Of a stretch of DNA of 64,000 nucleotides, positions 1 to 64,000 are shown one piece after another. Source of the DNA: an uncultured Actinomycetes bacterium (GTDB lineage Bacteria > Actinomycetota > Actinomycetes > S36-B12 > UBA10799); assembly GCA_946803585.1 (NCBI GenBank), contig CAMPEQ010000008.1, forward strand, positions 141,786 to 205,785, in the 5' to 3' direction. A program made the position numbers and the translations under genes. The notes under the pieces were generated by a model. The model was not told where the DNA came from. It saw only the letters and a list, made by a program, of their open reading frames with translations, and did no database searches. Each line of letters begins with the position of its first letter. Positions within the stretch are counted from its first letter, which is position 1.

Positions 1-2054
1 ATCGTCTGCAAGGTCGCGTCGGTCGCGACAACGTAGGCAGGAACCTGATGCTCGCGGCCCTTCGACTGCTGTTGTGCCTGCTGCAGGCGCCACCGCATGA
101 GCTCCGCTAAGAGCTCCTCGTTGACATCACTTGGACACCGCCGGCAGCGTCCGATTGACCGTTCTGGGGCAGTGACCAGTCCCTTCCCACATATCCGACA
201 GGCGGCAGGTTTGCGCTTTCGACGAGCGGAGTCCTTGACCGCCCTACTTACATCTTCTGTCGTACCGGAATCGCCTGAGCGACCAATCGTCGCAAGGAAT
301 CTCGACGGCTTCCTTGACCGGCCTCCTGGTAGCCGCGCGAGGGCCCATGACAGGTTCAAGTAATGCCTCGCGCGAGTCACACCGACGTAGAGCAATCGTC
401 GCTCCTCTTCGATTTGAGCTGGGGTGGTGGCGTGACTCATCGGCAAGACGCCATCAACAAGCCCCACGAGGAACACCGCGTCCCACTCCATTCCCTTTGC
501 CGCGTGCAGCGATGCGAGGGTGATGCCATCAACGCTCGGCGCATCTTGGGCCTCCTCACGGCGAGCGATCTCGCTGACGATCTCCTTAATGCCTCCGCCC
601 GGGTTCGATGCCACGACTTCATCGCACAGCGACACCAACGCCGACAATGACTCCCATGCCTCACGAACGGCTCCGGTGTCACTAGGTGGGCTCGCTGTCC
701 ACCCCACCGATCCCAGCAGTGCTCGAATCAGTGAACGGGGGTCCTCCGGTTGCTGGTCGGCGGCCACTGATGCGCGCGCGGCACCTCGGAGCAGACTCAC
801 ACCCCGGCGAACCTCAGGGCGTTCGAAGAAGCGCCGCCCACCTCTGATTGAGTAGGGAATCCCGGCATCGGCCAGGGCCGATTCGAACTGCTCAGTCACC
901 GCGTTGATTCGAACGAGGATGGCAATCTCGCGGGCAGAAACGCCCTTGGCTATCAGCTTCTCGATATCCGCGACGACGGCAGCAGCCTCGGCGGGCTCAT
1001 CGGGTAGTTGACGAATGCTCGGAGTTGGTCCGTCCGCTGTTTGGGACCGGAGCGCACTGCGATGCGCCTTTGTCGTTGCCAGGAGTTGAGCACTGGCCAC
1101 CCCTGAACCGATGACGTTCTCGGCAACCGCCACAATCTGCGGTGTACACCGGTAGCACCGGTTGAGTGCCACGACAGTCGGATCGTCGTAGCGCTTAGCG
1201 AACTGCAGGAGATGGCTCGGGTCAGCACCGGCAAAGCTGTAGATCGTTTGGGATACATCTCCGACCACGCAGACATCGTCGCGGTCCCCTAACCACACAT
1301 CAAGGAGTCGTTGTTGAATGGTCGAGACGTCCTGGAACTCATCCACGGTGAAGTGAGCGAATGACTTACGCACTTCACGACGCAGTTGTTCGTTCTCTTC
1401 CAATATCGCAACCGTGAGAAGCAGGACATCTTCAAAATCGATCCGCTGTGCTTGTCGCTTCGCGAGCTCGTAGGCTGCGTAGACATCACCGGCCTGTTCC
1501 ACCGAAAGCCCGGCCGGACTACGGCGGCCATACATCAGCGCACCCTGCGGATACTGGTCTGGTCCGAGCCCCACCACCTTCGCCCACTCAATTTCGGTAG
1601 CGAGATCACGGATAGTGGCGGGATCGGTGGGTACTCGCCGATTGGCTGCCGCCGTCGAGATCAGCCCCGACTTGGAGCCGATCACTTCATGCATCTGGCC
1701 GCCAATGGCCTTGGGCCACGCCCAACGCAGTTGGCGCAGCGCAGCTGAGTGGAATGTTCGCACCCGAACGCCGGGGACACCGAGCCCAGCGAGCCGGGTC
1801 GCCATCTCACCCGCGGCACGATTTGTGAATGTCACCGCAAGCGTCCGAGCCGGATCGTGACGTTGGGTCGCGGTTGCATAGGCAATTCGATGAGTGATCG
1901 CTCGCGTCTTACCCGTACCCGCACCGGCCATCACGACAACAGGGCCCGAGATCGCCTCCGCAACTGCCCGCTGCTCTGGATCTAGCCCCTCCAGTAATTC
2001 AGCGGGGTCAGCCACCGACTCAGCACGCGCACTGGTGGGCTGTTGAGGGGACAT
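1..2054 (-). CDS. uvrD2: ATP-dependent DNA helicase, UvrD/PcrA superfamily 1 (UvrD2-like); C-terminal end lies beyond the window start
   Basis: Missing from the ORF track because it has no stop inside the window. The reverse-strand ATG at 2054..2052 opens MSPQQPTSARAESVADPAELLEGLDPEQRAVAEAISGPVVVMAGAGTGKTRAITHRIAY (helicase motif I, GAGTGKT). The same frame reads ATIRDLATEIEWAKVVGLG near 1560-1620. At 1-200 it reads CRICGKGLVTAPERSIGRCRRCPSDV (4-Cys module), then VPAYVVATDATLQTI (start of an HRDC-like domain). Confidence 0.9.
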   Translation of the reverse strand, partial: MSPQQPTSARAESVADPAELLEGLDPEQRAVAEAISGPVVVMAGAGTGKTRAITHRIAYATATQRHDPARTLAVTFTNRAAGEMATRLAGLGVPGVRVRTFHSAALRQLRWAWPKAIGGQMHEVIGSKSGLISTAAANRRVPTDPATIRDLATEIEWAKVVGLGPDQYPQGALMYGRRSPAGLSVEQAGDVYAAYELAKRQAQRIDFEDVLLLTVAILEENEQLRREVRKSFAHFTVDEFQDVSTIQQRLLDVWLGDRDDVCVVGDVSQTIYSFAGADPSHLLQFAKRYDDPTVVALNRCYRCTPQIVAVAENVIGSGVASAQLLATTKAHRSALRSQTADGPTPSIRQLPDEPAEAAAVVADIEKLIAKGVSAREIAILVRINAVTEQFESALADAGIPYSIRGGRRFFERPEVRRGVSLLRGAARASVAADQQPEDPRSLIRALLGSVGWTASPPSDTGAVREAWESLSALVSLCDEVVASNPGGGIKEIVSEIARREEAQDAPSVDGITLASLHAAKGMEWDAVFLVGLVDGVLPMSHATTPAQIEEERRLLYVGVTRARHYLNLSWALARLPGGRSRKPSRFLATIGRSGDSGTTEDVSRAVKDSARRKRKPAACRICGKGLVTAPERSIGRCRRCPSDVNEELLAELMRWRLQQAQQQSKGREHQVPAYVVATDATLQT

Positions 2055-2115
2055 TAGGAGGAGTTTGCCACTGGCACCATTGATCGCGCCCTCGACTTAG
2101 CCGAACCTGTGGAAG

Positions 2116-3054
2116 TCATCGCCGTGACCACGAGCCCGGGAGAGTAGATCCGAACCAATCTTCAATCAAATGGCGAGAGATTGATAGATGTGGTGGAACT
2201 GCGATGGCCCCACTGCGGCACTGCTCGGCTAGTTCATCACGAGTGAACCATCGGGCTTCGACGATCTCCTCGTCATCTGTCACCGGATCGTCCCCGGTAG
2301 CTGCACCGCCACGGAACCCGAGCATGATCGACGATGGGAACGGCCACGGCTGTGAGCCAAGGCAGACCACGGTGGCTGGGTCTACCACCACCCCGGCTTC
2401 CTCAGCTACCTCGCGAACCACCGCGCTCTCGGCGGACTCCCCCGGTTCGACAAAACCTGCCAAAGTCGAGAACCAGTGGGACGGCCATACGTCACGTCGG
2501 CCCAGCAGCGCTCGATCTAGCGGATCGGTAATCAACATAATGACCGCTGGATCAGTCCTGGGGTAATGCTCCGAACTGTCGCCGGGGCAACGCCGCACCC
2601 AGCCGGATCGAACCACCTCGGTGGGCTCTCCACAGCGCGAACACCGCGGATGTGTCCGATGCCAATTAGTCAGCGACTGCGTGGTCACGAACAACTCTGC
2701 GTCGAGCGCGGTGAGTTCCGAGCCCACCTCGCGCAGGGTGCGAAACTCCCCGCCGTCGTCACCTTCAGTCGGCTGCTCCTGCGCTAACCCGAAGTACGGA
2801 ACCCCTTCATGGAGTCCCAGGAAGAACACATTCGACGGAAGTTCCCCCGAATCACTGAGTGCGGGCCTCGCTAGTACGAGCCGGACCTCAGCGACGGTCC
2901 GGTCGATCTCTGCGGTCTCACCACATAAGGCGAGCACACGGGCGTTGTCGTCGCGCCAATAACGCCCAACGGCGCCATCGTCGCCACGCAAGTAATCGGC
3001 TCGATCAAGGACTGACGTTGCCAGCGGCAGTTGGCGCAATCGAGCCGTCCCCAC
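2116..3054 (-). CDS. nudC: NADH pyrophosphatase, Nudix hydrolase NudC
   Basis: 312-aa ORF. Nudix box GFVEPGESAESAVVREVAEEAGV, preceded by the zinc-ribbon-like CSRCGEPTEVVRSGWVRRCPGD. Adjacent to uvrD2, as in mycobacteria. Confidence 0.85.
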   Translation of the reverse strand: MGTARLRQLPLATSVLDRADYLRGDDGAVGRYWRDDNARVLALCGETAEIDRTVAEVRLVLARPALSDSGELPSNVFFLGLHEGVPYFGLAQEQPTEGDDGGEFRTLREVGSELTALDAELFVTTQSLTNWHRTHPRCSRCGEPTEVVRSGWVRRCPGDSSEHYPRTDPAVIMLITDPLDRALLGRRDVWPSHWFSTLAGFVEPGESAESAVVREVAEEAGVVVDPATVVCLGSQPWPFPSSIMLGFRGGAATGDDPVTDDEEIVEARWFTRDELAEQCRSGAIAVPPHLSISRHLIEDWFGSTLPGSWSRR

Positions 3055-3057
3055 GGG

Positions 3058-5844
3058 CTAGCGCGCTTTACCGTGGCAGCGCTTGTACTTGCGACCAGAA
3101 CCGCACGGACAATCGGCGTTGCGAGCAGTTCCGGCATAGTTGTTCTCTGCGCCGTCAGCGCTGGGGTTGGCAGCGGCAGCAGTCTTAGTCACGCTACCGT
3201 CGCCCTCTTCGCTCGGTGCGCTGTACTCGAGCACAGCTGGGCGTGAGGGGGCAAGCCCCTTGGCCTCAACCTGCGGGTGGTTCTTCTCGATCTGAGCGGC
3301 AGCCCCTACCTTGTTGGTGATCTTCTCGGGCTCACCCTCGAGCTCCTCATTGACACTCACATCGACGTTGAAGAGGTATCCGACGGACTCCTCCTTGATC
3401 GCCCCCATCATCCCCTGGAAGAGGTCGTAGCCCTCTTTCTGGTACTCGATGAGGGGATCACGCTGGGCCATCGCTCGTAGCCCGATGCCTTCTTGCAGGT
3501 AATCCATCTCATAGAGGTGCTCACGCCACTTGCGGTCGAGAACCGACAAGATGACACGTCGCTCGAGTTCACGAGTGACTTCCTCGCCGAGCGCTGCCTG
3601 ACGGTTGTCATAGGCCTGCTGGATGTCCTCTTGAATCTCTTCAACTAAGAACTCCGGACTCAAACCGGATCGACCCCCACCAGAACGCTTCTCAAGTTCC
3701 TCAACGCTCAGGTGGATTGGGTAAAACGTCTTGAGTTGAACCCACAGTTGATCGAGGTCCCACTCCTCCGGGAATCCTTCTGTCGTCGCTGCCTTGATAG
3801 CAGTCTCGGTCGCGTCATCCATGAATGTCCGAACCTCATCCTCGAGGTTCTCGCCTTCCAGAACGCGGTGACGTTCCTTGTAGATCACCAACCGCTGCCG
3901 GTTCATGACCTCGTCGTACTTGAGAACGTTCTTACGGATCTCGAAGTTCTGTGCCTCGACTTGGCCCTGCGCGCTCGCAATCGCTCGCGTCACCATCTTC
4001 GCCTCAATCGGGACGTCGTCTGGGACATTGAACCGGGCGAGGAAGGACTCGACCATCGCGGCATTGAATCGGCGCATTAGTTCGTCTTGGAGCGACAGGT
4101 AGAAGCGTGTCTCACCGGGGTCACCTTGCCGTCCCGAGCGACCACGCAGCTGGTTATCAATCCGACGGGACTCGTGGCGCTCGGTCCCGAGCACGTAGAG
4201 CCCGCCTAGCTCGGTGACTTCCTCATGCTCGGCTGCTACCGAGTCCTCGGCCTTTGCCAGCGCGCCGGGCCAGGCTGCCTCGTACTCATCGGGGGTCTCA
4301 ACCGGGGAAAGGCCCATCGCATGCAACTGCGCATTCGCCCGGAACTCCGGGTTACCTCCGAGCATAATGTCGGTACCGCGACCGGCCATGTTCGTAGCAA
4401 CCGTGACCGCGCCCTTACGACCAGCCTCCGCGACGATGGCAGCTTCGCGATCGTGGAACTTCGCGTTGAGGACCTCGTGTTTGACCCCCGCCTGACGCAG
4501 TAACTTGGCCAGCAGTTCCGACTTCTCGACACTCACGGTGCCGACCAAGACCGGCTGACCCTTCTCGTTACATTCGACAATGTCGTCGATGACAGCGGCG
4601 TACTTGGCTTCTTCAGTTCGATAGACCAGGTCCGGTTGATCGGCACGGATATTTGGTTTGTTCGTCGGGATAGGAACCACACCGAGCTTGTAGATCTGAC
4701 TGAACTCAGCGGCCTCTGTCATGGCCGTTCCGGTCATTCCACCAAGCTTGTCGTAAAGACGGAAGAAGTTCTGCAGGGTGATTGTCGCTAGCGTCTGGTT
4801 CTCCGCTTGGACGACAACGCCTTCTTTGGCCTCGATCGCTTGATGGAGTCCCTCGTTGTAGCGGCGGCCAGAGAGGATTCGACCGGTGTGCTCATCAACG
4901 ATGAGAATCTCGCCATCAATGATGACGTAGTCCTTGTCCTTCTTGAATAGTTCCTTGGCCTTAAGCGCGTTGTTCAGGTATCCAACGAGCGGGGTATTGA
5001 CGGCCTCGTAGAGACTGTCCATCCCAAGCCAGTCTTCGGTCTTGTCAACGCCTGGCTCCAGAATGCCGACGGTCCGCTTCTTCTCGTCGATCTCGTAGTC
5101 CTCATCGATTGTGAGGCGGCGAACGAGTTTGGCAAAGTCGCCATACCACTTCGGCTGCTCATCGCTAGGCCCAGAGATGATCAAGGGCGTACGCGCCTCA
5201 TCGATCAGGATCGAGTCGACCTCATCGACGATGGCGAAGTTGTGCCCGCGCTGGACCATCTCATCCTTGGACCACGCCATATTGTCGCGCAGGTAATCGA
5301 ACCCGAACTCGTTGTTAGTGCCGTACGTAATGTCGTATCCGTAGGCAACCTTGCGCTGTGCGGGCGTCATCGGCGACAGAATGCAGCCCACTGAGAGGCC
5401 TAGGAAGCGGTGAACCCGCCCCATCCACTCGGAGTCACGCTCGGCTAGGTAGTCGTTGACCGTGACGATATGGACGCCATCACCGGAAAGCGCATTCAAA
5501 TAGGCGGGCAGCGTCGAGACCAGGGTCTTGCCTTCACCGGTCTTCATCTCAGCGATATTGCCCAGATGTAGCGCCGCACCACCCATGATCTGTACGTCGT
5601 AGTGCCGTTGGCCCAGGGTGCGCAAACTGGCCTCTCGGACAGTGGCGAACGCCTCGGGCAGCAGATCGTCGAGAGTCTCGCCCTGCTGGTAGCGCTCCTT
5701 GTATTGCGCAGTCAGCGCTTGCAGTTCCGCATCACTGAGATCCTTGAAGTCTTCCTCAAGAGCATTCACCTGCTCACTTAGGCTCTTTAGCTTCTTGAGG
5801 ATCTTTCCCTCACCGGCTCGCATCAATTTGTCGAAGAGTTGCAC
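3058..5844 (-). CDS. secA: Preprotein translocase ATPase SecA
   Basis: 928-aa ORF. Contains [27 protein letters not shown] and [10 protein letters not shown] motifs and the C-terminal zinc tail [14 protein letters not shown]. Confidence 0.97.
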
Positions 5845-5982
5845 CTAGGCATCGTACGCGCAATAGGTCTCACCGGTCTCCTCAGCGCTGGGGATAGCCA
5901 ACTCCCGGCGAGATTGATCGGACCTTGATCACAAATATGGCCTGAAACTTTTCCAGAATGCCTAGCCGGACCCCTCGCGATC

Positions 5983-6318
5983 GTGCATTCTGGGACGATG
6001 GGGACTCACGCACCATTGGCAATCGCAGAGATCGCCGCAGGGGGAATGCAGTTACAACCGGTGGATGATGCGTCATATCCCGGTGCCGTTGCGGCGCTTG
6101 GGAGCCACGTAAAACAGGCAATGGCAACCTGGGTTGCTCGCGACGCGATCACAGCGGCTCCGCGGGCGTATGTGTCGCTAGTCGGAACGGATCCTGCGGA
6201 TCGATCGGCGCGGATAGTCTCGGCCCTCGGGATTGTCGGCACCCCATCGGACGCTCGAACCGCCGAAGCAGTTGTTCGTCGCTATGCCGCAGAGGCCCTG
6301 GGGATCTCTACCTCCTGA
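5983..6318 (+). CDS. Hypothetical protein (weak call)
   Basis: 111-aa ORF with a GTG start in the 510-bp gap between secA and the LuxR regulator. My hand count of third-position GC is about 59%, lower than in neighbouring genes. No recognisable motif. Confidence 0.25.
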   Translation: MHSGTMGTHAPLAIAEIAAGGMQLQPVDDASYPGAVAALGSHVKQAMATWVARDAITAAPRAYVSLVGTDPADRSARIVSALGIVGTPSDARTAEAVVRRYAAEALGISTS

Positions 6319-6354
6319 AGCTCCTCAAGCAAGCCCGCCTAGTGGTTGGCGTAG

Positions 6355-7017
6355 CTAGCGAAGTCCCAGCAGCCCCTCACGGGCAGCCTTAACAACTGCC
6401 TCAGTACGGGTCTTTACGCCGAGTTTCTCGTGCACGCTTCGCATGTGGTTCTTGACGGTGTTCTCGCTGATATGAAGCTGATTGGCCACTTCCCGGTTAG
6501 GGAGGCCATCAGCCACTAGTTCCAGCACCTGCATCTCACGACGGGTTAGCCCACCGGCAGAGCCCGCGTCCACCCGACGAGCTGTCACGGACAGTTCCTT
6601 GAGGAGCCGTGTTGCCATGTAGGCGTCCAAGGACTGCTGCCCGCCGAGGACTTGCCTCACTGCTAACACGACTTCCTCGAGAGTCGCGAATCGACTGGCG
6701 AGGGCGGACACATTGAGCCGAACGAGATCGTAGGGCTCAATCGAGCCATGGGGATCAACCAGCACGACGATTCGGCAATCCGGGTCTGCTTGGGCAATCA
6801 ACTTGACCGGATCGACGCTGAACTGGTTACCCACGGTGGTCCCGACGACAGCCAGGCGAGGCTGGTAGTCGGCCATCTCGGCAGCGAGTAGTTCTTGGCG
6901 AGCCGATGCTTGATAGACAGGAATACCGATCTCATCACGCAGTAGCGATGCCACTCCCCGCGCTAACAGGGGTTGGTGGTCGACGATGAGCACGCCGGTG
7001 CGCGAAGGATCAAACAT
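6355..7017 (-). CDS. LuxR/NarL-family response regulator with an atypical (aspartate-less) receiver domain
   Basis: 220 aa. C-terminal LuxR HTH: LTRREMQVLELVADGLPNREVANQLHISENTVKNHMRSVHEKLGV. The N-terminal receiver-like fold (VLIVDHQPLLARGV..RIVVLV) has RLAVVGTTVG where NarL has the phospho-acceptor DLILLDLNMP. Confidence 0.85.
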   Translation of the reverse strand: MFDPSRTGVLIVDHQPLLARGVASLLRDEIGIPVYQASARQELLAAEMADYQPRLAVVGTTVGNQFSVDPVKLIAQADPDCRIVVLVDPHGSIEPYDLVRLNVSALASRFATLEEVVLAVRQVLGGQQSLDAYMATRLLKELSVTARRVDAGSAGGLTRREMQVLELVADGLPNREVANQLHISENTVKNHMRSVHEKLGVKTRTEAVVKAAREGLLGLR

Positions 7018-7044
7018 GATCGTCGTCCCCGCGCACCGTGGACC

Positions 7045-7710
7045 CTAGCCTTGCTGGCCGGTATCGATTCTGATCAGGCCGTAGTCGTAGCCGCGGCGGC
7101 GGTAAACAACTGCGGGACCACCAGACTCCTCATCCTCGAACAAGAAGAAGTCGTGCCCTACCAACTCCATCTCAGTGACGGCTTGCTCGATGCTCATCGG
7201 GATCGTCGGGTGGGTCTTATCGCGAACAACGACCGGCCCCTTCGAGAAAACCTCGTCAGCGTCGGCTTGATACTTGTCGGCAAGTTCATCGGCGGACGCA
7301 GACTCCTTACTTGCCTCGGCAGTATCGCCATCGAGACCAAGCCCAGCAGCTAGGTCTGCTCCGTCAGGAACTGACTTACTGCGATGTAGCCCGCCCTTGA
7401 CGATCTTCGACCGATCATGCGCCCGGCGCAGTTGCTGCTCAAGGCGCCCAATCGCTAGGTCTAGGGCGCTGTACTCGTCAGGCGCATTAGCTTCTGCTCG
7501 AATCACCGGGCCCTTACCTCGACAGGTCAGCTCGACCTGAAAGGCGCGATCGGCTAGCCGCGGATTCGACTCCTTGGAAACCTCAAGATCAATCCGCTGT
7601 ATCTGCACCCCGAATCGGTCAATCCGACTCAGCTTGTCCTCCGTCAACTCCTGGAACTTGGACGAAACATCGGCATTGCGACCTCGAACAACGAGCTCCA
7701 ACTCAGTCAT
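7045..7710 (-). CDS. hpf: Ribosome hibernation promoting factor, long form (HPF/RaiA)
   Basis: 221 aa. N-terminal S30AE domain (ELVVRGRNADVSSKFQELTEDKLSRIDRF...). C-terminal dimerisation domain (PMSIEQAVTEMELVGHDFFLFEDEESGGPAVVYRRRGYDYGLI). Confidence 0.93.
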   Translation of the reverse strand: MTELELVVRGRNADVSSKFQELTEDKLSRIDRFGVQIQRIDLEVSKESNPRLADRAFQVELTCRGKGPVIRAEANAPDEYSALDLAIGRLEQQLRRAHDRSKIVKGGLHRSKSVPDGADLAAGLGLDGDTAEASKESASADELADKYQADADEVFSKGPVVVRDKTHPTIPMSIEQAVTEMELVGHDFFLFEDEESGGPAVVYRRRGYDYGLIRIDTGQQG

Positions 7711-7972
7711 TTCAGTTCCCTTCAGTTCAGGCAGCGCGACGTGACGCGCAGCGTAGGCACCCGCTCGGCCGACCTGGTCTTCGACCCCACACCTGCCTGC
7801 AGTGAATGTCGCGGGTCTCCCCGTCGTTCATCCAACTCTCGTGATCACTAACCATCCTAGTCAGTGGCGAGGCAGGACTTACTTCTAAGCCGCACCGTGA
7901 TCAGTAGCTCGCCAGAAACGACGAGATACCTTACGTGGACCGTTTTGCCTGCGACTGGCATCGGCTAACCGT

Positions 7973-7994
7973 GCATCACTCCTGCAAGTGATGC
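7973..7994. other. Small perfect hairpin in the comF-hpf gap
   Basis: GCATCACT (7973-7980), CCTGCA loop, AGTGATGC (7987-7994). It lies about 130 nt downstream of the comF stop and about 265 nt upstream of the hpf start. Confidence 0.25.
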
Positions 7995-8123
7995 CCAGCG
8001 CAACCACGGACCCGGGCGGGTACCAGGTACAACGCTACCGCCTTTGTCCGTCGCGGCGAGCACCCACTCACCCGCCTGGGATCAAATAACTCTCGAGCTC
8101 GACAGTCGGTCAGCTCGTGAGGA

Positions 8124-8879
8124 TTACGGAGGTCGATATCTTGCCCCTTCTAGGGCCATTCGAGACAGCTCCCCTGCCTGATCCCGGTGCTCGCCAGGTA
8201 AGCGGTGGGCGATGACCGCGGCCGCGGTTGGAACCCGAGTCGCCGCGATCATCGCGGAGTCCGCGGCCCGGACACTTGCACCAGTAGTCATCACGTCGTC
8301 GAACAGAACCAGGCTCCCCTGCCCTGACCAGCGACCACCCACTCGATACTTGCCTGCGACATTCCGTTCGCGCTCGTCGCGGCGCAGGCCCTTCTGACTT
8401 GCACCTGAGGGACGCACCCGAAGCTGGTCTCCTACCGACACGCGCCGCCCACTTAGTCGCAGCTCCCGGGCAGCAGCGACCGCAATCGCGAGTACCAGAT
8501 CAGTTCCGGCCGCCGTTCTGGTCTGACGACCAGAATGCAGCGGAACAAGCGTGAGGCGATGAAGGACTCGGTGTTCTTGACCGGCGAAGGCCAAACTGTC
8601 AGCAACCAGCGCAGCCATCATTGACACTAACCTCGGATGACCGCTGCGCTTGGCCGCGAGCACGATGCGTTGTAGATCACCGTCGTAGCGTCCTGCGGCG
8701 AATACTGGCAGCGACGCCAGCCCGTCGGTCCGAGCCAGGGAATGGACCGGCATCCTTCGGCTAGCCGGAACGCCAACGTAGCGATCGCGGGTCTCACGTT
8801 CGCAAGCGCGACAAAGGACGGTCCCTTGCACATCACAAATGGCACAGGCTGAATCGAGGAATAGCTGCAGAATGCCCAT
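8124..8879 (-). CDS. ComF-family phosphoribosyltransferase-domain protein
   Basis: 251 aa. N-terminal Cys pairs CAICDVQGTVLCRAC. C-terminal PRTase motif LVLFDDVMTTGAS. Conserved position upstream of hpf-secA. Confidence 0.85.
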   Translation of the reverse strand: MGILQLFLDSACAICDVQGTVLCRACERETRDRYVGVPASRRMPVHSLARTDGLASLPVFAAGRYDGDLQRIVLAAKRSGHPRLVSMMAALVADSLAFAGQEHRVLHRLTLVPLHSGRQTRTAAGTDLVLAIAVAAARELRLSGRRVSVGDQLRVRPSGASQKGLRRDERERNVAGKYRVGGRWSGQGSLVLFDDVMTTGASVRAADSAMIAATRVPTAAAVIAHRLPGEHRDQAGELSRMALEGARYRPP

Positions 8880-8928
8880 GAGTCGATCGTGCTCGATGAA
8901 CTGAGTATCCGACGGGGCCTAGATACAA

Positions 8929-8966
8929 CTGTGGACATCCGCTGCTCTTGCGACGGATGTCCACAG
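8929..8966. promoter_or_regulatory. Perfect 13-bp inverted repeat in the comF/add divergent intergenic region
   Basis: CTGTGGACATCCG (8929-8941), a 12-nt spacer, then CGGATGTCCACAG (8954-8966). It lies 51 bp upstream of the add ATG. Confidence 0.4.
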
Positions 8967-9016
8967 CACACTCATTTGCCCGGTAAAGCCCGCGGCGGCC
9001 CGACATACTTGCTGGC

Positions 9017-9988
9017 ATGACGGAACAACCGACTGACCACCTGCGCGAGTTCGTGGTTTCGCTGCCCAAAGCTGAGCTACATCTACACATCGAGGGGACT
9101 CTCGAGCCAGAACTGATGCTCGCGCTCGCGGAACGCAATCGAATCGATCCTCCGTTCCCGACCGTGGCTCTCGCGAAGGCGGCATATGACTTCGGGAACC
9201 TCGACGACTTTTTGCGGCTCTATTACGCGGCGACAGACGTCCTTCGAACGGCAGCCGACTTCGAGGACCTGACCTGGGCCTATTTACGAAGGGCTCACGC
9301 GGATGGGGTCGTGCACGTCGAGCCCTTCTTCGATCCGCAGTCACATCTGTGCCGCGGCGTTGAGATGTCCGCAATCGTCGACGGAATCGTCACCGGACTA
9401 CGCAGAGGTGAGGCCGAACTCGGCATCAGTTGGCGACTAATCATGTGCTTTCTGCGTCATCTCAGTGAAGCTGAGGCATTCGAGACCTTAACCGCCGCCG
9501 AACCCTACTTGGACGTTATCCATGGTGTTGGCCTTGACTCGAGCGAGGCCAATAACCCTCCGAGCAAATTCGCCGCGGTCTTCGCAGCGGCCCGTGGACT
9601 CGGGCTGCGAGCCGTAGCCCACGCCGGAGAGGAAGGTCCGGCAGAGTACATCTGGGAAGCACTCGATCTACTCCTCGTTGAGCGCATCGATCACGGCATC
9701 CGCGCGATTGATGACCGTGCCCTGATGAAGCAGCTCGCAGAACGACGAATCCCCTTGAACCTATGTCCACTGTCAAACCAACGACTCCAGGTCGTGCCAG
9801 ACCTGACTGCCTATCCAGCAAGGCAGTTCATTGAAGCGGGGGTACCTATCACGATCAGCTCCGATGACCCTGCCTACTTCGGCGGCTACATCGCGGACAA
9901 CTATCTGGCTGCGGCCGCTGCAAATGGTCTCTCACGAGACGAACTCGCGGCCATCGCAGCAGACAGCCTGACCGCTAGTTGGCGCTAG
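9017..9988 (+). CDS. add: Adenosine/adenine deaminase family protein
   Basis: 323 aa. LPKAELHLHIEGTL metal-binding motif, HAGE and SSDDPAYFGG motifs of the adenosine deaminase superfamily. Confidence 0.9.
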   Translation: MTEQPTDHLREFVVSLPKAELHLHIEGTLEPELMLALAERNRIDPPFPTVALAKAAYDFGNLDDFLRLYYAATDVLRTAADFEDLTWAYLRRAHADGVVHVEPFFDPQSHLCRGVEMSAIVDGIVTGLRRGEAELGISWRLIMCFLRHLSEAEAFETLTAAEPYLDVIHGVGLDSSEANNPPSKFAAVFAAARGLGLRAVAHAGEEGPAEYIWEALDLLLVERIDHGIRAIDDRALMKQLAERRIPLNLCPLSNQRLQVVPDLTAYPARQFIEAGVPITISSDDPAYFGGYIADNYLAAAAANGLSRDELAAIAADSLTASWR

Positions 9989-10031
9989 CTCTCATCGGCC
10001 CTAAGGCCACTCGGGCTAGGACACCCCGGCA

Positions 10032-10901
10032 CTACGAGAGCAGCAGGAAGAGCGCGCCGGGAATGTTGTTACACATATGCGCCACGATCGACGTAGTTGT
10101 ACTTCCGGTGTGCCATCTAGCCAGCCCTAGGACTATTCCGATCCCGAACAGCAGCGCAAACCGGACAGGTTCAAAGTGGAACCCCGCGAAGACCAGCGCG
10201 GAGAAGAACACCGTGAGAATCGGCCACATATTGAACTTGGCCAAGCTATTGAATATCAGACCTCGGAAAGCGATCTCCTCGACGATCGGTGCACCAATGC
10301 CAAGCAGAATCGCGAAGATGATGAGCACTGCGGGGTTGGATTTCAGCTCCTCCCCGACATCACCAGCTGCTGAGCTGAACTCTCCAGCGATCTGGGTCGT
10401 GATGATCCCGATGATGATCGCCACAAACAGCGCAAGCGCTCCGTAGACCAAGCCCCACCCAATATCGCTCCACTTGAAGCGCAATCCCAGATCAATCCGC
10501 GGACCGTTGCCAATCAGCATGGTCAAGGCGATCGGAAAACCCGCCAATGCCAACCACGGAATGACCTGCGCGACGATGATCAGCCAGCTATCGGACTCCG
10601 GGACTCCGACGATACCAACGGTGAGGACCGCTAACACCAGCCACAAGAAGATCATCAGCAGGGCGTCGCCAAACCACCAGTTGAATCCGCGTAGCGGACG
10701 CTTGGTCCAGGTTCCTGCTTGTTCGGAAGCTACCGCCTCGCGCAGGGTGATGGGCGCCGCCGGATACAACAAGTCGGAGACGACCTCCGGCGCACTCTGG
10801 ACCGGTGGCATAGGTGGGTATTGCGGCATTGCAGGAGGCGGTGCCATGCCGAAGTTCTCCCGATCGTCCGGGTTCGGCGGCACACCCCCCTCATTCGACA
10901 C
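10032..10901 (-). CDS. CPBP-family intramembrane glutamic endopeptidase (CAAX protease-like)
   Basis: 289 aa. Pro-rich N-terminus, multiple TM segments, EEIAFRGLIF, FAGFHFE and HMCNN motifs. Confidence 0.85.
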   Translation of the reverse strand: MSNEGGVPPNPDDRENFGMAPPPAMPQYPPMPPVQSAPEVVSDLLYPAAPITLREAVASEQAGTWTKRPLRGFNWWFGDALLMIFLWLVLAVLTVGIVGVPESDSWLIIVAQVIPWLALAGFPIALTMLIGNGPRIDLGLRFKWSDIGWGLVYGALALFVAIIIGIITTQIAGEFSSAAGDVGEELKSNPAVLIIFAILLGIGAPIVEEIAFRGLIFNSLAKFNMWPILTVFFSALVFAGFHFEPVRFALLFGIGIVLGLARWHTGSTTTSIVAHMCNNIPGALFLLLS

Positions 10902-10904
10902 GGT

Positions 10905-12350
10905 CTAGTACCGGTACAGCTCAGGCTTGTAGGGACCCTCGACCGGGACGCCAAGGTACTCGGCCTGCACCTTAGTGAGTTCCGTCAAGTTGACGCCTAG
11001 TGCATCGAGATGGAGGCGAGCCACCTTCTCGTCGAGGTGCTTGGGCAGGGTGTACACCCCAAGCGGGTATTCAGCAGGCTTGGTGAACAGCTCGATCTGC
11101 GCTAGTACTTGGTTAGTAAACGAGTTCGACATGACGAACGACGGATGTCCGGTGGCATTCCCGAGGTTCAGCAGGCGCCCTTCCGACAGCACGATGATCG
11201 AGTGGCCGTCGGAGAACGTGAACTCGTCCACCTGCGGTTTGATGTTGTTTCGAACCACGCCCGGCTCGTCGTAGAGCCCAGCCATGTCGATCTCGTTGTC
11301 GAAGTGGCCGATGTTTCCGACAATCGCTTGGTGCTTCATATCGCGCATATGGGACACGTTGATGACGTCGTAGCAGCCGGTCGTAGTGACGAAGATGTCA
11401 GCGGTTCCTACTACATCTTCCAGGGTCGTAACCTGGTAGCCGTCCATTGCTGCTTGTAGGGCGCAGATTGGATCGACCTCAGTGATGATGACGCGCGCGC
11501 CTTGACCGCGAAGCGACTCAGCCGATCCCTTGCCGACGTCGCCATAGCCGCACACGACGGCGACCTTCCCACCGATCAGTGTGTCCGTCGCCCGGTTAAT
11601 CCCGTCGATCAGGGAGTGGCGGCAGCCGTACTTGTTATCGAACTTGCTCTTGGTGACCGAATCGTTGACGTTGATCGCCGGGAACACCAGCTTCCCGTCG
11701 CGCATCATCTCGTACAGACGGTGAACGCCAGTGGTGGTCTCCTCAGTTACTCCGATGATTCCGTCGGCAATTTTGGTCCAGCGCTGGGGATCCTCGGTCA
11801 AAGTCCTGGTGAGTACCGACAGCACGACGGCAAACTCCTCTGACTCGGCGGTTGAGGGGTCCGGGACGGCACCTTCAGCCTCGTACTCCTTGCCCTTGTG
11901 CACCAGCAACGTGGCGTCGCCACCGTCGTCGAGGATCATGTTCGGCCCGGTGTTGCCCTGAGCATCGGCTGGCCATACGAGGACCTGCTCAGTACACCAC
12001 CAGTACTCCTCTAGCGACTCGCCCTTCCAGGCGAAGACCGGAATACCTTGCGGATCCTCTGGCGTGCCGTTTGGGCCCACGGCAACTGCCGCTGCCGCGT
12101 GGTCCTGGGTCGAGAAGATGTTGCACGATGCCCAACGAACCTCCGCACCGAGCACGGTCAGGGTTTCAATGAGGACCGCAGTCTGAACCGTCATGTGAAG
12201 CGAGCCGGTGATCCGGGCTCCGGTTAGCGGCTTGGACTCACCGAACTCTTCACGCATGGCCATGAGTCCTGGCATCTCATGTTCGGCCAGTTTGATCTCC
12301 TTGCGACCAAAGTCAGCAAGGGAGAGATCGGCAACTTTGTAGTCAGTCAT
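10905..12350 (-). CDS. ahcY: Adenosylhomocysteinase
   Basis: The ORF track gives a 546-aa ORF. I place the start at the internal ATG at 12350 ([30 protein letters not shown], the typical AhcY N-terminus). The upstream extension overlaps the CDF gene and reads as junk. NAD-binding [10 protein letters not shown] is present. This start overlaps the CDF stop (ATGACTGA). Confidence 0.93.
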
Positions 12351-13305
12351 TCGGTACATCCTCATTGGGTTGAGTCGGCGGTTCGGGAGTCGGAAGTAAT
12401 CGGTCGAGGTCAGGCTCAAGGTAAATGTACGTGGCGGTAGGCACTTCGTCACGTACCCGCCGCTCCGCCGCGTCAATCGCGCGGGCAATAAGGGCTGCTG
12501 AGTCGGTTCGATCAACAGCGATCTTGGCGGCAACCAACAGATCATCTGGACCCATGTGGAAGGTCTTGAGATGAATCACGCGGTCAACGTCGGGAGTGCC
12601 TTCTAGTGCCTTACGGATGCGCTCCTGGTCTTCTGAGATCGCGGACTCCCCCACCAACATCGATGACATCTCGGTAGCCAGAAATGCGGCGATTACCAGC
12701 AGGAGTAGACCAATCATGGTCGACCCGATTCCATCCCACACACCGTTGCCAGTGACGACTGAAGCACCGACCCCGATCAACGCGAACGTGAGCCCGATCA
12801 GGGCCCCGAAGTCCTCGAGGAGCACGACCGGCAGCTCGGGTTGACGGGCGTCCTTGACAAATCGAGCCAGCGAACGCCTCCCCTTGGACTTATTTGCCTC
12901 CCGCATTGCTGTTCGGAATGAGAGCCCTTCCAACGCCATCGCAATTAGCAAGACACCGATCGCAATCGCTGGATCAGTGAGTTCGTCGGGGTGTTGGATC
13001 TTGTGAATTCCCTCATAAACTGCGAAGAGCCCACCAACGGTGAACAGCACGATAGAAACAACAAAACCGTAGACGAATCTGACCCGCCCGAACCCGAACT
13101 GGTGTTCAGAATCAGCAGCACGCTTAGACCGGTGTCCCCCGAGTAACAACAGGAGTTGGTTGCCCGAATCTGCAACGGAGTGGATGGCCTCCGAGAGCAT
13201 CGAAGATGAGCCAGTGAGGAAGAAGGCGACGAACTTCGAGATCGCAATCCCGATATTCGACAGCAGTGCGGCGATGACCGCCTTGGTGCCACCTTCAGTA
13301 CTCAC
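12343..13305 (-). CDS. Cation diffusion facilitator family transporter
   Basis: 320 aa. TM-rich N-terminal half with an HSVAD (HxxxD) metal site and a cytoplasmic C-terminal domain. Confidence 0.88.
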
Positions 13306-13325
13306 CGGGCGAGTGTAGCCAGTTC

Positions 13326-14435
13326 TCAGGTGGCTCGAGCGATCGCCGCGAGTCCGTCCGTAGAGGCGGTAACCTCAGCTTCCTCGCTCAGCACTGCGGC
13401 GGCTTCACCTTGGCGCAGAACGAGCCGAGCGCCAGCACATTCAATATCGACGGTGCCAGCAACCGCGAGGACTAGTCGGTAGGCGCCGGTCGGCGACGAG
13501 TGTGTTCCGCCGGTGATCGTCTCGACCGCAAAGGGCGCACCGTCGGGAGCGAAGTGCCGGATCACACCGCCGTCAGTACTCGGGCGTGGATCACCAGACA
13601 TCGGCTCTGGATTTAGCCGAGTATCGAGGGCTTCTAGGGCCTCATCGATCGCGATCGTCTTCGGAGTGAGTCCGAGGCGTAGCACGTTGTCGCTGGCCGT
13701 CATCACCTCGACGCCAACTCCGCTTACGTAAGCGTGGACAACCCCGGCAGGCACGTAGACAGCCTGGCCGATCTCCAGCACTTGGTGGTCTAGCAGCGCA
13801 GCAACCAGAACTCCCGCGTCACCTGGGTAATCCTTGGCCACCTGGGTCAGGGCGGCGACTCCGGCCTCATCGACCCCGGCCGCCGCAGCAGCGCCCGGAA
13901 CTGCCGGAGTCAGGAACCGAAGCTCTGAGTCGTCGATAGCTAGCAGGTGGCGGATCGCAGTCTTGATCTCACCACTAGCGATGTGCCCGGCGGCCGACTG
14001 CGCGGATCCACCAACAATGCGAAGAATGGTTGCGGCAAGTTTGGGATCCCGCAGCCCCTGCAGGACCGAGAAGGGTCGCACTGCGATCAACATCTCGGTC
14101 TTTGCCATCGAATCCGCTAGCAACTTCGGAAGCGACGCATCGTTTTCTTGAGCCGCGAACTGACGCTGGGCTTGCGCAGTCGGCGGATGGATCTGTATCG
14201 ACAGTGGGCGGGCGGCGGCCAGTAGTTTGACCAGAAGCGGAACGTCCCCGGGATCCACGCCCTCGCGCAGGGTTCCCGCCCCATCGATCAGGGCGGACGG
14301 GCCATTCACATGTGCCCCAAACCACAACTCAGCTTGCGCTGCGTCGGTCGCAGCACCACCATCACTGCGCCACGCTTCCAACCCGCCAGGAATCCCCCAT
14401 GCGTAGTTCTGCAGAAAGCCAGCAATACGGAACAC
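13326..14435 (-). CDS. manA: Mannose-6-phosphate isomerase, class I
   Basis: YAWG near the N-terminus, LSIQIHP zinc-site motif, and later VYVPAGVVHAY. I prefer the GTG at 14435 (RBS GAGAGGA 5 nt upstream, no overlap). The alternative ATG at 14483 overlaps the upstream gene by 26 nt and has no RBS. Confidence 0.88.
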   Translation of the reverse strand: MFRIAGFLQNYAWGIPGGLEAWRSDGGAATDAAQAELWFGAHVNGPSALIDGAGTLREGVDPGDVPLLVKLLAAARPLSIQIHPPTAQAQRQFAAQENDASLPKLLADSMAKTEMLIAVRPFSVLQGLRDPKLAATILRIVGGSAQSAAGHIASGEIKTAIRHLLAIDDSELRFLTPAVPGAAAAAGVDEAGVAALTQVAKDYPGDAGVLVAALLDHQVLEIGQAVYVPAGVVHAYVSGVGVEVMTASDNVLRLGLTPKTIAIDEALEALDTRLNPEPMSGDPRPSTDGGVIRHFAPDGAPFAVETITGGTHSSPTGAYRLVLAVAGTVDIECAGARLVLRQGEAAAVLSEEAEVTASTDGLAAIARAT

Positions 14436-14457
14436 GAGGATCCTCTCGGTAGAACGA

Positions 14458-15600
14458 CTAGCGGACTCGACCGTCGAGCTCATTGGCCGTTGACATGGGA
14501 TCGATCCCTAGTGCCAGTCCGGCGTAGACGCTCGCAAAGTCCGTTACTCCGATCAACATAGCGATTCGAGTGAGTGAATGGCCTGCCTCAGCGCTAATCA
14601 CGTTCACCGGAACACCTCGATCAGCTGCAACCTCCGTCGCGGCCGTAGCCAGCGCAGCAGTTTCTGGATGCTCGTCATGATCACGTAACAAGACGAGGCG
14701 GAGTTTAGCGGCCGGCTCAGGTTCGTCAATCCGGTCACGGAAGATGTCATCGACACTTCCTTGACCTGCGCGAGGTCCCGCCAGCAAGACAGATTGGGTT
14801 CGCGCGGCCTCCGGAAGGGTTCCAACGACCGACGGCAGCCCCGCGTTCTCCGCGAGTTGGCGGGCGAAGCGCCGCACCGCCACCGACCCGACATCTCCGG
14901 TTCCCCACAAAATCGGCAACGACAACCCCACGTCGACAGCGAGGCGCTTTGCGTCATTGACGATGGGGTCACTAAATGGTGCAGCCAACTCGGCGACGCC
15001 ATCCAAGTAGGTAGCTGTCGTGGAAATCGCTTCCTGGGCATCCTCGACGATTCCGAGCGCCCCTGCGATCAGTATCAGCGGCGTTGAAAGACTCCACAGC
15101 ATTGTGCGAGCCCGCCACTTCCCAACTACCGGAGGAAGCCCCACTGCAAACTGGACTGCGCCGCGAGTCTGCTCAGCAACCTGAGATAGCTCGGTTCCGG
15201 TGGGGCAAATCGCAACGAGGCGACAGCCTCGACGGGCTGCCTCGGCTGCCACCGACACGGTCTCGTTTGTCGATCCCGATCCGGAGACGGCAATCACCAA
15301 ATCTGTGGGGCCAACCCACCCCGGCAGCGACGGGCCACCAAACGTCACGACTGGCACAGGCGAACCGGTCCCGGCGACGGCAGACAGAATATCTCCGGCT
15401 GCACGGGATCCCCCACCTCCGACAACGACGACAGCGTGCGGACGCCCGTCGGAGATGATTCGGTGCAGCGACGCCTCGTCTACGTTGGCCGCGGCGGCGC
15501 GCATACTTGCACCCGCACTGGCAGTCATAACGAGCAGGTCGCGGGTGTCAGCCTCGATTAGCGCAGTGGCATCGTCGAGGAGACCGTCATCAAGCTCCAT
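14458..15600 (-). CDS. SIS-domain phosphosugar isomerase-like protein (Rv3256c-like)
   Basis: 380 aa, Ala/Gly-rich with two SIS-like halves (VVVVGGGGSRAAGD, VIAVSGSGSTNET). Conserved position between manB and manA. Confidence 0.7.
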   Translation of the reverse strand: MELDDGLLDDATALIEADTRDLLVMTASAGASMRAAAANVDEASLHRIISDGRPHAVVVVGGGGSRAAGDILSAVAGTGSPVPVVTFGGPSLPGWVGPTDLVIAVSGSGSTNETVSVAAEAARRGCRLVAICPTGTELSQVAEQTRGAVQFAVGLPPVVGKWRARTMLWSLSTPLILIAGALGIVEDAQEAISTTATYLDGVAELAAPFSDPIVNDAKRLAVDVGLSLPILWGTGDVGSVAVRRFARQLAENAGLPSVVGTLPEAARTQSVLLAGPRAGQGSVDDIFRDRIDEPEPAAKLRLVLLRDHDEHPETAALATAATEVAADRGVPVNVISAEAGHSLTRIAMLIGVTDFASVYAGLALGIDPMSTANELDGRVR

Positions 15601-15772
15601 TTGCGGCTGGCTGCTGTGCCTCGTCGAGCAGCATCACTGGAATGCCATCTCGAATCGGGAACCTGAGCCCACATTCGGTGCAAACCAACACGTCGCCCTC
15701 TTGGACGACGGGGGCATGGTGCGGAGCCGGACAAGCAAGAATGTCAAGGAGTTTCGGATCGATTGAAGCCAT
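15590..15772 (-). CDS. Trm112-family small zinc-ribbon protein
   Basis: 60 aa. LLDILACP ... LVCTECGLRFPIRDGIPVMLLDEA matches the Trm112/UPF0434 pattern. Confidence 0.8.
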   Translation of the reverse strand: MASIDPKLLDILACPAPHHAPVVQEGDVLVCTECGLRFPIRDGIPVMLLDEAQQPAANGA

Positions 15773-15781
15773 GGCCCAAGC

Positions 15782-17158
15782 CTACGCGGTTCGAAAGACC
15801 GAGAGAACCTGGTCACGGATCTGAGCCATCTGCTCGGGGTTGGCCGCTTCCACATTCAGGCGAAGAAGTGGCTCGGTATTGGACGGCCGGAGATTGAACC
15901 ACCAACCATCGCCACTGATCGTCATCCCATCGAGGGTGTCAACTGTGATGCCATCTTGGTTCTCAAACACCTCGCGAACGGCCGCGATCGAGGCGTGCGC
16001 ATCAGCGACCTCGGTGTTGATCTCTCCACTGAGAGCGTAGCGAGAGAATTCATCCAGTAAGTCGGAGAGCTGACTACCTGGTGGGGTATTCCCAAGGAAG
16101 CTCAAGACGTGCAATGCCGCCAGCATCCCGGAATCGGCTCGCCAGAAGTCTCTGAAATAGAAGTGCCCTGAGTGCTCGCCACCAAACACTGCGTTGGTCT
16201 CCGCCATCGTCGCCTTGATGAAGGAATGGCCGACACGGGTGCGCACAGGGGTTCCACCGTGTTCGGTGATGACCTCCGGGACAGCGCGACTGGTGATGAG
16301 GTTATGGATGACTGCAGAACCGGGTGCCTTGGCGAGTTCTAACGACGCGATCAATGCTGTAAGGGTCGACGGATCAACGATCTCGCCTCGCTCGTCGATG
16401 ACGAAACACCGATCCGCATCGCCGTCAAAAGCCAGTCCGAGATCCGCCCCATGCTCAAGGACGCCACGTTGGGTATCCACCAGATTCGCCGGATCGATCG
16501 GATTTGCCTCGTGATTCGGGAAGTTCCCATCCAACTCGAAAAACAGCGGAAAGACCTCTAGCGGTAGCCCGTCGAATACCGCCGGGGCAGTGAATCCCGC
16601 CATACCGTTGCCTGCATCCACCACAACCTTCAGTGGACGGATCCCGTCTAGCGGAACCAACTCCCGCAAGTAGGCCGCGTAAGCCCCGAGCATGTCCTCG
16701 TCGCGTGCGTGACCCCTGGGGCCATCGAATGCCGGGACCCCAGCAATCACCATCTCTTTCATGGCGACAAGTCCGGTGTCCTGACTTACAGGGGAGGCAC
16801 CCGCTCGACATAGCTTGATCCCGTTGTACTGCGCAGGGTTGTGACTGGCAGTGAACATCGCGCCGGGTAGTTGTGTTGAACCGGAGGCGAAGTAAATACC
16901 GTCTGTCGAGCACAGCCCGATCTTGATGACATCGCAGCCTTGATCCAGCACGCCGTTGGCAAAAGCCGCCACGAGGTCTGGGCCGGAAGGCCGCATGTCA
17001 TGACCGATAACGATCGCACCCGGACCCCCGTCGCGAGCTGCCGCGCCGATGACACGAACAAAGGCACCACCCACGGCATAGGCAAGATCTTCATCGATCT
17101 GATCGGGATAGATCCCACGAACGTCGTAGGCCTTGATGACATCGTCGAGGTTTCGCAT
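15782..17158 (-). CDS. manB: Phosphomannomutase/phosphoglucomutase
   Basis: 458 aa. Active-site loop TASHNPAQYNGIK, metal loop FDGDADR, sugar-binding GGEHSGH. Confidence 0.93.
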   Translation of the reverse strand: MRNLDDVIKAYDVRGIYPDQIDEDLAYAVGGAFVRVIGAAARDGGPGAIVIGHDMRPSGPDLVAAFANGVLDQGCDVIKIGLCSTDGIYFASGSTQLPGAMFTASHNPAQYNGIKLCRAGASPVSQDTGLVAMKEMVIAGVPAFDGPRGHARDEDMLGAYAAYLRELVPLDGIRPLKVVVDAGNGMAGFTAPAVFDGLPLEVFPLFFELDGNFPNHEANPIDPANLVDTQRGVLEHGADLGLAFDGDADRCFVIDERGEIVDPSTLTALIASLELAKAPGSAVIHNLITSRAVPEVITEHGGTPVRTRVGHSFIKATMAETNAVFGGEHSGHFYFRDFWRADSGMLAALHVLSFLGNTPPGSQLSDLLDEFSRYALSGEINTEVADAHASIAAVREVFENQDGITVDTLDGMTISGDGWWFNLRPSNTEPLLRLNVEAANPEQMAQIRDQVLSVFRTA

Positions 17159-17205
17159 TTGCTTACCTTATGGCAGCAACCGACGACTTCCGTGGCGCGA
17201 CAGTC

Positions 17206-17616
17206 CTAGTCGACGCTTTTCAACACCCGAAGGTGACCCTTGCGGGAAACCTCGATCGTGCTCGAATTGGTCTGCTCAGGTGGGAGAACGACAACTTCAT
17301 CCCGAGGGCGAGCTGCCTCACGTACCGCGTTTGCTAGCGCCTCGATGTCGTCACTTGAGGGCTTCAGCGAATCGGGGTCAGGCTCGAGTCGGACGATCTC
17401 CCAGCCTTGCGGCGCGGTCAGCCGTTCGCCATGCTTTTGGCAAAGGTCATAACAGTGCGGTTCGGCGTAGGTAGCCAATGGCCCGACGACTGCGGTGCAG
17501 TCGGAGTAGACGTACGTCAACGTCGCGACGGCCTGGCCGGTGCACGACGGCTTTGAACATACCCGCTGACGACTCACCTGCGCACCGTACTGCGCTTCAT
17601 GACCCAGAACCGGCAT
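17206..17616 (-). CDS. DUF3499-domain protein (Rv3258c-like)
   Basis: 136 aa. CSKPSCTGQAVATLTYVY...CYDLCQKH pattern that I remember for DUF3499. Conserved neighbour of manB and whiB2. Confidence 0.75.
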   Translation of the reverse strand: MPVLGHEAQYGAQVSRQRVCSKPSCTGQAVATLTYVYSDCTAVVGPLATYAEPHCYDLCQKHGERLTAPQGWEIVRLEPDPDSLKPSSDDIEALANAVREAARPRDEVVVLPPEQTNSSTIEVSRKGHLRVLKSVD

Positions 17617-17680
17617 TGGGATCGAATTTCACCCATTCGTTTTTCCGAGCCGACCGCGACGGGCCGCCGAGCACACGGAC

Positions 17681-18139
17681 TCACGCTTGCCCATAGTCGG
17701 GATCAACTTGGGCCGGAGCCAGTCCGTATAGCGCTGCGACCAACTCGGTGACCGTATCGTTCACGAGATCATCTCGGGTCGAACCAGGAACAGTACGGAT
17801 CTCGATCGGTCGGCGGTGCACGATTAGTTGTGCCGGTCGCGATCCAATCGGTTCGGTAACTCGGCCTAGCGGGATCGGGTCGGGCGAGCCATCCCGCAGC
17901 TCAGCGGGCGGAACATCCTCGATTAGCACCTCGACTTCATCGAGCTCGGGAAAGGCTCGCTCGATACGCTCGATTGCCGAAATGACGGTCTCGTCGAACC
18001 GCTGGGAACGACTTGCCGAGATCGGCATCGTTGCCGGAGCGATGGTCCCCCGAAGGCCTGACCCATGCCGGTCACGACGGCGGCGCGTCGGGCGCGGTGC
18101 CGCACCGCTGTAGCCGTATCGTCCTGCCATAGATTCCAC
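17681..18139 (-). CDS. Metallopeptidase-family (DUF1025/Rv3259-like) protein
   Basis: 152 aa. Arg-rich N-terminus, RFDETVISAIERIERAFPELDEVEVLIEDVPP core resembling the Rv3259 family. No HExxH visible. Confidence 0.6.
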   Translation of the reverse strand: MESMAGRYGYSGAAPRPTRRRRDRHGSGLRGTIAPATMPISASRSQRFDETVISAIERIERAFPELDEVEVLIEDVPPAELRDGSPDPIPLGRVTEPIGSRPAQLIVHRRPIEIRTVPGSTRDDLVNDTVTELVAALYGLAPAQVDPDYGQA

Positions 18140-18282
18140 CTAGTCATTCTTTGATTCCAAGCGGTGAGCGACGTGCAGCACCGCGGTCGAACCTCACGAC
18201 TCCCGCTACCGACACGTGTATGCGTCCTGTGTGGCTTCGGCCCCTTGTCTGGCGACGAAACTACCAAGGAGGTCGGTAATCC

Positions 18283-19197
18283 GTGCTCACGAGACCGGTT
18301 TTTGTGGGAGGGAACTCTCGCAGCGGGACGACGGTAATAGGACGCGGGTTACTCAACCGTCACCCAGAGATTGCCTGCACGATTCCGGCCGAGTCCTGGT
18401 TCCTCACCGACACCGGTGGCCTCTGCGATATGGCAACTGCGGGCGCACCATTGCGTCGGCGTGCGCGCGTCTGGGGAAATGCAACTCTGCGGCACGGGAA
18501 GAAAGATCCGATCACCTACTTCGAATCGCGAATGCACGGCCTGTGGTGGTCACGGGAATGGTGGCAACCTGGCGTTCAGCGGGGTCTACATCAGTCCGTT
18601 ACCGAGGGGCAGTTAGCCGAAGCACTAGCGACATTTCGGGTCACTCGCGCTCACAATCCGAATAGTGCGGCTCGCCAACTAGCGGCGGACCTTATTGATC
18701 CTTCGACCCTGGACCGAGGGAAGGCCCGTTGGGTCGACACCACCCCGAGGAACGTTCGTCGCGCGCAAGGCCTACATCGTGTATTCCCTGATATGAAGCT
18801 GATCAATATGGTGCGGGATGGGCGTGACGTTGCCGCTTCCCTCGTCGCTCGAGCGTGGGGGCCTGACGACTACGACGTCGCCCTACGGCAATGGTTCCGT
18901 GGGATGAAGGAGGGCCACAAGGGTCTGCGCTCACTTCCCCCCGGCACGGCAATCACCATCGACCTTAGTCAGCTAGTTGTCCACGACCGCGACGCGCAGT
19001 ATCAGCGAATACTTGATCACCTTGCGATCGATGATGCACCCAGGATGCGGAAGTTCTTCAACAATCAAATGACGGCGGGCAACGCCAACTTGGGCCGCTG
19101 GAGTAGTGAACTCAGTTCACGCCAGGCCGCCAAGGTCAACGACACCTACGCGCAGATGCTCGCGTCACTGGAAAAAGACAACATTCAGACGCCCTAG
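18283..19197 (+). CDS. Sulfotransferase family protein
   Basis: 304 aa. GTG start with AAGGAGG 9 nt upstream. 5'-PSB-like loop GGNSRSGTTVIG and 3'-PB-like MVRDGRDVAASL. Confidence 0.8.
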   Translation: MLTRPVFVGGNSRSGTTVIGRGLLNRHPEIACTIPAESWFLTDTGGLCDMATAGAPLRRRARVWGNATLRHGKKDPITYFESRMHGLWWSREWWQPGVQRGLHQSVTEGQLAEALATFRVTRAHNPNSAARQLAADLIDPSTLDRGKARWVDTTPRNVRRAQGLHRVFPDMKLINMVRDGRDVAASLVARAWGPDDYDVALRQWFRGMKEGHKGLRSLPPGTAITIDLSQLVVHDRDAQYQRILDHLAIDDAPRMRKFFNNQMTAGNANLGRWSSELSSRQAAKVNDTYAQMLASLEKDNIQTP

Positions 19198-19215
19198 CGC
19201 ACGGATCAGGTAGCG

Positions 19216-19274
19216 CCTGCAGAGCACGAAGACCTGCAGGCGACCTGCGCGAACGCAAGACGACCTGCAGGTCT
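19216..19274. repeat. Cluster of CCTGCAG (PstI-core) repeats
   Basis: CCTGCAG at 19216, 19233 and 19264, plus a degenerate CCTGCGC at 19244. GACCTGCAGGTC at 19262-19273 is a perfect 12-bp palindrome. Confidence 0.7.
19230..19274. terminator. Candidate bidirectional terminator hairpin between the convergent sulfotransferase and whiB
   Basis: Perfect 11-bp inverted repeat AGACCTGCAGG (19230-19240) / CCTGCAGGTCT (19264-19274) with a 23-nt loop. No U-tract. Confidence 0.4.
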
Positions 19275-19300
19275 CGTGGATCTATGTCTAGGTAGGGAAA

Positions 19301-19340
19301 GAGTCTCAGGTCCGCAGGAGGGGGAAGGGCCCTGAAACTC
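19301..19340 (-). terminator. Candidate hairpin just downstream of whiB
   Basis: GAGTCTCAGG (19301-19310) pairs with CCTGAAACTC (19331-19340) at 9 of 10 positions. It lies 20 nt after the whiB stop. Confidence 0.3.
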
Positions 19341-19359
19341 AGTTACCGGGAGGGTTCGA

Positions 19360-19695
19360 CTAGGCGGTGAGCTTCTTCAGGCGGCGACGCTCTCGCTCAG
19401 ATAGACCGCCCCAGATTCCGAAGCGCTCATCATTCTCAAGTGCGTAGTCAAGACACTCGACACGGACTTCGCATCCCATACAGACCTTCTTGGCCTCGCG
19501 TGTGGAGCCGCCCTTCTCTGGGAAGAACGCCTCAGGATCGGTCTCGGCGCACAGCGCCTTCTCTTGCCAACCGAGCTCTTCGGCGTCTTCGAGTGGAATA
19601 CGATCAAAATCTTCGGTTGGGGCGGCCTGTTGCGGCACCCCTGCTGTTGGGCCAGTTGGGTCAGCTGAGTAACCCATGTAATCGGTGTAGTCCAT
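19360..19695 (-). CDS. whiB: WhiB-family transcriptional regulator (WhiB2/WhmD-like)
   Basis: Fe-S Cys pattern ALCAETDPEAFFP...KKVCMGCEVRVEC, then GIWGG and a basic tail. I chose the internal ATG at 19695 (MDYTDYMGY...), which is preceded by GGAGGGATACCGGAGAT. The track ORF extends to 19803. Confidence 0.9.
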   Translation of the reverse strand: MDYTDYMGYSADPTGPTAGVPQQAAPTEDFDRIPLEDAEELGWQEKALCAETDPEAFFPEKGGSTREAKKVCMGCEVRVECLDYALENDERFGIWGGLSERERRRLKKLTA

Positions 19696-19974
19696 ATCTC
19701 CGGTATCCCTCCTAGATTGCCTTGGAGTTGCCGCCCGAGTCCACTTCCCCGCGGTTCGAATGACAACAGTGGAATTACACCGTTGGGAGGTGGGTCTCGT
19801 CAAGCGGAATGCAACATCTGGTGACGTTTAGGCCGTTGGACCACTAGAGATAGTCCGAACGGTTGAGTGGACAGCCAGAATTACACAGGGTTATCCCCTG
19901 GTTATTCACAATTTCTGCCTCGTCTGGCCCCTCTCGGTCCGGAAACCACCGGAACCGCGCCCATCCAACCTGGT

Positions 19975-22599
19975 TCAGTCAGTCAGCATCGGTAGACGAG
20001 AAGGTGCGCTCGCGTAGGTCGTTGTGCGCTCACGGGTAGGTCGGTCTGCCCGCCTCGCTACGTCCTTCAGTTGCTCGACCGACATCTGGGAACCAAATTC
20101 CGATCCAGCCATCCGCGAGATCGTCTCCTCCATCAGGGTGCCGCCAAGGTCGTTCGCTCCTGCGTTAAGGAGCTCGGCGCAGCCATCTGGGCCGAGCTTG
20201 ACCCAAGAAACCTGAATATTGTCGATTGATTCATGCAGCATCAAACGAGCCATAGCGGTGACAGCAATGTCGTCTCGCTTAGTTGAACCTGGCCGAGCAA
20301 CCCCCGCCAAGTACAACGGCGCGTTGTGATGAACGAACGGTAATCCGACGAACTCCGTGAACCCACCGGTGCGCGATTGCACTTCACGCAGCAATCGCAG
20401 ATGCCGAACCCAATGGATCGGCGCGTCAACGTGCCCGTACATCATCGTCGAACTACTCGGTAGTCCAACCTCGTGCGCCGTGGTGACGACGTCGATCCAA
20501 CCAGCGGTTGGGAGCTTCCCCTTTGTCAAGATCCAGCGAATATCGTCATCCAGGATCTCAGCGGCGGTACCGGGGATTGAGTCCAGTCCCGCCTCCTTTG
20601 CGGTGGTCAGCCATTCGCGAACGGTCATCCCGGAACGGGTAGCGCCGTTCATTACCTCCATCGGACTAAACGCGTGCAGATGGATATCGCGGCGCCGGGA
20701 CTTAACCGCTCGAGCCAAATCGAAGTACGCGGTCCCGGGTAAGTCGGGATGGATTCCGCCCTGCATGCAAATCTCAGTTGCCCCGGCGATCCAGGCATCG
20801 TCGACGCGGTCACCGACTTGATCGGCGGTGAGGGTGAAGGCGTCCGCGTCAGTCTTGCGTTGCGCGAACGCACAAAACCGGCAGCCGGTGTAGCAAACAT
20901 TCGTGAAGTTCAAGTTGCGATTGACCACATAGGTGACGTCCGGCCCGACGATCGCCCGCCGCACGTCATCAGCCAGCCGCGTCAGCTGAGTCAATGCGTG
21001 GCCAGAGGCTGACATCAGCGCAAGCGCGAACTCCTCATTGCGCGGGTCCGCGAGCGCACCCGGGTTATCGGCAGCGAGGCGAAGCCCTGCCTTCGTCGCG
21101 GTGTCTAGCGGTTCGTGTCCCGCACGTCGGCTCGCCCCGCGGCCCGTCGTTGCGCGCGCGTCAACCCGGGCTGCTAACTCATCCCAATCTCCGTAGACAT
21201 CGTCAAAGTCACTTCGGCGATCTGCCGTTCTCCCGGTGACGTCGATTGTCTGGTCTAGTTCTGTCCGGCCACCTGCCTGAGTGCTGGCGAAAGCATCGTA
21301 GGAGTAGTCGCCCCGCTGCCATACTCGCCCTGCTGGCCGGGCAGTCGGATCAGCCAAGCCATCAGCAGTCGCCAAGACGGCGACGTGATCTCCTACATGC
21401 GGATCAATCCACTGCGCTCCGGTCACATATTCCGGATGCGCGGTCAACCGCGGAGTAAGGGTGAACCCGGCCGCTCGGGTAACCGTCCGCATCGTGTCCA
21501 GGGAGGGCCACGGCCGCTCCGGATTCACGTGGTCTGCCGTCACAGGGCTGATACCACCCCAGTCGTCGACTCCCGCCGCGATCAATGAAGCAAGCTCATT
21601 CTCGTCGCTGAGATTCGGTGGGGCCTGGATCCTAATGCGGGGGCCCAGTAGAATCCTCGCGGTCGCCAACGTCGCTAAGTACTCCCCGGCTGACAAGTCC
21701 GCCTCGTCCGCCATAGCTGTGGCAGGCTTCGCCCGAAAGTTCTGAATGATCACTTCTTGAATGTGGTTGTACTCCAGGGCTGTCCGCCGGAGTTCACGCA
21801 ACGAATGAACGACTTCTTGTGTCGTCTCCCCAATGCCGATCAGCAAGCCGGTGGTGAAAGGAATCGCCAAGCGACCCGCATCATCTAGGACTCGTAATCG
21901 GACCGCCGGATCTTTATCTGGTGACCCGTAGTGGACCTCCCCTAGAGTCGAGAACAACCGCCGCGACGTCGTCTCCAACATCATTCCCATCGACGGCGCA
22001 ACGGGGCGCAGTCTGGCTAACTCATCCCACGACATAACGCCGGGATTCAAGTGGGGAAGAAGACCCGTCTCTTCCAACACCAAGATGGCCATCGCTCGCA
22101 GGTACGCCAGGGTGCTGTCGTAGCCACGCGCGTCCAACCACTCGCGCGCCGCCGACCATCGATCCTCTGGACGATCACCTAGGGTGAACAGCGCCTCAAA
22201 GCAGCCGTTGGCAGCGCCCTGCCGGGCAATCGCTAGCACCTCCTCCGGTTCCAGAAAGAACCCGAGTTCTGCCTCGCGGAGTTTCGCTGGTGAAGCAACG
22301 AAAGTGCAGTAATGGCAGCGGTCCCGACACAGCCTCGTCAGCGGGATGAACACCTTGGGCGAGTACGTAATGATCTTGCCGAAACCTCGGGCCGTAACAC
22401 CCTGGTCACGGACTCGGGCAGCGACCGTCATCAACGCCTCGAGGTCCTCACCTCGCGCTGCCAAGAGCGCGACTGCCTCGCCATCATCAATCGACTGACC
22501 ACGATCTGCCCTGCTGATTGCCCGACGGATCTGACCCGGTGTGGATGACGAGTTGGACGCGGCTGTGCCAGTCGGTTCTGCCCGCCTTCTACTGCCCAC
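19975..22599 (-). CDS. fbiC: FO synthase, fused CofG/CofH (7,8-didemethyl-8-hydroxy-5-deazariboflavin synthase)
   Basis: 874 aa with two radical-SAM cysteine motifs, [10 protein letters not shown] and [10 protein letters not shown]. Typical actinobacterial FbiC length. Confidence 0.93.
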
Positions 22600-22638
22600 G
22601 AGAAGTCAGCGTAGATGGCCCCTGGGAGGATCGACCTC

Positions 22639-23652
22639 ATGCAGGTAGCAGTTCTGGCTGGCGGTATCGGCGCCGCGCGGTTCCTCAAGGGCCTCGTCGA
22701 CGTCACCACAAGCACACACGAGCACAAGTCCATCACCGTTGTCGGCAACACCGGTGATGACATTCGAATGTTCGGATTGCAGGTGTGCCCCGACCTCGAC
22801 TCGGTGATGTACACCCTCGGGGGCGGCGCCGACGAAGAGCGTGGCTGGGGTCGTCAGGATGAGACCTTCACCGTCCTGGAGGAGTTGCGCCGCTACGGGG
22901 CGCAACCAGACTGGTTCAATTTGGGCGATCGCGACTTTGCTACCCACATAATTCGCAGCCAAATGATCGCTGCCGGGTACTCGCTGTCGAAGGTGACCCA
23001 GGCCCTGTCGACGCGCTGGCAACTTCCACTAGACCTCATTCCTATGAGTGACGACCGGGTCGAGACCCACGTCGTGGTCGGCGACAGCCAGTCCGGAGCC
23101 AAGAAGGCCATCCATTTCCAGGAGTGGTGGGTCAAACACCGCGCGGAGCTTCCAGCACATGAGTTTGTCTACATCGGGGCAGACCAAGCGCGGCCCGCTT
23201 CGGGCATCATCGAAGCGATTCGAGATGCCGATCTCATCGTTGTTCCCCCGTCGAACCCGGTCGTGTCGATCGCGCCGATCCTCGCAGTGCCGGGAATCCG
23301 CGCCGCTATTGCCCAATCGGGCGCGCCCGTCGTTGGGATATCGCCGATTGTCGGCGGAGAACCGGTGCGCGGTATGGCTGATCAGTGCCTACAGGCGATT
23401 GGTGTTGCGACCAGTGCCCAAGGCGTCGCCGAGCACTACGGCCGCCGTGAGGACGGCGGGCTCCTCGACGGATGGATCGTGGATAGTCTCGATTCGGAGG
23501 CAGTGCAGCCACTACAGGCGCAAGGGTTCATCGTGGCGGAAACGGACACGATCTTTAGCCATCCTGGAGTCAGCAACGCCGTCGCGCAACTGACCCTAGA
23601 CCTTGGTCGCGCTGTGTCCACTACACGCTCATCCGGGCAGCCAACCAGATGA
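22639..23652 (+). CDS. fbiA: 2-phospho-L-lactate transferase (CofD/FbiA)
   Basis: [20 protein letters not shown]-terminus typical of CofD. The ATG at 22639 has GGGAGGA 8 nt upstream. The track ORF starts at 22615. Confidence 0.9.
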
Positions 23653-25016
23653 CATCGCGCGGACTACAGGTCGTCTCGGTTGCCGGGATTGGTGAGGTCA
23701 GCGAGTCCACTGACCTCGTCGCCGAACTCATCGCACTGCTGCCGGAGCTGAGGTGGCCCGATGGTTCTACCGGGCTAGCCGACGGGGACATCGTCGCGGT
23801 CACAAGCAAAGTCGTGGCAAAAGCAGAGGGCCAAACCCGGCGCGCAGTCGATCGCGAACAAGCAATCACCGAACAAACTGACCGGGTTGTCGCTACCCGC
23901 ACCACCGAGCACGCAGTCACACGAATAGTCGCCACTAAGCACGGATTCGTCATGGCCGCGGCAGGTGTTGACGCCTCCGAGACTGAGCCAGGGACTGTCA
24001 TCCTGCTGCCGCAGAATCCAGACGCGTCAGCCCAACAACTACGTGATGGCCTACTCGCCGAACTGCCAGTGAACCAGCTAGGGCTGATTATCACCGACAC
24101 CTTCGGCCGACCGTGGCGCGATGGCGTCACCGACCTCACGATTGGTTCGGCCGGGGTAAAGACGATGCTCGACTACCGTGGCCAACAAGATCGCTACGGC
24201 AATCGGCTTGAGGCTACGGTGACGGCTGTCGCTGATCAGTTGGCCGGAGCGGCGGAACTCGCCTCGGGAAAGACAACCGGCACCCCCGTGATGGTTATCC
24301 GTGGAGCGGCCCACCTGCTCCTGCCAGCCGAGTCACCCGACGAGGGCGCTAAGGCCCTTCTGCGCGACCCTGCCGCCGATCTCTTCTCGTTAGGAACCGC
24401 CGAGGCAGTTGCTCAGGGTCGCCGCGAGGCGGTCTATCACCGTAGAACGATCAGGCAGTTCACAGACCAACCCGTGAGCGATGCCAGCATCGCCAGTGCC
24501 GTCGCTGCAGCGATTAGTGCACCGGCACCACATCACACGACACCGTGGCGTTTTCTGCATCTAAAGGACCCTGATCTGCGCCAGACCCTGTTCGACGCAA
24601 TGCGTGAACAGTGGATCAATGATCTTCAGCGCCTCGATAGCTACTCTGCGGAATCGGTGACCAAACGAGTCAAACGCGGCGATGTACTTCGCAATGCGCC
24701 GACAGTTGTCCTACCTTTCCTCGCTCTGGCCGAAGCAGCTCACAGCTATCCAGACGACCCGCGTAATGGATACGAGCGGGACCTGTTCATGGTGGCTGGC
24801 GGTGCTGCTGTGCAGAATCTTCTGATTGCACTGGCAGCACAAGGGCTAGGTTCAGCGTGGATTAGCTCGACCGTCTTCTGCCCAGATGTGGTGCGGGAGG
24901 TACTCGATCTTCCGCCGGACTGGCAACCGCTAGGTGGGGTGGCCGTTGGCTATCCCAGTGCGCAGGCTGCGCATCGCGCACCCCGCTCCACAAGTGACTA
25001 CCTACAGACCATCTAG
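23649..25016 (+). CDS. fbiB: Bifunctional F420-0:gamma-glutamyl ligase / dehydro-F420-0 reductase (CofE plus nitroreductase domain)
   Basis: 455 aa. The N-terminal CofE-like half ([12 protein letters not shown]) is fused to a C-terminal nitroreductase-like half. ATGA overlap with the fbiA stop. Confidence 0.9.
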
Positions 25017-25979
25017 CTAGAACTTGCGCATATCCTGCACCGTCATCCGTGGACCCCGTCGCGGCATACCGTGGCGGCCTAGCTCCACGAGTCGCTGGAT
25101 TCGGTACCTGTGACCTGCATATGGCTGCAATACCTGTGCAAGCCGCTCATCGGTCCCCGCTTGCTCCCCCGTGAGCGTGTATACGATGTGCTTAGCCAGA
25201 TGGTAGTCGCGATAGGACACGGCGTCGCTATCCCCAAGCGCCCGCTGAGCCACCTCTGCCGTCGTCCAAATCCCTACACCAGGGATCTGCCGTAGCCGCT
25301 CGTTCGCTATCACTGCCCGGGCGTGGGTGATTTCCTCGATTGAGTTGGCATGTCGTGCCGCCGCCATCGCCGTCACGGCGCGCGCCTTGTCGACGCTTGC
25401 CCGATGCCACTCCCACGACGGAATACTCGTCCACACTGGCGGCGCGGGCATAACCTTCAGATTCGGTGGTGCACCGCTTGGCGCGGGCGCCGGAGTGCCA
25501 AAAGTGTTGACGAGGGTTCGCCAGCCCAGCCACGCCTCTTTGCCGGTCACCTTCTGTTCCAGGATTGCCGGAAGCAGTGCCTCGAGGACGAGGCCCGTGC
25601 GCCCTACCCGCCAATCTCGGTGCGTCGATGCCGTTTGCCTTAGCGCTGGGGGCGGGACGAACCCCGTCGGATCGTCATCGCTGCCGAGTAGGGTCGGCAG
25701 TCGGTCACACAGCCAATCGGCACCCGGCCCAAATGAGCGTTGAACAACCTCCTGCGAGCCGCGATCGACCCACAGTCGCTCAACTCCCGGACCCGCCGGT
25801 GTTAGCGAGGTACGCCAGAAGCCGCCGCTGGCATCGAGTGCCCAAGTCGGATCACCCGTACCGCGTAACAGCGGACCTAGCTGCGCTCGAAGGTCAATCT
25901 GGCGATCAGTTCGCCATCGACGAGCCAGTTCCCGCTCGCTCACCGCTAAATGTCGCGTAGTCGTCGAGCAAACGCCCAC
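25017..25979 (-). CDS. DNA-3-methyladenine glycosylase II family protein (AlkA-like, HhH-GPD)
   Basis: 320 aa. Helix-hairpin-helix LRQIPGVGIWTAEVAQRAL followed by a D residue region. The start is uncertain: the GTG at 25979 overlaps the upstream CPBP gene by 34 nt, and the alternative is a GTG at 25943. Confidence 0.75.
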   Translation of the reverse strand: MGVCSTTTRHLAVSERELARRWRTDRQIDLRAQLGPLLRGTGDPTWALDASGGFWRTSLTPAGPGVERLWVDRGSQEVVQRSFGPGADWLCDRLPTLLGSDDDPTGFVPPPALRQTASTHRDWRVGRTGLVLEALLPAILEQKVTGKEAWLGWRTLVNTFGTPAPAPSGAPPNLKVMPAPPVWTSIPSWEWHRASVDKARAVTAMAAARHANSIEEITHARAVIANERLRQIPGVGIWTTAEVAQRALGDSDAVSYRDYHLAKHIVYTLTGEQAGTDERLAQVLQPYAGHRYRIQRLVELGRHGMPRRGPRMTVQDMRKF

Positions 25980-26644
25980 GAGACCGCTAGCCCGATCCCG
26001 TTGAGCGAAGCATGTAGCACCATGGGCGGGAAGAGGCTGCCGGAGATTCCCCGCAGCAGACAGAAGCCAACCCCTGCGGCGCCTGTGCCGACCACGGTCA
26101 GTACGACGCTCGTCGCCTTCGCGCGAAAGCCCTGCCCCAAGACATCGGCTGCACCGCTGTTCTCGTGAAAATCCAGCGAAGGCAGCACGTGCCAGAATCC
26201 GAAGACAATAGAGCTAACGATGACGCCGGCGGTCCAACCCCATCCTTGAGCCACCACAGCGAGCAGCACCCCTCGAAAGGCGGTCTCCTCGAGAAGGGCT
26301 GTTCCGAACGGGATTCGAATAGTGGAGTTATAGAGGACACTGCGCCACCCTTGTTCGGCCGCGCGCTTGTCGTTGAATCCCCGCCTTGCCGCCGGGATAC
26401 TCGCCGCGATTGCGTAAAAAGCTGCCACCGCGAGAAAAACGCCAAGGGACCAAATCAGGCCGGGCTGCCACGAGTCACGATCAAGTCCTAGTGCCTTCCA
26501 AGACAGGCCATCGAATCGCGCGATCGCGAGTAGAACTCCAGTCGCGACGAGACAAATCAGCAGGTAGTGCTGTTTGGCCCACTTGTTGTTGAGCAAGTTG
26601 ACAACAACCAACACCACAATGACGGCGATGGTTGAAATCCACAT
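25946..26644 (-). CDS. CPBP-family intramembrane glutamic endopeptidase (second copy)
   Basis: 232 aa, TM-rich, with EETAFRGVLL, FGFWHV and HASLNG motifs. Confidence 0.85.
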   Translation of the reverse strand: MWISTIAVIVVLVVVNLLNNKWAKQHYLLICLVATGVLLAIARFDGLSWKALGLDRDSWQPGLIWSLGVFLAVAAFYAIAASIPAARRGFNDKRAAEQGWRSVLYNSTIRIPFGTALLEETAFRGVLLAVVAQGWGWTAGVIVSSIVFGFWHVLPSLDFHENSGAADVLGQGFRAKATSVVLTVVGTGAAGVGFCLLRGISGSLFPPMVLHASLNGIGLAVSWAFARRLRDI

Positions 26645-26665
26645 AACGGCTGAACTACCTCGTCA

Positions 26666-27736
26666 CTAGCTCTGATCCGAGGAGAATCTGATGCTCCCCG
26701 GCGCGATGGTCTGGTTCGGGAAGACCCTGACTCCGTCTAGGAGCTCATTGCCGGCCTCGACTCTGGCGCCGTCACCGACTACAGCACCGCGCACAACGGC
26801 GCCAGCGCCGATGTAGGCCCCTCGACCAATGACACTGCGCTCGATGTGCGCGCCTTCGCCAATAACGGCTTCGTCAAAGAGCACACTCGAAGCTAGGACT
26901 GCCCCCGAGCTGATATGGGAACCCCTGCCCACCACCGAACCACCGGTCACTGTGGCATCGCTGGCGATCTCTGCATCTGCGAGTACAAGGGCTTCCCCAG
27001 TTGGTCCCGGTACGGCCGGAGAGGGCGCGACGCCGCGAACCAAGTCGGCTGAGCCTTGCACGAAGGCCAACGGAGTTCCCAGATCTAGCCAGTAGCAATC
27101 GTCGACGTAGCCGATGACCTTTGCCCCGCGGGCGAGGAGCCCCGGGAAGGTCTCGCGCTCAACCGACACCGGACGCTCGTTTGGGATCTCGTCGATCAGT
27201 GAACGTCGAAACACATAACAGCCCGCATTGATCTGGTCGGTAACGATCTCTTCTGGTGTCTGCGGTTTCTCTAGAAACGCCGTCACGTTGCCATCAGCAT
27301 CCGTCGGAACCAGCCCGAACGCACGCGGATCTTGCACTCGGGTGAGATAGATCGCGACGTCAGCATCGGCATCCCGCCACGCTTGAACAATTCCTGCGAT
27401 ATCCAAACCGGTCAGTACATCACCGTTAAAGATGATGACCGGATCATCCGGGCCCGATTCCAATGCGTCGGCAACGTTGCGGATCGCCCCACCCGTTCCC
27501 AGTGGCACGTCCTCGACCACATAGTCCAGTTCGACCCCGAACTCCTCGCCCGAGCCAAAGTAGTCACTAAACACCTCGGCCTGGTACGACGTCCCTAGGA
27601 TGATTCGCGTGACACCAGCCTCGCGTGCGCGGCCGACTTGGTGCTCGGTCACCGGCACCCCCGCTACTGGCAGCATCGGTTTTGGCGCAGAGATGGTCAA
27701 CGGCCTAAGCCGCGTTCCTTTCCCTCCCACGAGCAT
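26666..27736 (-). CDS. manC: Mannose-1-phosphate guanylyltransferase (NDP-sugar pyrophosphorylase with a left-handed beta-helix C-terminus)
   Basis: MLVGGKGTRLRPLTISAPKPMLPVAG signature. C-terminal hexapeptide-like repeats. The ATG at 27736 has GGAG upstream. The track ORF starts at a GTG at 27751. Confidence 0.88.
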   Translation of the reverse strand: MLVGGKGTRLRPLTISAPKPMLPVAGVPVTEHQVGRAREAGVTRIILGTSYQAEVFSDYFGSGEEFGVELDYVVEDVPLGTGGAIRNVADALESGPDDPVIIFNGDVLTGLDIAGIVQAWRDADADVAIYLTRVQDPRAFGLVPTDADGNVTAFLEKPQTPEEIVTDQINAGCYVFRRSLIDEIPNERPVSVERETFPGLLARGAKVIGYVDDCYWLDLGTPLAFVQGSADLVRGVAPSPAVPGPTGEALVLADAEIASDATVTGGSVVGRGSHISSGAVLASSVLFDEAVIGEGAHIERSVIGRGAYIGAGAVVRGAVVGDGARVEAGNELLDGVRVFPNQTIAPGSIRFSSDQS

Positions 27737-27836
27737 CACAGACTCCAACACGAGGGCTACCCTGCCAGATCACCTGCACCAAGAGTGACGAGAACCCATT
27801 CGACGCACCGATTCATTACATGGCAGGCTGTCCGAT

Positions 27837-28577
27837 GTGCTTATCGACACTGCTCGCCGCGATCCCAGTACGCCGCTTGTCACCTACTACAACCAAGACA
27901 CCGGCGAACGGACCGAGCTATCCACGACGAGCATGCTGAACTGGCAGGCCAAGACTGCCAATCTCCTCCAAGACTCCTACGGACTATCGGCCGAATCGAA
28001 GGTTGGGCTATTCCTGCCGACTCACTGGCTTGTCCCCGTATTCATCGGCGCAGTCGCGGCGATCGGAGCAACTCTGGTTCTACCAAACACTCGGGCAAAG
28101 GATTCGCCGCCTCCTGTGGATCTGGATGTCGCCGTCATCGGACCCACAGAGCTAGCGAATGAACTGCCATCCGCTGACGAGTACCTCGCCTGTTCCCTTC
28201 TACCCATGGCCGCTGGGTTTCGCGACAAACTCCCCGTGGGGATCGACGACTACGCCCACGATGTCCGGGTCCATGGGGACTTCTTCCCCGGCCTCACTGA
28301 TCCGACGGAGTGTCCAAACCTGCAGATCCGCAAGTGGCAAATCGATAAGACATCTGCGGAGCCGATTACGGCCCAGCTAGCCGACGACCTGGCGCTCACC
28401 CGCGGCGACCGGCTACTGATACCGGGCGGACCCGTCACGACTTCGGTAGTGCTTACCCTGTCCAAGATTGCTGACCTCGCGGGTACCACGAGCGTGCTCG
28501 TGGACGGGGCTACAGCGGGCATCCCCGAGCAGGAAAGAGTCACCAGAGTGCTTTCTCGAGACCTGCTAGCGGGGTAG
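27837..28577 (+). CDS. TIGR03089-family protein (actinobacterial, AMP-binding-enzyme-like N-terminal fragment)
   Basis: 246 aa. RDPSTPLVTYYNQDTGERTELSTTSMLNWQAKTANLL matches my memory of this family. It typically neighbours the LCP ligase. Confidence 0.7.
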   Translation: MLIDTARRDPSTPLVTYYNQDTGERTELSTTSMLNWQAKTANLLQDSYGLSAESKVGLFLPTHWLVPVFIGAVAAIGATLVLPNTRAKDSPPPVDLDVAVIGPTELANELPSADEYLACSLLPMAAGFRDKLPVGIDDYAHDVRVHGDFFPGLTDPTECPNLQIRKWQIDKTSAEPITAQLADDLALTRGDRLLIPGGPVTTSVVLTLSKIADLAGTTSVLVDGATAGIPEQERVTRVLSRDLLAG

Positions 28578-28694
28578 CAAGTGGGGTCGACAGACCACCA
28601 AAGTGCCAACTTTGGGCATAGGCGGAACTTCGACCATGGTCGGCGCGTCTGACGATCAGTACTGAAATGACCATAGTTTGGCGAGTCGCGCACT

Positions 28695-28726
28695 ATGCTG
28701 CCCGAATGCGGGCTCAATGCTGCCCG
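28695..28726 (+). promoter_or_regulatory. Tandem 10-bp direct repeat upstream of the LCP gene (candidate regulator binding site)
   Basis: ATGCTGCCCG at 28695-28704 and again at 28717-28726, a 22-bp period. It lies 41-72 bp upstream of the ATG at 28767. Confidence 0.3.
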
Positions 28727-28766
28727 GGATTGTGTGAAGTGACTCCGACAGATCGGACAACGCAGG

Positions 28767-30176
28767 ATGACTGCTGAGGCGACGCGGCGCAGGTGGCCGC
28801 GGGTGATGGCCGCGATTCTATCGTCGTTTGTGCTGCTCGCCACTGCCGCTGCCGGAATCGGCGGTCACTACGCGAATAGCCTCACCGACAACATCCGCAT
28901 CAGTACTGACGGCAACTTCCAGCCAGCTAACACCGAAGGCCCGATCGCCGGTGAGCCAATCAACATTTTGCTGATGGGATCTGACACCCGTCAGGGTAAG
29001 AACAGCAAGGGATACGGAAATAAGAACGTCCTCGAGGGCGCCCGTAGTGACACCACCATTCTGCTGCATATTTCGGGCGACCGCTCACGGGCGTTTGCTG
29101 TCTCCATCCCCCGGGACTCCCTCGTCACGCTACCCACCTGCAAGGCCACCGGCGGAGGCACCGACGGCGGCTACGAGACACGGTTTAACGAGGCCTTCGA
29201 CATCGGTGGCCCTGGCTGCTCGGTCAAGGCCGTCCAACAACTGACCGGAATCAGCATTGACCACTACGTCGTCGTAGATTTCACTGGCTTCAAGGAAGTC
29301 ATCAACGCGCTCGATGGTGTCGAAGTGTGCCTAAAGAAGGACGTCTTCGATGCTGAGGCGAAGCTCGATATGAAGGCAGGCAAACACGTCGTCAAGGGTG
29401 AGGAAGCCCTCGCGTTCGTTCGCGCCCGCAAGGCACTCGGCGACGGCAGTGACATCTCACGGATCGATCGCCAGCAGGAGTTCCTCTCGGCAGCGATTCG
29501 CAAAGCCACCTCCGTTGGAGTACTGACCAATCCTGCGCAACTGCTCTCCGTACTGACGGCGGGAAGTAAGTCGCTGACCGCTGATCCTGGCTTGGCCGAG
29601 TTCGATTCCCTCAAAGAGCTCGCGCTCAACGCCTCTGCGGTCGAACCATCGAGCATCACGTTTGCCACAGTTCCGTTCACCTACAACGACGACGGTGGAA
29701 CGGTCTCGTGGATTCCGAGCGAGGCCGACGAGCTTTGGACCGCAATCAAAGAAGACCAACCCTGGCCCCCACCACCCACAAACGGAGCTGATGGTGAACC
29801 GCTGGTCATGGGACCCGACGAGATCAGCATCAATGTCGAGAACGCGAGTGGTCTACGCGGGAGCGCAGCTCGCGCGTCGCGACTGCTCACGACTGAGGAG
29901 TACACCGTCGTCAGCGAGTCCGACGCCAAGACCGAGGGTCCCTCGGCGATCCTCTACAACCCAAAACGACCCGACCAGGTTGAAGCAGCACGGACTCTTG
30001 GTTACGCCACCGGAATCACACCAACTGCAACCAAGAAGGTTAAGAGCGAGTACATCGTCTTCCAGGTTGGATCTGACTTCGACTATGAACTCGAGGCCGT
30101 TGTGCCCACAAAGCCGACTCCAGCAGCAGAAGCGGCGAAGCCGCGCACTGCCGCTGAGGTCAACTGCTCGAGCTAA
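28767..30176 (+). CDS. LCP-family (LytR-CpsA-Psr) glycopolymer ligase, copy 1
   Basis: 469 aa. N-terminal TM anchor, NILLMGSDTRQG, RSDTTILLHISGD and SIPRDS motifs, and a C-terminal LytR_C-like domain. Confidence 0.9.
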   Translation: MTAEATRRRWPRVMAAILSSFVLLATAAAGIGGHYANSLTDNIRISTDGNFQPANTEGPIAGEPINILLMGSDTRQGKNSKGYGNKNVLEGARSDTTILLHISGDRSRAFAVSIPRDSLVTLPTCKATGGGTDGGYETRFNEAFDIGGPGCSVKAVQQLTGISIDHYVVVDFTGFKEVINALDGVEVCLKKDVFDAEAKLDMKAGKHVVKGEEALAFVRARKALGDGSDISRIDRQQEFLSAAIRKATSVGVLTNPAQLLSVLTAGSKSLTADPGLAEFDSLKELALNASAVEPSSITFATVPFTYNDDGGTVSWIPSEADELWTAIKEDQPWPPPPTNGADGEPLVMGPDEISINVENASGLRGSAARASRLLTTEEYTVVSESDAKTEGPSAILYNPKRPDQVEAARTLGYATGITPTATKKVKSEYIVFQVGSDFDYELEAVVPTKPTPAAEAAKPRTAAEVNCSS

Positions 30177-30179
30177 GGC

Positions 30180-31049
30180 ATGACCGACTTCGGAGTCGTA
30201 CTCCTCACCATGGGAAACCGGCCGACGGAACTGAACCGAGCCCTCGATTCCCTGGCTGCCCAGCAAGACGTCACGCTCGACATCGTCTGTGTCGGAAACG
30301 GCTGGCAGCCGACTGGGCTACCGGGCTATGTCAAGACCGAGTACCTTCCAGAGAACCTCGGGGTCTGTGGGGGACGAAATGCCGGAGTCGCCAGAGTCAA
30401 CGGCGAGCTATTGTTCTTCCTCGACGACGACGCCTGGTTGAGCGATCCGCACTTCCTCGCTCGAGCGCTTGCGCACTTTCGTGCCTGGCCTGACCTCGGC
30501 ATCGTTCAACCGCACGTTCACGATCCAGACGCACCGGTTGATGCTCGCAGGTGGATCCCCCGGCTGCGCAAAGGAGATCCCGCACGGTCGAGCTACGCCT
30601 TCACGCTATGGGAGGGTGCGATCGTTGCCCGCCGAAGCGTTTTTGACGCAATCGGCGGTTTCGGGAACGAGCTCTTCTTCTACCACGAGGGTATTGAACT
30701 CGCCTGGCGCTGCTGGGACCAGGGGAGCATCGTTTGGTACGCGGGAGACCTCGTTGCGCACCATCCCAACACCGAAGCGAAACGCCACGTCGACAACGAG
30801 TTCCACCGACTAATCGCCCGCAACCGTGTGTGGATTGCGCGACGTAATCTTCCTCCTGCGCTCGTCCCCCTCTACGTGGGGAGCTGGACCTTAGTTCAGG
30901 TTCTTCGGTCACGCTCTGATAGGCAAGGGCTAGCCGTGTGGATACAGGGATGGCAGGATGGCTGGCGGAGTGATCCAGGCACTAAGCGGCAACTCCGATG
31001 GCGCACCGTATGGGAGATGACCCGGCGAGGACGCGCACCGATCATCTAG
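30180..31049 (+). CDS. Glycosyltransferase family 2 (WbbL-like position)
   Basis: 289 aa. VVLLTMGNRPTEL..., FLDDDAW (DxD) and GGFGNELFFYHEGIELAWR motifs typical of GT2. Confidence 0.85.
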   Translation: MTDFGVVLLTMGNRPTELNRALDSLAAQQDVTLDIVCVGNGWQPTGLPGYVKTEYLPENLGVCGGRNAGVARVNGELLFFLDDDAWLSDPHFLARALAHFRAWPDLGIVQPHVHDPDAPVDARRWIPRLRKGDPARSSYAFTLWEGAIVARRSVFDAIGGFGNELFFYHEGIELAWRCWDQGSIVWYAGDLVAHHPNTEAKRHVDNEFHRLIARNRVWIARRNLPPALVPLYVGSWTLVQVLRSRSDRQGLAVWIQGWQDGWRSDPGTKRQLRWRTVWEMTRRGRAPII

Positions 31050-31180
31050 CCGCCAATTTCACCGGGCCGATGACGCCAACCAGGCGTACCCGGGTAACAT
31101 CTTGAGAAGGCCATTGCCGTGCAACGAACCTTAGATTCAGCCAATCCGGAGCAGACTCCAACTTGTGAAGGGAGCCACAT

Positions 31181-32311
31181 ATGGCGACCGCAGTTTTGCA
31201 CATTGGGACGATGAAGACCGGCACAACGTACCTCCAACAGCTACTGAGCACCAACTCACAACTGTTGGCAGAACAAGGCTGGACACTTCCGGACTTCTTG
31301 CCAGCTAATCATCAGGCTTTCCCGCTCTGTTTCTCGGACAAGACCAGCGACCAGCACAGGACTCGCGGCATGTACGACAGTGCCTCTAAGAACAAGGCCG
31401 CGCTCGACCTGCGGGTTGCGTTGAAGAAGCAGATGAACAGTAGCGCAACTCCCCCCAGCCAACAAAAATGGATCATCTCAAGCGAGCAGTTCACGATGCG
31501 TCTACGATCCCAAGCCGAAATCGCGAAGGCCGTCACGTTTTTCCGGGAAGTGTTCGATTCGGTCTCGGTTGTCGTCTTCTTTCGGCGCGCAGAGTTCATG
31601 CTGCCAAGCGTGCTTTCCCAGCGCATAAAGGATGGGCTCAAGGGCTCCTGGAGTTGGCAGTTTTGTGAGAACCGGCTAGAGCGACTAGACCCGATCCAGA
31701 TCTTTGATGCGTGGTCGGCCGCTGTGGGCGAGGAGAACATAACAGCGGTTCCGTACCTCGAACGCTACAAGTCTGACTCCACCGACTTTCTCGGAGCAAC
31801 CAGTCGAGCGACCGGTATCACCTTCGATAGTCAATGGATAGAACCAGCCCTACTCGAATCAAATCGATCACTCAGTGCGGAAGGGATGGGGTTTATCTCA
31901 CTAACTAACCAGTATGTTCCGCGTCGCGCACTCGATGATCGACGGGCAGCGATCGTCAATCGGCGCCTTAAGAAGAAGATCATGTCAGTAGCTGATCCGG
32001 CACCGTTCGTTCCAGATCAAGAGACACTCGATCGAGTAACCGAATACTGTTCCGAGTCTTGCAACGAACTCGTAGGCCGATTCCCGGAGGATCCGCTGTG
32101 GCAGGCCTGGTTAGACCAGGTCCCGAAAGGAGCGGCCAAGGCCACTCCAACCACACTCACTGCCGAGCGAACCCTCGAGCTCGCAGTTCAAGTCGCCAGC
32201 CCAAACGGCCCTGTCTCGTGGGGCGAGCTCTACGGCGTCCCGCCATCTCGGAAGGAACGAATGCACCGATATTGGGATATCGCCAAGACCAAGGCGTCTC
32301 GTAAGGCGTAG
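31181..32311 (+). CDS. Uncharacterised KTGTT P-loop protein, paralogue 1 (sulfotransferase-like motifs)
   Basis: 376 aa. VLHIGTMKTGTTYLQ, WIISSEQF, VVVFFRRAEFMLPSVLSQRIK, NRSLSAEGMGFI, DPLWQAWL. Aligns full-length with 32321-33436 and 38676-39794. GGGAG RBS 8 nt upstream. Confidence 0.85.
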   Translation: MATAVLHIGTMKTGTTYLQQLLSTNSQLLAEQGWTLPDFLPANHQAFPLCFSDKTSDQHRTRGMYDSASKNKAALDLRVALKKQMNSSATPPSQQKWIISSEQFTMRLRSQAEIAKAVTFFREVFDSVSVVVFFRRAEFMLPSVLSQRIKDGLKGSWSWQFCENRLERLDPIQIFDAWSAAVGEENITAVPYLERYKSDSTDFLGATSRATGITFDSQWIEPALLESNRSLSAEGMGFISLTNQYVPRRALDDRRAAIVNRRLKKKIMSVADPAPFVPDQETLDRVTEYCSESCNELVGRFPEDPLWQAWLDQVPKGAAKATPTTLTAERTLELAVQVASPNGPVSWGELYGVPPSRKERMHRYWDIAKTKASRKA

Positions 32312-32320
32312 CGCTTCGCC

Positions 32321-33436
32321 CTAGCGGCCTCGACCAAGGAGACGTGCTCCACGCAATCGACTCAAGACCCCCGCTTGGGCTACCTCATCACGAGCCGGAG
32401 GCGCGGTCGGTCTCCCCCAATCCATCGGCCCACTCGGCTGTGAAGTAAGTGCCATCACTTCAACAATGCGCTCGGGCGTGATCTCGGGTGTGGCCCCCTC
32501 GTGCCATTCCTGCGATAGCCACTCTTGCCAATCGCAGTCGCCACCGAACTCCTCGATGAAGGAGACATTGGTGCCAGCCACGTTTTCCATCACGCGTTCT
32601 CTTAATTCAGGTGAGAGTCCTAAGGACGCCCCTGGCGTAAGTCCGCCAATCTTGTCGATCAAGTTCCGTCGACGCCGCATGTTCGACTGACCATCGCTAA
32701 TTCGCGGCACGAGTGGATTCACGAGCCTCAGGAACGCAGTCCCCTCGGCACTCAAACCTGGATTCGTTCGGCGACCGCGGGCACTAGCTTCGGTTGGCTG
32801 CAGCAACTCCGTGGGCAGCCCAGCAGCCATAATGAAGTCATTGATAAGGCTTGATTGGGCGCCCTTGTAGTTCTCCTGAAACGGCCGAATAGTAAACGTG
32901 TCGGCGCCAGCGGAAGCCCAGTCCTGACACATGGTGAGGTAGTTGCGCTTTTCTAGCGCGCCGGAAAAGTACTCCCAATCCCAAGCGTCAACCCCGCCCG
33001 CCTTAATCACCTGCGAATACAGACTCGGGAGCATAAAGTCTTGACGGCGAACGTAGCAGAGTAGCTCGATCTCATCAAAATAGGTACGAAAGAAGTCAAT
33101 AACACGAGCCATCCCCGCTGGGTCGCGAACTGTCTTTGTGAAGTGCTCCGTTGAGACAATCCAACGGTCCCTTTCGGGCGCCGAGGCCAAGCCCACCCTG
33201 ATGTCGGCGATCTTCGCATCAGCGGTTATCTGGTCCGTGACTCCGTATAGTCTGTGCCACGAACTTGTGAAGCTGTCGGAGAATGGAAGTGCCATCTCGG
33301 TGTGGTTTGCCCGCGATAGAAACGCTGGGTAGCCCCAGCCGAGCTTGGCTAGGTCTCGACGGTGAGACCGCAGGAAGTGCTGCAAGGACGTCGTTCCGGT
33401 CTTCCCAGTCCCGATGTGCAGCAGTAGTTTCGACAC
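32321..33436 (-). CDS. Uncharacterised KTGTT P-loop protein, paralogue 2
   Basis: 371 aa. LLHIGTGKTGTTSLQ, WIVSTEHF, LLCYVRRQDFMLPSLYSQVIK, NPGLSAEGTAFL, CDWQEWL. Confidence 0.85.
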   Translation of the reverse strand: MSKLLLHIGTGKTGTTSLQHFLRSHRRDLAKLGWGYPAFLSRANHTEMALPFSDSFTSSWHRLYGVTDQITADAKIADIRVGLASAPERDRWIVSTEHFTKTVRDPAGMARVIDFFRTYFDEIELLCYVRRQDFMLPSLYSQVIKAGGVDAWDWEYFSGALEKRNYLTMCQDWASAGADTFTIRPFQENYKGAQSSLINDFIMAAGLPTELLQPTEASARGRRTNPGLSAEGTAFLRLVNPLVPRISDGQSNMRRRRNLIDKIGGLTPGASLGLSPELRERVMENVAGTNVSFIEEFGGDCDWQEWLSQEWHEGATPEITPERIVEVMALTSQPSGPMDWGRPTAPPARDEVAQAGVLSRLRGARLLGRGR

Positions 33437-33533
33437 GAAGAGAGGCTACAGGAGTGCGGCCCCATGGGCCGGATGCGCCACAGCTCGGGGCCTCACGAGC
33501 TAGCCACGCCACCGTACTAGCTAACATAGGCGA

Positions 33534-34847
33534 ATGGTGCGAATTCGCTCTGACTTTGACGCCACGCGTGGCTACTTCCAACGAACATTCCGTGAGCGCA
33601 AGGCGCTAAAGCTGCTGCCCCCCGACTCTGCGCCGGACCACTACCGCGACAAGGAAGTCAAGGTGGCGATCTATTTCGGTAGTGTCGCCAACCTCGCATA
33701 TCAGGTGAACCAATGGCTGGACCCATTCAGAGCGGTACTTGATAAGCACGAGGTCGTCCTGGTGACGAGAAAGCCAACCGCAGCCCTGGAATTCCTCCAA
33801 GCGGGTTGGCCGAATGTTGTCTACCTTAAGAAGTTGTCCGATGTTGATGAATTCATGCATCGGCACCCCATTCAGCTGATGTTCTATGTGAATAACTCCG
33901 GCGCGAACCTAGGCATGCTCGCCTTCCCTGCGACGTTCCATATCTCGCTGGGACACGGCGAGTCAGACAAGACAGCCTCATCAACAAACCAATTCCGCGC
34001 GTACACCTTTGTATTCGTCCCTGGTGAAGCCGGTCGGAGAAGGTTTGCCAATCAACTGTTGGACTTCGACTGGCAATATCGAATCAGGGAGGTAGGCCGA
34101 CCCCAAATTGATACTGAGCATCCGACCCACCCGATACCTGAATCTGATCGGATTAGCGTGCTATACGCGCCCACCTGGGAGGGCGATAAGCCGACAGGGC
34201 GATACGGGTCGACGGCGAGCCACGGAGTCGCCATGGTTTCATCGCTACTGAGCTCAGGACGGTATCGGGTTGTGTTTCGTCCGCACCCGCTGGCAGGTAG
34301 TCTTCTACCAGCCGAGAAGGTTGCGACGCTTGAGATCCAGAAACTACTACTGGATGCCAACAAACAGGACCCCCATGCTCACCATGTGCTGGACGACTCA
34401 CCGTCTTTCGGGTGGCACCTGGCACAGCTCGACATGTGTATTTCTGATATCTCATCGGTTGCATTCGACTGGATGGCCACTGGAAAGCCCCTCATCGTCA
34501 CTGAACCAGCAGCAGAATCAACAATTCCGAGTCCAACCGGAATCTCGGTCGCACTGCCACTCCTCCGCACAGACCAAGCGCAGAATGTGGCGGATATCTG
34601 CCAGACACTGTCAACGGACGGGATGCCAGATTCGTACCGTGATGCGATTCGGTACTACTTCGGCGATACCTCGCCCGGCTCAAGCAGGAAACGCTTCCGA
34701 GACGCTGTAGACGCCCTCCTCGAGGAGCACAGCAGAGCTTTGGTGGCCCGTAGCACGCGCCGTGAGGTGATCGCGGCCACGCCCATTACAGAGCAATTCG
34801 GTCATCCAACCCCACGGAATCACAACCACGAGGAAGACCGGAGCTAG
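33534..34847 (+). CDS. CDP-glycerol/ribitol glycerophosphotransferase-family protein (TagF-like), copy 1
   Basis: 437 aa. LGHGESDK, VLYAPTWEGD and FRPHPL motifs as in TagB/TagF-type polyol-phosphate transferases. Paralogous to 35986-37206. Confidence 0.78.
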   Translation: MVRIRSDFDATRGYFQRTFRERKALKLLPPDSAPDHYRDKEVKVAIYFGSVANLAYQVNQWLDPFRAVLDKHEVVLVTRKPTAALEFLQAGWPNVVYLKKLSDVDEFMHRHPIQLMFYVNNSGANLGMLAFPATFHISLGHGESDKTASSTNQFRAYTFVFVPGEAGRRRFANQLLDFDWQYRIREVGRPQIDTEHPTHPIPESDRISVLYAPTWEGDKPTGRYGSTASHGVAMVSSLLSSGRYRVVFRPHPLAGSLLPAEKVATLEIQKLLLDANKQDPHAHHVLDDSPSFGWHLAQLDMCISDISSVAFDWMATGKPLIVTEPAAESTIPSPTGISVALPLLRTDQAQNVADICQTLSTDGMPDSYRDAIRYYFGDTSPGSSRKRFRDAVDALLEEHSRALVARSTRREVIAATPITEQFGHPTPRNHNHEEDRS

Positions 34848-35896
34848 CTTCGCCACTTCTTGGCTTTACGTTTAAAGCCCTTCTTTACGCGATTTAGGTT
34901 GACTTCTCCCGTGCTTGCCCCCGCAGCATCGTACGACCAAATGACCACTTCCCAGCGTGTTGGAAATACGTGCGTCCGAACCTTCGCTTTTGTCAATGAA
35001 CCACTCACGGTGACATATCGCTGCTTTGTCCACGTTCCCTTCTTCTTGCTGAGGTGACGGTAGCCGATCCGGTAACTCAGAACCCGATCACTGTTAATCC
35101 CGGTGCGTTTCCATCTCGCCACAAGCTTCTTGGGCTTGTGCTTGACTTGGACTTTTGAAGGTGGGCCCGCCTGACGCGGAGCATTCCAACACCCCGTTCC
35201 CTGGCTGTACGCCCAACGGGTACCGAACGGGATCGAGTTCCAGCTCGAGAAGCCGAGAACTGCAGGAAACGTCGTCCCTGAACCATCCACGCACGCCCGG
35301 AGCTCACCCGGGTCATCTGCATCTCGGGTGGGGAAGGGGCCAGTGTCCTTGGTCGCGAAGTGAAGTGAGTTGGAGGTGCACGAATCGCCACCGAAAGTGC
35401 CAATCGGGGTATCCTCGGACACCACTTGGCCGTTGCTGACAAGGATGGAACCTAGATGGACGTAACGGCTGGAGTCACCTCCTCCGTGATCAATCCAGAG
35501 GGAGCCACCGTCACACTTGCTGGCCGGATCCGTGATGTTCGCGATTCCCCCACCAGCTGCATAGACCAATGTCCCGCGGGGAGCGGTGAAGTCCAACGCC
35601 CAGTATCCGTGGTCAGGCTTGCCGCCGCTGATGCAGTTGCTATAGACGCAGCCGATCCTTGCGCTATCACGAAATGGCAAGTAGCGGGGCTTCGTGAAGA
35701 CATCTCCAGGCGGAGTCGTTTCCACCGACCGCGCAGCCGACGCGCTCGGGGGTGCCTCCGGATCCGCCGCGTTCGCAGATGACGTTCCAACAACACCACT
35801 GCCCAGCAGCGCCCCCACGCTTACCAAGGCTCCAAGGACCAGCCAGCGTCGGTTCCCACTTCTCAAACGAACCATGTCAGGAATATCGGCTTGCAT
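34844..35896 (-). CDS. Secreted M23/LytM-like peptidase-domain protein with a basic FN3-like C-terminal domain
   Basis: 350 aa. Signal-like N-terminus (RRWLVLGALVSVGALLGSGVVGTSSANA). LytM-like core HGYWALDF...GTLVYAAGGG...IDHGGGDSSRYVHL...SLHF. The C-terminal ~100 aa are Lys/Arg-rich with a W..Y.I.Y..W FN3-like pattern. Confidence 0.7.
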   Translation of the reverse strand: MQADIPDMVRLRSGNRRWLVLGALVSVGALLGSGVVGTSSANAADPEAPPSASAARSVETTPPGDVFTKPRYLPFRDSARIGCVYSNCISGGKPDHGYWALDFTAPRGTLVYAAGGGIANITDPASKCDGGSLWIDHGGGDSSRYVHLGSILVSNGQVVSEDTPIGTFGGDSCTSNSLHFATKDTGPFPTRDADDPGELRACVDGSGTTFPAVLGFSSWNSIPFGTRWAYSQGTGCWNAPRQAGPPSKVQVKHKPKKLVARWKRTGINSDRVLSYRIGYRHLSKKKGTWTKQRYVTVSGSLTKAKVRTHVFPTRWEVVIWSYDAAGASTGEVNLNRVKKGFKRKAKKWRS

Positions 35897-35985
35897 ACTT
35901 ACAATCCTTAGCGAAAGGCTGCAACTTTTCCTGTTGGCGAAGAGTAACTGCCAGAATCTTTGCGAAGGTCACTCGCACGCCACCT

Positions 35986-37206
35986 CTACAAGCGACCCAA
36001 CGCCTTCAACCCGGCGTCTCGTGTCCGAAGGACGTCCTCGGTCGCATTGCGGAATCGCGTCATTGCCGAACCTTCACCAAAGCAGTACTTCCGCAGATCG
36101 TCGAGCTCCGCCGCCCCCTCGTCGGTGAGCTGACTGTCTAGGAGACCAACGAGGTCAGGACCTGAGTTAGGGGCCCAGCGCGGCAAGTTCGCAGACATAC
36201 TTGTGGAATCAACCAATGCTTGTGGCGAAGCCGGGTCACAAATTACTAGCGGTTTACTCGTGGCCAGCCAGTCGAACGCCACAGCCGATACATCAGTAAC
36301 GCAAAAATCGGCGACCTCGGCCTGCCATCCGAACTCAGCACCTAGATCAGTGAAATGACCGGCTCCGCGATCTTGGGAGGCTGCCGCAGCGATTCTCTCG
36401 GTCAAGGCCTTTACAGCCTTGCCGTAATCCGTCCGGACATCGCCACTAAGGGGATGGGGGCGAAAGATGATTCGTACTCGTCCATCGGCCAAGGCTTCGT
36501 CGATTACATGACGGCCGTGCGATTCAACCGACCCATACGCGTTCGAAGCCCGGTCGCCCTCCCAACTGGGTGCATAGAGCAAGGTGAACTGTTTTGATGT
36601 GGGACCGGCCAAGTTCGATCGCCTCGTTGGAAAATCCACCTGCGGCCGTCCAATTGGGACAAGTCGTTGATTGGCATCAAAATTGATCAATCGACGTCGG
36701 ATACGATCGATGGCTGCCTGACCTGCCACAAAGGCAAAGTCATAGGACTTCAGCTGATTAGACGCCGACACCGCGAGCTTGTCCGACTCGCCGTGACCCA
36801 GGTAGACGTGAGTGACTCCAGGGTGCGACAACATCGCGAAGTTGCTCTTGTGGTGATTTACGTAGAAGACCGCCCGAATGCCGCGCCGCTCGACTAGTGG
36901 ATCAAGCTCAGAGTGCCGCCCTGCGTATTCCACCGGGAGACAAAAATCTGGATCTTTCAGCGCCTGAACTGCAGAATCGGCGCACCGAAAGACCACCTCT
37001 ACGGCGAATTCCTCGCTCAAACTTTTTAGGGGCTCCACCCATTGACGAAGCTGGTACATGTTCTGAGCTGGGTCGCCAAAGTAGACGGCTATGTCGAAAC
37101 GGTCGACCTCCGACGCTTGCTGGCCGCTCAGCCGAGTTAGCTGCCTTCGCGCGGCTCGCTCGCTGATCTTCCGTTTCGCCTCACGAATCTCGGCCGTACC
37201 ACGCAT
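35986..37206 (-). CDS. CDP-glycerol/ribitol glycerophosphotransferase-family protein (TagF-like), copy 2
   Basis: 406 aa. LGHGESDK, LLYAPSWEGD and FRPHPLSG motifs. The start abuts the stop of the upstream synthase gene (37207). Confidence 0.78.
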   Translation of the reverse strand: MRGTAEIREAKRKISERAARRQLTRLSGQQASEVDRFDIAVYFGDPAQNMYQLRQWVEPLKSLSEEFAVEVVFRCADSAVQALKDPDFCLPVEYAGRHSELDPLVERRGIRAVFYVNHHKSNFAMLSHPGVTHVYLGHGESDKLAVSASNQLKSYDFAFVAGQAAIDRIRRRLINFDANQRLVPIGRPQVDFPTRRSNLAGPTSKQFTLLYAPSWEGDRASNAYGSVESHGRHVIDEALADGRVRIIFRPHPLSGDVRTDYGKAVKALTERIAAAASQDRGAGHFTDLGAEFGWQAEVADFCVTDVSAVAFDWLATSKPLVICDPASPQALVDSTSMSANLPRWAPNSGPDLVGLLDSQLTDEGAAELDDLRKYCFGEGSAMTRFRNATEDVLRTRDAGLKALGRL

Positions 37207-38679
37207 CTAATCGTTGCCTTTCCCAACTCCCACTTCGGAGCCTGCTTCCAACTCCGCCGCCGCGAACGGATCCACCCGTCTGACATCGATGATGTGGCCG
37301 GTTTGCTCCGCAAGTAAGACGTCGACAGATGTTGCGGCAACTACTTCGCTCTCCAGAAGACTCCCTGGCGGTTCAACTCCGAAAGCGCTCGTTCTCATTG
37401 GGGTGCCCGTTCGCTCGGGATTGATACAGTTCACCCTCACACCGGCCCGCGCCCACTCGTCAGCGAGTGCCTGCGTTAGGTTCACCAGTCCCGCTTTCGC
37501 AGATGAATACAAGCTATAACTCGCCCTCCCCCGCGTGTAGGAACTAGACGTGAACAAGAGTAGAGAACCTCTGGAAGCCGCTAGGTGAGGGTAGAACTCT
37601 TGCGCGATGAAGATCGGCGCGAGGTAGTTGACGCCAGTTGCGTGATAGATGGTCTCCTCGGATGCCTCAGTCAACGAACCGCGCGGCAACACCCCAGCAG
37701 TATTGACGACGAAGTCAACCCGACCCGTCTGCGCGACTACCGTCTTACAAGCGGCCCGCACATCGTCTCGGTTCTCGACGTGTGTACCAGTCGACGAGCG
37801 CGAGAAGGAGAATACGTCCGCACCATACCCCCGCGCAAGATCAGCAATGTCTCCGCCGATTCCATAAGAGCCACCGAAGACCACGAGCGTCTTGCCAGCA
37901 AGTTCTTTCTCGTACTCTTCGCGGCTACGTCCCTCTGGCCGGTCGTGGCTACCAAGCTGAAACAACTTATCTGCCACAAAGACGTCGATTGGTTCGGTGA
38001 CTTTCATGTTCTGCTCGCTACCGTGAACAACGGCAATCGGAACCTCGGGCAGATACCGGAGCACGACGGTGCAGTCATCGGTCGCCACAAATCCAGGGTC
38101 AGCTGCAGCTTTCGCATATGCCGCTCGGATAACGGAGAGTTTGAAAGCTTGAGGCGTCTGCCCTCGCCGCAGTAGGTGACGCGGAAGTACATCGACTATC
38201 TGCTCAAGGCGGCCGGTCGAACTGTCAGCTGTTCGGGGCTCGTCGACTTGAATGATCGTGTCAGCAGAGGGAATCGCAGTATCGACGGCAGAGTAGGTTT
38301 CGAGCGCCCTAATCAGGTCTCGAATGATTCGCTCAGACAACAGCGGGCGGACCGCATCGTGAAACAAGACATTGCATTCCTGCGCACCCAATGCCTCGAT
38401 CGCACGCTCGGTCGTCCCGTTTCGAGTATCAGCTCCCTCAAGGATCTGGGTAACCTTTTGATACTCGCCGTTCTTCACAATCTCGCGAATCGCATCGAGA
38501 TGCCCCGGCGCCATCATGACGATGATCTCGTCGATCGCGTCGGAGTCCTCTAGCAGCGCAATCGTGTGCTCCACGATTGGACGCCCTGCCACCTTGATTA
38601 GTTGCTTGGGAATGGAAAGCCCGACTCTTGCACCCACGCCCCCTGCCAGCACTACAGCTGCGTTGCGAACCCTACTCAT
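37207..38679 (-). CDS. Fused IspD/TarI-type cytidylyltransferase + SDR reductase (Bcs1-type CDP-ribitol synthase candidate)
   Basis: The N-terminal half has AVVLAGGVGARVGLSIPKQLIKVAGRPIVEHT. The C-terminal half is a classical SDR (VFGGSYGIGG, NTAG, YSSAKAG). I chose the ATG at 38679, which forms an ATGA overlap with the upstream stop. The track ORF extends to 38736. Confidence 0.8.
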   Translation of the reverse strand: MSRVRNAAVVLAGGVGARVGLSIPKQLIKVAGRPIVEHTIALLEDSDAIDEIIVMMAPGHLDAIREIVKNGEYQKVTQILEGADTRNGTTERAIEALGAQECNVLFHDAVRPLLSERIIRDLIRALETYSAVDTAIPSADTIIQVDEPRTADSSTGRLEQIVDVLPRHLLRRGQTPQAFKLSVIRAAYAKAAADPGFVATDDCTVVLRYLPEVPIAVVHGSEQNMKVTEPIDVFVADKLFQLGSHDRPEGRSREEYEKELAGKTLVVFGGSYGIGGDIADLARGYGADVFSFSRSSTGTHVENRDDVRAACKTVVAQTGRVDFVVNTAGVLPRGSLTEASEETIYHATGVNYLAPIFIAQEFYPHLAASRGSLLLFTSSSYTRGRASYSLYSSAKAGLVNLTQALADEWARAGVRVNCINPERTGTPMRTSAFGVEPPGSLLESEVVAATSVDVLLAEQTGHIIDVRRVDPFAAAELEAGSEVGVGKGND

Positions 38680-39794
38680 CCCTTTGACCTGCCCTCTCTG
38701 AACATCTCGCGAGATACGCTCCTGAACATGCCCCATTGACGACGCAGACGCGAGCCGGGCAATACCTCCGGGGGTACTGGCCCGCGCGGCTGCGAAATCC
38801 CGGCGATCAGCTCGCTACGCCTATCGCGGGAGAGCACCACGTGCGAACCCGCCTGATCGCGATCAATCGGATACGCCAACCACTCGTCCCACTCGAGTCC
38901 GCCACCAAGCTCTGCAACAAGTTTGGCGTTGGATTCACGATAGTGACTAGCGATCTTCGCTAACGTCCGACCATCTGGAACAAACTGCTGACTGTCCGAT
39001 GTCAACGCCATCACTCTAGCTACGGTCTTGGCTCGGATCCGCGTATTCACGCTAGTGTCCTGTTCCAATGCCACAATGACCGGATTGATCTCACGCAGGA
39101 ATGCAATCCCCTCGCTAGTAAGCGAAGCATTCACCCTGCGTCGTCTCGCCTTTACTGGTTCGGTCAAACGGATAGTGGTTGCGGCCTGAAACCGTTCGAG
39201 GAGCACGTTCGCGTCCGACTTAAAAGACTCGAGGTAAGGCAAAGCAATGATGTTCTGGGGCCCCACCGTGCTGGCCCAACGCGAGTACATCTCCCAATAG
39301 TCGAAGTGTCTCAACTGACGTTGGCAGTATGACCACGACCAGCGAGACGACCCGCCACGCTTGATCGACTGCGAATAGTAACTCGGGAGCAAGTTCTCCT
39401 GGCGCCGAAAAAAGACGATCACTACGATTCGGTCGAAGTACCTCCGAAGGAAGTCAACTGCGTCGGTCACTTCAGCTTCCGACGCTAGTCTGCTGCTGAA
39501 GTACTCGCTAGTCATCACCCAACGATCGTCAGGCTGGACCCGGTCCCGCAGCGCTCCCTCTAGCTCCGAAATGAACGCTGCCCGACGCTCGGCAGTGTCG
39601 ATTCCCGTTCGGAGGTGCTCCCTGGAAAGCCGACGCTGAAACGGGACGGCAAACTCCCAGTGGTTTCGCTTGCCGTTGAACTCTGGATACTTCCAACCTT
39701 GCTCCTGCAATACCTCCGCATTCACCCGCAGGTGCGATTGCAGCATCGTGCTTCCAGTCTTAACAGTTCCGATATGAAGCAGCAGCTCTGCCAC
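38676..39794 (-). CDS. Uncharacterised KTG(S)T P-loop protein, paralogue 3
   Basis: 372 aa. LLHIGTVKTGSTMLQ, WVMTSEYF, VIVFFRRQENLLPSYYSQSIK, NASLTSEGIAFL, LEWDEWL. GTG start with GAGG 6 nt upstream. Confidence 0.85.
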   Translation of the reverse strand: MAELLLHIGTVKTGSTMLQSHLRVNAEVLQEQGWKYPEFNGKRNHWEFAVPFQRRLSREHLRTGIDTAERRAAFISELEGALRDRVQPDDRWVMTSEYFSSRLASEAEVTDAVDFLRRYFDRIVVIVFFRRQENLLPSYYSQSIKRGGSSRWSWSYCQRQLRHFDYWEMYSRWASTVGPQNIIALPYLESFKSDANVLLERFQAATTIRLTEPVKARRRRVNASLTSEGIAFLREINPVIVALEQDTSVNTRIRAKTVARVMALTSDSQQFVPDGRTLAKIASHYRESNAKLVAELGGGLEWDEWLAYPIDRDQAGSHVVLSRDRRSELIAGISQPRGPVPPEVLPGSRLRRQWGMFRSVSREMFREGRSKG

Positions 39795-39839
39795 TAGCGA
39801 CCTCTCGATGACTCGAAGACGATGAGCGCAAAATCAAGG

Positions 39840-41021
39840 CTATTTGGCAGCCCCTGATGTGCCATTCATGAGCGCTCGCGCAATCACGATTCGCTGGATC
39901 TGGTTCGTCCCTTCGTAGATCTGAGTGATCTTCGCGTCCCGCATGAACCGCTCCACGGGGTAATCCTTGACGTAGCCGTAACCGCCGAAGATCTGCACGC
40001 AATCCGTTGTCACCTTCATCGCAACGTCGGAGGCGAAGCACTTGGCCGCAGCACCAAAATAGGTAGCTGAGGTTTCGCCGCGCTCGCTGACCGCTGCTGC
40101 GTGATAGACGAGCTGGCGGGCTGCCTCGATCTGCATTGCCATATCGGCCAACATGAACTGAACGCCCTGGAAGTCGGCGATCGGCTTGCCGAACTGCTCG
40201 CGTTCCTTGGCGTAGCCAATAGCTGCATCGAGTGCACCTTGGGCGAGTCCAACCGCTTGGGCTCCGATACAGACCCGTGTGACATCGAGTGCCTTCATCG
40301 CGGTGACCCAGCCAGTTCCCTCGTCCCCGACCATCCGGTCGGCCGGAATACGCACATTGTCGAGGAAGATCTGGCGAGTTGGTGAGCCCTTTATCCCCAG
40401 CTTGCGCTCGGGTGCTCCGAGACTGAATCCCGGATCGTCTGCGTGGATCACAAATGCCGAGATCCCTCGCGAACCTAGATCCGGATTCGTGCTGGCCATC
40501 ACGGTGTAGTACGTAGAAATCCCCGCATTGGTGATCCACATCTTCGAGCCGTTGAGGACCCAGTCATCGCCGTCCCTGACTGCCGTCGTCTTCATACTGG
40601 CAGCGTCGCTTCCGGCACCAGGCTCACTCAAGGCATACGAGAACATTGCCTTCCCGCTGGCGACCTCCGGCAGATACCGAGCCTTGACCTCCTCGCCTCC
40701 ACCTACCAGCAGTGGTGTGGTGCCGAGTTTGTTGACAGCCGGGATGAGCGAACTCGATCCACAGACGCGGGCAACCTCCTCAACCACGATGCACGCGGCC
40801 AAGTTGTCGCCGTCGGATCCGCCATATTGGTCGGGGATGCTGATTGCGTGGAAGCCGGATGCGGCGAGCGCCTCGTAGACATCCCATGGAAACTCGCCGG
40901 TGTCGTCGATTTCCGCTGCCCGAGGGGCGATCTTGTCCAGTGCTAGTTGACGGATCGCGCTACGAAGTTCGACGTGCTCTTCGGAAAGTTGGAACGCGTC
41001 AAAGTCAGGATTCTGTGCCAT
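39840..41021 (-). CDS. fadE25: Acyl-CoA dehydrogenase (FadE25-like)
   Basis: Start taken at the internal ATG at 41021 (MAQNPDFDAFQLSEEH...). Long colinear similarity to my memory of M. tuberculosis FadE25 (LIPAVNKLGT, YALSEPGAGSDAASM, ERKLGIKGSPT, FMLADMAM, RFMRDAKITQIYEGTNQIQR). Confidence 0.9.
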   Translation of the reverse strand: MAQNPDFDAFQLSEEHVELRSAIRQLALDKIAPRAAEIDDTGEFPWDVYEALAASGFHAISIPDQYGGSDGDNLAACIVVEEVARVCGSSSLIPAVNKLGTTPLLVGGGEEVKARYLPEVASGKAMFSYALSEPGAGSDAASMKTTAVRDGDDWVLNGSKMWITNAGISTYYTVMASTNPDLGSRGISAFVIHADDPGFSLGAPERKLGIKGSPTRQIFLDNVRIPADRMVGDEGTGWVTAMKALDVTRVCIGAQAVGLAQGALDAAIGYAKEREQFGKPIADFQGVQFMLADMAMQIEAARQLVYHAAAVSERGETSATYFGAAAKCFASDVAMKVTTDCVQIFGGYGYVKDYPVERFMRDAKITQIYEGTNQIQRIVIARALMNGTSGAAK

Positions 41022-41191
41022 CTGGATTTCTACCCTTTGGATCATCAAGCGGTGTGTGCGCGATGTCCTCAACTGACGATCGCGACGTCGGCCGCAGACA
41101 GTCTACGGGAGCGGCTGAATCCGCGCGCCTACCCGAGCGTTCGACACGGCACAACCGGAGACGACATACCGTCGTCGGCTACGCTCGTTCC

Positions 41192-42541
41192 ATGCCACAA
41201 ACGACCGTTGACCCATCGCACACTCGCCCGAAACTCGCTGTGATCGGGACGGGGTATCTCGGCGCCGTCCACGCAGCGTGCATGGCCGACTTCGGTTTCG
41301 AGGTCATGGGAATCGATATCAATCAAGCAGCCATCGAGAAGCTTGCATCCGGTGACGCGCCCTTCTTCGAGCCGTACCTAGAAGAAGTCCTTAGCAGGGC
41401 GCTAGCTAGCGGCAAACTGACGTTTAGCACCGACCTGCAGGCAGCTGCTGAGTTCGCGGATATCTTCTTCATTTGCGTCGGAACCCCACAGCAATCCGGT
41501 TCCAACGCCGCTGATGTTTCCTATGTCGACGATGCCGTCATGGGGCTTGTCGATGGGCTGTCACACGATGCGCTTATCGTCGGCAAGTCAACCGTCCCGG
41601 TCGGTACAGCTGCACGGTTAACTGACTATGTCGCGGCCAACGCGAAGAGTGGGGTCAGTATCGAGATCGCTTGGAATCCTGAGTTCCTGCGGGAAGGCCA
41701 CGCAGTTGCCGACACCCAGCACCCCGACCGGATTGTCGTGGGGTCAACAAGCGAGCGCGCTGATAAGGCGCTGCGCGAGGTATATGCCATACCACTGGCA
41801 GACGGGGTCCCCTACATCTCGACTGATCTAGCGACGGCCGAGCTCGTCAAGGTCGCTGCGAACTCATTCCTTGCAACCAAGATTTCGTTCATCAACGCGA
41901 TGGCTGAGGTCTGCGACAAGGTCGGCGCAGACGTGAGTATGTTGGCCGAAGCTCTGGGCCACGACAGCCGTATCGGTAAAGAGTTCCTCCGTGCTGGAAT
42001 CGGGTTCGGTGGGGGTTGCCTGCCAAAGGACTTGAGAGCATTCATGGCTCGAGCTGGAGAACTCGGCGTAGCCGACACCTTGTCCTTCTTGCGCGATATT
42101 GATGAGATCAACCTGCGGCAACGGGAACGGGCTGCCCAGGCCGCAAAGGCGATGTTCGATGGCGCCCTAATCGGCCGAAGAGTGGGAGTCCTAGGAGCAG
42201 CCTTCAAACCAAACAGTGACGATGTTCGCGATTCGCCAGCGCTGCACGTCGCCGCCAGTCTGCACCTACAGGGCGCCCACGTAAGGGTCTACGATCCGCA
42301 CGCAAACGCAAATGCCGCCGCGGTGTATCCAACTCTGGACTACCGAGAGAACTACTTGGAGGCCTGTGAGGGCGCGGAACTGGTCCTCCTTCTGACGGAG
42401 TGGGCCGAGTTCGCTGCGATCGACCCCGACGAGTTGGCTGCAGTTGTGTCGACTAAGCGAATCTTCGATGCCCGCAACGCCCTGGACCCGGCGAAATGGC
42501 GGGATGCCGGCTGGGAGTTCCGCGGCCTGGGTCGGCCGTAG
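41192..42541 (+). CDS. ugd: UDP-glucose 6-dehydrogenase
   Basis: The internal ATG at 41192 gives MPQTTVDPSHTRPKLAVIGTGYLGAVHAACMA (Rossmann GxGxxG). Later GFGGGCLPKD catalytic Cys motif. The 116-aa upstream extension in the track ORF is Arg-rich junk. Confidence 0.9.
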   Translation: MPQTTVDPSHTRPKLAVIGTGYLGAVHAACMADFGFEVMGIDINQAAIEKLASGDAPFFEPYLEEVLSRALASGKLTFSTDLQAAAEFADIFFICVGTPQQSGSNAADVSYVDDAVMGLVDGLSHDALIVGKSTVPVGTAARLTDYVAANAKSGVSIEIAWNPEFLREGHAVADTQHPDRIVVGSTSERADKALREVYAIPLADGVPYISTDLATAELVKVAANSFLATKISFINAMAEVCDKVGADVSMLAEALGHDSRIGKEFLRAGIGFGGGCLPKDLRAFMARAGELGVADTLSFLRDIDEINLRQRERAAQAAKAMFDGALIGRRVGVLGAAFKPNSDDVRDSPALHVAASLHLQGAHVRVYDPHANANAAAVYPTLDYRENYLEACEGAELVLLLTEWAEFAAIDPDELAAVVSTKRIFDARNALDPAKWRDAGWEFRGLGRP

Positions 42542-42588
42542 CGGGGCCAAACCGACACCCGCGAACTACCTCTCTCCTGGAGGGGCGG

Positions 42589-43371
42589 CTAGAAGTCCTC
42601 AAGCGTCGTTGCTGCGTCTGGGTTTACCCCGGTCTCGCCGTTGTAGGCAGCAATCACTTCTTCCGGCTCGCCCATGAGCTTAAGCTCACCCTTCTCTAGC
42701 CACATTGCGTCGGTGCACATCTCTCGGATTGTGCCTAGCGCGTGCGACACAACGAGCATCGTGTGAGCCTGACTCAACAGTTCATCCATCTTGGCCATCG
42801 CTTTGGCCTTAAAGTAGGCGTCTCCGGTCGAGAGCGCCTCATCCACAATCAAGATATCCGGCTCCATATGGACGGCGACGGCGAACGCGAGCCGACTCGA
42901 CATACCAGAGGAGTAAGTCTTGACCGGCATTTCCATAAAGTCCCCGAGTTCGCTCCACTCGGCGATCTCGTCAGTCTTGCGCTCCACTTCAGCTCGGGTA
43001 TAGCCGGCCGCCAATCCACCTAGGACGATGTTCTCGTAGCCAGTGAGCTTGTTATTGAAGCCGACTCCGAGCGCCAGCAGCGTGCTAACTCGCCCACGGA
43101 TCTCGATTCGTCCCTTGGTCGGTGGGAGAATTCCGGCAACGGCCCGAACGAGGGTCGATTTCCCCGCGCCGTTGCGGCCAATGATGCCCAGGACACGACT
43201 TCGCGGCAGCTCAAAACTGACGTTCTTGACTGCCTCTACCTCACGCACCATGCGCTTTCCGCGACCGGCCCGCCGGACGGCCTCCCGCATCGTCGGACGG
43301 CGCTCAAAGGTCGTGCGATAGGTGACAGACAAGTTCTCTACGCGAACCGCGGGCTCAGATCCGGACGGCAA
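42589..43371 (-). CDS. ABC transporter ATP-binding protein, polysaccharide/teichoic-acid export type (TagH/Wzt-like)
   Basis: 260 aa. Walker A GRNGAGKST, signature YSSGMSSRL, Walker B ILIVDEALS. Confidence 0.88.
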   Translation of the reverse strand: MPSGSEPAVRVENLSVTYRTTFERRPTMREAVRRAGRGKRMVREVEAVKNVSFELPRSRVLGIIGRNGAGKSTLVRAVAGILPPTKGRIEIRGRVSTLLALGVGFNNKLTGYENIVLGGLAAGYTRAEVERKTDEIAEWSELGDFMEMPVKTYSSGMSSRLAFAVAVHMEPDILIVDEALSTGDAYFKAKAMAKMDELLSQAHTMLVVSHALGTIREMCTDAMWLEKGELKLMGEPEEVIAAYNGETGVNPDAATTLEDF

Positions 43372-44236
43372 AGTCCCGCTCCCTCGTTAAGAAGACGTAT
43401 AGCCCTACCGCAAGCGAGGCAAGCGCCCAGATAGAAGAGACAATCCAGGCTTGCCCGGCAGGCCATGATCCATAGACAAACGCCGCACTAAACGACGCGA
43501 CGAGGTCGAAGACCGGATTCACGATCCGGATCCAATCAAACCGCTCTGGTAGCTGACTGACCGACCACAGGATCGGGCAAGCGTAGAACCAAAGTCGCAT
43601 GAAGTACGGCATGAACTGGCGCGTATCCCGGAAGTACACCTGTGCCGTCGCCAGCATCAGGGCCATTCCCGTTGAGAAAACCAACATGATCGCGACGAGT
43701 GGAATACACGCAATCCAGCTCCAGTGTGGACGCACCCCGGTAGCGAGTGCGAGCACAATCAAAACGCCAATGGCCGGAAGTAGCTCAGAGATTGATGTGC
43801 GTACAGCGGATAGCGGGAGGAGCAGCTTTGGGAATGAAGTATTCGTCACCATCTTCCCGGCGCTCTGGACGGACTTCGCGCCGTACTTGGTGCAGTTCTG
43901 CAATATCTCGAAGAAGAACAGACCGCCAACCAGGTAGATGAAGAAGTTCGGGATTGCTGCACCACGAGCCAAGATAAGGACCAACAGGTAGTAGACCACG
44001 CTCATAAACAGCGGATCTAGAATCGACCAGAGGCGCCCAACCCAGGTGTCTTGCTGATTCGCACGTGCAGTCGATGTTGCCATCTCGCGGAGGAATTCGC
44101 GGCGGCGCCACAGTTCTCGTACGTACGCCCCCATGTGCGGAGGTAGTCCGGCCTTGTACGGCTCGTAGACATGGAAGTTGCTGTTGAACTCATCGTCTCC
44201 GGCGGAGTCCTTAGTACCGACGGCGGTACCTGTCAC
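43355..44236 (-). CDS. ABC-2 type transporter permease (TagG/Wzm-like)
   Basis: 293 aa, about six TM segments. 17-nt overlap with the ATPase gene. GTG start with GGGAG upstream. Confidence 0.85.
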   Translation of the reverse strand: MTGTAVGTKDSAGDDEFNSNFHVYEPYKAGLPPHMGAYVRELWRRREFLREMATSTARANQQDTWVGRLWSILDPLFMSVVYYLLVLILARGAAIPNFFIYLVGGLFFFEILQNCTKYGAKSVQSAGKMVTNTSFPKLLLPLSAVRTSISELLPAIGVLIVLALATGVRPHWSWIACIPLVAIMLVFSTGMALMLATAQVYFRDTRQFMPYFMRLWFYACPILWSVSQLPERFDWIRIVNPVFDLVASFSAAFVYGSWPAGQAWIVSSIWALASLAVGLYVFLTRERDFAVRI

Positions 44237-44372
44237 GACTCACTCCCTCTCTACCGGTTTATCGCGCTTTCTTAACTGCGCTCCGACTGATTCGACCTAG
44301 CTCTCGCGCAAAGTACACCGCAATCGCCGTGACCGACATTGATAGTAGCCGCCCGCGCTGAGTGAACCTACC

Positions 44373-45476
44373 TCAAAGGCCGTACTTGGGTTGTGGTGAG
44401 TCGGGAGTCTCTGCGAGCTGTGGGAGTTTAGGCCCGGAGGTGAGGAATCCGACACCCCATGCCATGTGCATCGTCACCAAGGCAACCGGGACTCGCAGTC
44501 GAACCTCCGGGGACTCACGGCGAGCGACCACCACTCCACCAAGTGCCACGGCACCGAGGTACGCGACGGGGGCGAGCCACCCCAACCGAGCCAGCCGTGT
44601 GAGGGAGTTGCTGCGGCTCCTCTCTACCAACCCGCTCGCTAACCCTGCCCCGATTCCGACGCCAACAGCGATCACGGCCGCTGGGGGTGCGAGATATCGA
44701 AATTGGGCCGTGCCGCGGTGCTGGCGCATGATTTCTCTGCGCCACGTTCCGTATTGGAAATACTGGCGCGCGAGCGCCTTGACCGTGGGACGCGGGCGAT
44801 AAGAGACATGCATCGCCGGGTTGAACCACACCAAACCTCCGCTAGCTCGGATTCGATGGTTCATTTCCCAGTCCTGAGCGCGATCAAACCGCTCGTCATA
44901 GCCGTTGACCCTGCGAAGCGCTGACGCTCGGAATACGCCGAGATAGACGGTGTGAGCCTCGCCCTCTTGGCCTCCGATGTGGAATGCGGCACCACCGACA
45001 CCGATTGGCGAGGTCATGGCCACTGCAACCGCGGATTCGAACGGGGTCTCCCCTATCGCAGCCATCACGCCGCCAACGTTGTCGGCTCCAGTCCGCTCCA
45101 ACGTCTCTAGCGCCACCTTGATGTAGTCGGGCGGAAGCTCACAATGACCGTCCACCCGTACAACGACCTCCGCGTTCGCCTGAGCGAGGGCCGCGTTGAG
45201 CCCTGCGGGGGTTCGCCCTGTCGGGTTTGGCACCGTCTTGACCCGTGAATCCGAGGCACACAACTGCGCGGCGACTCGGTCAGTCTCGTCGGTAGAGGGC
45301 CCAAGCGCCAAAATCACTTCTAGTGACCCATCGAAGTCCTGCTTGAGAATCGCGCCAACTGCGGTCGAAAGGTAGTTCTCTTCGTTCAGTACCGGCATCA
45401 CCACCGAGACGGATACTCGAGGATCGTCGCCGGCGTCATCGGCCGCCATAGTCGACCCGACAGGTGGGTTGGTCAT
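44373..45476 (-). CDS. Glycosyltransferase family 2 with C-terminal TM segments (ExoA-like)
   Basis: 367 aa. VSVVMPVLNEENYL, VRVDGH and QDWEMNHR motifs, followed by hydrophobic C-terminal helices. Confidence 0.82.
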   Translation of the reverse strand: MTNPPVGSTMAADDAGDDPRVSVSVVMPVLNEENYLSTAVGAILKQDFDGSLEVILALGPSTDETDRVAAQLCASDSRVKTVPNPTGRTPAGLNAALAQANAEVVVRVDGHCELPPDYIKVALETLERTGADNVGGVMAAIGETPFESAVAVAMTSPIGVGGAAFHIGGQEGEAHTVYLGVFRASALRRVNGYDERFDRAQDWEMNHRIRASGGLVWFNPAMHVSYRPRPTVKALARQYFQYGTWRREIMRQHRGTAQFRYLAPPAAVIAVGVGIGAGLASGLVERSRSNSLTRLARLGWLAPVAYLGAVALGGVVVARRESPEVRLRVPVALVTMHMAWGVGFLTSGPKLPQLAETPDSPQPKYGL

Positions 45477-45737
45477 TGCACGAATCCTACTGCGCGAGGC
45501 GATTCTATCTAGGTCGGCGTGCCTGCCTCACCTGATCAGAACGTCGACCTAACATCTGCCAAGAGCGTGGCGATGCCCAAACTCGGCCGTGAGAGCGTTC
45601 CATCACGGAACGAGCGGGCGCAACCGTGCGTCGCAGTGTCAGGGTGCTCGAATCGTTGGCAATCCCGGACACTGAGTGACGATTCCAAGCCAAGGCAGCG
45701 CTAGTTAGCGGATCGACGACCAACCGAAGGGGCAAGC

Positions 45738-47141
45738 ATGGCCGCCACGACCGACGCACCAAAGCGCCCACGTCGGCGAACGATTGCCGTCGTTGTCGCG
45801 GCTGGAGTGCTTGCCGTCTCCGGTATCGGTTACGCGACTGCCTCAGAAGTGACCGGACAGGTCGAACGTGTCGATGTCTTTTCCGCGGTAAAGAATCGCC
45901 CGGACAACGATGGCGGCACGAATATCCTCCTCATAGGCTCTGATGACCGCACCGGGTTGACCAAAAAGGAACGCCGCGAACTCCACGTCGGTCAGGGCGA
46001 ATACGGTCGCAACACCGACTCGATGATGGTGGTTCATATCGCCGACGACGGATCAATCGGCGTCGTGAGTATCCCACGCGACTCATACGTCGAGATTCCG
46101 TCGCACACGGGCCCGACCGGAGTCACCAGCGACGCCTCGAAGCAGAAGATCAACGCCGCCTACAGCATCGGCGGACCAAGCCTGGCCGTTCAAACGGTCG
46201 AGCAAGCCACTGGTGTTCATATTGACCACTACGCCGAGATTAACTTCGCAGGATTTGTCTCAATGGTCGACGGCTTGGGCGGAGTTCCGATCTGCACCAA
46301 GACCCCCATAGTTGACGAGAAAGCTGGACTCGATCTTCCGGCCGGTGAGCAGACCCTCGACGGGGCACAAGCTCTCGGCTTTGTGCGGGCTCGTTACTTT
46401 GACCCGAGTGCCGACCTAGGCCGGATGAAGCGCCAACAGCAGTTCCTCGGGGCGATGTTCAACCAGGCCAGTAGCCCGAGCGTATTGATCAACCCGCCCC
46501 GCCTTCTCTCATTCCTCAATACCGCAGCCGGGTCCATCACCGTTGATGACAACTTCAGCAATGCCGAAATGTGGGGTTTGATGGGCAAACTACGCTCAGT
46601 AAGCCCCTCTGCAATCACTTTTCAAACCGTTCCGGTTGGGGCAGAGGTTAATGCTGGTGGAGTCGGGTCAGTAGTCGAATGGGATACGGCGAAGTCCGAA
46701 GAACTGTTTGCAAAGCTCAAGACCGGTGATCCGTTGACGGCCAGCAGTAAGAAGAAGGACACCACTGAGACAGTTGAGATCGCACCGGGCAACATCTCTG
46801 TGAGGGTCTACAACGGCTCGACGGTATCCGGCCTCGGCAGTAAGGCCGCCAAGGAGCTTGAGGAAGCGGGCTACTCCGTGACCGGAACAGTTCTGAATGC
46901 TCAGAAGAGCACCGGAACTGAGACCGTGATCGAGTACGACCCGCGGTACAGCACTTCGGTCAAAACCCTGGAAGCTGCGTTCCCCAACGCTACTTTCAAA
47001 GAGGTCGATAACTTCGGTCGGACCTTCCGGGTAACAGTCGGCAGCGACTACGACGGAGTCAAGCCGGTCACGGTTGCCGGTGTCTCGGGCGATGCTGATC
47101 CAGATAAGCCTCAGACCGCCGCAGACGATCTTTGCGCCTAA
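45738..47141 (+). CDS. LCP-family (LytR-CpsA-Psr) glycopolymer ligase, copy 2
   Basis: 467 aa. TM anchor, NILLIGSDDRTG, RNTDSMMVVHIADD and SIPRDSYV motifs, and a C-terminal LytR_C-like domain. Confidence 0.9.
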   Translation: MAATTDAPKRPRRRTIAVVVAAGVLAVSGIGYATASEVTGQVERVDVFSAVKNRPDNDGGTNILLIGSDDRTGLTKKERRELHVGQGEYGRNTDSMMVVHIADDGSIGVVSIPRDSYVEIPSHTGPTGVTSDASKQKINAAYSIGGPSLAVQTVEQATGVHIDHYAEINFAGFVSMVDGLGGVPICTKTPIVDEKAGLDLPAGEQTLDGAQALGFVRARYFDPSADLGRMKRQQQFLGAMFNQASSPSVLINPPRLLSFLNTAAGSITVDDNFSNAEMWGLMGKLRSVSPSAITFQTVPVGAEVNAGGVGSVVEWDTAKSEELFAKLKTGDPLTASSKKKDTTETVEIAPGNISVRVYNGSTVSGLGSKAAKELEEAGYSVTGTVLNAQKSTGTETVIEYDPRYSTSVKTLEAAFPNATFKEVDNFGRTFRVTVGSDYDGVKPVTVAGVSGDADPDKPQTAADDLCA

Positions 47142-47185
47142 CGGAGGCTTGACCCCGGGTGTCACCGCAGGAGGACTCCGGCGGA

Positions 47186-47707
47186 TTAGCTCCCGCTATC
47201 AAGACTCGCGCGTAGTTTGGCGCCTTTTGCGCGAGCCTGCTGAGCAAGTTCCTCTTGAAACGTGACCATCTTGGCGCGCAGGTCCGCATCCCCGGTGGCA
47301 AGAATGCGAACCGCAAGCAATCCAGCGTTGCGGGCATTGCCGATCGCAACCGTTGCGACAGGGACTCCGGCCGGCATTTGAGCGATTGACAGCAACGAAT
47401 CCATCCCGTCCAGGTAGGTGAGCGGGACTGGAACGCCAACCACCGGCAAGGGCGTCACGGCCGCAAGCATCCCAGGTAGATGCGCCGCGCCTCCGGCACC
47501 GGCGATGATTACGCGAATCCCGCGATCGGATGCCTTTTGACCGTACTCAAGCATTTCGGTCGGCATCCGATGTGCCGACACGACATCGACCTCGAACGGA
47601 ATGTCGAACTCCTCAAGGGCGGCGGTGGCAGCCTGCATAGTCGGCCAGTCGGAGTCAGAGCCCATAACGACACCGACGACCGGGGCGGGACTGTGATCAC
47701 TCATCAA
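47186..47707 (-). CDS. purE: 5-(carboxyamino)imidazole ribonucleotide mutase
   Basis: 173 aa. [20 protein letters not shown] and [10 protein letters not shown] motifs. Confidence 0.95.
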
Positions 47708-48884
47708 TTACTCCAGCTAAGTAGTCGGCGGCGTGATGACCACGTTCCAAGAGCGACGGTAGATCAGAACCCAGTGCGGTCACATGCCCAAGTTTGCGCC
47801 CTGGCCGGGCTGTTTTGCCGTACATGTGGACCTTGATATGCGGATCACGGGCCATCACGTGGCGGTACGCTGCGTACAGGTCGCCCTTCTCGGTGCCTAA
47901 GACGTTCACCATGACACAAAGCGGTGCAAGGGCAGCGGAACTTCCGAGTGGTAGGTCCAGCACAGCTCGCAGATGGTTCTCGAACTGCGACGTGACTGAT
48001 CCATCGATCGTCCAATGGCCGGAATTGTGCGGTCGCATCGCTAGCTCGTTAACCAGAACGCCTTCCGGTGTTTGGAACAATTCAACAGCCAGCATTCCCG
48101 TGACACCCACGACCTGCGCCACCCGAAGGGCGATCTGTTGGGCAGCAATCGCCGTTGCCTCATCGATCCCGGGCGCCGGAGCGACAACCTCCTTACAAAT
48201 ACCGTCCTGCTGAACGGTCCGTACCACGGGATAGGTCACCGCTTGGCCATGTGGCGATCGAGCAATCTGCGCGGCCAACTCGGCCGTGAAGTCGACCTTC
48301 TCTTCGAGAAGCCAAGCGGCTGGAGGAACCAGAGGGTTCTCTTCCATCACTTCGCGAGCAACGACTGAGGAGTCCGCCACCCAGACTCCTCGCCCGTCGT
48401 AACCACCGCGAGAGGTCTTCATGATGATCGGCCAACCAACCTGATCGCCGAATGCCCGACACTGGTCAACCGCGGTCGGCAGGTCAGTGCCAGGTTGGAT
48501 CGCCCGCCATCGAGGGCAAGGAATTCCGGCATCGCTGAGGGTTTGGCGCATCACGATCTTGTCTTGGGCATTGATGAGCGCGTCCGGACCGGGCCGCACA
48601 GGAACGCCGGCCTCGATCACTTTGGCCAATAGCTCCGGAGGAACATGTTCATGATCGAAGGTGACGACGTCGACTCCCTCGATGAAGTCCAAGACGGCCT
48701 GCTCGTCGTCGTGGGCCCCTATCCAAACGTCGCTAATCACCAACGCTGCACTGTCGCTGGGATCGGTCGACAGCAGACGCAAATTGACCCCGAGGCCAAT
48801 CGCGGCTTGTGCCATCATCCGAGCAAGTTGCCCGCCACCAATCACACCCACCGTGGGGAAGTCCTTGACAACCTCTTCGGTCAC
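47697..48884 (-). CDS. purK: 5-(carboxyamino)imidazole ribonucleotide synthase
   Basis: 395 aa ATP-grasp protein. [14 protein letters not shown]-terminus. 11-nt overlap with purE. Confidence 0.93.
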
Positions 48885-49870
48885 GGAAGGATTCCAGAGT
48901 CAGTGATCGTGATCGAGTACGTTGCTGAGAACGTCTGTCCGTGCTCAACTGCCCGAATCGGGAAGTGACCAGCTAGCGGATCGGTTGGAGCCGACATTGG
49001 CTCGATCGCAACCAGAGCTTGATCCGGCGGGGCGAAGAGCACAGCGTAGGGATATCCCTCATCGTAGGAGAGCGTGATACGTCGGCCGCCGCCCTCAACG
49101 AACGCTTGAGTACCTTCGGGCACCTCGCAGTAGAGGTCATCAAAAACCAAGCCTCCAGACTGGGGATCACCCAACACATCCACCTCGACCGGTTCGCGGG
49201 TTACCTCGCCAGTCGGAATCGTTAAGTCACTGAGGTCGACGTGGTGGGTGAAGGGTTTGGCCACCGTCCAGTCTTGCCGATCGCCGCCTGGAGGAGCGAA
49301 GTAAGGGTGCCAGCCAAATGCCACCGGGACTCGCTGCTGCGTCGTTGCTGTGACGGCGGTCGTGATGGACAACGTCGCCTCATGCAAATGAACACTGACG
49401 GTCAGCGTGTGCGGGAACGGAAAGGCTGGGAACTCCGGCCGATCAGCATTGAAGTCGAGCTCAGCGGTGAGGTATGCACCCGCATCGGAGCCGTCGGCTA
49501 CTACCTCCGATCGGGTGACGCGCCAGTCCCGACATCCGGCGAGTAACCCGTGGATTGGCAGGCCAGATCCATCCGGATGCACACCTGGCGTTCCATCGGT
49601 CTCCAGCGTCACGCCATCAAACTCGCGAGCCGAAAGCCGGTTCGCCCACGGGGCCAGTAGCGGGATCCCGAAGGTCTTTCCAGACTCCAGGTAGGACCCG
49701 AGTCCGCCACGCATCCCAAGAATCTCCTCACCACGGTGCAGAATTGACGAGCCAACCATTCCGCCATCGGGGATGAAGCTGACGACCAATTCGTCGGGAG
49801 AGATCAACGACACAAGAGTGCGGTCGGGAAAGTCTGGGTGCGGTTTCTGATCGATTGCGTAAGTGGCCAT
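48881..49870 (-). CDS. Aldose 1-epimerase (galactose mutarotase-like) family protein
   Basis: The ATG at 49870 (MATYAIDQ...) has AAGGA upstream. Beta-sandwich-type sequence with HPYF-like GWHPYFAPPG. GTGA overlap with the purK start. Confidence 0.7.
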   Translation of the reverse strand: MATYAIDQKPHPDFPDRTLVSLISPDELVVSFIPDGGMVGSSILHRGEEILGMRGGLGSYLESGKTFGIPLLAPWANRLSAREFDGVTLETDGTPGVHPDGSGLPIHGLLAGCRDWRVTRSEVVADGSDAGAYLTAELDFNADRPEFPAFPFPHTLTVSVHLHEATLSITTAVTATTQQRVPVAFGWHPYFAPPGGDRQDWTVAKPFTHHVDLSDLTIPTGEVTREPVEVDVLGDPQSGGLVFDDLYCEVPEGTQAFVEGGGRRITLSYDEGYPYAVLFAPPDQALVAIEPMSAPTDPLAGHFPIRAVEHGQTFSATYSITITDSGILP

Positions 49871-49874
49871 GTTC

Positions 49875-51032
49875 CTATCCTTGCGGTAAACCGAGGTCAC
49901 GCGAAATCAACATCCGTTGGACTTCACTCGTTCCCTCACCAATTTCCAAGATCTTCGCGTCGCGGTAGAACCGTCCGACGGGGAATTCGATCGTGAATCC
50001 GTATCCCCCGTGAACCTGTGTTGCGGCCCGCGAGTTGTCCATCGCGGCGTTGGATGAGTGCAGTTTGGCGATCGCAGCCTGCCGTTTGAAGGGGTCTCCG
50101 GCCGCCATCCGGGATGCTGCATCACGCCAGGCGAGCCGAGAGGTATGGGCCCGTGACTCCATATCGGCAATCATGAACGAGACAGCTTGGTGTGCCCCGA
50201 TCGGACGCCCAAAGGCCTCCCGTTGCGAGGCGTACTTGACTGACTCGTCCACGCAGCCTTGCGCCAATCCGGTACCTAGAGCGGCGATCGCGATGCGGCC
50301 CTCATCGAGGATCCGAAGGAACTGTGCGTACCCACGTCCACGCTGCCCAACCAAGTTGGTCGCGGGCACTCGAACGTCAGTGAATGACAGCTCATGGGTA
50401 TCCGAGGCATTCCAGCCCAGCTTGTCGTACTCCCTAGATACGGCGAATCCGGGTGTTCCGGCCGGAATCAGGATTGAAGAGATCTCCTTACTACCGTCGG
50501 GGTTCTGACCAGTCACTGCTGTGACGGTTACGAGCCCGGTAATCGCAGTACCCGAGTTCGTGATGAAGGACTTTGAACCGTTGATTACCCATTCGTCGCC
50601 AACCAGCTCAGCTTTCGTTCTAGTACTCCCCGCATCGGAACCCGCGCCGGCTTCGGTCAGCCCGAAGGCCCCGAGAATCTCCCCCGAGGTCAGCCGGGGA
50701 AGCCACTCGCGTTTTAGTTCTTCGGAGCCGAATCGATAGATCGGCATCGCCCCGAGCGAGACCCCCGCTTCTAGTGTGATCGCAATCGATGAGTCGACCC
50801 GACCGAGCTCCTCGAGGGCGACGCACAAAGCGACGAAATCGCCACCCATACCGCCGTACTCCTCTGGGAACGGAAGGCCGAACAATCCGAGATCCGCCAT
50901 GGACTTCACCAGCGGAAGGGGAAACTCGCCTCGGGCGTAGTAGTCGCCAATAACCGGGGCAACCTCGTCGCGGGCGAACTGCTCCACTGTCTTGCGTAGG
51001 GCCTCATGCTCATCGGACAATCGAAGATCCAC
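49875..51032 (-). CDS. Acyl-CoA dehydrogenase (second copy)
   Basis: 385 aa. GTG start with AGGAGGAG upstream. GLTEAGAGSDAGS, FMIADM and RFYRDAKILEIGEGTSEVQR motifs. Confidence 0.9.
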   Translation of the reverse strand: MDLRLSDEHEALRKTVEQFARDEVAPVIGDYYARGEFPLPLVKSMADLGLFGLPFPEEYGGMGGDFVALCVALEELGRVDSSIAITLEAGVSLGAMPIYRFGSEELKREWLPRLTSGEILGAFGLTEAGAGSDAGSTRTKAELVGDEWVINGSKSFITNSGTAITGLVTVTAVTGQNPDGSKEISSILIPAGTPGFAVSREYDKLGWNASDTHELSFTDVRVPATNLVGQRGRGYAQFLRILDEGRIAIAALGTGLAQGCVDESVKYASQREAFGRPIGAHQAVSFMIADMESRAHTSRLAWRDAASRMAAGDPFKRQAAIAKLHSSNAAMDNSRAATQVHGGYGFTIEFPVGRFYRDAKILEIGEGTSEVQRMLISRDLGLPQG

Positions 51033-51211
51033 CGTTGACTCCTCCTGTTGGGCGGCTCGTACTACGCCTCATCGCCTGGCTGCTGTATCCACTACCCGCT
51101 CGGCGCAACCAGCGCAAAAGTCACGCGTCGCCCAAACCGATAGGGGAGTATGGTGATCCGACTCACCAGCAGTAGCGTTTCATCTTCCCACGAGGCGGGT
51201 ATTCTCACGTC

Positions 51212-51742
51212 ATGACCCAGACTTCCCCAGAGCCAACGAGCGACGGTCGCATTGCGAGCCTCGTTGCGCCGTGGCGGGCCCGCGTCGAGCACCTCTATCG
51301 CGAGGTCGCGAAGTTCGGGGTTATTGGGCTGATTGCCCTCGTCATCGACGTCGGTCTGTTCAACCTGCTGATGTACGCCGGAGGGGGCCTACTGGCCGAC
51401 AAGCCGTTGACTGCAAAAGTTATTTCGGTTTGTTTCGCAACGACTTTCGCCTACTTCGGAAACCGGTTTTGGACCTTCCGCAACCGTGGGCGCACGTCCT
51501 ACACCCGCGAGTACGTCCTCTTCTTTGTTCTCAACATCATCGGGATGGGTATTGCTCTTGGCTGCCTGTGGTTCAGCCACTATGCACTCGGCCTAGACAG
51601 TGCACTGGCAGACAACATCAGCGCGAACGTTATTGGCCTAGCCCTCGGTACGCTCTTCCGCTTCTGGTCCTACCGCAAGTGGGTATTCCCAGAGGTTGAC
51701 GAGGTCTCGGACAAGGAACTCCTCGAGCTTTCCGAGGTCTAG
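51212..51742 (+). CDS. GtrA-family membrane protein
   Basis: 176 aa, four TM segments. KFGVIGLIALVIDVGLFNLL and RFWSYRKWVF motifs. Confidence 0.85.
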   Translation: MTQTSPEPTSDGRIASLVAPWRARVEHLYREVAKFGVIGLIALVIDVGLFNLLMYAGGGLLADKPLTAKVISVCFATTFAYFGNRFWTFRNRGRTSYTREYVLFFVLNIIGMGIALGCLWFSHYALGLDSALADNISANVIGLALGTLFRFWSYRKWVFPEVDEVSDKELLELSEV

Positions 51743-51809
51743 GAACTGCGCGGGGAACTGCTAGGGGGGAACCCTGCCCCAGAATCGCCCCTCTGGGAGT
51801 GACCGGCGG

Positions 51810-53336
51810 CTAGACCGGCGTCACCCCGTGGCGGCGTCGGGAGAAGGCTCGGTCCTTTGTGGCGGCCGCCGCGATCCGACGAATCAGATCCTTGCGGAGG
51901 TCTTCAGGCTCGACGATCGTGTCGATGACCAGCTCGCTAGCCAGGCGAACCACATCAATATCCTGCTCGTAATCCTCCCGCTTAGCGGCGACGAATGCGG
52001 CCCGCTCATCCTCATCGACGATGGCCGCGATCTTATTCGCGTACACCGCGTTAACCGCCGCCTCAGCACCCATCACGGCAATCTTGGCCGATGGGAGGGC
52101 GATCGTTGCATCTGGCGCGAATCCAGGGCCCGCCATCGCATAGAGCCCCGCACCATACGCCTTGCGAATGACAACGCAGAACTTCGGAACCGTCGCCTCG
52201 CTGACGGCCGTAATGAGCTTGGCGCCATGGCGAATGATCCCCTGCTTCTCAACCGCGCTTCCCACCATGAATCCGGGGACATCCGAGAGGAAGATCAGCG
52301 GAACATTGAAGGCGTCACAAAGCTGAATGAAGCGAGCTGACTTATCCGCGGAGTCGACGAAGAGCACGCCACCTTTGAACATCGGATTGTTTGCAACAAG
52401 TCCAACTACTTTGCCGTCCAGTCGGCCGAACCCAACAACAACCTCCTTGGCCCAGTTCTTGTGGATCTCGAAGAAGGATCCCTCGTCGATCAGCCCGCGA
52501 ATGTACCGGCGCATATCAAAAGCCTGTCGTTCGCTCTCGGGAACGAGCGCCCGCAGATCGATACTCTCCGGCTCTGCGGCAGGCTCAATTGGAGGTCCCT
52601 GTTGCCAATTCTGCGGCAGGTAGGAGAGATAGTCCTTGACGCCAACGAGCGCCTCTTGTTCAGTCTTGACGAGCATATGACCAACACCGCTAGCACTGGT
52701 GTGGACCTTCGCCCCGCCCATATCCTCCAGCGTCGTTTTCTCGCCTGTCACCATCTCGACCATCCGGTCAGAGCCCAGGTACATCGACGCGTTACCCGAC
52801 ACCATGATCACGATGTCGCAGAAGGCCGGAATATAGGCACCACCGGCCGCGCTCGGGCCGAACAGGGCACACACCTGGGGAATCGAACCAGATGCTCGCA
52901 CCTGGTTCCAGAAGATCTTCCCTGCGCCCCTGCGGCCGGGGAACAAATCAACCTGGTCGGTGATCCGGGCTCCTGCCGAGTCGACCAACCACACCATCGG
53001 AATGCTCAACTCGTAGGCGCGCTCGATAATGCGCACGATCTTCTCAACCGTGCGCGCTCCCCACGATCCCGCCTTGACCGTTGAATCGTTGGCCATCAGC
53101 GCAACGTGACGGCCATCTATCGTCGCCGTCCCGGTAACGACACCGTCACTAGGGAGATCGCCGGCGAGTATGTTCGCGTACATCCCGTCCTCGACGAATG
53201 ACTCCTCATCGACCAGTAAAGCGATTCGGTCGCGGGCAAAGAGCTTGCCTTTGGCGGCATTGGCCTCGTGATACTTGCTGGCCCCACCCGCCTCAACCTG
53301 GTCCCGGAGTTCGCTAACTGGCGGATGGTTGGGCAT
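51810..53336 (-). CDS. Acyl-CoA carboxylase carboxyltransferase (beta) subunit, AccD family
   Basis: The ATG at 53336 has GAGGA upstream (the track ORF begins 12 nt earlier at a GTG). Two CoA-carboxyltransferase halves (MANDSTVKAGSWG, GPSAAGGAYIP, RKAYGAGLYAM). Confidence 0.9.
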   Translation of the reverse strand: MPNHPPVSELRDQVEAGGASKYHEANAAKGKLFARDRIALLVDEESFVEDGMYANILAGDLPSDGVVTGTATIDGRHVALMANDSTVKAGSWGARTVEKIVRIIERAYELSIPMVWLVDSAGARITDQVDLFPGRRGAGKIFWNQVRASGSIPQVCALFGPSAAGGAYIPAFCDIVIMVSGNASMYLGSDRMVEMVTGEKTTLEDMGGAKVHTSASGVGHMLVKTEQEALVGVKDYLSYLPQNWQQGPPIEPAAEPESIDLRALVPESERQAFDMRRYIRGLIDEGSFFEIHKNWAKEVVVGFGRLDGKVVGLVANNPMFKGGVLFVDSADKSARFIQLCDAFNVPLIFLSDVPGFMVGSAVEKQGIIRHGAKLITAVSEATVPKFCVVIRKAYGAGLYAMAGPGFAPDATIALPSAKIAVMGAEAAVNAVYANKIAAIVDEDERAAFVAAKREDYEQDIDVVRLASELVIDTIVEPEDLRKDLIRRIAAAATKDRAFSRRRHGVTPV

Positions 53337-53468
53337 CGCAATCCTCACGTCGACAACAGGCTCGGCGCAGGCGTCTCAAAGGACAGTGTCGCCGTCTCTC
53401 GTAGCGAAGCCTACGCGCGGCGCGTTGATAGCCGGTCAAACGGCTACCAGGTCGCAGGTAGCGGGGCG

Positions 53469-54563
53469 TTATCTGACTTCTCGAGTAAGTGACCAGCCTC
53501 GAAGTAGGCCGAACCCCCTGGCAGCTCGCGGGCGGGTGCCCCGAAAAGCGAATCCGCGAACATCTTCCAACGTCTCGAATGTCGCGGAATCGACGTAAGT
53601 CGAGCCGGGTTTCGCCATCGCTGTTAGGCGACTCGCACGGTTCACTGTGGTTCCGTACACATCGCCCATCCGAAGGACGACTGACCCGGTAGCTAGACCA
53701 ATGCGCATCTTGGGGAAAGTCTGACTTGTGCGGTGAGCCTCGTGGAGTCGAAGCGCGGTCTCAGCAATCACGTCCGGGGACTTATCAATGAACAAGACCT
53801 CATCGCCAAGAGTCTTGACGAGGCGTGCTCCCGTTCCTGCCACGATATCGGCACTCACCGTCTCGAACGTCTCCACAAGGTGGGCTAAATCAACTTCGGG
53901 GATCTGGCGGGATAGCCGGGTGAACCCAACCAGGTCAGCAAACCCCACTGACATCACGTCGCTCTTTGCACCTGGTCCGGCTTGTGCGACCGCCGCACCA
54001 CGAGCCGCTGCTGCCGCCATCTGACGACGCCAGGAATACACCAGCAGGTTCTCCATCACTGGCTTCATCAACTCAGATTCGCGCATGACCGGAAGGACCT
54101 CGTCCTCTTGCAGTTCTGCGATATCTTTGACGATTCCTCTGTCTTGTAGCGTGCGAGCAATCGTGTTGCCCTGCCACTCCGCTAAGCGAGCTGTGCTCTG
54201 CCCGATCGCTCGCGCAATCTCGATGGCATCCGTCAGCTTGAGCCGACCCTGATCTATCTCGCTAGTCAGTGAGCGCAGCGCCTCGACGTCATACTTAGTG
54301 AAAGCGCGATTCCCACCCACATCAGCAAAACCCATCGCCCGCCATAGCACTCGCGTTGTTTCCTCTGAGACCCCCGCGAGTTCGGCGACCTCATCGCTGG
54401 TGAACTCCAGCGGCGCTCCGAGGATGTGTTCAATGAACTGTTCTGAGCTGACAATCGGCTGAGCTGGATCGTGCTCCCCATCACTGTCGCTGGTCGACCG
54501 CTTCTTAGTAGCAGCCATCTTGCGAGCGGGACGAGGATCCGCCGCGCTCACAGTTCCTCCCAT
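53469..54563 (-). CDS. Class III adenylate cyclase with an N-terminal regulatory domain (Rv1264-like architecture)
   Basis: Catalytic core SVGFADLVGFTRLS...KTLGDEVLF...VNRASRL. The N-terminal ~200 aa resemble the adenylate-cyclase regulatory domain. The start is uncertain: ATG 54563, GTG 54551 (GGGAGGA RBS) or ATG 54518. The 465-aa track ORF overlaps the upstream gene and is rejected. Confidence 0.82.
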   Translation of the reverse strand: MGGTVSAADPRPARKMAATKKRSTSDSDGEHDPAQPIVSSEQFIEHILGAPLEFTSDEVAELAGVSEETTRVLWRAMGFADVGGNRAFTKYDVEALRSLTSEIDQGRLKLTDAIEIARAIGQSTARLAEWQGNTIARTLQDRGIVKDIAELQEDEVLPVMRESELMKPVMENLLVYSWRRQMAAAAARGAAVAQAGPGAKSDVMSVGFADLVGFTRLSRQIPEVDLAHLVETFETVSADIVAGTGARLVKTLGDEVLFIDKSPDVIAETALRLHEAHRTSQTFPKMRIGLATGSVVLRMGDVYGTTVNRASRLTAMAKPGSTYVDSATFETLEDVRGFAFRGTRPRAARGFGLLRGWSLTREVR

Positions 54564-54594
54564 CGCAGGACAGCGATTCCGGTTGGCGGTGCCA

Positions 54595-55179
54595 TCATGA
54601 GGCGTCCTGCATCGGGATGTATCGACCAGCCATTTGTTGCGTGTGCTGTGCCCACGCCTCGTCGCGCAGTTTGAGGAGCTGATTGCGAACGCCAGCGACG
54701 TCCGAGACGTCAACAACGGTGGCGGGCTGGGGAGCAAATGTCGTCTGGATGTGCAGTGAACCGACACCGAATAGCCTTCGGATAGGACCTCTCGTATAGC
54801 TAACATCAGCGATCGACAGCAGCGGGATCTCCCACCCTGGCTTGCGCAATCGGTACCGGACGACAACTCGCTGATTGGTGATTATCGTCCGCGCGTTTGC
54901 CCAGCCCAGGAAGCGTCGGAAGAGGGCAAAAAGCAGGTAGCAAGCCAGGACTGCCACTAGCAGCCAGCCGAGCACCCCAGTGACGGTCTCCCCACCAGGT
55001 TGCCAGGTACCCAACGCAGCCCATAGCGCCCCGAATAGCGCCGCGGCAATCATGGTCCGTACGGCGATACCGACGAGGCCAACTTCATGGCGCCTCAACT
55101 CAAGAAGCGGCGCGTCCCGACTAGGACCGGATTTGGGTGCACGCGCCCATGGCGTCGACTGCAGAGAGGACACACCCAT
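54595..55179 (-). CDS. Membrane-anchored bacterial PH-domain protein (bPH_2/YdbT-like)
   Basis: 194 aa. Two TM helices followed by IITNQRVVVRYRLRKPGWEIPLLSIADVSYTRGPIRRLFGVGSLHIQT. Confidence 0.75.
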   Translation of the reverse strand: MGVSSLQSTPWARAPKSGPSRDAPLLELRRHEVGLVGIAVRTMIAAALFGALWAALGTWQPGGETVTGVLGWLLVAVLACYLLFALFRRFLGWANARTIITNQRVVVRYRLRKPGWEIPLLSIADVSYTRGPIRRLFGVGSLHIQTTFAPQPATVVDVSDVAGVRNQLLKLRDEAWAQHTQQMAGRYIPMQDAS

Positions 55180-55266
55180 AGCTCTATCGTTTCACGCTGA
55201 CCTCGCCAATCGGGAGATGAGCGTCACCTGTTTACGAATCATTCACACGACTCTGGGCAACATCAA

Positions 55267-55791
55267 TCAATCCGGCACTGCAACGTTCTCAGTTTTGGTC
55301 TTTCCCGGCATTGCAAACATGAAGATACGCATCAACGCGTATTTTGCCTTGTCTGCGCGAGAGATATCGCCGGTCTCCACGAGTAACTTGAGGGTGGCAA
55401 GGATCCCTGCCCACGTCTTGTCCACCTTGGCGGGATCTGAATCCAACGGCCAACCGCTGTGGATAAGGGTCAAGCGGGTGCCCTCGGGTACTTCCTCGAG
55501 CTGCCAGGTGACTGTCGTTAGTGGATCGTCGCGCATCGTAAGTAGCTGGGTGTGGGAGAAGACCGTCGGCGCAGTGCATTCCACGACCCGCCCGACCACA
55601 AACACCCGCTTGCCATCTTCGGACCGATAGTAGATCGGATCGCCGGGCGTAAAAGACGTGTCGAGTACGGAATCTAAGACAGCCCGCTGTTTGGCGCCCA
55701 CCTTGGTAATTTCTGCCCACACTTGCTCAATAGGGGCAGCGATCGTGATGGCCTGACGCAATTCCTTGGTTTGCTCGCTTGAGTTAGCCAA
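55267..55791 (-). CDS. SRPBCC-superfamily (AHSA1/Aha1-domain) protein
   Basis: Core LRQAITIAAPIEQVWAEITK...TWQLEEVPEGTRLTLIHSGW. I prefer the TTG at 55791 (GAGGAG 6 nt upstream, 8-nt overlap TTGGCTAA with the arsR stop). The alternative ATG at 55875 would overlap arsR by 92 nt. Confidence 0.75.
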   Translation of the reverse strand: MANSSEQTKELRQAITIAAPIEQVWAEITKVGAKQRAVLDSVLDTSFTPGDPIYYRSEDGKRVFVVGRVVECTAPTVFSHTQLLTMRDDPLTTVTWQLEEVPEGTRLTLIHSGWPLDSDPAKVDKTWAGILATLKLLVETGDISRADKAKYALMRIFMFAMPGKTKTENVAVPD

Positions 55792-56191
55792 CTTCTTCTC
55801 CTCTGGTGGGTTCTTGCGGGTGCAGGTCTGGTTGGGGGCAATCGGCTTGGATGGTTCGCGCGGCTTTCTCGGCATGGTCCCTGACTTCAATCAGCGCAGC
55901 TGCCCACGGTGCGTTCGTTGGTTGCACCCACCGCCGATGGATCGATTGGATCGGAACGTCGTTGAGGTGGTTGATCCGTTGTCGACCTTGCTGCTCGACG
56001 ATCACGAGGTCAGCATCACGTAAGACCGACAGATGTGCCATGACAGTGTGACGTGGGAGGCCAACACCGGCAACAATCTGCGTTGTATTGGCTGGGCCGA
56101 CCGCTAAAAGATCCAGGATCCGCCTTCGTGTCCTGTGGGCAAGCGCAGACCAGAGAGCATCGCCCTCATCCTCAACCTGTAACTCTTTCAT
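55784..56191 (-). CDS. ArsR/SmtB-family transcriptional regulator
   Basis: 135 aa. Winged HTH: ALAHRTRRRILDLLAVGPANTTQIVAGVGLPRHTVMAHLSVLRDADLV. Confidence 0.85.
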   Translation of the reverse strand: MKELQVEDEGDALWSALAHRTRRRILDLLAVGPANTTQIVAGVGLPRHTVMAHLSVLRDADLVIVEQQGRQRINHLNDVPIQSIHRRWVQPTNAPWAAALIEVRDHAEKAARTIQADCPQPDLHPQEPTRGEEVG

Positions 56192-56227
56192 TACGTAAAC
56201 TATTACTTACATATCCTGTTTGGTCAA
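56192..56227 (-). promoter_or_regulatory. AT-rich candidate promoter/operator abutting the arsR start
   Basis: 56191-56220 has only 8 G/C in 30 nt. On the minus strand it reads TTGACC (56227-56222) ... TAGTTT (56202-56197), then 5 nt to the ATG. Imperfect inverted repeat TACGTAA-ACTA-TTACTTA at 56192-56209. Confidence 0.35.
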
Positions 56228-56252
56228 GCCACATGTCCGCTGTCGGGATCTC

Positions 56253-57116
56253 CTAAGTGCGAAGGTGCGTGACATCAGCGGCCGAAACCACTCGCCGATG
56301 GACATCTGATTCGACGATCAGATGTCCCTGACTATCGATGTCAGTCGCCGTTCCCACGACGGGATCTCCCCCGGCGATATCAGCGCGTACCGTTCGTCCA
56401 ATCGTGGCGCAGAGCTTGCGATAGTCCAGCGCCAACTCGGAGGTCGCCGCATCACCGCTAGATAGAACGAAACGCGACCACAGCGCTTGCCATTCGGCGA
56501 GAGAGGATATGAGCAGTTGGGTGCGATCCAATGCCGTCGCCAGCCGTACATCAGGGGGTTGCTTCTCGGACTCGATCAAGACCGAGGTCGCTGCCGGGAT
56601 CGGAAGATCCGCTTGGGCGCCGGAGACATTGAGTCCGACGCCGACAATCACAAACCCATCGCCGCGTTCGGCGAGAATCCCCGCGAGCTTCCTTGGTCCA
56701 GACGATCCGTCCCAGGCGGGACCATCGAGGATGACATCGTTCGGCCACTTCAGCTGGGCCCCAATACCGACCGTGTTTACCGCACGGGTGACGGCCACTC
56801 CGGCCATCAAGGGAAGCCAACCATACGCACTTAAAGCCACCTTCAAAGGCGGTCGCAAAACTACCGAGAAGAGCAGTCCACTTCCAGCTGGGCTTTCCCA
56901 CGACCTGTCGAGACGACCCCGCCCGGCAGACTGCTGTTCGGCGCTGACCAGAGTCCAACTTGGCGCTCCCTCGCGTGCCAACTTTGCCGCCGCATCGTTC
57001 GTGGACGAGATCACGTCAAGGGTCACCGCCGGCGGCAAATCAAGGCCGCGGTCGATCGCTGCCTGTCGGATCGCAACGGCTGAGAGCGGGGACGCACAAT
57101 AATCTGGTTTCTCCAC
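56253..57116 (-). CDS. birA: Biotin--[acetyl-CoA-carboxylase] ligase
   Basis: [23 protein letters not shown] biotin-binding loop. The track ORF (390 aa) runs into accD5 on the other strand. I start at the GTG at 57116 ([14 protein letters not shown]..., 287 aa). The start is uncertain. Confidence 0.85.
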
Positions 57117-57160
57117 GTTGCTACCGTAACCACGCTGAGAACGATGACTTGAGGGGAACC

Positions 57161-58768
57161 ATGACTGCGCAACCCGATGTACCGGTGACTGAAGCCGACG
57201 CGATTGATTCGCACACAACTGCGGGCAAGATCGCCGAGCTCCAGCGGCGACGCGACGCAGCGGAGCATGCGGGCTCAGACAAGGCCGTGGCCAAACAACA
57301 CGAGCGCGGAAAGATGACCGCCCGAGAGAGGATTGACGGTCTACTCGACCCCGGATCCTTCGTCGAACTCGACGCCCTCGCCCGTCACCGCAGCAATAGC
57401 TTCGGTCTTGAAGCGAACCGACCATTCGGTGACGGCGTTGTCACCGGGTACGGCACGATCGACGGTCGCCCCGTCTGCGTCTTCGCCCAAGACTTCACTG
57501 TCTTCGGTGGGAGTCTCGGTGAGGTCTTCGGCGAGAAGATCGTGAAAGTTATGGATCTCGCCATGAAGACCGGCGTTCCCGTCATTGGCATTAACGACTC
57601 CGGTGGCGCGCGAATCCAAGAGGGTGTTGTCTCGCTGGCCAAGTACGGCGACATCTTCATGCGCAATGTTCAGGCGTCCGGAGTTATCCCACAGATCTCA
57701 TTGATCATGGGGCCGTGCGCGGGCGGGGCGGTCTACTCCCCCGCCATCACCGACTTCATCGTGATGGTCGATAAGACCTCGCATATGTTCATCACCGGAC
57801 CAGACGTCATTAAGACCGTCACCGGTGAAGATGTCCCCTTCGAAGAGCTAGGCGGAGCGCACACCCACAACTCGAAATCTGGTGTCGCCCACTACATGGG
57901 CTCAGATGAGCAAGACGCGTTGGACTATGTGAAGTCGGTCTTGTCCTTCCTGCCGAGTAACAACACCGAGATGCCTCCTGCCGAGGAGATCGAAGCAGAC
58001 CTCGAGGTCAACGACGAAGACCTAGCGCTCGACACATTCATTCCTGATTCGATGAACCAGCCGTACGATATGCACACCATCATCGAGTCCATCGTTGACG
58101 ACGCCGACTTCCTTGAGGTTCAGCCGCTCTTTGCCCCGAACCTGCTGACCGGTTTCGGCCGTGTCGAAGGCCGCCCCGTCGGGATCGTCGCAAACCAGCC
58201 CATGCAGTTCGCTGGGACGCTGGATATCGATGCTTCGGAGAAGGCTTCCCGCTTCGTGCGAACCTGTGACGCCTTCAACGTTCCCGTTCTCACTTTCGTC
58301 GATGTTCCGGGCTTCTTGCCGGGCACCGACCAGGAATGGAACGGCATCATTCGTCGCGGCGCCAAGCTCATCTACGCCTACTGTGAAGCAACGGTCCCCA
58401 AGGTCACAGTCATCACTCGCAAGGCCTACGGCGGCGCGTATGACGTCATGGGGTCCAAGCACCTTGGCGGAGATGTCTCGCTAGCGTGGCCGACCGCACA
58501 AATCGCTGTGATGGGTGCACAAGGCGCAGTCAACATTCTGTATCGCAAGGAGCTGCTCGCTGCCGACGATCCAGAAGCCGAGCGTGCGCGCCTACTAGTT
58601 GAGTATGACGACACTCTGGCGAACCCGTACTTGGCTGCTGAGCGTGGCTACGTGGACCGCGTAATCATGCCGCACGAGACCCGGGCACAGGTCGTGCTTG
58701 CGCTGCGCGCACTACGGACCAAGCGCGAATCGATGCCACCGAAGAAGCACGGGAACATCCCGCTGTGA
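57161..58768 (+). CDS. accD5: Propionyl/acetyl-CoA carboxylase carboxyltransferase beta subunit
   Basis: The ATG at 57161 has GAGGGG upstream ([27 protein letters not shown]...). Motifs [37 protein letters not shown]. Divergent from birA, as in mycobacteria. Confidence 0.93.
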
Positions 58769-59025
58769 CCTCCAACGAGGCACCCGAAGGGACTGAGGGG
58801 TCGACTGAGCGCGGGCAGCAGGTCAACTTGCGCGTGGTCTCGGGAAATCCGAAGCCGGAGGAGCTTGCGGCAGTTATCGCGGTGATCTCCGCCGCTGCGA
58901 GTGCCGCTGACGTGGAAGTCGTCGAGCCAAAACCGGCTCCCTGGTCCGCGCCTAGTTCCATGCATCGCCCGGCTATGCCAGCCCCTGGCCCGGGCGTATG
59001 GGCACAGTTGGGTCGCCACCGCTAA
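58765..59025 (+). CDS. accE5: Acyl-CoA carboxylase epsilon subunit
   Basis: 86 aa. [24 protein letters not shown] pattern. GTGA overlap with the accD5 stop. Confidence 0.8.
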
Positions 59026-59054
59026 CTCAAGCGCGGACCCTCAATCCCCTGGCC

Positions 59055-59705
59055 TTAATACGCTACGACGTCTAACCACGGCACACCTATGTCGGCCAGC
59101 ATGCGGCGCAGCAGGGGAAGCGACAGGCCGATGACGTTGCTGGGATCGCCGTTGACCCCATCGATGAATGGTGACGACAAGCCATCCAGCGTGAACGAAC
59201 CGGCAACATGGATCGGTTCTCCAGTCGCGACGTAGGCGGCGATCTCGAGAGCCGACATCGCCGAGAAGTGCACCTCGGTGGAGCCAACGGCCGATACCGA
59301 ACGTCCACTCTTCAAGTCGATTACGGTGTGACCGGTATGGAGCACCCCTTGCGTTCCTTGCATGCGTTCGAGTCGAGCAGTTGCGGCCTGCGCGTCAGCG
59401 GGTTTTCCCAGAATCTCTCCTTGCCAGGACAACAGCGAATCACAGCCAATGATCAACTGGTTCACGTCAGTCTCGTCTGCCCGCTCGACCCTGAACCGAG
59501 CTGCAACATCGTTCGCCTTCGCTAGGGCGAGTAGCTCCACAAGCTCAGTCGCCCCCGACCAGCGCGAGGCGACCGCAACCGCGTCCTCATCGACAGCGCT
59601 GGGACACACTCGGGGCTCCACGCCAGCATTGCGCAGTAACTGCAACCGAGCCGGAGACGCCGATGCCAGGACTACACTGCGGGCGGGCTTCTCGACAGTC
59701 ACCAT
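59055..59705 (-). CDS. maf: Maf-family nucleoside triphosphate pyrophosphatase
   Basis: 216 aa. VVLASASPARLQLLRNAG, IGCDS and GSFTLDG motifs. Confidence 0.9.
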   Translation of the reverse strand: MVTVEKPARSVVLASASPARLQLLRNAGVEPRVCPSAVDEDAVAVASRWSGATELVELLALAKANDVAARFRVERADETDVNQLIIGCDSLLSWQGEILGKPADAQAATARLERMQGTQGVLHTGHTVIDLKSGRSVSAVGSTEVHFSAMSALEIAAYVATGEPIHVAGSFTLDGLSSPFIDGVNGDPSNVIGLSLPLLRRMLADIGVPWLDVVAY

Positions 59706-59787
59706 GGAGTAAGCGTCACATACGTCAACGTCCGACTCGAAGGTGACGACATCGTGCGGTGATATTCACTCCCATGACCAGTCGTCA

Positions 59788-60810
59788 CTACGCTTGATCA
59801 TGGTTGTTCCAGGCAGCCCATGCGGACCTGACCATATCCGCCAAGCCGAGCTCCGCCCGCCACCCTAGTTCGGCTGATATCAGCCGTGGATCCGCAACGA
59901 GAGCGGCCGGATCACCAGCTCGCCGTGGCACGGAGATCGGGCTGACGTCGCAGTCCACGACTTCGTTGACGACCTCAAGTACCTCCCGCACGGAGCTGCC
60001 GAGGCCTCGGCCAACGTTGTAGGTGGCGTGCACGGCACCCACGTCGGCGGATTGGCAGCGCTGCACGGCCGCAACGTGAGCCGCTGCCAAGTCAGCGACA
60101 TGGATGTAATCGCGAATACAGGTTCCATCCGGAGTCGGATAGTCATCGCCAAAGATCTTCGGCGCATTGCCGTCGGCTATCGCCCGCAAGGCAAGCGGGA
60201 TCAGATTTGCGACGCTCGGATCGCCTAAGTCGGGGCTCCCCGCACCCGCCACGTTGAAGTACCGCAGTAGAACGAACGAGAGGCCGCTCGGACAAGGCCC
60301 GAGGAGTTCCTCGTCAATCGATCGGGTAGCCAACGCACGTGCCTGAGCCCGAACCGCTAGCTCCCCAAAAAGCTTGGTTTCACCATACGGATTGGTCGGA
60401 ACAGTTCCGGAGTCCTCGCGAATCAACGCCAAGTCTGGCTCGCCATATACCGCCGCGGACGAGGAATAGACGATCCTGGGTACGCCGGTGAGCGCCATCG
60501 CTTCAAGGACAGATAACAGGCCATCGACGTTACTGCGGTAGTAGTAGAGCGGCCGATCAACGGACTCGCCGACCGCCTTCTTAGCAGCAAGATGGATCAC
60601 GCCGTCGATCTGCTGTTCCCGGAGTGTCTCAGTAAGTAAGTCGGTGTTCGCGACATCCCCCACCACCAGTTCGGCGCTCGCTGGGACGCGCTTGGCAATA
60701 CCAGTGGAAAGATCATCGAAGACAACCACCTCAACGCCAGATGCCAAGAGTTGGCGCGCAACATGCGAGCCGATATAGCCTGCGCCCCCGGTCAATAGCC
60801 ACCGTGCCAC
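59788..60810 (-). CDS. galE: UDP-glucose 4-epimerase
   Basis: 340 aa. [21 protein letters not shown] and YGETK (YxxxK) motifs. GTG start. Confidence 0.9.
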
Positions 60811-60928
60811 GTTGATTCACACCCCTTCAGTTGCCTCACGCGTTCCCCGACGCAAGGCATTCAATCAGGCCTCCATAGACTCAGCGGGTCATAGACCACT
60901 AGTTGTGCCGCTATTTTTAGGAGTCCTC

Positions 60929-62686
60929 GTGCGTAAGGTGCTGATTGCAAACCGTGGCGAGATTGCAGTTCGAGTCGCTCGCGCCTGTCGCGATGCTGGG
61001 CTTGAGAGCGTTGCTATCTACGCCGAGCCCGACCGCGATGCTGTGCACGTCAAGGTCGCAGATGAGGCATACGCCCTCGGCGGAACGACGGCAGCTGATT
61101 CCTACCTCGTCGTGGACAAGATCCTGCAAGCGGCTGCAGACAGTGGCGCGGATGCCGTTCACCCCGGGTACGGCTTCCTTTCCGAGAACGCTGACTTCGC
61201 GCAAGCCGTCATCGATGCCGGACTGACATGGATCGGTCCGCCGCCGGAGGCAATCCGGTCCCTAGGCGACAAAGTCGCCGCACGCCATATCGCCCAACGC
61301 GCCGGTGCACCGCTGGTGGCCGGAACTCCCGATCCGGTAGAGAGCTCCGACGAGGTAGTTGCCTTTGCCAAAGAACATGGGCTACCGATTGCTATTAAGG
61401 CCGCATTTGGCGGAGGTGGACGCGGGCTCAAGGTTGCCCGGGACCTAGACGAAGTAGCCGAGCTCTACGATTCAGCGGTTCGCGAGGCCGTGGCTGCTTT
61501 TGGTCGCGGCGAGTGCTTCGTCGAGCGCTACCTCGACCAACCACGACACGTCGAGACTCAGGTCCTAGCAGACACACACGGGAACGTCGTCGTTGTCTCC
61601 ACCCGGGACTGCTCGCTGCAGCGTCGCCACCAAAAGCTCGTTGAGGAGGCCCCAGCGCCCTTCCTCACCGACGCCCAGGTTGACGAGCTGTACAGCTCGT
61701 CAAAGGCGATCTTCAAGGAGGCCGGCTACATCGGGGCGGGAACGTGCGAGTTCCTCGTCGGTCAAGACGGAACGATTTCCTTCCTCGAGGTCAACACCCG
61801 CCTTCAGGTGGAACACCCGGTAAGCGAGGAGGTCGCTGGCATCGACCTAGTTCGTGAGCAGTTCCGCATCGCTGATGGAGAGGAACTCGGCTACTCCGAT
61901 CCTGAGCTTCGTGGCCACTCCTTCGAGTTCCGCATCAATGGCGAGGATCCCGGCCGCAACTTCCTGCCTGCACCAGGCTCACTAGAGACCTGGGAGCCGC
62001 CGAGTGGGCCCGGCGTCCGCGTCGACAGTGGCTTCCAACCCGGCGACGTCGTGGGCGGCAACTTCGATTCGCTCCTGGCCAAACTCATTGTGACCGGCAG
62101 CGATCGCCAGCAAGCCCTTGAGCGCTCACGTCGTGCCCTAGCCGAGTTCGAGGTTGATGGAATCGCGACCGCGCTTACCTTCCACCGGGTAGTCGTTAGT
62201 GACGACGACTTCGCCCCTGCTGACCCCGATGAGGCATTCAAGGTCCACACCCGTTGGATCGAAACAGAGTTCAACAACACGATTCCGCCCTATGCCGGAG
62301 CTGCCGGAGAGGTCACCGAGGCGCAGCCACGCCAATCGGTTGTCGTGGAAGTCGGCGGGAAACGCCTCGACGTATCGCTTCCGGCCGATCTGGCGCTAGG
62401 CGGTGGAGGCGCTGCTAAGAAGGCCGGGCCAAAGCGCTCGCGCGGTAAGAAGGCGGGAGCCGCGGCCTCTGGCGATGCTGTGGCAACACCAATGCAGGGA
62501 ACCGTCGTGAAGATCGCCGTTGAAGAGGGGCAACAAGTCGAGGCAGGGGATCTCATCGTCGTTCTTGAGGCCATGAAGATGGAACAGCCACTAAACGCTC
62601 ACCGGGCCGGCACGGTCACTAGCCTGAATGCCGAGACTGGCGTTACCGTTCCTACAGGAACAGTGATCTGTGAGATCAAGGACTAG
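60929..62686 (+). CDS. accA3: Acetyl/propionyl-CoA carboxylase alpha subunit (biotin carboxylase + BCCP)
   Basis: The GTG at 60929 has AGGAG 6 nt upstream ([24 protein letters not shown]). ATP-grasp core. C-terminal biotinyl motif LEAMKME. Confidence 0.93.
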
Positions 62687-62728
62687 CAAGTAGTCGCCGA
62701 TGGGCAACCGATTGGGTGAGGAGACAAG

Positions 62729-63481
62729 GTGGGACGCTCCCGTAGCACCGGTCTAATCGTCGCACTCGTCGGACTGCTGGCGATCCCCGTGATTGCTGCG
62801 AGTCCCTCTGCCGCAGCTCCTGACGAGCCGAGTCAGAGCCCTTCCACCAGCACCCTGGCGCAGGCCCCGGTTGAGCCAATCGTCGAACCGATGCCACCCA
62901 CGCCAGTCCCGGGCAACCCGCTCGATGAGCCCGTCGACAGTGAGCCGTTCAACTTGCAAGGCGTGGCAGTCGCAGCCCTGCGACAAGAACCGCCGTTTTT
63001 TCAAGTCAGTCGTGCCCCACTGGCGGTGGCCCCGAATGAGGTCTCCCAGGTCACCGCAGCTATCAACGACGCTGGCACTCCAATGTTTGTGGTGATCCTG
63101 CCAGGATCTACCGGCTATGCGGCGGGATTCAGTCGTGAGGTGAGCCAAGCGATGGGGCTACCTGGAACGTACCTTTCGATAATCGGAACCGTCTTCGACA
63201 CCTACTCGACAGAGATCGATTCCCAAGCAATCCTCACCCGGGCGTACACAGAGCAGGGACCGAACGGCACTGCTGCGGTGATCACCCGATTCGCTGAGCT
63301 CTCCGGGCAAGCTGCCCAGGGCCCACTTCCCACTCCTGACATGGTGGCGTGGCGTCCAACACTGATCTACGTCGGCGTTGTACTTGCGGTTGGCGTTGGT
63401 TTCCTCCTGGTCCGATCTAAATCACCGGAGGAAGCCGAACCGGAGCCGGCTCCGGGTGCGGTCGACCTTCCCGCGCCCTAG
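62729..63481 (+). CDS. Hypothetical secreted / C-terminally membrane-anchored protein
   Basis: 250 aa. GTG start with GAGGAG upstream. Signal-like LIVALVGLLAIPVIAASPSAAA, Pro-rich linker, C-terminal TM LIYVGVVLAVGVGFLLV. No family recognised. Confidence 0.6.
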   Translation: MGRSRSTGLIVALVGLLAIPVIAASPSAAAPDEPSQSPSTSTLAQAPVEPIVEPMPPTPVPGNPLDEPVDSEPFNLQGVAVAALRQEPPFFQVSRAPLAVAPNEVSQVTAAINDAGTPMFVVILPGSTGYAAGFSREVSQAMGLPGTYLSIIGTVFDTYSTEIDSQAILTRAYTEQGPNGTAAVITRFAELSGQAAQGPLPTPDMVAWRPTLIYVGVVLAVGVGFLLVRSKSPEEAEPEPAPGAVDLPAP

Positions 63482-63507
63482 CCGATGACGGGTTCACCCG
63501 ACTGCGG

Positions 63508-64000
63508 TCAGACGATGTGCAGCCGTCGGGCAGCCTCGGCAGTCGATCCTGACATCGACGGATAGACAGTGAAGGTCTGAGCAAGATCGTCAACAGTGAG
63601 GTGTTGACGGACGGCCAGCGCGATCGGGTGGATCAAATCACTCGCTCGTGGTGCGACCACGACTCCGCCGCGAACGACGCCGTCGGGGCCAACAACAATC
63701 TTCACGAAGCCGTCTTCGGTGCCCTGCATCTTGGCTCGAGCATTCGACGACAGGTACTGGGTGTGAACCCGACCCTCAAGCTCACCGGACTCCACCTGGT
63801 GAGCGGGCACGCCAACAGTGGCAATCTCCGGGTCGGTGAAGACCGCCGATGACACTTCCTGGAGCTTCAGCGGTGCTACTGCATCACCCAATGCGTGCCA
63901 CATCGCGATACGGCCCTGCATCGCGGCCACGGAAGCTAGCGCTAGCACCCCAGTAACATCCCCTGCCGCATAGACCCCCATGACGTTCGTCCGAGAGACC
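63508..64000 (-). CDS. lpdA: Pyridine nucleotide-disulfide oxidoreductase, LpdA-like NAD(P)H dehydrogenase; N-terminal part lies beyond the window end
   Basis: The C-terminal 160 aa are visible. GVYAAGDVTGVLALASVAAMQGRIAMWHALG and the dimerisation domain ...TVYPSMSGSTAEAARRL closely resemble my memory of M. tuberculosis LpdA (Rv3303c). Confidence 0.85.
   Translation of the reverse strand, partial: VSRTNVMGVYAAGDVTGVLALASVAAMQGRIAMWHALGDAVAPLKLQEVSSAVFTDPEIATVGVPAHQVESGELEGRVHTQYLSSNARAKMQGTEDGFVKIVVGPDGVVRGGVVVAPRASDLIHPIALAVRQHLTVDDLAQTFTVYPSMSGSTAEAARRLHIV

Follow-up and report, generated by a model that had tools for sequence, protein, structure and literature searches.

A probable ribitol-phosphate wall glycopolymer module with three sulfotransferase-fold paralogues in an uncultured actinobacterium

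Results

Gene content of the locus

Wall-polymer genes lie on both sides of an acyl-CoA dehydrogenase gene at positions 30180–47141 of the window (the whole 64-kb stretch of DNA that was analysed), raising the questions of whether they form one system or two, what polymer they make, and what three copies of an unannotated gene among them contribute. The DNA comes from an uncultured actinobacterium of freshwater/soil rather than from a mycobacterium, and the closest labelled relatives of this lineage are "Ca. Nanopelagicales" MAGs. All 16 of the genes proposed in an initial annotation of this interval and its flanks were recovered with Pfam and NCBIfam profiles in the positions, order and families claimed, including the flanking TIGR03089 gene (151 bits, cut-off 85) and LCP gene upstream, and purE and purK downstream. 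Also as claimed, no Pfam family of integrases or transposases, and none for TagO/WecA, TagA or TagD, is present among the larger ORFs scanned in the window, which contains no tRNA. A search of the window for flanking repeats found none, no PAPS-synthesis genes are present in the 64 kb, and promoter and terminator scans gave no signal above chance.

The best overall explanation, and one that we consider probable, is that the locus functions as a single module that makes a wall glycopolymer containing ribitol phosphate, which in a broad sense is a wall teichoic acid. The CDP-polyol-dependent, ABC-exported, LCP-attached polymer envisaged initially is supported by the family matches, by the TagF test described below, and by the relatives of the cytidylyltransferase; the TagH, TuaD and ribitol-5-P cytidylyltransferase matches stay under their NCBIfam equivalog cut-offs. 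The sole unusual feature is the three copies of a sulfotransferase-like gene (PL1–PL3), apart from which the pathway is ordinary-looking.

Two genes encode family-2 glycosyltransferases. GT2a (30180–31049, + strand; Glycos_transf_2, 43 bits against a cut-off of 23.3) starts 4 bases past the LCP-1 stop and is a conserved module member, with copies 49–82% identical in related and distant ribitol loci. GT2b (44373–45476, −; Glycos_transf_2, 79.2 bits) is always found beside the ABC pair, with copies 47–71% identical adjoining the ABC genes both in related loci and in distant ones; in sequence it weakly matches TarS (5tze/5tz8) and GalT1, and its earlier label, ExoA-like, is putative. The exporter genes, which overlap by 17 bases, encode an ATPase of the TagH/Wzt type (42589–43371, −; ABC_tran, 84 bits), scoring 196–219 bits with TagH models and 211.6 bits with galactan Wzt, all under the equivalog cut-offs, and an ABC-2 permease of the TagG/Wzm type (43355–44236, −; ABC2_membrane, 41 bits, cut-off 26.9).

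The locus had been described as bracketed by two LCP ligases, which are predicted to join glycopolymer to peptidoglycan. Both are present and are 34% identical: LCP-1 (28767–30176, +; LytR_cpsA_psr, 160.9 bits, plus LytR_C; TIGR00350, 158.9 bits, cut-off 62.3) and LCP-2 (45738–47141, +; LytR_cpsA_psr, 169.7 bits, plus LytR_C). LCP-1, however, is part of the conserved core block with TIGR03089 and ManB (53–85% identity in syntenic relatives), and only LCP-2 travels with the module; of the two it is the better match (31–37%) to the LCP protein of the Arthrobacter and Paeniglutamicibacter loci.

CDP-ribitol supply and polymer assembly

The gene at 37207–38679 (−) encodes a fusion of an N-terminal TarI/IspD-type cytidylyltransferase (IspD, 147.9 bits) with a C-terminal SDR reductase (adh_short, 105 bits), and among solved structures the cytidylyltransferase half is best matched by the ribitol-5-P cytidylyltransferases 6xhp and 4jis. 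Relatives of this IspD-SDR protein are encoded on 167 genome-contig stretches, of which 80 loci, chosen by IspD-SDR alone, were kept; identities among these are 61–86%. By family, fold and conservation, the fusion is an enzyme of the kind that produces CDP-ribitol, with ribulose-5-phosphate, NADPH and CTP as substrates. Fused tarIJ genes are known from Streptomyces producers of ribitol wall teichoic acid (WTA; bioRxiv 10.1101/2025.04.24.650519), and Haemophilus influenzae Bcs1 has been characterised with the same CDP-ribitol synthase activity (PMC10299916).

Two TagF-like proteins, 35% identical to each other, are encoded at 33534–34847 (+; TagF-like 1, ~437 aa, with invariant motifs HGESDK, YAPTWEGD and RPHP) and 35986–37206 (−; TagF-like 2, 406 aa). 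Comparison with the glycerophosphotransferase family had been set beforehand as the test that could refute their assignment, and both score above the Pfam Glyphos_transf cut-off of 22.1 (36.2 and 37.0 bits, respectively). The AF2 model of TagF-like 2 (pLDDT 91.9) has as its top fold matches TagF 3l7i (1e-12), TarL 8va1 with CDP-ribitol, and Bcs3 8a0m, and its subfamily is widespread among Actinomycetes. Family, fold and conservation thus place these ~400-aa proteins among the enzymes that use a CDP-polyol as donor for polyol-phosphate transfer. Their size is that of primases or oligomerases (TagB/TarF-like), and neither has to be a processive polymerase.

We infer that a TagO/WecA enzyme encoded elsewhere would prime a polyprenyl-phosphate carrier, on which the polymer would be assembled, with the fused TarI/SDR enzyme supplying CDP-ribitol, the TagF-like proteins transferring polyol phosphate, and GT2a and GT2b adding sugars. 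The TagGH/Wzm-Wzt-like pair would then flip the polymer for ligation to peptidoglycan by LCP-2 and possibly also by the core LCP-1.

It is possible, if on balance unlikely, that each TagF-like protein instead attaches ribitol phosphate in single units to a glycan that the GT2 enzymes build, and that no poly(ribitol phosphate) chain is made by the locus. In that case a poly(glycosyl-ribitol phosphate) would result, or else a polysaccharide branched with ribitol phosphate, and this polymer might be capsule-like or lipid-anchored rather than peptidoglycan-bound. Consistent with this, each protein has a single catalytic region in its 406–437 aa, relatives employ another form of 640 aa (absent from the window) or 1,200-aa GT2-TagF fusions, and Gram-negative capsules are also built by TagF-like enzymes (PMC10299916; Cps3D match). 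The LCP ligase nonetheless travels with the module in distant taxa, which points to wall attachment, and the type of chain is not distinguishable from sequence.

The module resembles three known systems. With the ribitol WTA pathways of Staphylococcus aureus and Bacillus subtilis W23 (TarI, TarJ, TarL/TarK, TarS, TagGH, LCP) it shares CDP-ribitol supply, TagF-family phosphotransferases (here fold-matching TarL 8va1), weakly TarS-like GT2 enzymes, an ABC-2 exporter and an LCP ligase. TarJ is a separate medium-chain dehydrogenase, whereas the reductase here is an SDR fused to the cytidylyltransferase; the TagF-like proteins are short (~400 aa) and far diverged (36–37 bits), TagO, TagA, TagB and TagD genes are not nearby, and sulfotransferase-fold genes and an M23 protein are additional. 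The Streptomyces ribitol WTA loci likewise tie a fused ribulose-5-P reductase/CDP-ribitol pyrophosphorylase to wall-polymer genes and have a conserved core with variable tailoring genes around it (bioRxiv 10.1101/2025.04.24.650519). The variable part builds teichuronic acid on ribitol WTA in Streptomyces (same source), whereas here it consists of sulfotransferase-like paralogues, and the UDP-glucose dehydrogenase (UGDH) is not a conserved module member. The H. influenzae type b capsule system has a bifunctional CDP-ribitol synthase (Bcs1), a TagF-like ribitol-phosphate transferase in Bcs3 (fold match 8a0m) and ABC-dependent export (PMC10299916), but is a Gram-negative group-2 capsule with a lipid anchor and a multi-domain polymerase, in contrast to the separate short TagF-like proteins and predicted LCP attachment here.

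The sulfotransferase-fold paralogues

The most interesting part of the locus is the set PL1 (31181–32311, +), PL2 (32321–33385, −) and PL3 (38676–39794, −). Described initially as P-loop paralogues of unassigned role, they are true paralogues (~36% identical) and can be recognised as sulfotransferase-fold proteins with PAPS-binding-type motifs. PL1 and PL3 match Sulfotransfer_3 at 22.4 and 20.3 bits, under the cut-off of 27, and PL2, ~36% identical to PL1, has the same invariant motifs (HIGTxKTGTT and RRxxxxLPSxYSQ in PL1). All six Foldseek PDB matches with E ≤ 0.001 to the AF2 model of PL1 (pLDDT 90.4) are sulfotransferases, the best being 3rnl at 2.4e-5; weaker matches include nucleotide kinases. 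A sequence search for solved relatives of the PL proteins gave none. The family is large and unannotated, and 13 of 20 members match only Pfam Sulfotransfer_3 (one also Sulfotransfer_1), weakly. The Lys/Thr-Gly-Thr-Thr and Arg...Ser motifs align with those of a canonical sulfotransferase family; a profile-profile comparison with canonical sulfotransferases falls short of formal significance (probability 4.7%, E 0.0085).

The closest matches to the PL1 model are carbohydrate sulfotransferases (heparan sulfate NDST and 3-OST, and bacterial Sulfotransfer_3 proteins such as 3rnl), and the K-T-G-T-T loop and Arg...Ser stretch fall at their PAPS-binding motif positions. The PL proteins differ from these in sequence (9–13% identity), in scoring under the Pfam cut-off, in an extra C-terminal helical region of ~120 aa, and in being encoded within a teichoic-acid operon. 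The stop of PL3 and the start of the CDP-ribitol synthase gene share 4 bases (38676–38679). Of the 80 actinobacterial loci, which were selected by IspD-SDR only, 11 have PL-like genes no more than 10 kb from IspD-SDR; among the 11 are Nocardioides loci with the order GT2-TagF fusion, PL, x, PL, PL, IspD-SDR. PL2 copies are 58% identical in L082 and L088, and the PL3 slot is filled in L002 (55%), L007 (42%) and L082/L088 (73%). In one locus (L083) two PL homologues flank cysNC-cysD, and further homologues adjoin canonical sulfotransferases. A canonical sulfotransferase lies outside the locus at 18283–19197 (+; Sulfotransfer_3, 78 bits against 27), and one of its 248 homologues bears the name 'sulfotransferase [Candidatus Nanopelagicales bacterium]'; the gene shows that PAPS-type chemistry is in use in this organism.

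The best, though unproven, reading of the PL genes is a sulfated ribitol teichoic acid: PL1–PL3 may be PAPS-dependent O-sulfotransferases decorating the polymer on ribitol hydroxyls or sugar substituents. A literature search gave no account of a teichoic acid that is sulfated, so such a polymer is without chemical precedent; if true, its sulfation would be something not yet described.

We think it improbable that the PL proteins have the same fold but use another nucleotide-activated donor, for example releasing CMP as they transfer ribitol phosphate from CDP-ribitol, or phosphorylating with ATP, which would make them a new class of enzymes that assemble or tailor teichoic acid. The tight linkage to the CDP-ribitol synthase, with its stop/start overlap and often three or four copies in the 11 loci, the scores under the curated sulfotransferase cut-off, and the nucleotide kinases among the weaker fold matches would all fit. 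The P-loop K-T-G-T-T, however, is the 5'-phosphosulfate-binding pattern of sulfotransferases and not a Walker A GxxxxGK[ST], the conserved Arg...Ser matches a 3'-phosphate-binding motif that would be pointless for CDP-ribitol, PL homologues flank cysNC-cysD, and a TagF-type enzyme is still present in every locus examined.

Together with a secreted M23-domain protein (34844–35896, −; Peptidase_M23, 52.6 bits, cut-off 28.7), the PL paralogues may form a variable tailoring cassette. The M23 protein has a signal-peptide-like N-terminus and, by eye, S-L-H as its HxH motif; it is confined to this cassette variant, being found in L082 and L088/L089 (69% identical) and in none of L002–L081.

One module around a proposed bystander gene

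The acyl-CoA dehydrogenase (39840–41021, −) has all three Acyl-CoA_dh domains, and its label fadE25 is putative. It is followed by a UDP-glucose/nucleotide-sugar 6-dehydrogenase (~41228–42541, +; start at 41063 according to the gene caller), which matches TIGR03026 at 427 bits against 189.8 and the TuaD equivalog at 380 bits, under its cut-off of 700. The two halves on either side had been regarded as lineage-specific insertions, but a backbone with fadE in its middle is conserved in at least five related MAG species and is therefore not a recent insertion. Its complete order is common to L002, L004, L006 and L073, and partly to L003 and L005, at 53–93% protein identity (81–93% for fadE in syntenic relatives). 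An identical order across relatives, named initially as evidence against an accessory locus, thus holds for the backbone within the lineage, with variation confined to the inner cassette.

The 'two halves' are one module around the housekeeping gene fadE, a bystander, because module genes are contiguous without fadE or UGDH in distant loci and fadE is decaying in close relatives. The contiguous form occurs in Arthrobacter rhombi (L076), Paeniglutamicibacter (L072) and L079, the order in Arthrobacter and Paeniglutamicibacter being LCP, ABC, GT2b, GT2a, IspD-SDR and TagF copies. Among the bacteria in culture that have related loci are Pimelobacter simplex ATCC 6946, Nocardioides albidus and Arthrobacter rhombi. 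In Mumia (L008, L014) and L052 the module genes are together in another order, and LCP is missing in Mumia; distant versions of the module are without fadE, which has decayed to pseudogene fragments in L082 and L088/L089. UGDH is absent from L073 and from every distant version, so that its membership in the module is doubtful and the uronic acid suggested earlier is not supported; it would probably be a second bystander.

It is also improbable that two independent systems lie side by side, with ribitol-phosphate units made by the left half and a separate teichuronic-type polysaccharide by the right (UGDH, ABC, GT2b, LCP-2). The halves are split by fadE and divergently transcribed, and UGDH resembles TuaD, but ABC, GT2b and LCP adjoin GT2a, IspD-SDR and TagF in Arthrobacter, Paeniglutamicibacter and L079, as do the ABC pair and GT2b in Mumia, all of these loci lacking UGDH; fadE decay leaves the halves joined in L082 and L088, and the left half is without an exporter of its own.

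Finally, a cell-envelope locus of mycobacterial type, inserted as an accessory element within Rv3264c-Rv3276c in some member of the Mycobacteriales, was the frame of the initial annotation and is very improbable: the window order secA, hpf, sahH, manA, pmmA, whiB-like, fbiC, cofD, fbiB, manB, LCP and then fadE, purE, purK, birA, accD, maf, accA matches M. tuberculosis Rv3240c-Rv3285, but the closest loci all belong to MAGs of 'Ca. Nanopelagicales' or uncultured Actinomycetes, homologues of the PL, TagF and sulfotransferase genes are labelled likewise, the ABC ATPase reaches 211.6 bits against a galactan exporter cut-off of 400, and the gene block appears to be general actinobacterial.

Gene content and borders of the locus

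The locus at window positions 30180-47141 is best read as an actinobacterial ribitol teichoic-acid module with a tailoring cassette from an unannotated sulfotransferase-fold family. The ORF listing, together with Pfam and NCBIfam scans, confirmed that all of the genes claimed in the initial annotation are present and in the claimed order: a GT2 glycosyltransferase (GT2a, 30180-31049, +), two paralogues first described as P-loop proteins (PL1, 31181-32311, +, and PL2, 32321-33385, -), a TagF-like protein (TagF1, 33534-34847, +), an M23-domain protein (34844-35896, -), a second TagF-like protein (TagF2, 35986-37206, -), an IspD-SDR fusion (37207-38679, -), the third paralogue (PL3, 38676-39794, -), an acyl-CoA dehydrogenase (fadE, 39840-41021, -), a nucleotide-sugar 6-dehydrogenase (UGDH, approximately 41228-42541, +), an ABC ATPase with an ABC-2 permease, a second GT2 protein (GT2b, 44373-45476, -), and a second LCP protein (LCP-2, 45738-47141, +). 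The borders are also as described, with TIGR03089 and LCP-1 (28767-30176, +) preceding the locus and purE/purK following it. Several genes are tightly packed: GT2a begins at 30180, just after the LCP-1 stop at 30176; PL3 and IspD-SDR share positions 38676-38679, where the stop of the first overlaps the start of the second; and IspD-SDR ends directly against the start of TagF2. The designation as fadE, a putative orthologue of mycobacterial fadE25 (Rv3274c), is based on a position adjoining purE/purK and on the acyl-CoA dehydrogenase domain architecture.

No tRNA gene was found in the window by a tRNA scan and no flanking repeats by a repeat scan, so that together these give no signs of a mobile element. 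Among the larger ORFs scanned in the 64 kb window there was no match to integrase, transposase, TagO/WecA, TagA, or TagD families, all as first noted. Promoter and terminator scans returned matches at chance level only.

A predicted ribitol-phosphate pathway

The fused protein encoded at 37207-38679 is a single 490-residue polypeptide with IspD (147.9 bits) and adh_short (105 bits) domains. Its N-terminal half is nearest to solved ribitol-5-phosphate cytidylyltransferases (TarI 6xhp, 4.5e-27, and 4jis) and its C-terminal half is an SDR; it scores below the NCBIfam cut-off for the ribitol-5-phosphate cytidylyltransferase subfamily (134.6 versus 166 bits). The fusion matches a putative bifunctional CDP-ribitol synthase of Streptomyces, 'tarIJ', which has been linked to ribitol wall teichoic acid (bioRxiv 10.1101/2025.04.24.650519), and CDP-ribitol synthase activity has been characterized biochemically for Bcs1 of H. 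influenzae type b (PMC10299916).

Both TagF-like proteins, which are 35% identical to each other, belong to the glycerophosphotransferase family, the match on which the initial annotation had staked its reading, with Glyphos_transf scores of 36.2 bits (TagF1) and 37.0 bits (TagF2) against a cut-off of 22.1, these matches spanning only profile positions 126-292 of 367. Most of their homologues bear the precomputed Pfam tag PF04464, and the subfamily of about 400 residues is common in Actinomycetes, where it is annotated as CDP-glycerol glycerophosphotransferase family. A search of solved structures with the TagF profile returned Cps3D as the sole match, and the equivalent search with GT2a returned none. 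An AlphaFold model of TagF2 built from 30 homologues (pLDDT 91.9) has as its best Foldseek matches the TagF polymerase (3l7i-3l7m, 1e-12) and TarL (8va1, 3.6e-11, the S. aureus enzyme with CDP-ribitol bound), and also matches Bcs3 (8a0m). The histidines in the HGESDK and RPHP motifs are invariant across the 30 homologues, and from motif position they may correspond to the catalytic TagF H444 and TarL H300. Both proteins are short, and the chain architecture is therefore not fixed by them.

The two LCP proteins score well above their family cut-offs (LCP-1 and LCP-2, respectively: Pfam 160.9 and 169.7 bits versus 24.6; TIGR00350 158.9 and 156.6 versus 62.3), and both carry LytR_C. The exporter genes reach the general families (ABC2_membrane, 41 bits versus 26.9; ABC_tran, 84 bits) and resemble both TagGH and Wzm/Wzt, but fall below every NCBIfam equivalog cut-off: TagH (195.9 versus 320), PRK13545 (219 versus 538), and, for the mycobacterial galactan exporter, Wzt (211.6 versus 400) and Wzm (36.6 versus 380). 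The pair probably works like TagGH or Wzm-Wzt, and by these scores would be an orthologue of none. UGDH is above the TIGR03026 cut-off (427 bits versus 189.8) and below that of the TuaD equivalog (380 versus 700).

Taken together, these families point to a ribitol-phosphate wall-glycopolymer pathway whose product would be exported by the ABC pair and attached by an LCP ligase; the functional idea of the initial annotation, an ABC-exported, LCP-attached polyol-phosphate polymer, is thus right in outline. Lipid-carrier priming by TagO/WecA would be encoded outside the window.

One module, with fadE as a probable bystander

With the IspD-SDR protein as query and one genome per species, 167 stretches containing a relative were found, of which 80 were kept as loci (designated by L-numbers). 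The closest relatives, at 78-86% identity, are in metagenome-assembled genomes (L002-L007), with L073 at 68%; the closest loci are labeled as uncultured 'Actinomycetes', 'Actinomycetota', or 'Candidatus Nanopelagicales'. Among the matches farther away (61-74%) are Mumia, Microlunatus, Aeromicrobium, Nocardioides, Pimelobacter, Arthrobacter, and Paeniglutamicibacter. Where PL, TagF, and sulfotransferase homologues carry names, these are likewise Nanopelagicales or Actinomycetes labels.

Reading the region against mycobacterial gene order, as was done initially, is not supported, as the source organism is not a mycobacterium and its nearest loci are from uncultured Actinomycetes and Nanopelagicales. 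The gene order of the window (secA, hpf, sahH, manA, pmmA, whiB-like, fbiC, cofD, fbiB, manB, LCP, fadE, purE, purK, birA, accD, maf, accA) agrees over a long stretch with that of M. tuberculosis Rv3240c-Rv3285, and the secA-to-accA block seems to be general to actinobacteria. A literature search on the Rv3274c/Rv3275c pair returned nothing relevant.

Twenty window proteins were compared with the 80 loci by tblastn. A complete backbone is common to L002, L004, L006, and L073, with protein identities of 53-93%, in the order purK, purE, LCP-2, GT2b, ABC permease, ABC ATPase, (UGDH), fadE, (PL3), IspD-SDR, TagF, TagF, GT2a, LCP-1, TIGR03089, manB, where parentheses denote genes that are not constant. 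L073 departs from this in having a single TagF-like gene and GT2a on the opposite strand, and L003 and L005 have the backbone as far as their contig ends. Since the backbone is common to these relatives, the fadE-centered layout is ancestral to the species group rather than the result of an insertion unique to this genome. A contiguous module with neither fadE nor UGDH is found in Arthrobacter rhombi (L076), Paeniglutamicibacter (L072), and L079, the order being LCP, ABC permease, ABC ATPase, GT2b, GT2a, IspD-SDR, and TagF copies. The same gene set is found rearranged in L052 and in Mumia (L008 and L014), the latter without an LCP match. The core of the module is the same in Micrococcaceae and Nocardioidaceae.

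An intact fadE is present in the window and in L002-L006, and no other gene of the locus is as well conserved (84-93%). The gene is in fragments in L082 and L088/L089, two close relatives identified by way of PL homologues; L088/L089 is 90% identical to the window in IspD-SDR and 96% in an Rce1-like flanking protein. These decaying pseudogenes, equivalent to window 39840-41021, lie at L082:9342-10150 and L088:1597-2070, and the latter retains only residues 1-44, 78-105, and 312-391 within about 470 bp, at approximately 80% identity. The lack of fadE in the distant loci and its decay in L082 and L088 argue that the two 'halves' of the locus are one module, against the earlier proposal of separate insertions on either side of a core gene; fadE would be a bystander, open to loss. 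LCP-1 is part of the core TIGR03089/manB block, and the ligase carried along with the module is LCP-2. The suggested uronic-acid component is not supported, as UGDH is absent from L073 and from all distant versions of the module.

A variable inner cassette

The gene set between GT2a and fadE varies among the relatives, and GC content across window 31-40 kb is slightly lower (0.555-0.59) than in the flanks (about 0.60-0.63). Such variation is typical of a serotype-like tailoring region, and the comparison shows that the lineage has a complete predicted ribitol-phosphate module whose inner cassette is hypervariable. In four loci (L002:15693-16538, L004:15399-16211, L073:10756-11562, and, in A. 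rhombi, L076:7283-8383) the neighbor of GT2a is a gene for a CDP-alcohol phosphatidyltransferase-family membrane protein, which could be a membrane-bound polyol-phosphate primase; the gene is missing from the window, L082, and L088, in which LCP-1 directly adjoins GT2a. As for other variable genes, L004 has an additional epimerase/dehydratase, MAG ELA509 (L007:3814-6599) has two membrane glycosyltransferases of family GT87, and Mumia quercus (L008:15912-17174) has a polysaccharide pyruvyl transferase; in L002 a TagF-like protein of 642 residues takes the place of the 437-residue TagF1.

The M23 protein (34844-35896) is present only in the window, L082, and L088/L089. Its M23 domain scores 52.6 bits (versus 28.7), the N-terminus is signal-peptide-like, and the C-terminal 150 or so residues are lysine-rich and without a Pfam match. 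By eye, the first metal motif is atypical and S-L-H stands at the HxH position, and the protein may therefore be a non-catalytic LytM-type domain. One possibility for its role is wall remodeling coupled to polymer attachment.

The PL paralogues vary in number, with none in L003-L006, one each in L002 and L007, three in the window and L082, and five in L088, where four are in tandem (L088:8578-13366; 374, 372, 372, and 375 residues) and one is at the PL3 position. Expansion of these paralogues is in tandem.

The PL paralogues have a sulfotransferase fold

PL1, PL2, and PL3 are about 36% identical to one another. PL1 (22.4 bits) and PL3 (20.3 bits) match Sulfotransfer_3 below its cut-off of 27, and PL2 has no match to Sulfotransfer_1, 2, or 3; an NCBIfam scan of the three, and a sequence search of solved structures with their profile, returned nothing meaningful. 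Thirteen of 20 family members match only Sulfotransfer_3 in Pfam, weakly (best E-value 5e-6), one of them also matching Sulfotransfer_1. A model of PL1 from the 20-sequence alignment has a pLDDT of 90.4, and all six of its PDB matches with E-values of 0.001 or below are sulfotransferases (3rnl, SULT7A1, the CurM sulfotransferase domain, NDST1, 3-OST, and a tyrosylprotein sulfotransferase), with TM-scores of up to 0.64 on the target.

Two motifs, H-I-G-T-x-K-T-G-T-T and R-R-x5-P-S-x-Y-S-Q, are near-invariant, including residues K12, T13, G14, R135/R136, and S143. They align with the canonical sulfotransferase GRSGTT and RDGRDVAAS motifs (the hhalign comparison being formally insignificant, with a probability of 4.7%), and we infer that they may bind the 5'-phosphosulfate and the 3'-phosphate, respectively. 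K-T-G-T-T does not fit the Walker A pattern.

In a word-indexed search the family appeared rare (18 matches), but this was overturned by an exhaustive profile search, which found 34,927 cluster representatives at an E-value of 0.001 or below, 20,654 at 1e-10, and 3,680 at 1e-30. All members with names are called 'hypothetical protein'. The family also includes giant proteins of 1,100-1,700 residues with three or four tandem copies of the domain (the homologues P0036, P0040, P0041, P0049, and P0051).

Genomic context and candidate sulfation

By family profile, 11 of the 80 loci have PL-like ORFs with the same motifs no more than 10 kb from IspD-SDR, often as two to four copies, showing that this unannotated sulfotransferase-fold family is repeatedly wired into the ribitol-phosphate module. 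In Nocardioides L075 the order is GT2-TagF fusion, PL, an intervening gene, PL, PL, IspD-SDR, and a further PL is encoded on the other strand; the fusion protein has 1,206 residues and a Glyphos_transf score of 255 bits. The TagF profile had found nothing in Nocardioides, and a PL-like replacement of TagF there was considered; Pfam rejects this, identifying 1,200-residue GT2-TagF fusions in L075 and L078. Such fusions of about 1,200 residues, with one to four distant PL-like genes and a CDP-ribitol synthase, occur in L075 (1692-12652), L074, L077, L078, and L063, which are from Nocardioides and Segeticoccus, cultured organisms.

On the Logan contig L083 (157-5541) two PL homologues flank cysNC (GTP_EFTU plus APS_kinase) and cysD; an FhaA-type gene there presumably marks the contig as actinobacterial. 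The homologues P0016 and P0017 adjoin canonical Sulfotransfer_2/3 genes, and P0014 is within a sugar-nucleotide and GT2 locus. The window itself has a canonical sulfotransferase (18283-19197, +; Sulfotransfer_3, 78 bits versus 27), which lies 12 kb upstream of the locus and is flanked by the pmmA-side genes and a whiB-like ORF. It has 248 homologues, many of 291 residues and metagenomic, one being named 'sulfotransferase [Candidatus Nanopelagicales bacterium]', and members of its family are common in metagenome data of Nanopelagicales type. No cysD, cysN, or cysC was found among the window ORFs scanned against Pfam.

The most economical reading of the fold, motifs, and context is that PL1-3 would be PAPS-dependent O-sulfotransferases decorating the ribitol-phosphate polymer. 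The sub-threshold scores, the lack of PAPS-synthesis genes in the window, and the lack of a chemical precedent weaken this reading; a literature search for sulfated teichoic acid gave no paper, and related searches, including those on Nanopelagicales teichoic acids and on Nocardioides ribitol teichoic acids, returned nothing relevant. The broader proposal, that a large unannotated sulfotransferase-fold clade tied in actinobacteria to CDP-ribitol synthase and TagF puts ester sulfate on ribitol teichoic acids, is tentative, and we consider it somewhat more likely to be wrong than right.

Wall teichoic acids set surface charge, act as phage and toxin receptors, and control autolysins, and to our knowledge almost nothing is known of those of uncultured actinobacteria, which are abundant in fresh water and soil. 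Sulfation of ribitol teichoic acids, if true, would be a wall-polymer modification without prior description and would give a first function to a protein family with tens of thousands of members. As PL copies vary from none to five per locus, the sulfation pattern would be a fast-evolving surface code, and sulfur might keep the wall anionic in phosphorus-starved freshwater actinobacteria. The idea is concrete and testable in cultured Pimelobacter simplex and Nocardioides species; should it fail, the locus is merely one more actinobacterial teichoic-acid cluster.

Other features of the flanks

Three sizeable ORFs of the conserved flanks, 8124-8879 (-), 25017-25979 (-), and 62729-63481 (+), of 251, 320, and 250 residues, have no Pfam match at an E-value of 1e-4 or below. 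Two membrane proteins of the Rce1-like CAAX-protease family are encoded at 10032-10901 (-) and 25946-26644 (-); the second, whose L088 copy is the one that is 96% identical, directly adjoins manB.

Follow-up and report, generated by a model that had tools for sequence, protein, structure and literature searches.

Genes for soluble enzymes that decorate wall teichoic acid (WTA), such as TarM and TarS of S. aureus and TagE of B. subtilis, lie within the WTA locus or close to it, and the enzymes act on the lipid-linked polymer at the cytoplasmic face, ahead of TagGH/TarGH export. Strain-variable WTA decoration alters surface recognition. In the Wzt family, a C-terminal carbohydrate-binding extension reads terminal caps.

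Sulfation is documented for other surface molecules. The capsule of Cobetia marina KMM 1449, with the chemically verified structure ->4)-a-L-Rhap2S-(1->3)-b-D-Manp6PGro-(1->, carries both ester sulfate and glycerol phosphate; its pathway is of the ABC-transporter type, with sulfotransferase genes, cysNC, cysD and cysQ in the gene cluster (PMC11766843). Stf0 sulfates trehalose for a glycolipid, with Arg/Ala replacing Lys/Gly in its 5'-phosphosulfate-binding (PSB) loop, and in the heparan sulfate sulfotransferases NST and 3-OST the catalytic base is Glu (PMC11625862).

We analysed a 64-kb stretch of DNA (the window) from an uncultured actinobacterium, in which three genes are predicted, from sequence and structural models, to encode PAPS-dependent sulfotransferases of a large unannotated branch of the superfamily. 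The initial annotation had read their conserved motifs as a sulfotransferase PSB loop and 3'-phosphate-binding (PB) site and not as a Walker A motif, and this reading is supported by Pfam profiles, fold, motif alignments, conservation and gene neighbours.

Three paralogues within a wall-polymer locus

The claim of three full-length paralogues was borne out: the ORFs are present with the expected lengths (Table 1), align end to end, and contain every motif quoted for them, namely LHIGTxKTG(T/S)T, W(I/V)x(S/T)(S/T)ExF, (F/Y)(F/V)RRx(E/D)xxLPSxxSQxIK, Nx(S/G)L(S/T)xEGxxF and W(Q/D)xWL. The MAFFT alignment has 71 invariant columns and gives copies 2 and 3 an identity of 36% with copy 1; by BLASTP, pairwise identity among the three is 34-35%. 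A family HMM built with these copies included matches them at E 1e-128 to 1e-150 and independent homologues at up to E 1e-164, values that place the end-to-end alignment far above chance.

Table 1 Features of the window and predicted active-site elements of copy 1
Feature	Position	Strand	Evidence or description
Canonical sulfotransferase (TPST/Sulfotransfer_3 type)	18283..19197	+	PF13469 78 bits, cut-off 27
LCP1, LytR-CpsA-Psr ligase, wall polymer to peptidoglycan	28767..30176	+	PF03816 160.9 bits, LytR_C
GT2a, family-2 glycosyltransferase upstream of copy 1	30180..31049	+	PF00535 43 bits
Copy 1 (c1 subfamily), predicted PAPS-dependent sulfotransferase	31181..32311	+	ORF, 376 aa; final gene of LCP1-GT2a-c1 unit
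Copy 1 codons H7-T16, predicted PSB loop HIGTMKTGTT	31199..31228	+	Conservation, alignment, model
Copy 1 codon E102, SSE motif, candidate catalytic base	31484..31486	+	E in 102/103 homologues
Copy 1 codons R135-Q147, predicted PB strand-turn-helix RRAEFMLPSVLSQ	31583..31621	+	Conservation, alignment, model
Copy 2 (c2 subfamily)	32321..33436	-	ORF, 371 aa
TagF1, CDP-glycerol/polyol-phosphate transferase-like	33534..34847	+	PF04464 36.2 bits, cut-off 22.1
M23 peptidoglycan metallopeptidase	34844..35896	-	PF01551 52.6 bits
TagF2, second TagF-like polyol-phosphate transferase	35986..37206	-	PF04464 37 bits
TarI/TarJ-like fusion, IspD-type cytidylyltransferase + SDR reductase, 490 aa	37207..38679	-	PF01128 147.9 bits, adh_short 105 bits; NCBIfam ribitol-5-P cytidylyltransferase 134.7 bits, under 166 cut-off
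Copy 3 (c3 subfamily)	38676..39794	-	ORF, 372 aa
TagGH/Wzm-Wzt-like ABC exporter	42589..44236	-	Permease 43355-44236, ATPase 42589-43371; ABC2_membrane, ABC_tran
GT2b, second family-2 glycosyltransferase	44373..45476	-	PF00535 79.2 bits
LCP2, second LytR-CpsA-Psr ligase	45738..47141	+	PF03816 169.7 bits

The surroundings of each copy were also as first described: copy 1 has GT2a upstream, copy 2 and TagF1 point away from each other across a 97-bp spacer, and the stop codon of copy 3 shares an ATGA at 38679-38676 with the start codon of the IspD+SDR gene, which fixes the start of the latter. Copies 1 and 2 are convergent, with stop codons 9 bp apart in the junction sequence. Copy 2 appears in the public annotation as a 354-aa protein that lacks the conserved loop, so the start called there is probably wrong.

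The block that contains all three copies has the LCP ligases and the ABC exporter as its limits, and the locus also encodes UDP-glucose dehydrogenase and GDP-mannose pathway genes. The TarI/TarJ-like fusion is, from its domains, a probable CDP-ribitol or CDP-polyol synthase. The best NCBIfam matches of the exporter are teichoic-acid and galactan export subunits, under cut-off, and its ATPase, at just 260 aa, has no C-terminal carbohydrate-binding extension.

Predicted fold and active site

The only Pfam matches of the window copies are to sulfotransferase families, all under cut-off: Sulfotransfer_3 is matched by copy 1 at E 1.6e-4 (22.4 bits, cut-off 27) and by copy 3 at E 7e-4, while the Pfam search with copy 2 returned nothing. 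None of the three attains a Pfam gathering score, and no model at its cut-off and no kinase family was matched in Pfam or NCBIfam. Among 103 single-domain family members, the recurrent Pfam matches are confined to Sulfotransfer_3 (24), Sulfotransfer_1 (8) and Sulfotransfer_4 (1), and sulfotransferases are the sole PDB matches of the family profile. Since every named member is annotated 'hypothetical protein', the label 'unassigned' had been apt.

AlphaFold models (pLDDT 89 for copy 1 and 88.6 for copy 2; pTM 0.84) were compared with the PDB using Foldseek, and for both copies the top match is the sulfotransferase 3RNL. It is followed by TPST, CurM-ST, HS 3-OSTs and NDST1 for copy 1, and by retinol dehydratase and CurM-ST for copy 2, with probabilities of 0.98-1.0 but modest TM-scores (TMq 0.37-0.44). 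About two-thirds of the protein had been considered unassignable; the model places most of this in the same sulfotransferase domain, interrupted by a ~45-residue helical insertion after helix 1, and the rest in a ~145-residue C-terminal helical region. Strand 1 begins at residue 3 in the model, with no signal peptide ahead of it.

Taking the defining features of sulfotransferases from PMC11625862, we predict that the strand-loop-helix H7-I-G-T-x-K12-T-G-T-T16 (strand 3-9, helix 15-24 in the copy 1 model) forms the 5'-phosphosulfate loop and supplies, in K12, the putative catalytic lysine. K12 is present in 103/103 homologues, G9 in 102/103, and T13 and G14 in 101/103 each. By hhalign, the family's LHIGTeKTGTT maps onto LLIIGPQKTGTT of NDST1, and K12 of copy 1 falls on K614 of the validated NDST1 sequence, in an alignment covering the PSB block only at 40% probability. 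The strand-turn-helix around R135/R136 and S143 (strand 127-134, helix 137-150) is predicted to form the 3'-phosphate site: R135 is found in 103/103 and S143 in 101/103 homologues, and in a profile alignment the family block YlRRqdelllSlYS is matched to liRNPRDVLVSGYH, the 3'-PB motif of SULT2A8. At the level of residues, then, the family motifs fall on those of NDST1, 3RNL and SULT2A8.

Because NST and 3-OST use Glu, the base in this family is likely to be acidic as well, and E102, at the end of modelled strand 96-100, is the best candidate; H44, conserved in 91/103, is the putative alternative. K12, R135, E102 and S143 occur in all three window copies and in 101-103 of 103 diverse homologues.

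Gene neighbours, PAPS supply and strain variation

The family is large and widespread, with 4,327 clusters at E<=1e-30, and is no rarity. Among the genes closest to its members are those for canonical sulfotransferases, GT2/GT4 glycosyltransferases and sugar-nucleotide enzymes; certain long members themselves have an added GT4 domain or domains of the canonical sulfotransferase type, others have three or four tandem family domains, and up to four or five copies occur per locus (L001/L004, L083). A Phaeobacter member is coupled to a GT4 gene within an ABC-type polysaccharide locus.

Genes for PAPS synthesis (cysD/cysN(/cysC)) are found within the flanks of 5/79 family loci, compared with ~0.8 expected under an assumed 1% background (P about 1e-3), and L084 is a sixth such locus. 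All four cys modules uncut by a contig end include an APS kinase, and family genes and cys genes are immediate neighbours in the actinobacterial loci L005 and L084. The 64-kb window holds no cysC, cysN, cysD or cysH. It does encode a canonical sulfotransferase (PSB loop RSGTT, PB motif MVRDGRDVAAS) whose top PDB sequence matches are tyrosylprotein sulfotransferases and which is not matched by the family HMM; its presence implies, indirectly, a PAPS pathway in the genome.

L082, L001/L004 and L003 share the architecture of the window locus, and all three subfamilies have positional orthologues within the window's lineage. Copy 2 has such orthologues in L001 (57% identical) and L082 (59%), adjacent to TagF1 every time, while L003, where the c2 gene is absent, has a best TagF1 match of just 37%. 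Those of copy 3 (L004 73%, L082 72%, L003 56%) each lie upstream of the TarIJ-like gene. TagF2, which directly follows that gene in the window, has orthologues in L003 (50%) and L082 (62%). Orthologues of copy 1 are 68% (P0002) and 62% (P0003) identical. Of the proposed pairing of each copy with a distinct transferase, covariation across strains therefore upholds copy 2 with TagF1 and copy 3 with TarIJ-TagF2 but not copy 1 with GT2a, which is 76-82% identical in L001, L003 and L082 both with and without a c1-type gene behind it. Between strains 98-99% identical in the flanks, a single slot has been exchanged as a cassette. The M23 metallopeptidase gene occurs, among the related loci compared, only in the window and L082.

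The teichoic-acid association (two TagF-like genes, CDP-polyol synthase, TagGH-like exporter and two LCP genes) is specific to the window's lineage. In other lineages, the family loci surveyed showed no link to TagF-like genes.

Proposed role and comparison with known systems

We consider it fairly likely that the three proteins are soluble cytoplasmic PAPS-dependent sulfotransferases of ~375 aa that sulfate a lipid-linked teichoic-acid-type polymer before export, the acceptor being suggested by gene neighbourhood. E102, ending the third core strand (SSE), or alternatively H44, would take the proton from a hydroxyl of the acceptor so that it attacks the PAPS sulfur in line; the C-terminal helical region, with conserved N228, N243 and N294, would form the acceptor cleft, and a basic C-terminal tail may tether the enzyme to the membrane. 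The polymer would be made from CDP-polyol by the adjoining TagF-like transferases, sulfated on the cytoplasmic face, exported by the TagGH-like ABC transporter and ligated to peptidoglycan by LCP enzymes. The three subfamilies, old and about 35% identical, may sulfate different positions or units, c3 travelling with TarIJ and TagF2, c2 with TagF1, and c1 in the slot exchanged between near-identical strains, which would result in a cell-surface sulfation pattern varying by strain. Three sulfotransferase-type copies inside a teichoic-acid cluster predict a sulfated wall polymer; if this is true, sulfation is a teichoic-acid modification not found described in the literature searched. The initial annotation knew of no characterised teichoic-acid pathway with such a component, and our literature search likewise turned up none, with no mention of sulfated teichoic acid and no sulfate transfer in any WTA pathway.

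The chemistry could be different. Sulfotransferases have a fold derived from that of P-loop kinases, and the Foldseek lists also contain adenylate kinases, PFKFB kinase domains and GPN GTPases with probability 0.9-0.99, especially for copy 2, where they follow the top sulfotransferases with similar E-values. It is nevertheless very improbable that these are ATP-using kinases or phosphotransferases, for instance phosphorylating the polymer or a precursor: the loop G9-T-x-K12-T-G14-T15-T16 fails the Walker A pattern GxxxxGK[ST] because threonine occupies the lysine position after the second glycine, its lysine is positioned as in sulfotransferase PSB loops and the loop matches NDST1, the PB-site Arg/Ser pair has no kinase role yet is conserved, Pfam and NCBIfam returned zero kinase families, and PAPS-synthesis genes are family neighbours. 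CurM-ST and retinol dehydratase, being among the best structural matches, raise the further thought that sulfate serves only as a leaving group for an elimination or rearrangement, leaving the mature polymer sulfate-free. This seems scarcely credible, as no elimination partner (thioesterase, decarboxylase) is evident in the locus, and the family-wide context is one of polysaccharide loci with other sulfotransferases, systems that give stably sulfated polymers (PMC11766843).

Where the sulfate goes is the other question. That genuine PAPS-dependent sulfotransferases act here on another acceptor, whether a GT2/UDP-glucuronate glycan, a glycolipid, the linkage unit or some small molecule, is unlikely, although several points favour it: the teichoic-acid assignment comes from gene adjacency, the locus has the two GT2s and the sugar-nucleotide genes mentioned above, the family elsewhere resides in ordinary polysaccharide loci without TagF, and glycolipid sulfation has a precedent among actinobacterial sulfotransferases in Stf0 (PMC11625862). 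On the other side stand the translational coupling of copy 3 to the CDP-polyol synthase in 4/4 related loci, the covariation of c2 with TagF1, and the enclosure of all three copies by LCP ligases and exporter. The initial annotation had offered decoration or chain capping. Sulfation of the non-reducing end, which would end growth and license export as with WbdD in ABC-transporter-dependent O-antigen pathways, fits an ABC-transporter route and the tie of each copy to a particular polymerase-like gene. We regard it as quite improbable, since four or five copies per locus and three/four-domain proteins are hard to fit with a single cap and the exporter ATPase has no extension to read one; decoration is therefore favoured.

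Among known enzymes, 3RNL (Alicyclobacillus acidocaldarius) is closest in fold to both copies modelled, with E 2e-5 and 1.6e-4 and TMt of 0.52 and 0.63, and is the top PDB sequence-profile match (E 5.7e-6), with the W178/G183/N228 block in common; its entry title says 'sulfotransferase' and nothing finer. PF13469 (Sulfotransfer_3), which includes NodH and TPST-like enzymes, is the Pfam model touched by the most family members, though by just 24 of 103 at E<=0.01, and none of the window copies attains its cut-off. The heparan sulfate enzymes (N-sulfotransferase domain of human NDST1, PDB 1NST; 3-OST-1/3/5) belong to the same fold class (TMq 0.39-0.44 to copy 1), with a nearly identical PSB loop (IIGPQKTGTT in NDST1, HIGTxKTGTT in the family) and a shared PB Arg/Ser strand-turn-helix, at only about 10-14% identity. 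As the NDST1 profile alignment is limited to the PSB block, E102 is not to be equated with Glu642. They lack the family's helical insertion and C-terminal region and are Golgi-lumen enzymes, whereas the family is bacterial and predicted to be cytoplasmic.

Mycobacterial Stf0 is an actinobacterial cytoplasmic sulfotransferase supplied by a CysD + CysN-CysC module like that adjoining family genes in L084 and L005, but its PSB loop has Arg/Ala where the family has Lys/Gly. The C. marina capsule follows the logic proposed for the window locus; it is a Gram-negative kps-type capsule with a lipid anchor and phosphate as a side group, not in the backbone, whereas our locus predicts an LCP-attached wall polymer. 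Glycosylation of WTA by TarM and TarS of S. aureus takes place at the same stage as the sulfation proposed here, although these enzymes and TagE use UDP-sugar donors and GT-A or GT-B folds, in place of the predicted PAPS-dependent sulfotransferases of the window.

Assignment of the three KTG(T/S)T paralogues

We conclude that copies 1-3, the three KTG(T/S)T proteins of the locus, belong to a known superfamily as new and divergent members, below the cut-off of every existing Pfam sulfotransferase model, and we hold with good confidence that they are PAPS-dependent sulfotransferases. Sulfotransfer_3 (PF13469) was the only sulfotransferase family matched, at 22.4 bits for copy 1 and 20.3 bits for copy 3, both under the 27-bit gathering score; copy 2 had no Pfam match at all, and an NCBIfam search with the three copies gave nothing meaningful. 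Because none of them reaches the gathering score, they are filed under the sulfotransferase superfamily and not as members of PF13469. A PDB sequence search with a profile of the three sequences found only a designed protein (E 0.36); with a profile of 103 diverse members of the family, as we call the copies and their homologues, sulfotransferases were the only matches.

The description of three full-length paralogues in the initial annotation stands: all three ORFs are present and can be aligned over their whole length, the motif blocks listed there all recur in the alignment, and identity across the copies is 34-36% (MAFFT, 36% to copy 1, 71 columns invariant; BLASTP, 34-35% pairwise). The three gene contexts were also correctly described, with copy 1 behind a GT2 gene, copy 2 divergent from a TagF-like gene (TagF1), and copy 3 coupled by ATGA, its stop overlapping the ATG start of TarIJ, an IspD+SDR fusion gene.

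Positions of the features discussed, in window coordinates
Feature	Position	Strand	Remark
Fourth sulfotransferase	18283-19197	+	PF13469 78 bits, cut-off 27
F420 biosynthesis cluster	19975-25016		FbiC-like radical SAM fusion, CofD, FbiB-like ligase-nitroreductase fusion
Mannose-1-phosphate guanylyltransferase	26666-27751		Rv3264c type
GT2 gene	30180-31049		Upstream of copy 1
Copy 1	31181-32311	+	ORF, 376 aa
Copy 2	32321-33436	-	ORF, 371 aa
TagF1	33534-34847	+	Points away from copy 2
M23 peptidase gene	34844-35896	-	Between the TagF genes; shares 4 bp with the end of TagF1
ATGA overlap	38679-38676	-	Copy 3 stop and TarIJ ATG
Copy 3	38676-39794	-	ORF, 372 aa
Acyl-CoA dehydrogenase (ACAD) gene	39840-41072	-	Between copy 3 and the UGDH gene
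UDP-glucose dehydrogenase (UGDH) ORF	40844-42541	+	Listed TTG start overlaps the opposite-strand ACAD ORF by 229 nt

Structural models point the same way as the profiles. AlphaFold models of copy 1 (pLDDT 89, pTM 0.84) and copy 2 (pLDDT 88.6) contain four parallel-sheet strands with helices on the flanks, and in Foldseek searches of the PDB sulfotransferases ranked first for both, at a probability of 1.0. The best matches were 3RNL, TPST1, CurM-ST, 3-OST-5/3/1 and NDST1 for copy 1 (TMq up to 0.44, TMt up to 0.58), and 3RNL (TMt 0.63) followed by retinol dehydratase and CurM-ST for copy 2; TM-scores against the top sulfotransferases were modest for both copies (TMq 0.37-0.44). P-loop kinases and GPN GTPases came next in the lists, closer behind for copy 2. 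This is expected since the sulfotransferase fold is kinase-like, and therefore the fold alone cannot tell a sulfotransferase from a kinase; the two are told apart here by sequence motifs.

Sulfotransferases have four hallmarks (PMC11625862): a strand-loop-helix 5'-phosphosulfate-binding (PSB) loop whose Lys or Arg is catalytic, a strand-turn-helix 3'-phosphate-binding (PB) site whose helix bears a Ser, a beta-sheet core, and a His or Glu base. In the model (numbering of copy 1), the PSB element comprises strand 3-9, the loop H7-I-G-T-x-K12-T-G-T-T16 and helix 15-24, and the PB element comprises strand 127-134, an R135-R136 turn and helix 137-150 bearing S143; the spacing of the latter is R-x7-S, and its Asp is kept only in part (E/D/F at position 139). 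Using hhalign, the family motif LHIGTeKTGTTxLQ was placed onto LLIIGPQKTGTTALY of the NDST1 N-sulfotransferase, with K12 equivalent to Lys614; the NDST1 query matches residues 49-325 of PDB 1NST chain A exactly, and the PSB block alone was aligned, at 40% probability, so that the catalytic Glu could not be mapped. With the 103-member profile, IGteKTGTT was aligned to VGAAKCGTS of 3RNL and YlRRqdelllSlYS to the PB motif liRNPRDVLVSGYH of SULT2A8.

K12, Q19 and R135 are found in all 103 diverse members, E102, G9 and N228 in 102, H7, T13, G14, S143 and W178 in 101 each, and H44 in 91. A Walker A kinase motif (GxxxxGK[ST]) would require a Lys after the second Gly of the loop G9-T-x-K12-T-G14-T15-T16; that position is occupied by Thr (83) or Ser (20) in 103/103 members and by Lys in 0/103, and the kinase reading was rejected. 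The earlier proposal that KTG(T/S)T and RRxDxxxxS are PSB and PB loops and that the former is not a Walker A motif is thus borne out by the modeled elements, by the NDST1, SULT2A8 and 3RNL alignments, and by conservation in 101-103 of the 103 members. The fold and the two PAPS-binding elements are apparent in the predicted structures of copies 1 and 2, and the motifs in the sequences of all three copies.

In the public gene call, copy 2 has 354 aa and begins 17 codons within the ORF (33385-33436, -; 3141-4205 in L080, a fetched locus), so that it is without the invariant HIGTxKTGTT loop. Only a start at the GTG at 33436 preserves the conserved N-terminal part; nothing resembling a Shine-Dalgarno sequence is seen ahead of it. 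Copies 1 and 2 are convergent, with 9 bp between their stops, and the transcription units we infer are LCP1-GT2a-copy 1 (+), copy 2 (-), TagF1 (+), and (ACAD)-copy 3-TarIJ-TagF2-M23 (-). Scans of 28.5-41.5 kb for promoters (0 vs 3.8 expected) and terminators (11 vs 10.2 expected) are uninformative for a high-GC actinobacterium.

A large family of hypothetical proteins

The family is much larger than it seemed from a first, word-indexed search, which gave 20 matches. In an exhaustive profile search, the representative clusters numbered 36,831 at E<=1e-3, falling to 22,684 at E<=1e-10 and to 4,327 at E<=1e-30; the weakest of them probably belong in part to other sulfotransferase families; rarity of the family was therefore rejected. 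A scan of species-representative genomes gave >423 relatives, and these occur in Pseudomonadota, Cyanobacteriota (including Prochlorococcus, Crocosphaera and Leptolyngbya), Bacteroidota, Verrucomicrobiota, Clostridia and Actinomycetota. There is no Pfam or NCBIfam model for the family and all of its named members are labelled 'hypothetical protein'. The only recurrent Pfam matches among the 103 members were Sulfotransfer_3 (24), Sulfotransfer_1 (8) and Sulfotransfer_4 (1).

Some members are giant proteins in which the family profile matches two to four times in tandem. Among seven that were scanned, four also have a canonical Sulfotransfer_1 or Sulfotransfer_4 domain and one a GT4 domain. Five proteins of 1136-1676 aa (P0027, P0029, P0030, P0033 and P0036) have three or four tandem matches, and canonical Sulfotransfer_1 or Sulfotransfer_4 domains are present in 4/5 of them. 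These five may be multi-site 'sulfation machines'.

Neighbouring genes were counted as 142 nearest ORFs from 46 loci. They include GDP-mannose dehydratases and epimerases (7), GT4 (7) and GT2 (6) glycosyltransferases, Sulfotransfer_3 (5) and Sulfotransfer_2 (3) proteins, CysN (3), CysD (2) and FkbM methyltransferases (3), and two or more family copies are present in 21/80 loci. When E. coli CysC, CysN, CysD and CysH were used as tblastn seeds against the fetched loci, cysD/cysN(/cysC) was found in the flanks of 5 out of 79; at a background rate of 1% per 20-kb neighbourhood, which is an assumption, the probability of at least five is ~1e-3. A sixth case, found by context look-up, is locus L084, with CysD and a CysN-APS-kinase fusion and family genes on both sides, and a partial copy of this arrangement is present on the Nanopelagicales contig L005. 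APS kinase occurs in all four cys modules that are uncut by a contig end (L031, L064, L072 and L084), and the product of these modules would therefore be PAPS and not merely APS. In L084 (157-6820) and L005 (1-4430), cysD and cysN-APS kinase stand between two family genes and are followed by an Exo_endo_phos (EEP) gene, a module conserved in two actinobacterial lineages; the EEP gene might encode a phosphatase with PAP or the polymer as its substrate.

Within the 64-kb window itself, tblastn found no cysC/N/D/H. The fourth sulfotransferase, which is outside the three-copy family, has the PSB loop RSGTT and tyrosylprotein sulfotransferases as its best PDB relatives. Its gene is flanked by a phosphomannomutase gene and fbiC and is ~12 kb away from copy 1. 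From the presence of this canonical enzyme we infer that the organism makes PAPS.

A family homologue is also found on 57 Phaeobacter plasmid records. On the Phaeobacter inhibens plasmid pP54_e (NZ_CP010655.1), the gene of member WP_102877921.1 (8989-10008) and the end of a GT4 gene overlap, within a polysaccharide locus of the ABC-transporter type that also contains GDP-fucose genes and a 'sulfotransferase family 2' gene. These matches came with central family members as tblastn queries, while copy 1 as the query had no match among plasmids. No Synechocystis record was matched in the plasmid search with the central members, and so no link was found to the characterised synechan xss sulfotransferases.

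The teichoic-acid-type locus and its variable cassettes

The block around the three copies contains two LCP ligase genes, both well above the Pfam cut-off, two GT2 genes, and genes for UGDH and an M23 peptidase. Two TagF-like genes match PF04464 at 36.2 and 37 bits (cut-off 22.1), with no NCBIfam equivalog found for either. Both halves of the IspD-type cytidylyltransferase and SDR fusion are above their Pfam cut-offs; its NCBIfam scores fall short of the cut-offs for ribitol-5-P cytidylyltransferase (134.7 vs 166) and for IspD (160 vs 181), and its best reading is a putative CDP-ribitol-type synthase. The TagGH/Wzm-Wzt-like exporter consists of ABC2_membrane and ABC_tran proteins whose best NCBIfam matches, below cut-off, are teichoic-acid and galactan exporters, and its ATPase is 260 aa long, without a carbohydrate-binding extension. 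Among the window ORFs scanned against Pfam, there was no match to TagO or TagA; these linkage-unit genes may be elsewhere in the genome.

Several other features of the region were recorded. GC content is 0.57-0.58 over 30-40 kb, the block of the sulfotransferase and TagF genes, vs 0.60-0.62 in most of the window, a dip that fits a horizontally exchanged surface-glycan region. Among the fetched loci, the M23 gene is present only in the window and L082, an orthologous locus. ACAD is odd for a glycan locus; it is intact in the window, L003 and L083, and fragmented in L082 (9444-10069) and L004 (9411-9704). The Pfam match of the UGDH ORF starts at residue 130, and the true start is probably near 41.2 kb. 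The F420 cluster and the Rv3264c-type gene place the organism in Actinomycetota.

The orthologous locus was found on four other contigs (L001 and L004 from one MAG, L003 and L082), with flanking genes 60-96% identical. Orthologues of copy 3 (72-73% in L004 and L082, 56% in L003) are upstream of TarIJ in every case, those of copy 2 (57-59% in L001 and L082) are beside TagF1 in every case, and one orthologue of copy 1 (67%) is present in L082. L003 has neither a copy 2 nor a copy 1 gene, and its best TagF1 match is just 37% identical; copy 2 therefore appears to covary with TagF1. It had been suggested that each copy is paired with its own transferase. Covariation across strains supports this for copy 2 with TagF1 and copy 3 with TarIJ but not for copy 1, as GT2a is found with or without it. 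A general link between the family and TagF was rejected: none of the fetched loci outside the window's lineage has TagF-like neighbours, and the association is lineage-specific. In L083, a more distant relative, four tandem copies adjoin ACAD, the ABC exporter, GT2b and LCP2.

Exchange of these genes is seen directly between close strains. L082 and L001/L004 are 98-99% identical at the DNA level in GT2a, TarIJ, copy 3 and UGDH, and yet the 1.46-kb copy 1 segment of L082 (330-1787) has no match in L001, where the same position (2490-6353) is occupied by three tandem genes of a different subtype that arose by recent duplication and share 68-76% identity. This is a cassette replacement between near-identical strains, and a tangible example of microdiversity in the surface glycans of uncultured bacteria. 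The adjoining copy 2-TagF1 segment is only 87.5% identical between L082 and L001/L004, which suggests a recombination hot spot.

Predicted role and relation to known systems

In the mechanism that we propose, and going by family context, PAPS would be the sulfate donor, to which the cysD/cysN/APS-kinase genes beside family genes in six loci point indirectly, and a glycan would be the acceptor; the genes of the locus suggest a lipid-linked teichoic-acid-type polymer. Sulfation would take place in the cytoplasm, ahead of ABC export and then LCP ligation, because the proteins are without signal peptides and PAPS is cytoplasmic. The three subfamilies represented by copies 1, 2 and 3 would differ in site or unit specificity. 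More speculatively, their basic C-terminal tails could be membrane anchors, and the modification could serve phage evasion or supply charge without phosphate. We regard this full model, including the teichoic-acid-type acceptor, as somewhat favored. The broader proposition, of an uncultured Actinomycetes lineage with a multiply O-sulfated teichoic-acid-type wall polymer, made by an unrecognised sulfotransferase family that is widespread in roseobacters, cyanobacteria and further aquatic bacteria, with cassettes swapped between near-identical strains, is put forward tentatively, at a little under even chances.

If true, a sulfated teichoic-acid-type polymer would bring a new chemistry to Gram-positive walls, and sulfation would join D-alanylation and glycosylation as a new class of wall teichoic acid (WTA) tailoring. 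Exchange of cassette number and type would then give each strain its own 'sulfation code' at the cell surface, and the modification could aid evasion of phages or grazers or add negative charge without spending phosphorus. Beyond this locus, a family of thousands of sequence clusters becomes assignable, with caveats, to PAPS-dependent glycan sulfotransferases. Polysaccharide loci of roseobacters, cyanobacteria (Prochlorococcus and Crocosphaera among them) and many uncultured aquatic bacteria would then be annotated differently, and the assignment has a bearing on the bacterial share of sulfated polysaccharide in aquatic carbon pools. WP_102877921.1 offers the family a culturable, genetically tractable host in Phaeobacter inhibens.

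Sulfation of cell-wall or exopolysaccharide was predicted, with no chemical proof, in genome papers on Pontimonas (PMC6106888) and Actinoplanes (PMC13390465), and sulfated polysaccharides in actinomycetes were still called unverified in 2026 (PMC13390465). Our literature search, in which subscription journals were poorly covered, found no mention of sulfated teichoic acid and no paper that connects WTA with sulfation or PAPS. What is new here is a locus of the teichoic-acid type in which predicted sulfotransferases, three or more in number, vary as cassettes.

In mechanism, copies 1-3 stand closest to the heparan sulfate NST and 3-OST enzymes, and 3RNL is the closest solved structure. In WTA biology, the closest functional analogues are the cytoplasmic glycosyltransferases TarM, TarS and TagE. 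The closest verified system is the capsule of Cobetia marina, which carries both sulfate and glycerol phosphate and is made by an ABC-transporter pathway with cysNC, cysD and cysQ in its gene cluster (PMC11766843).
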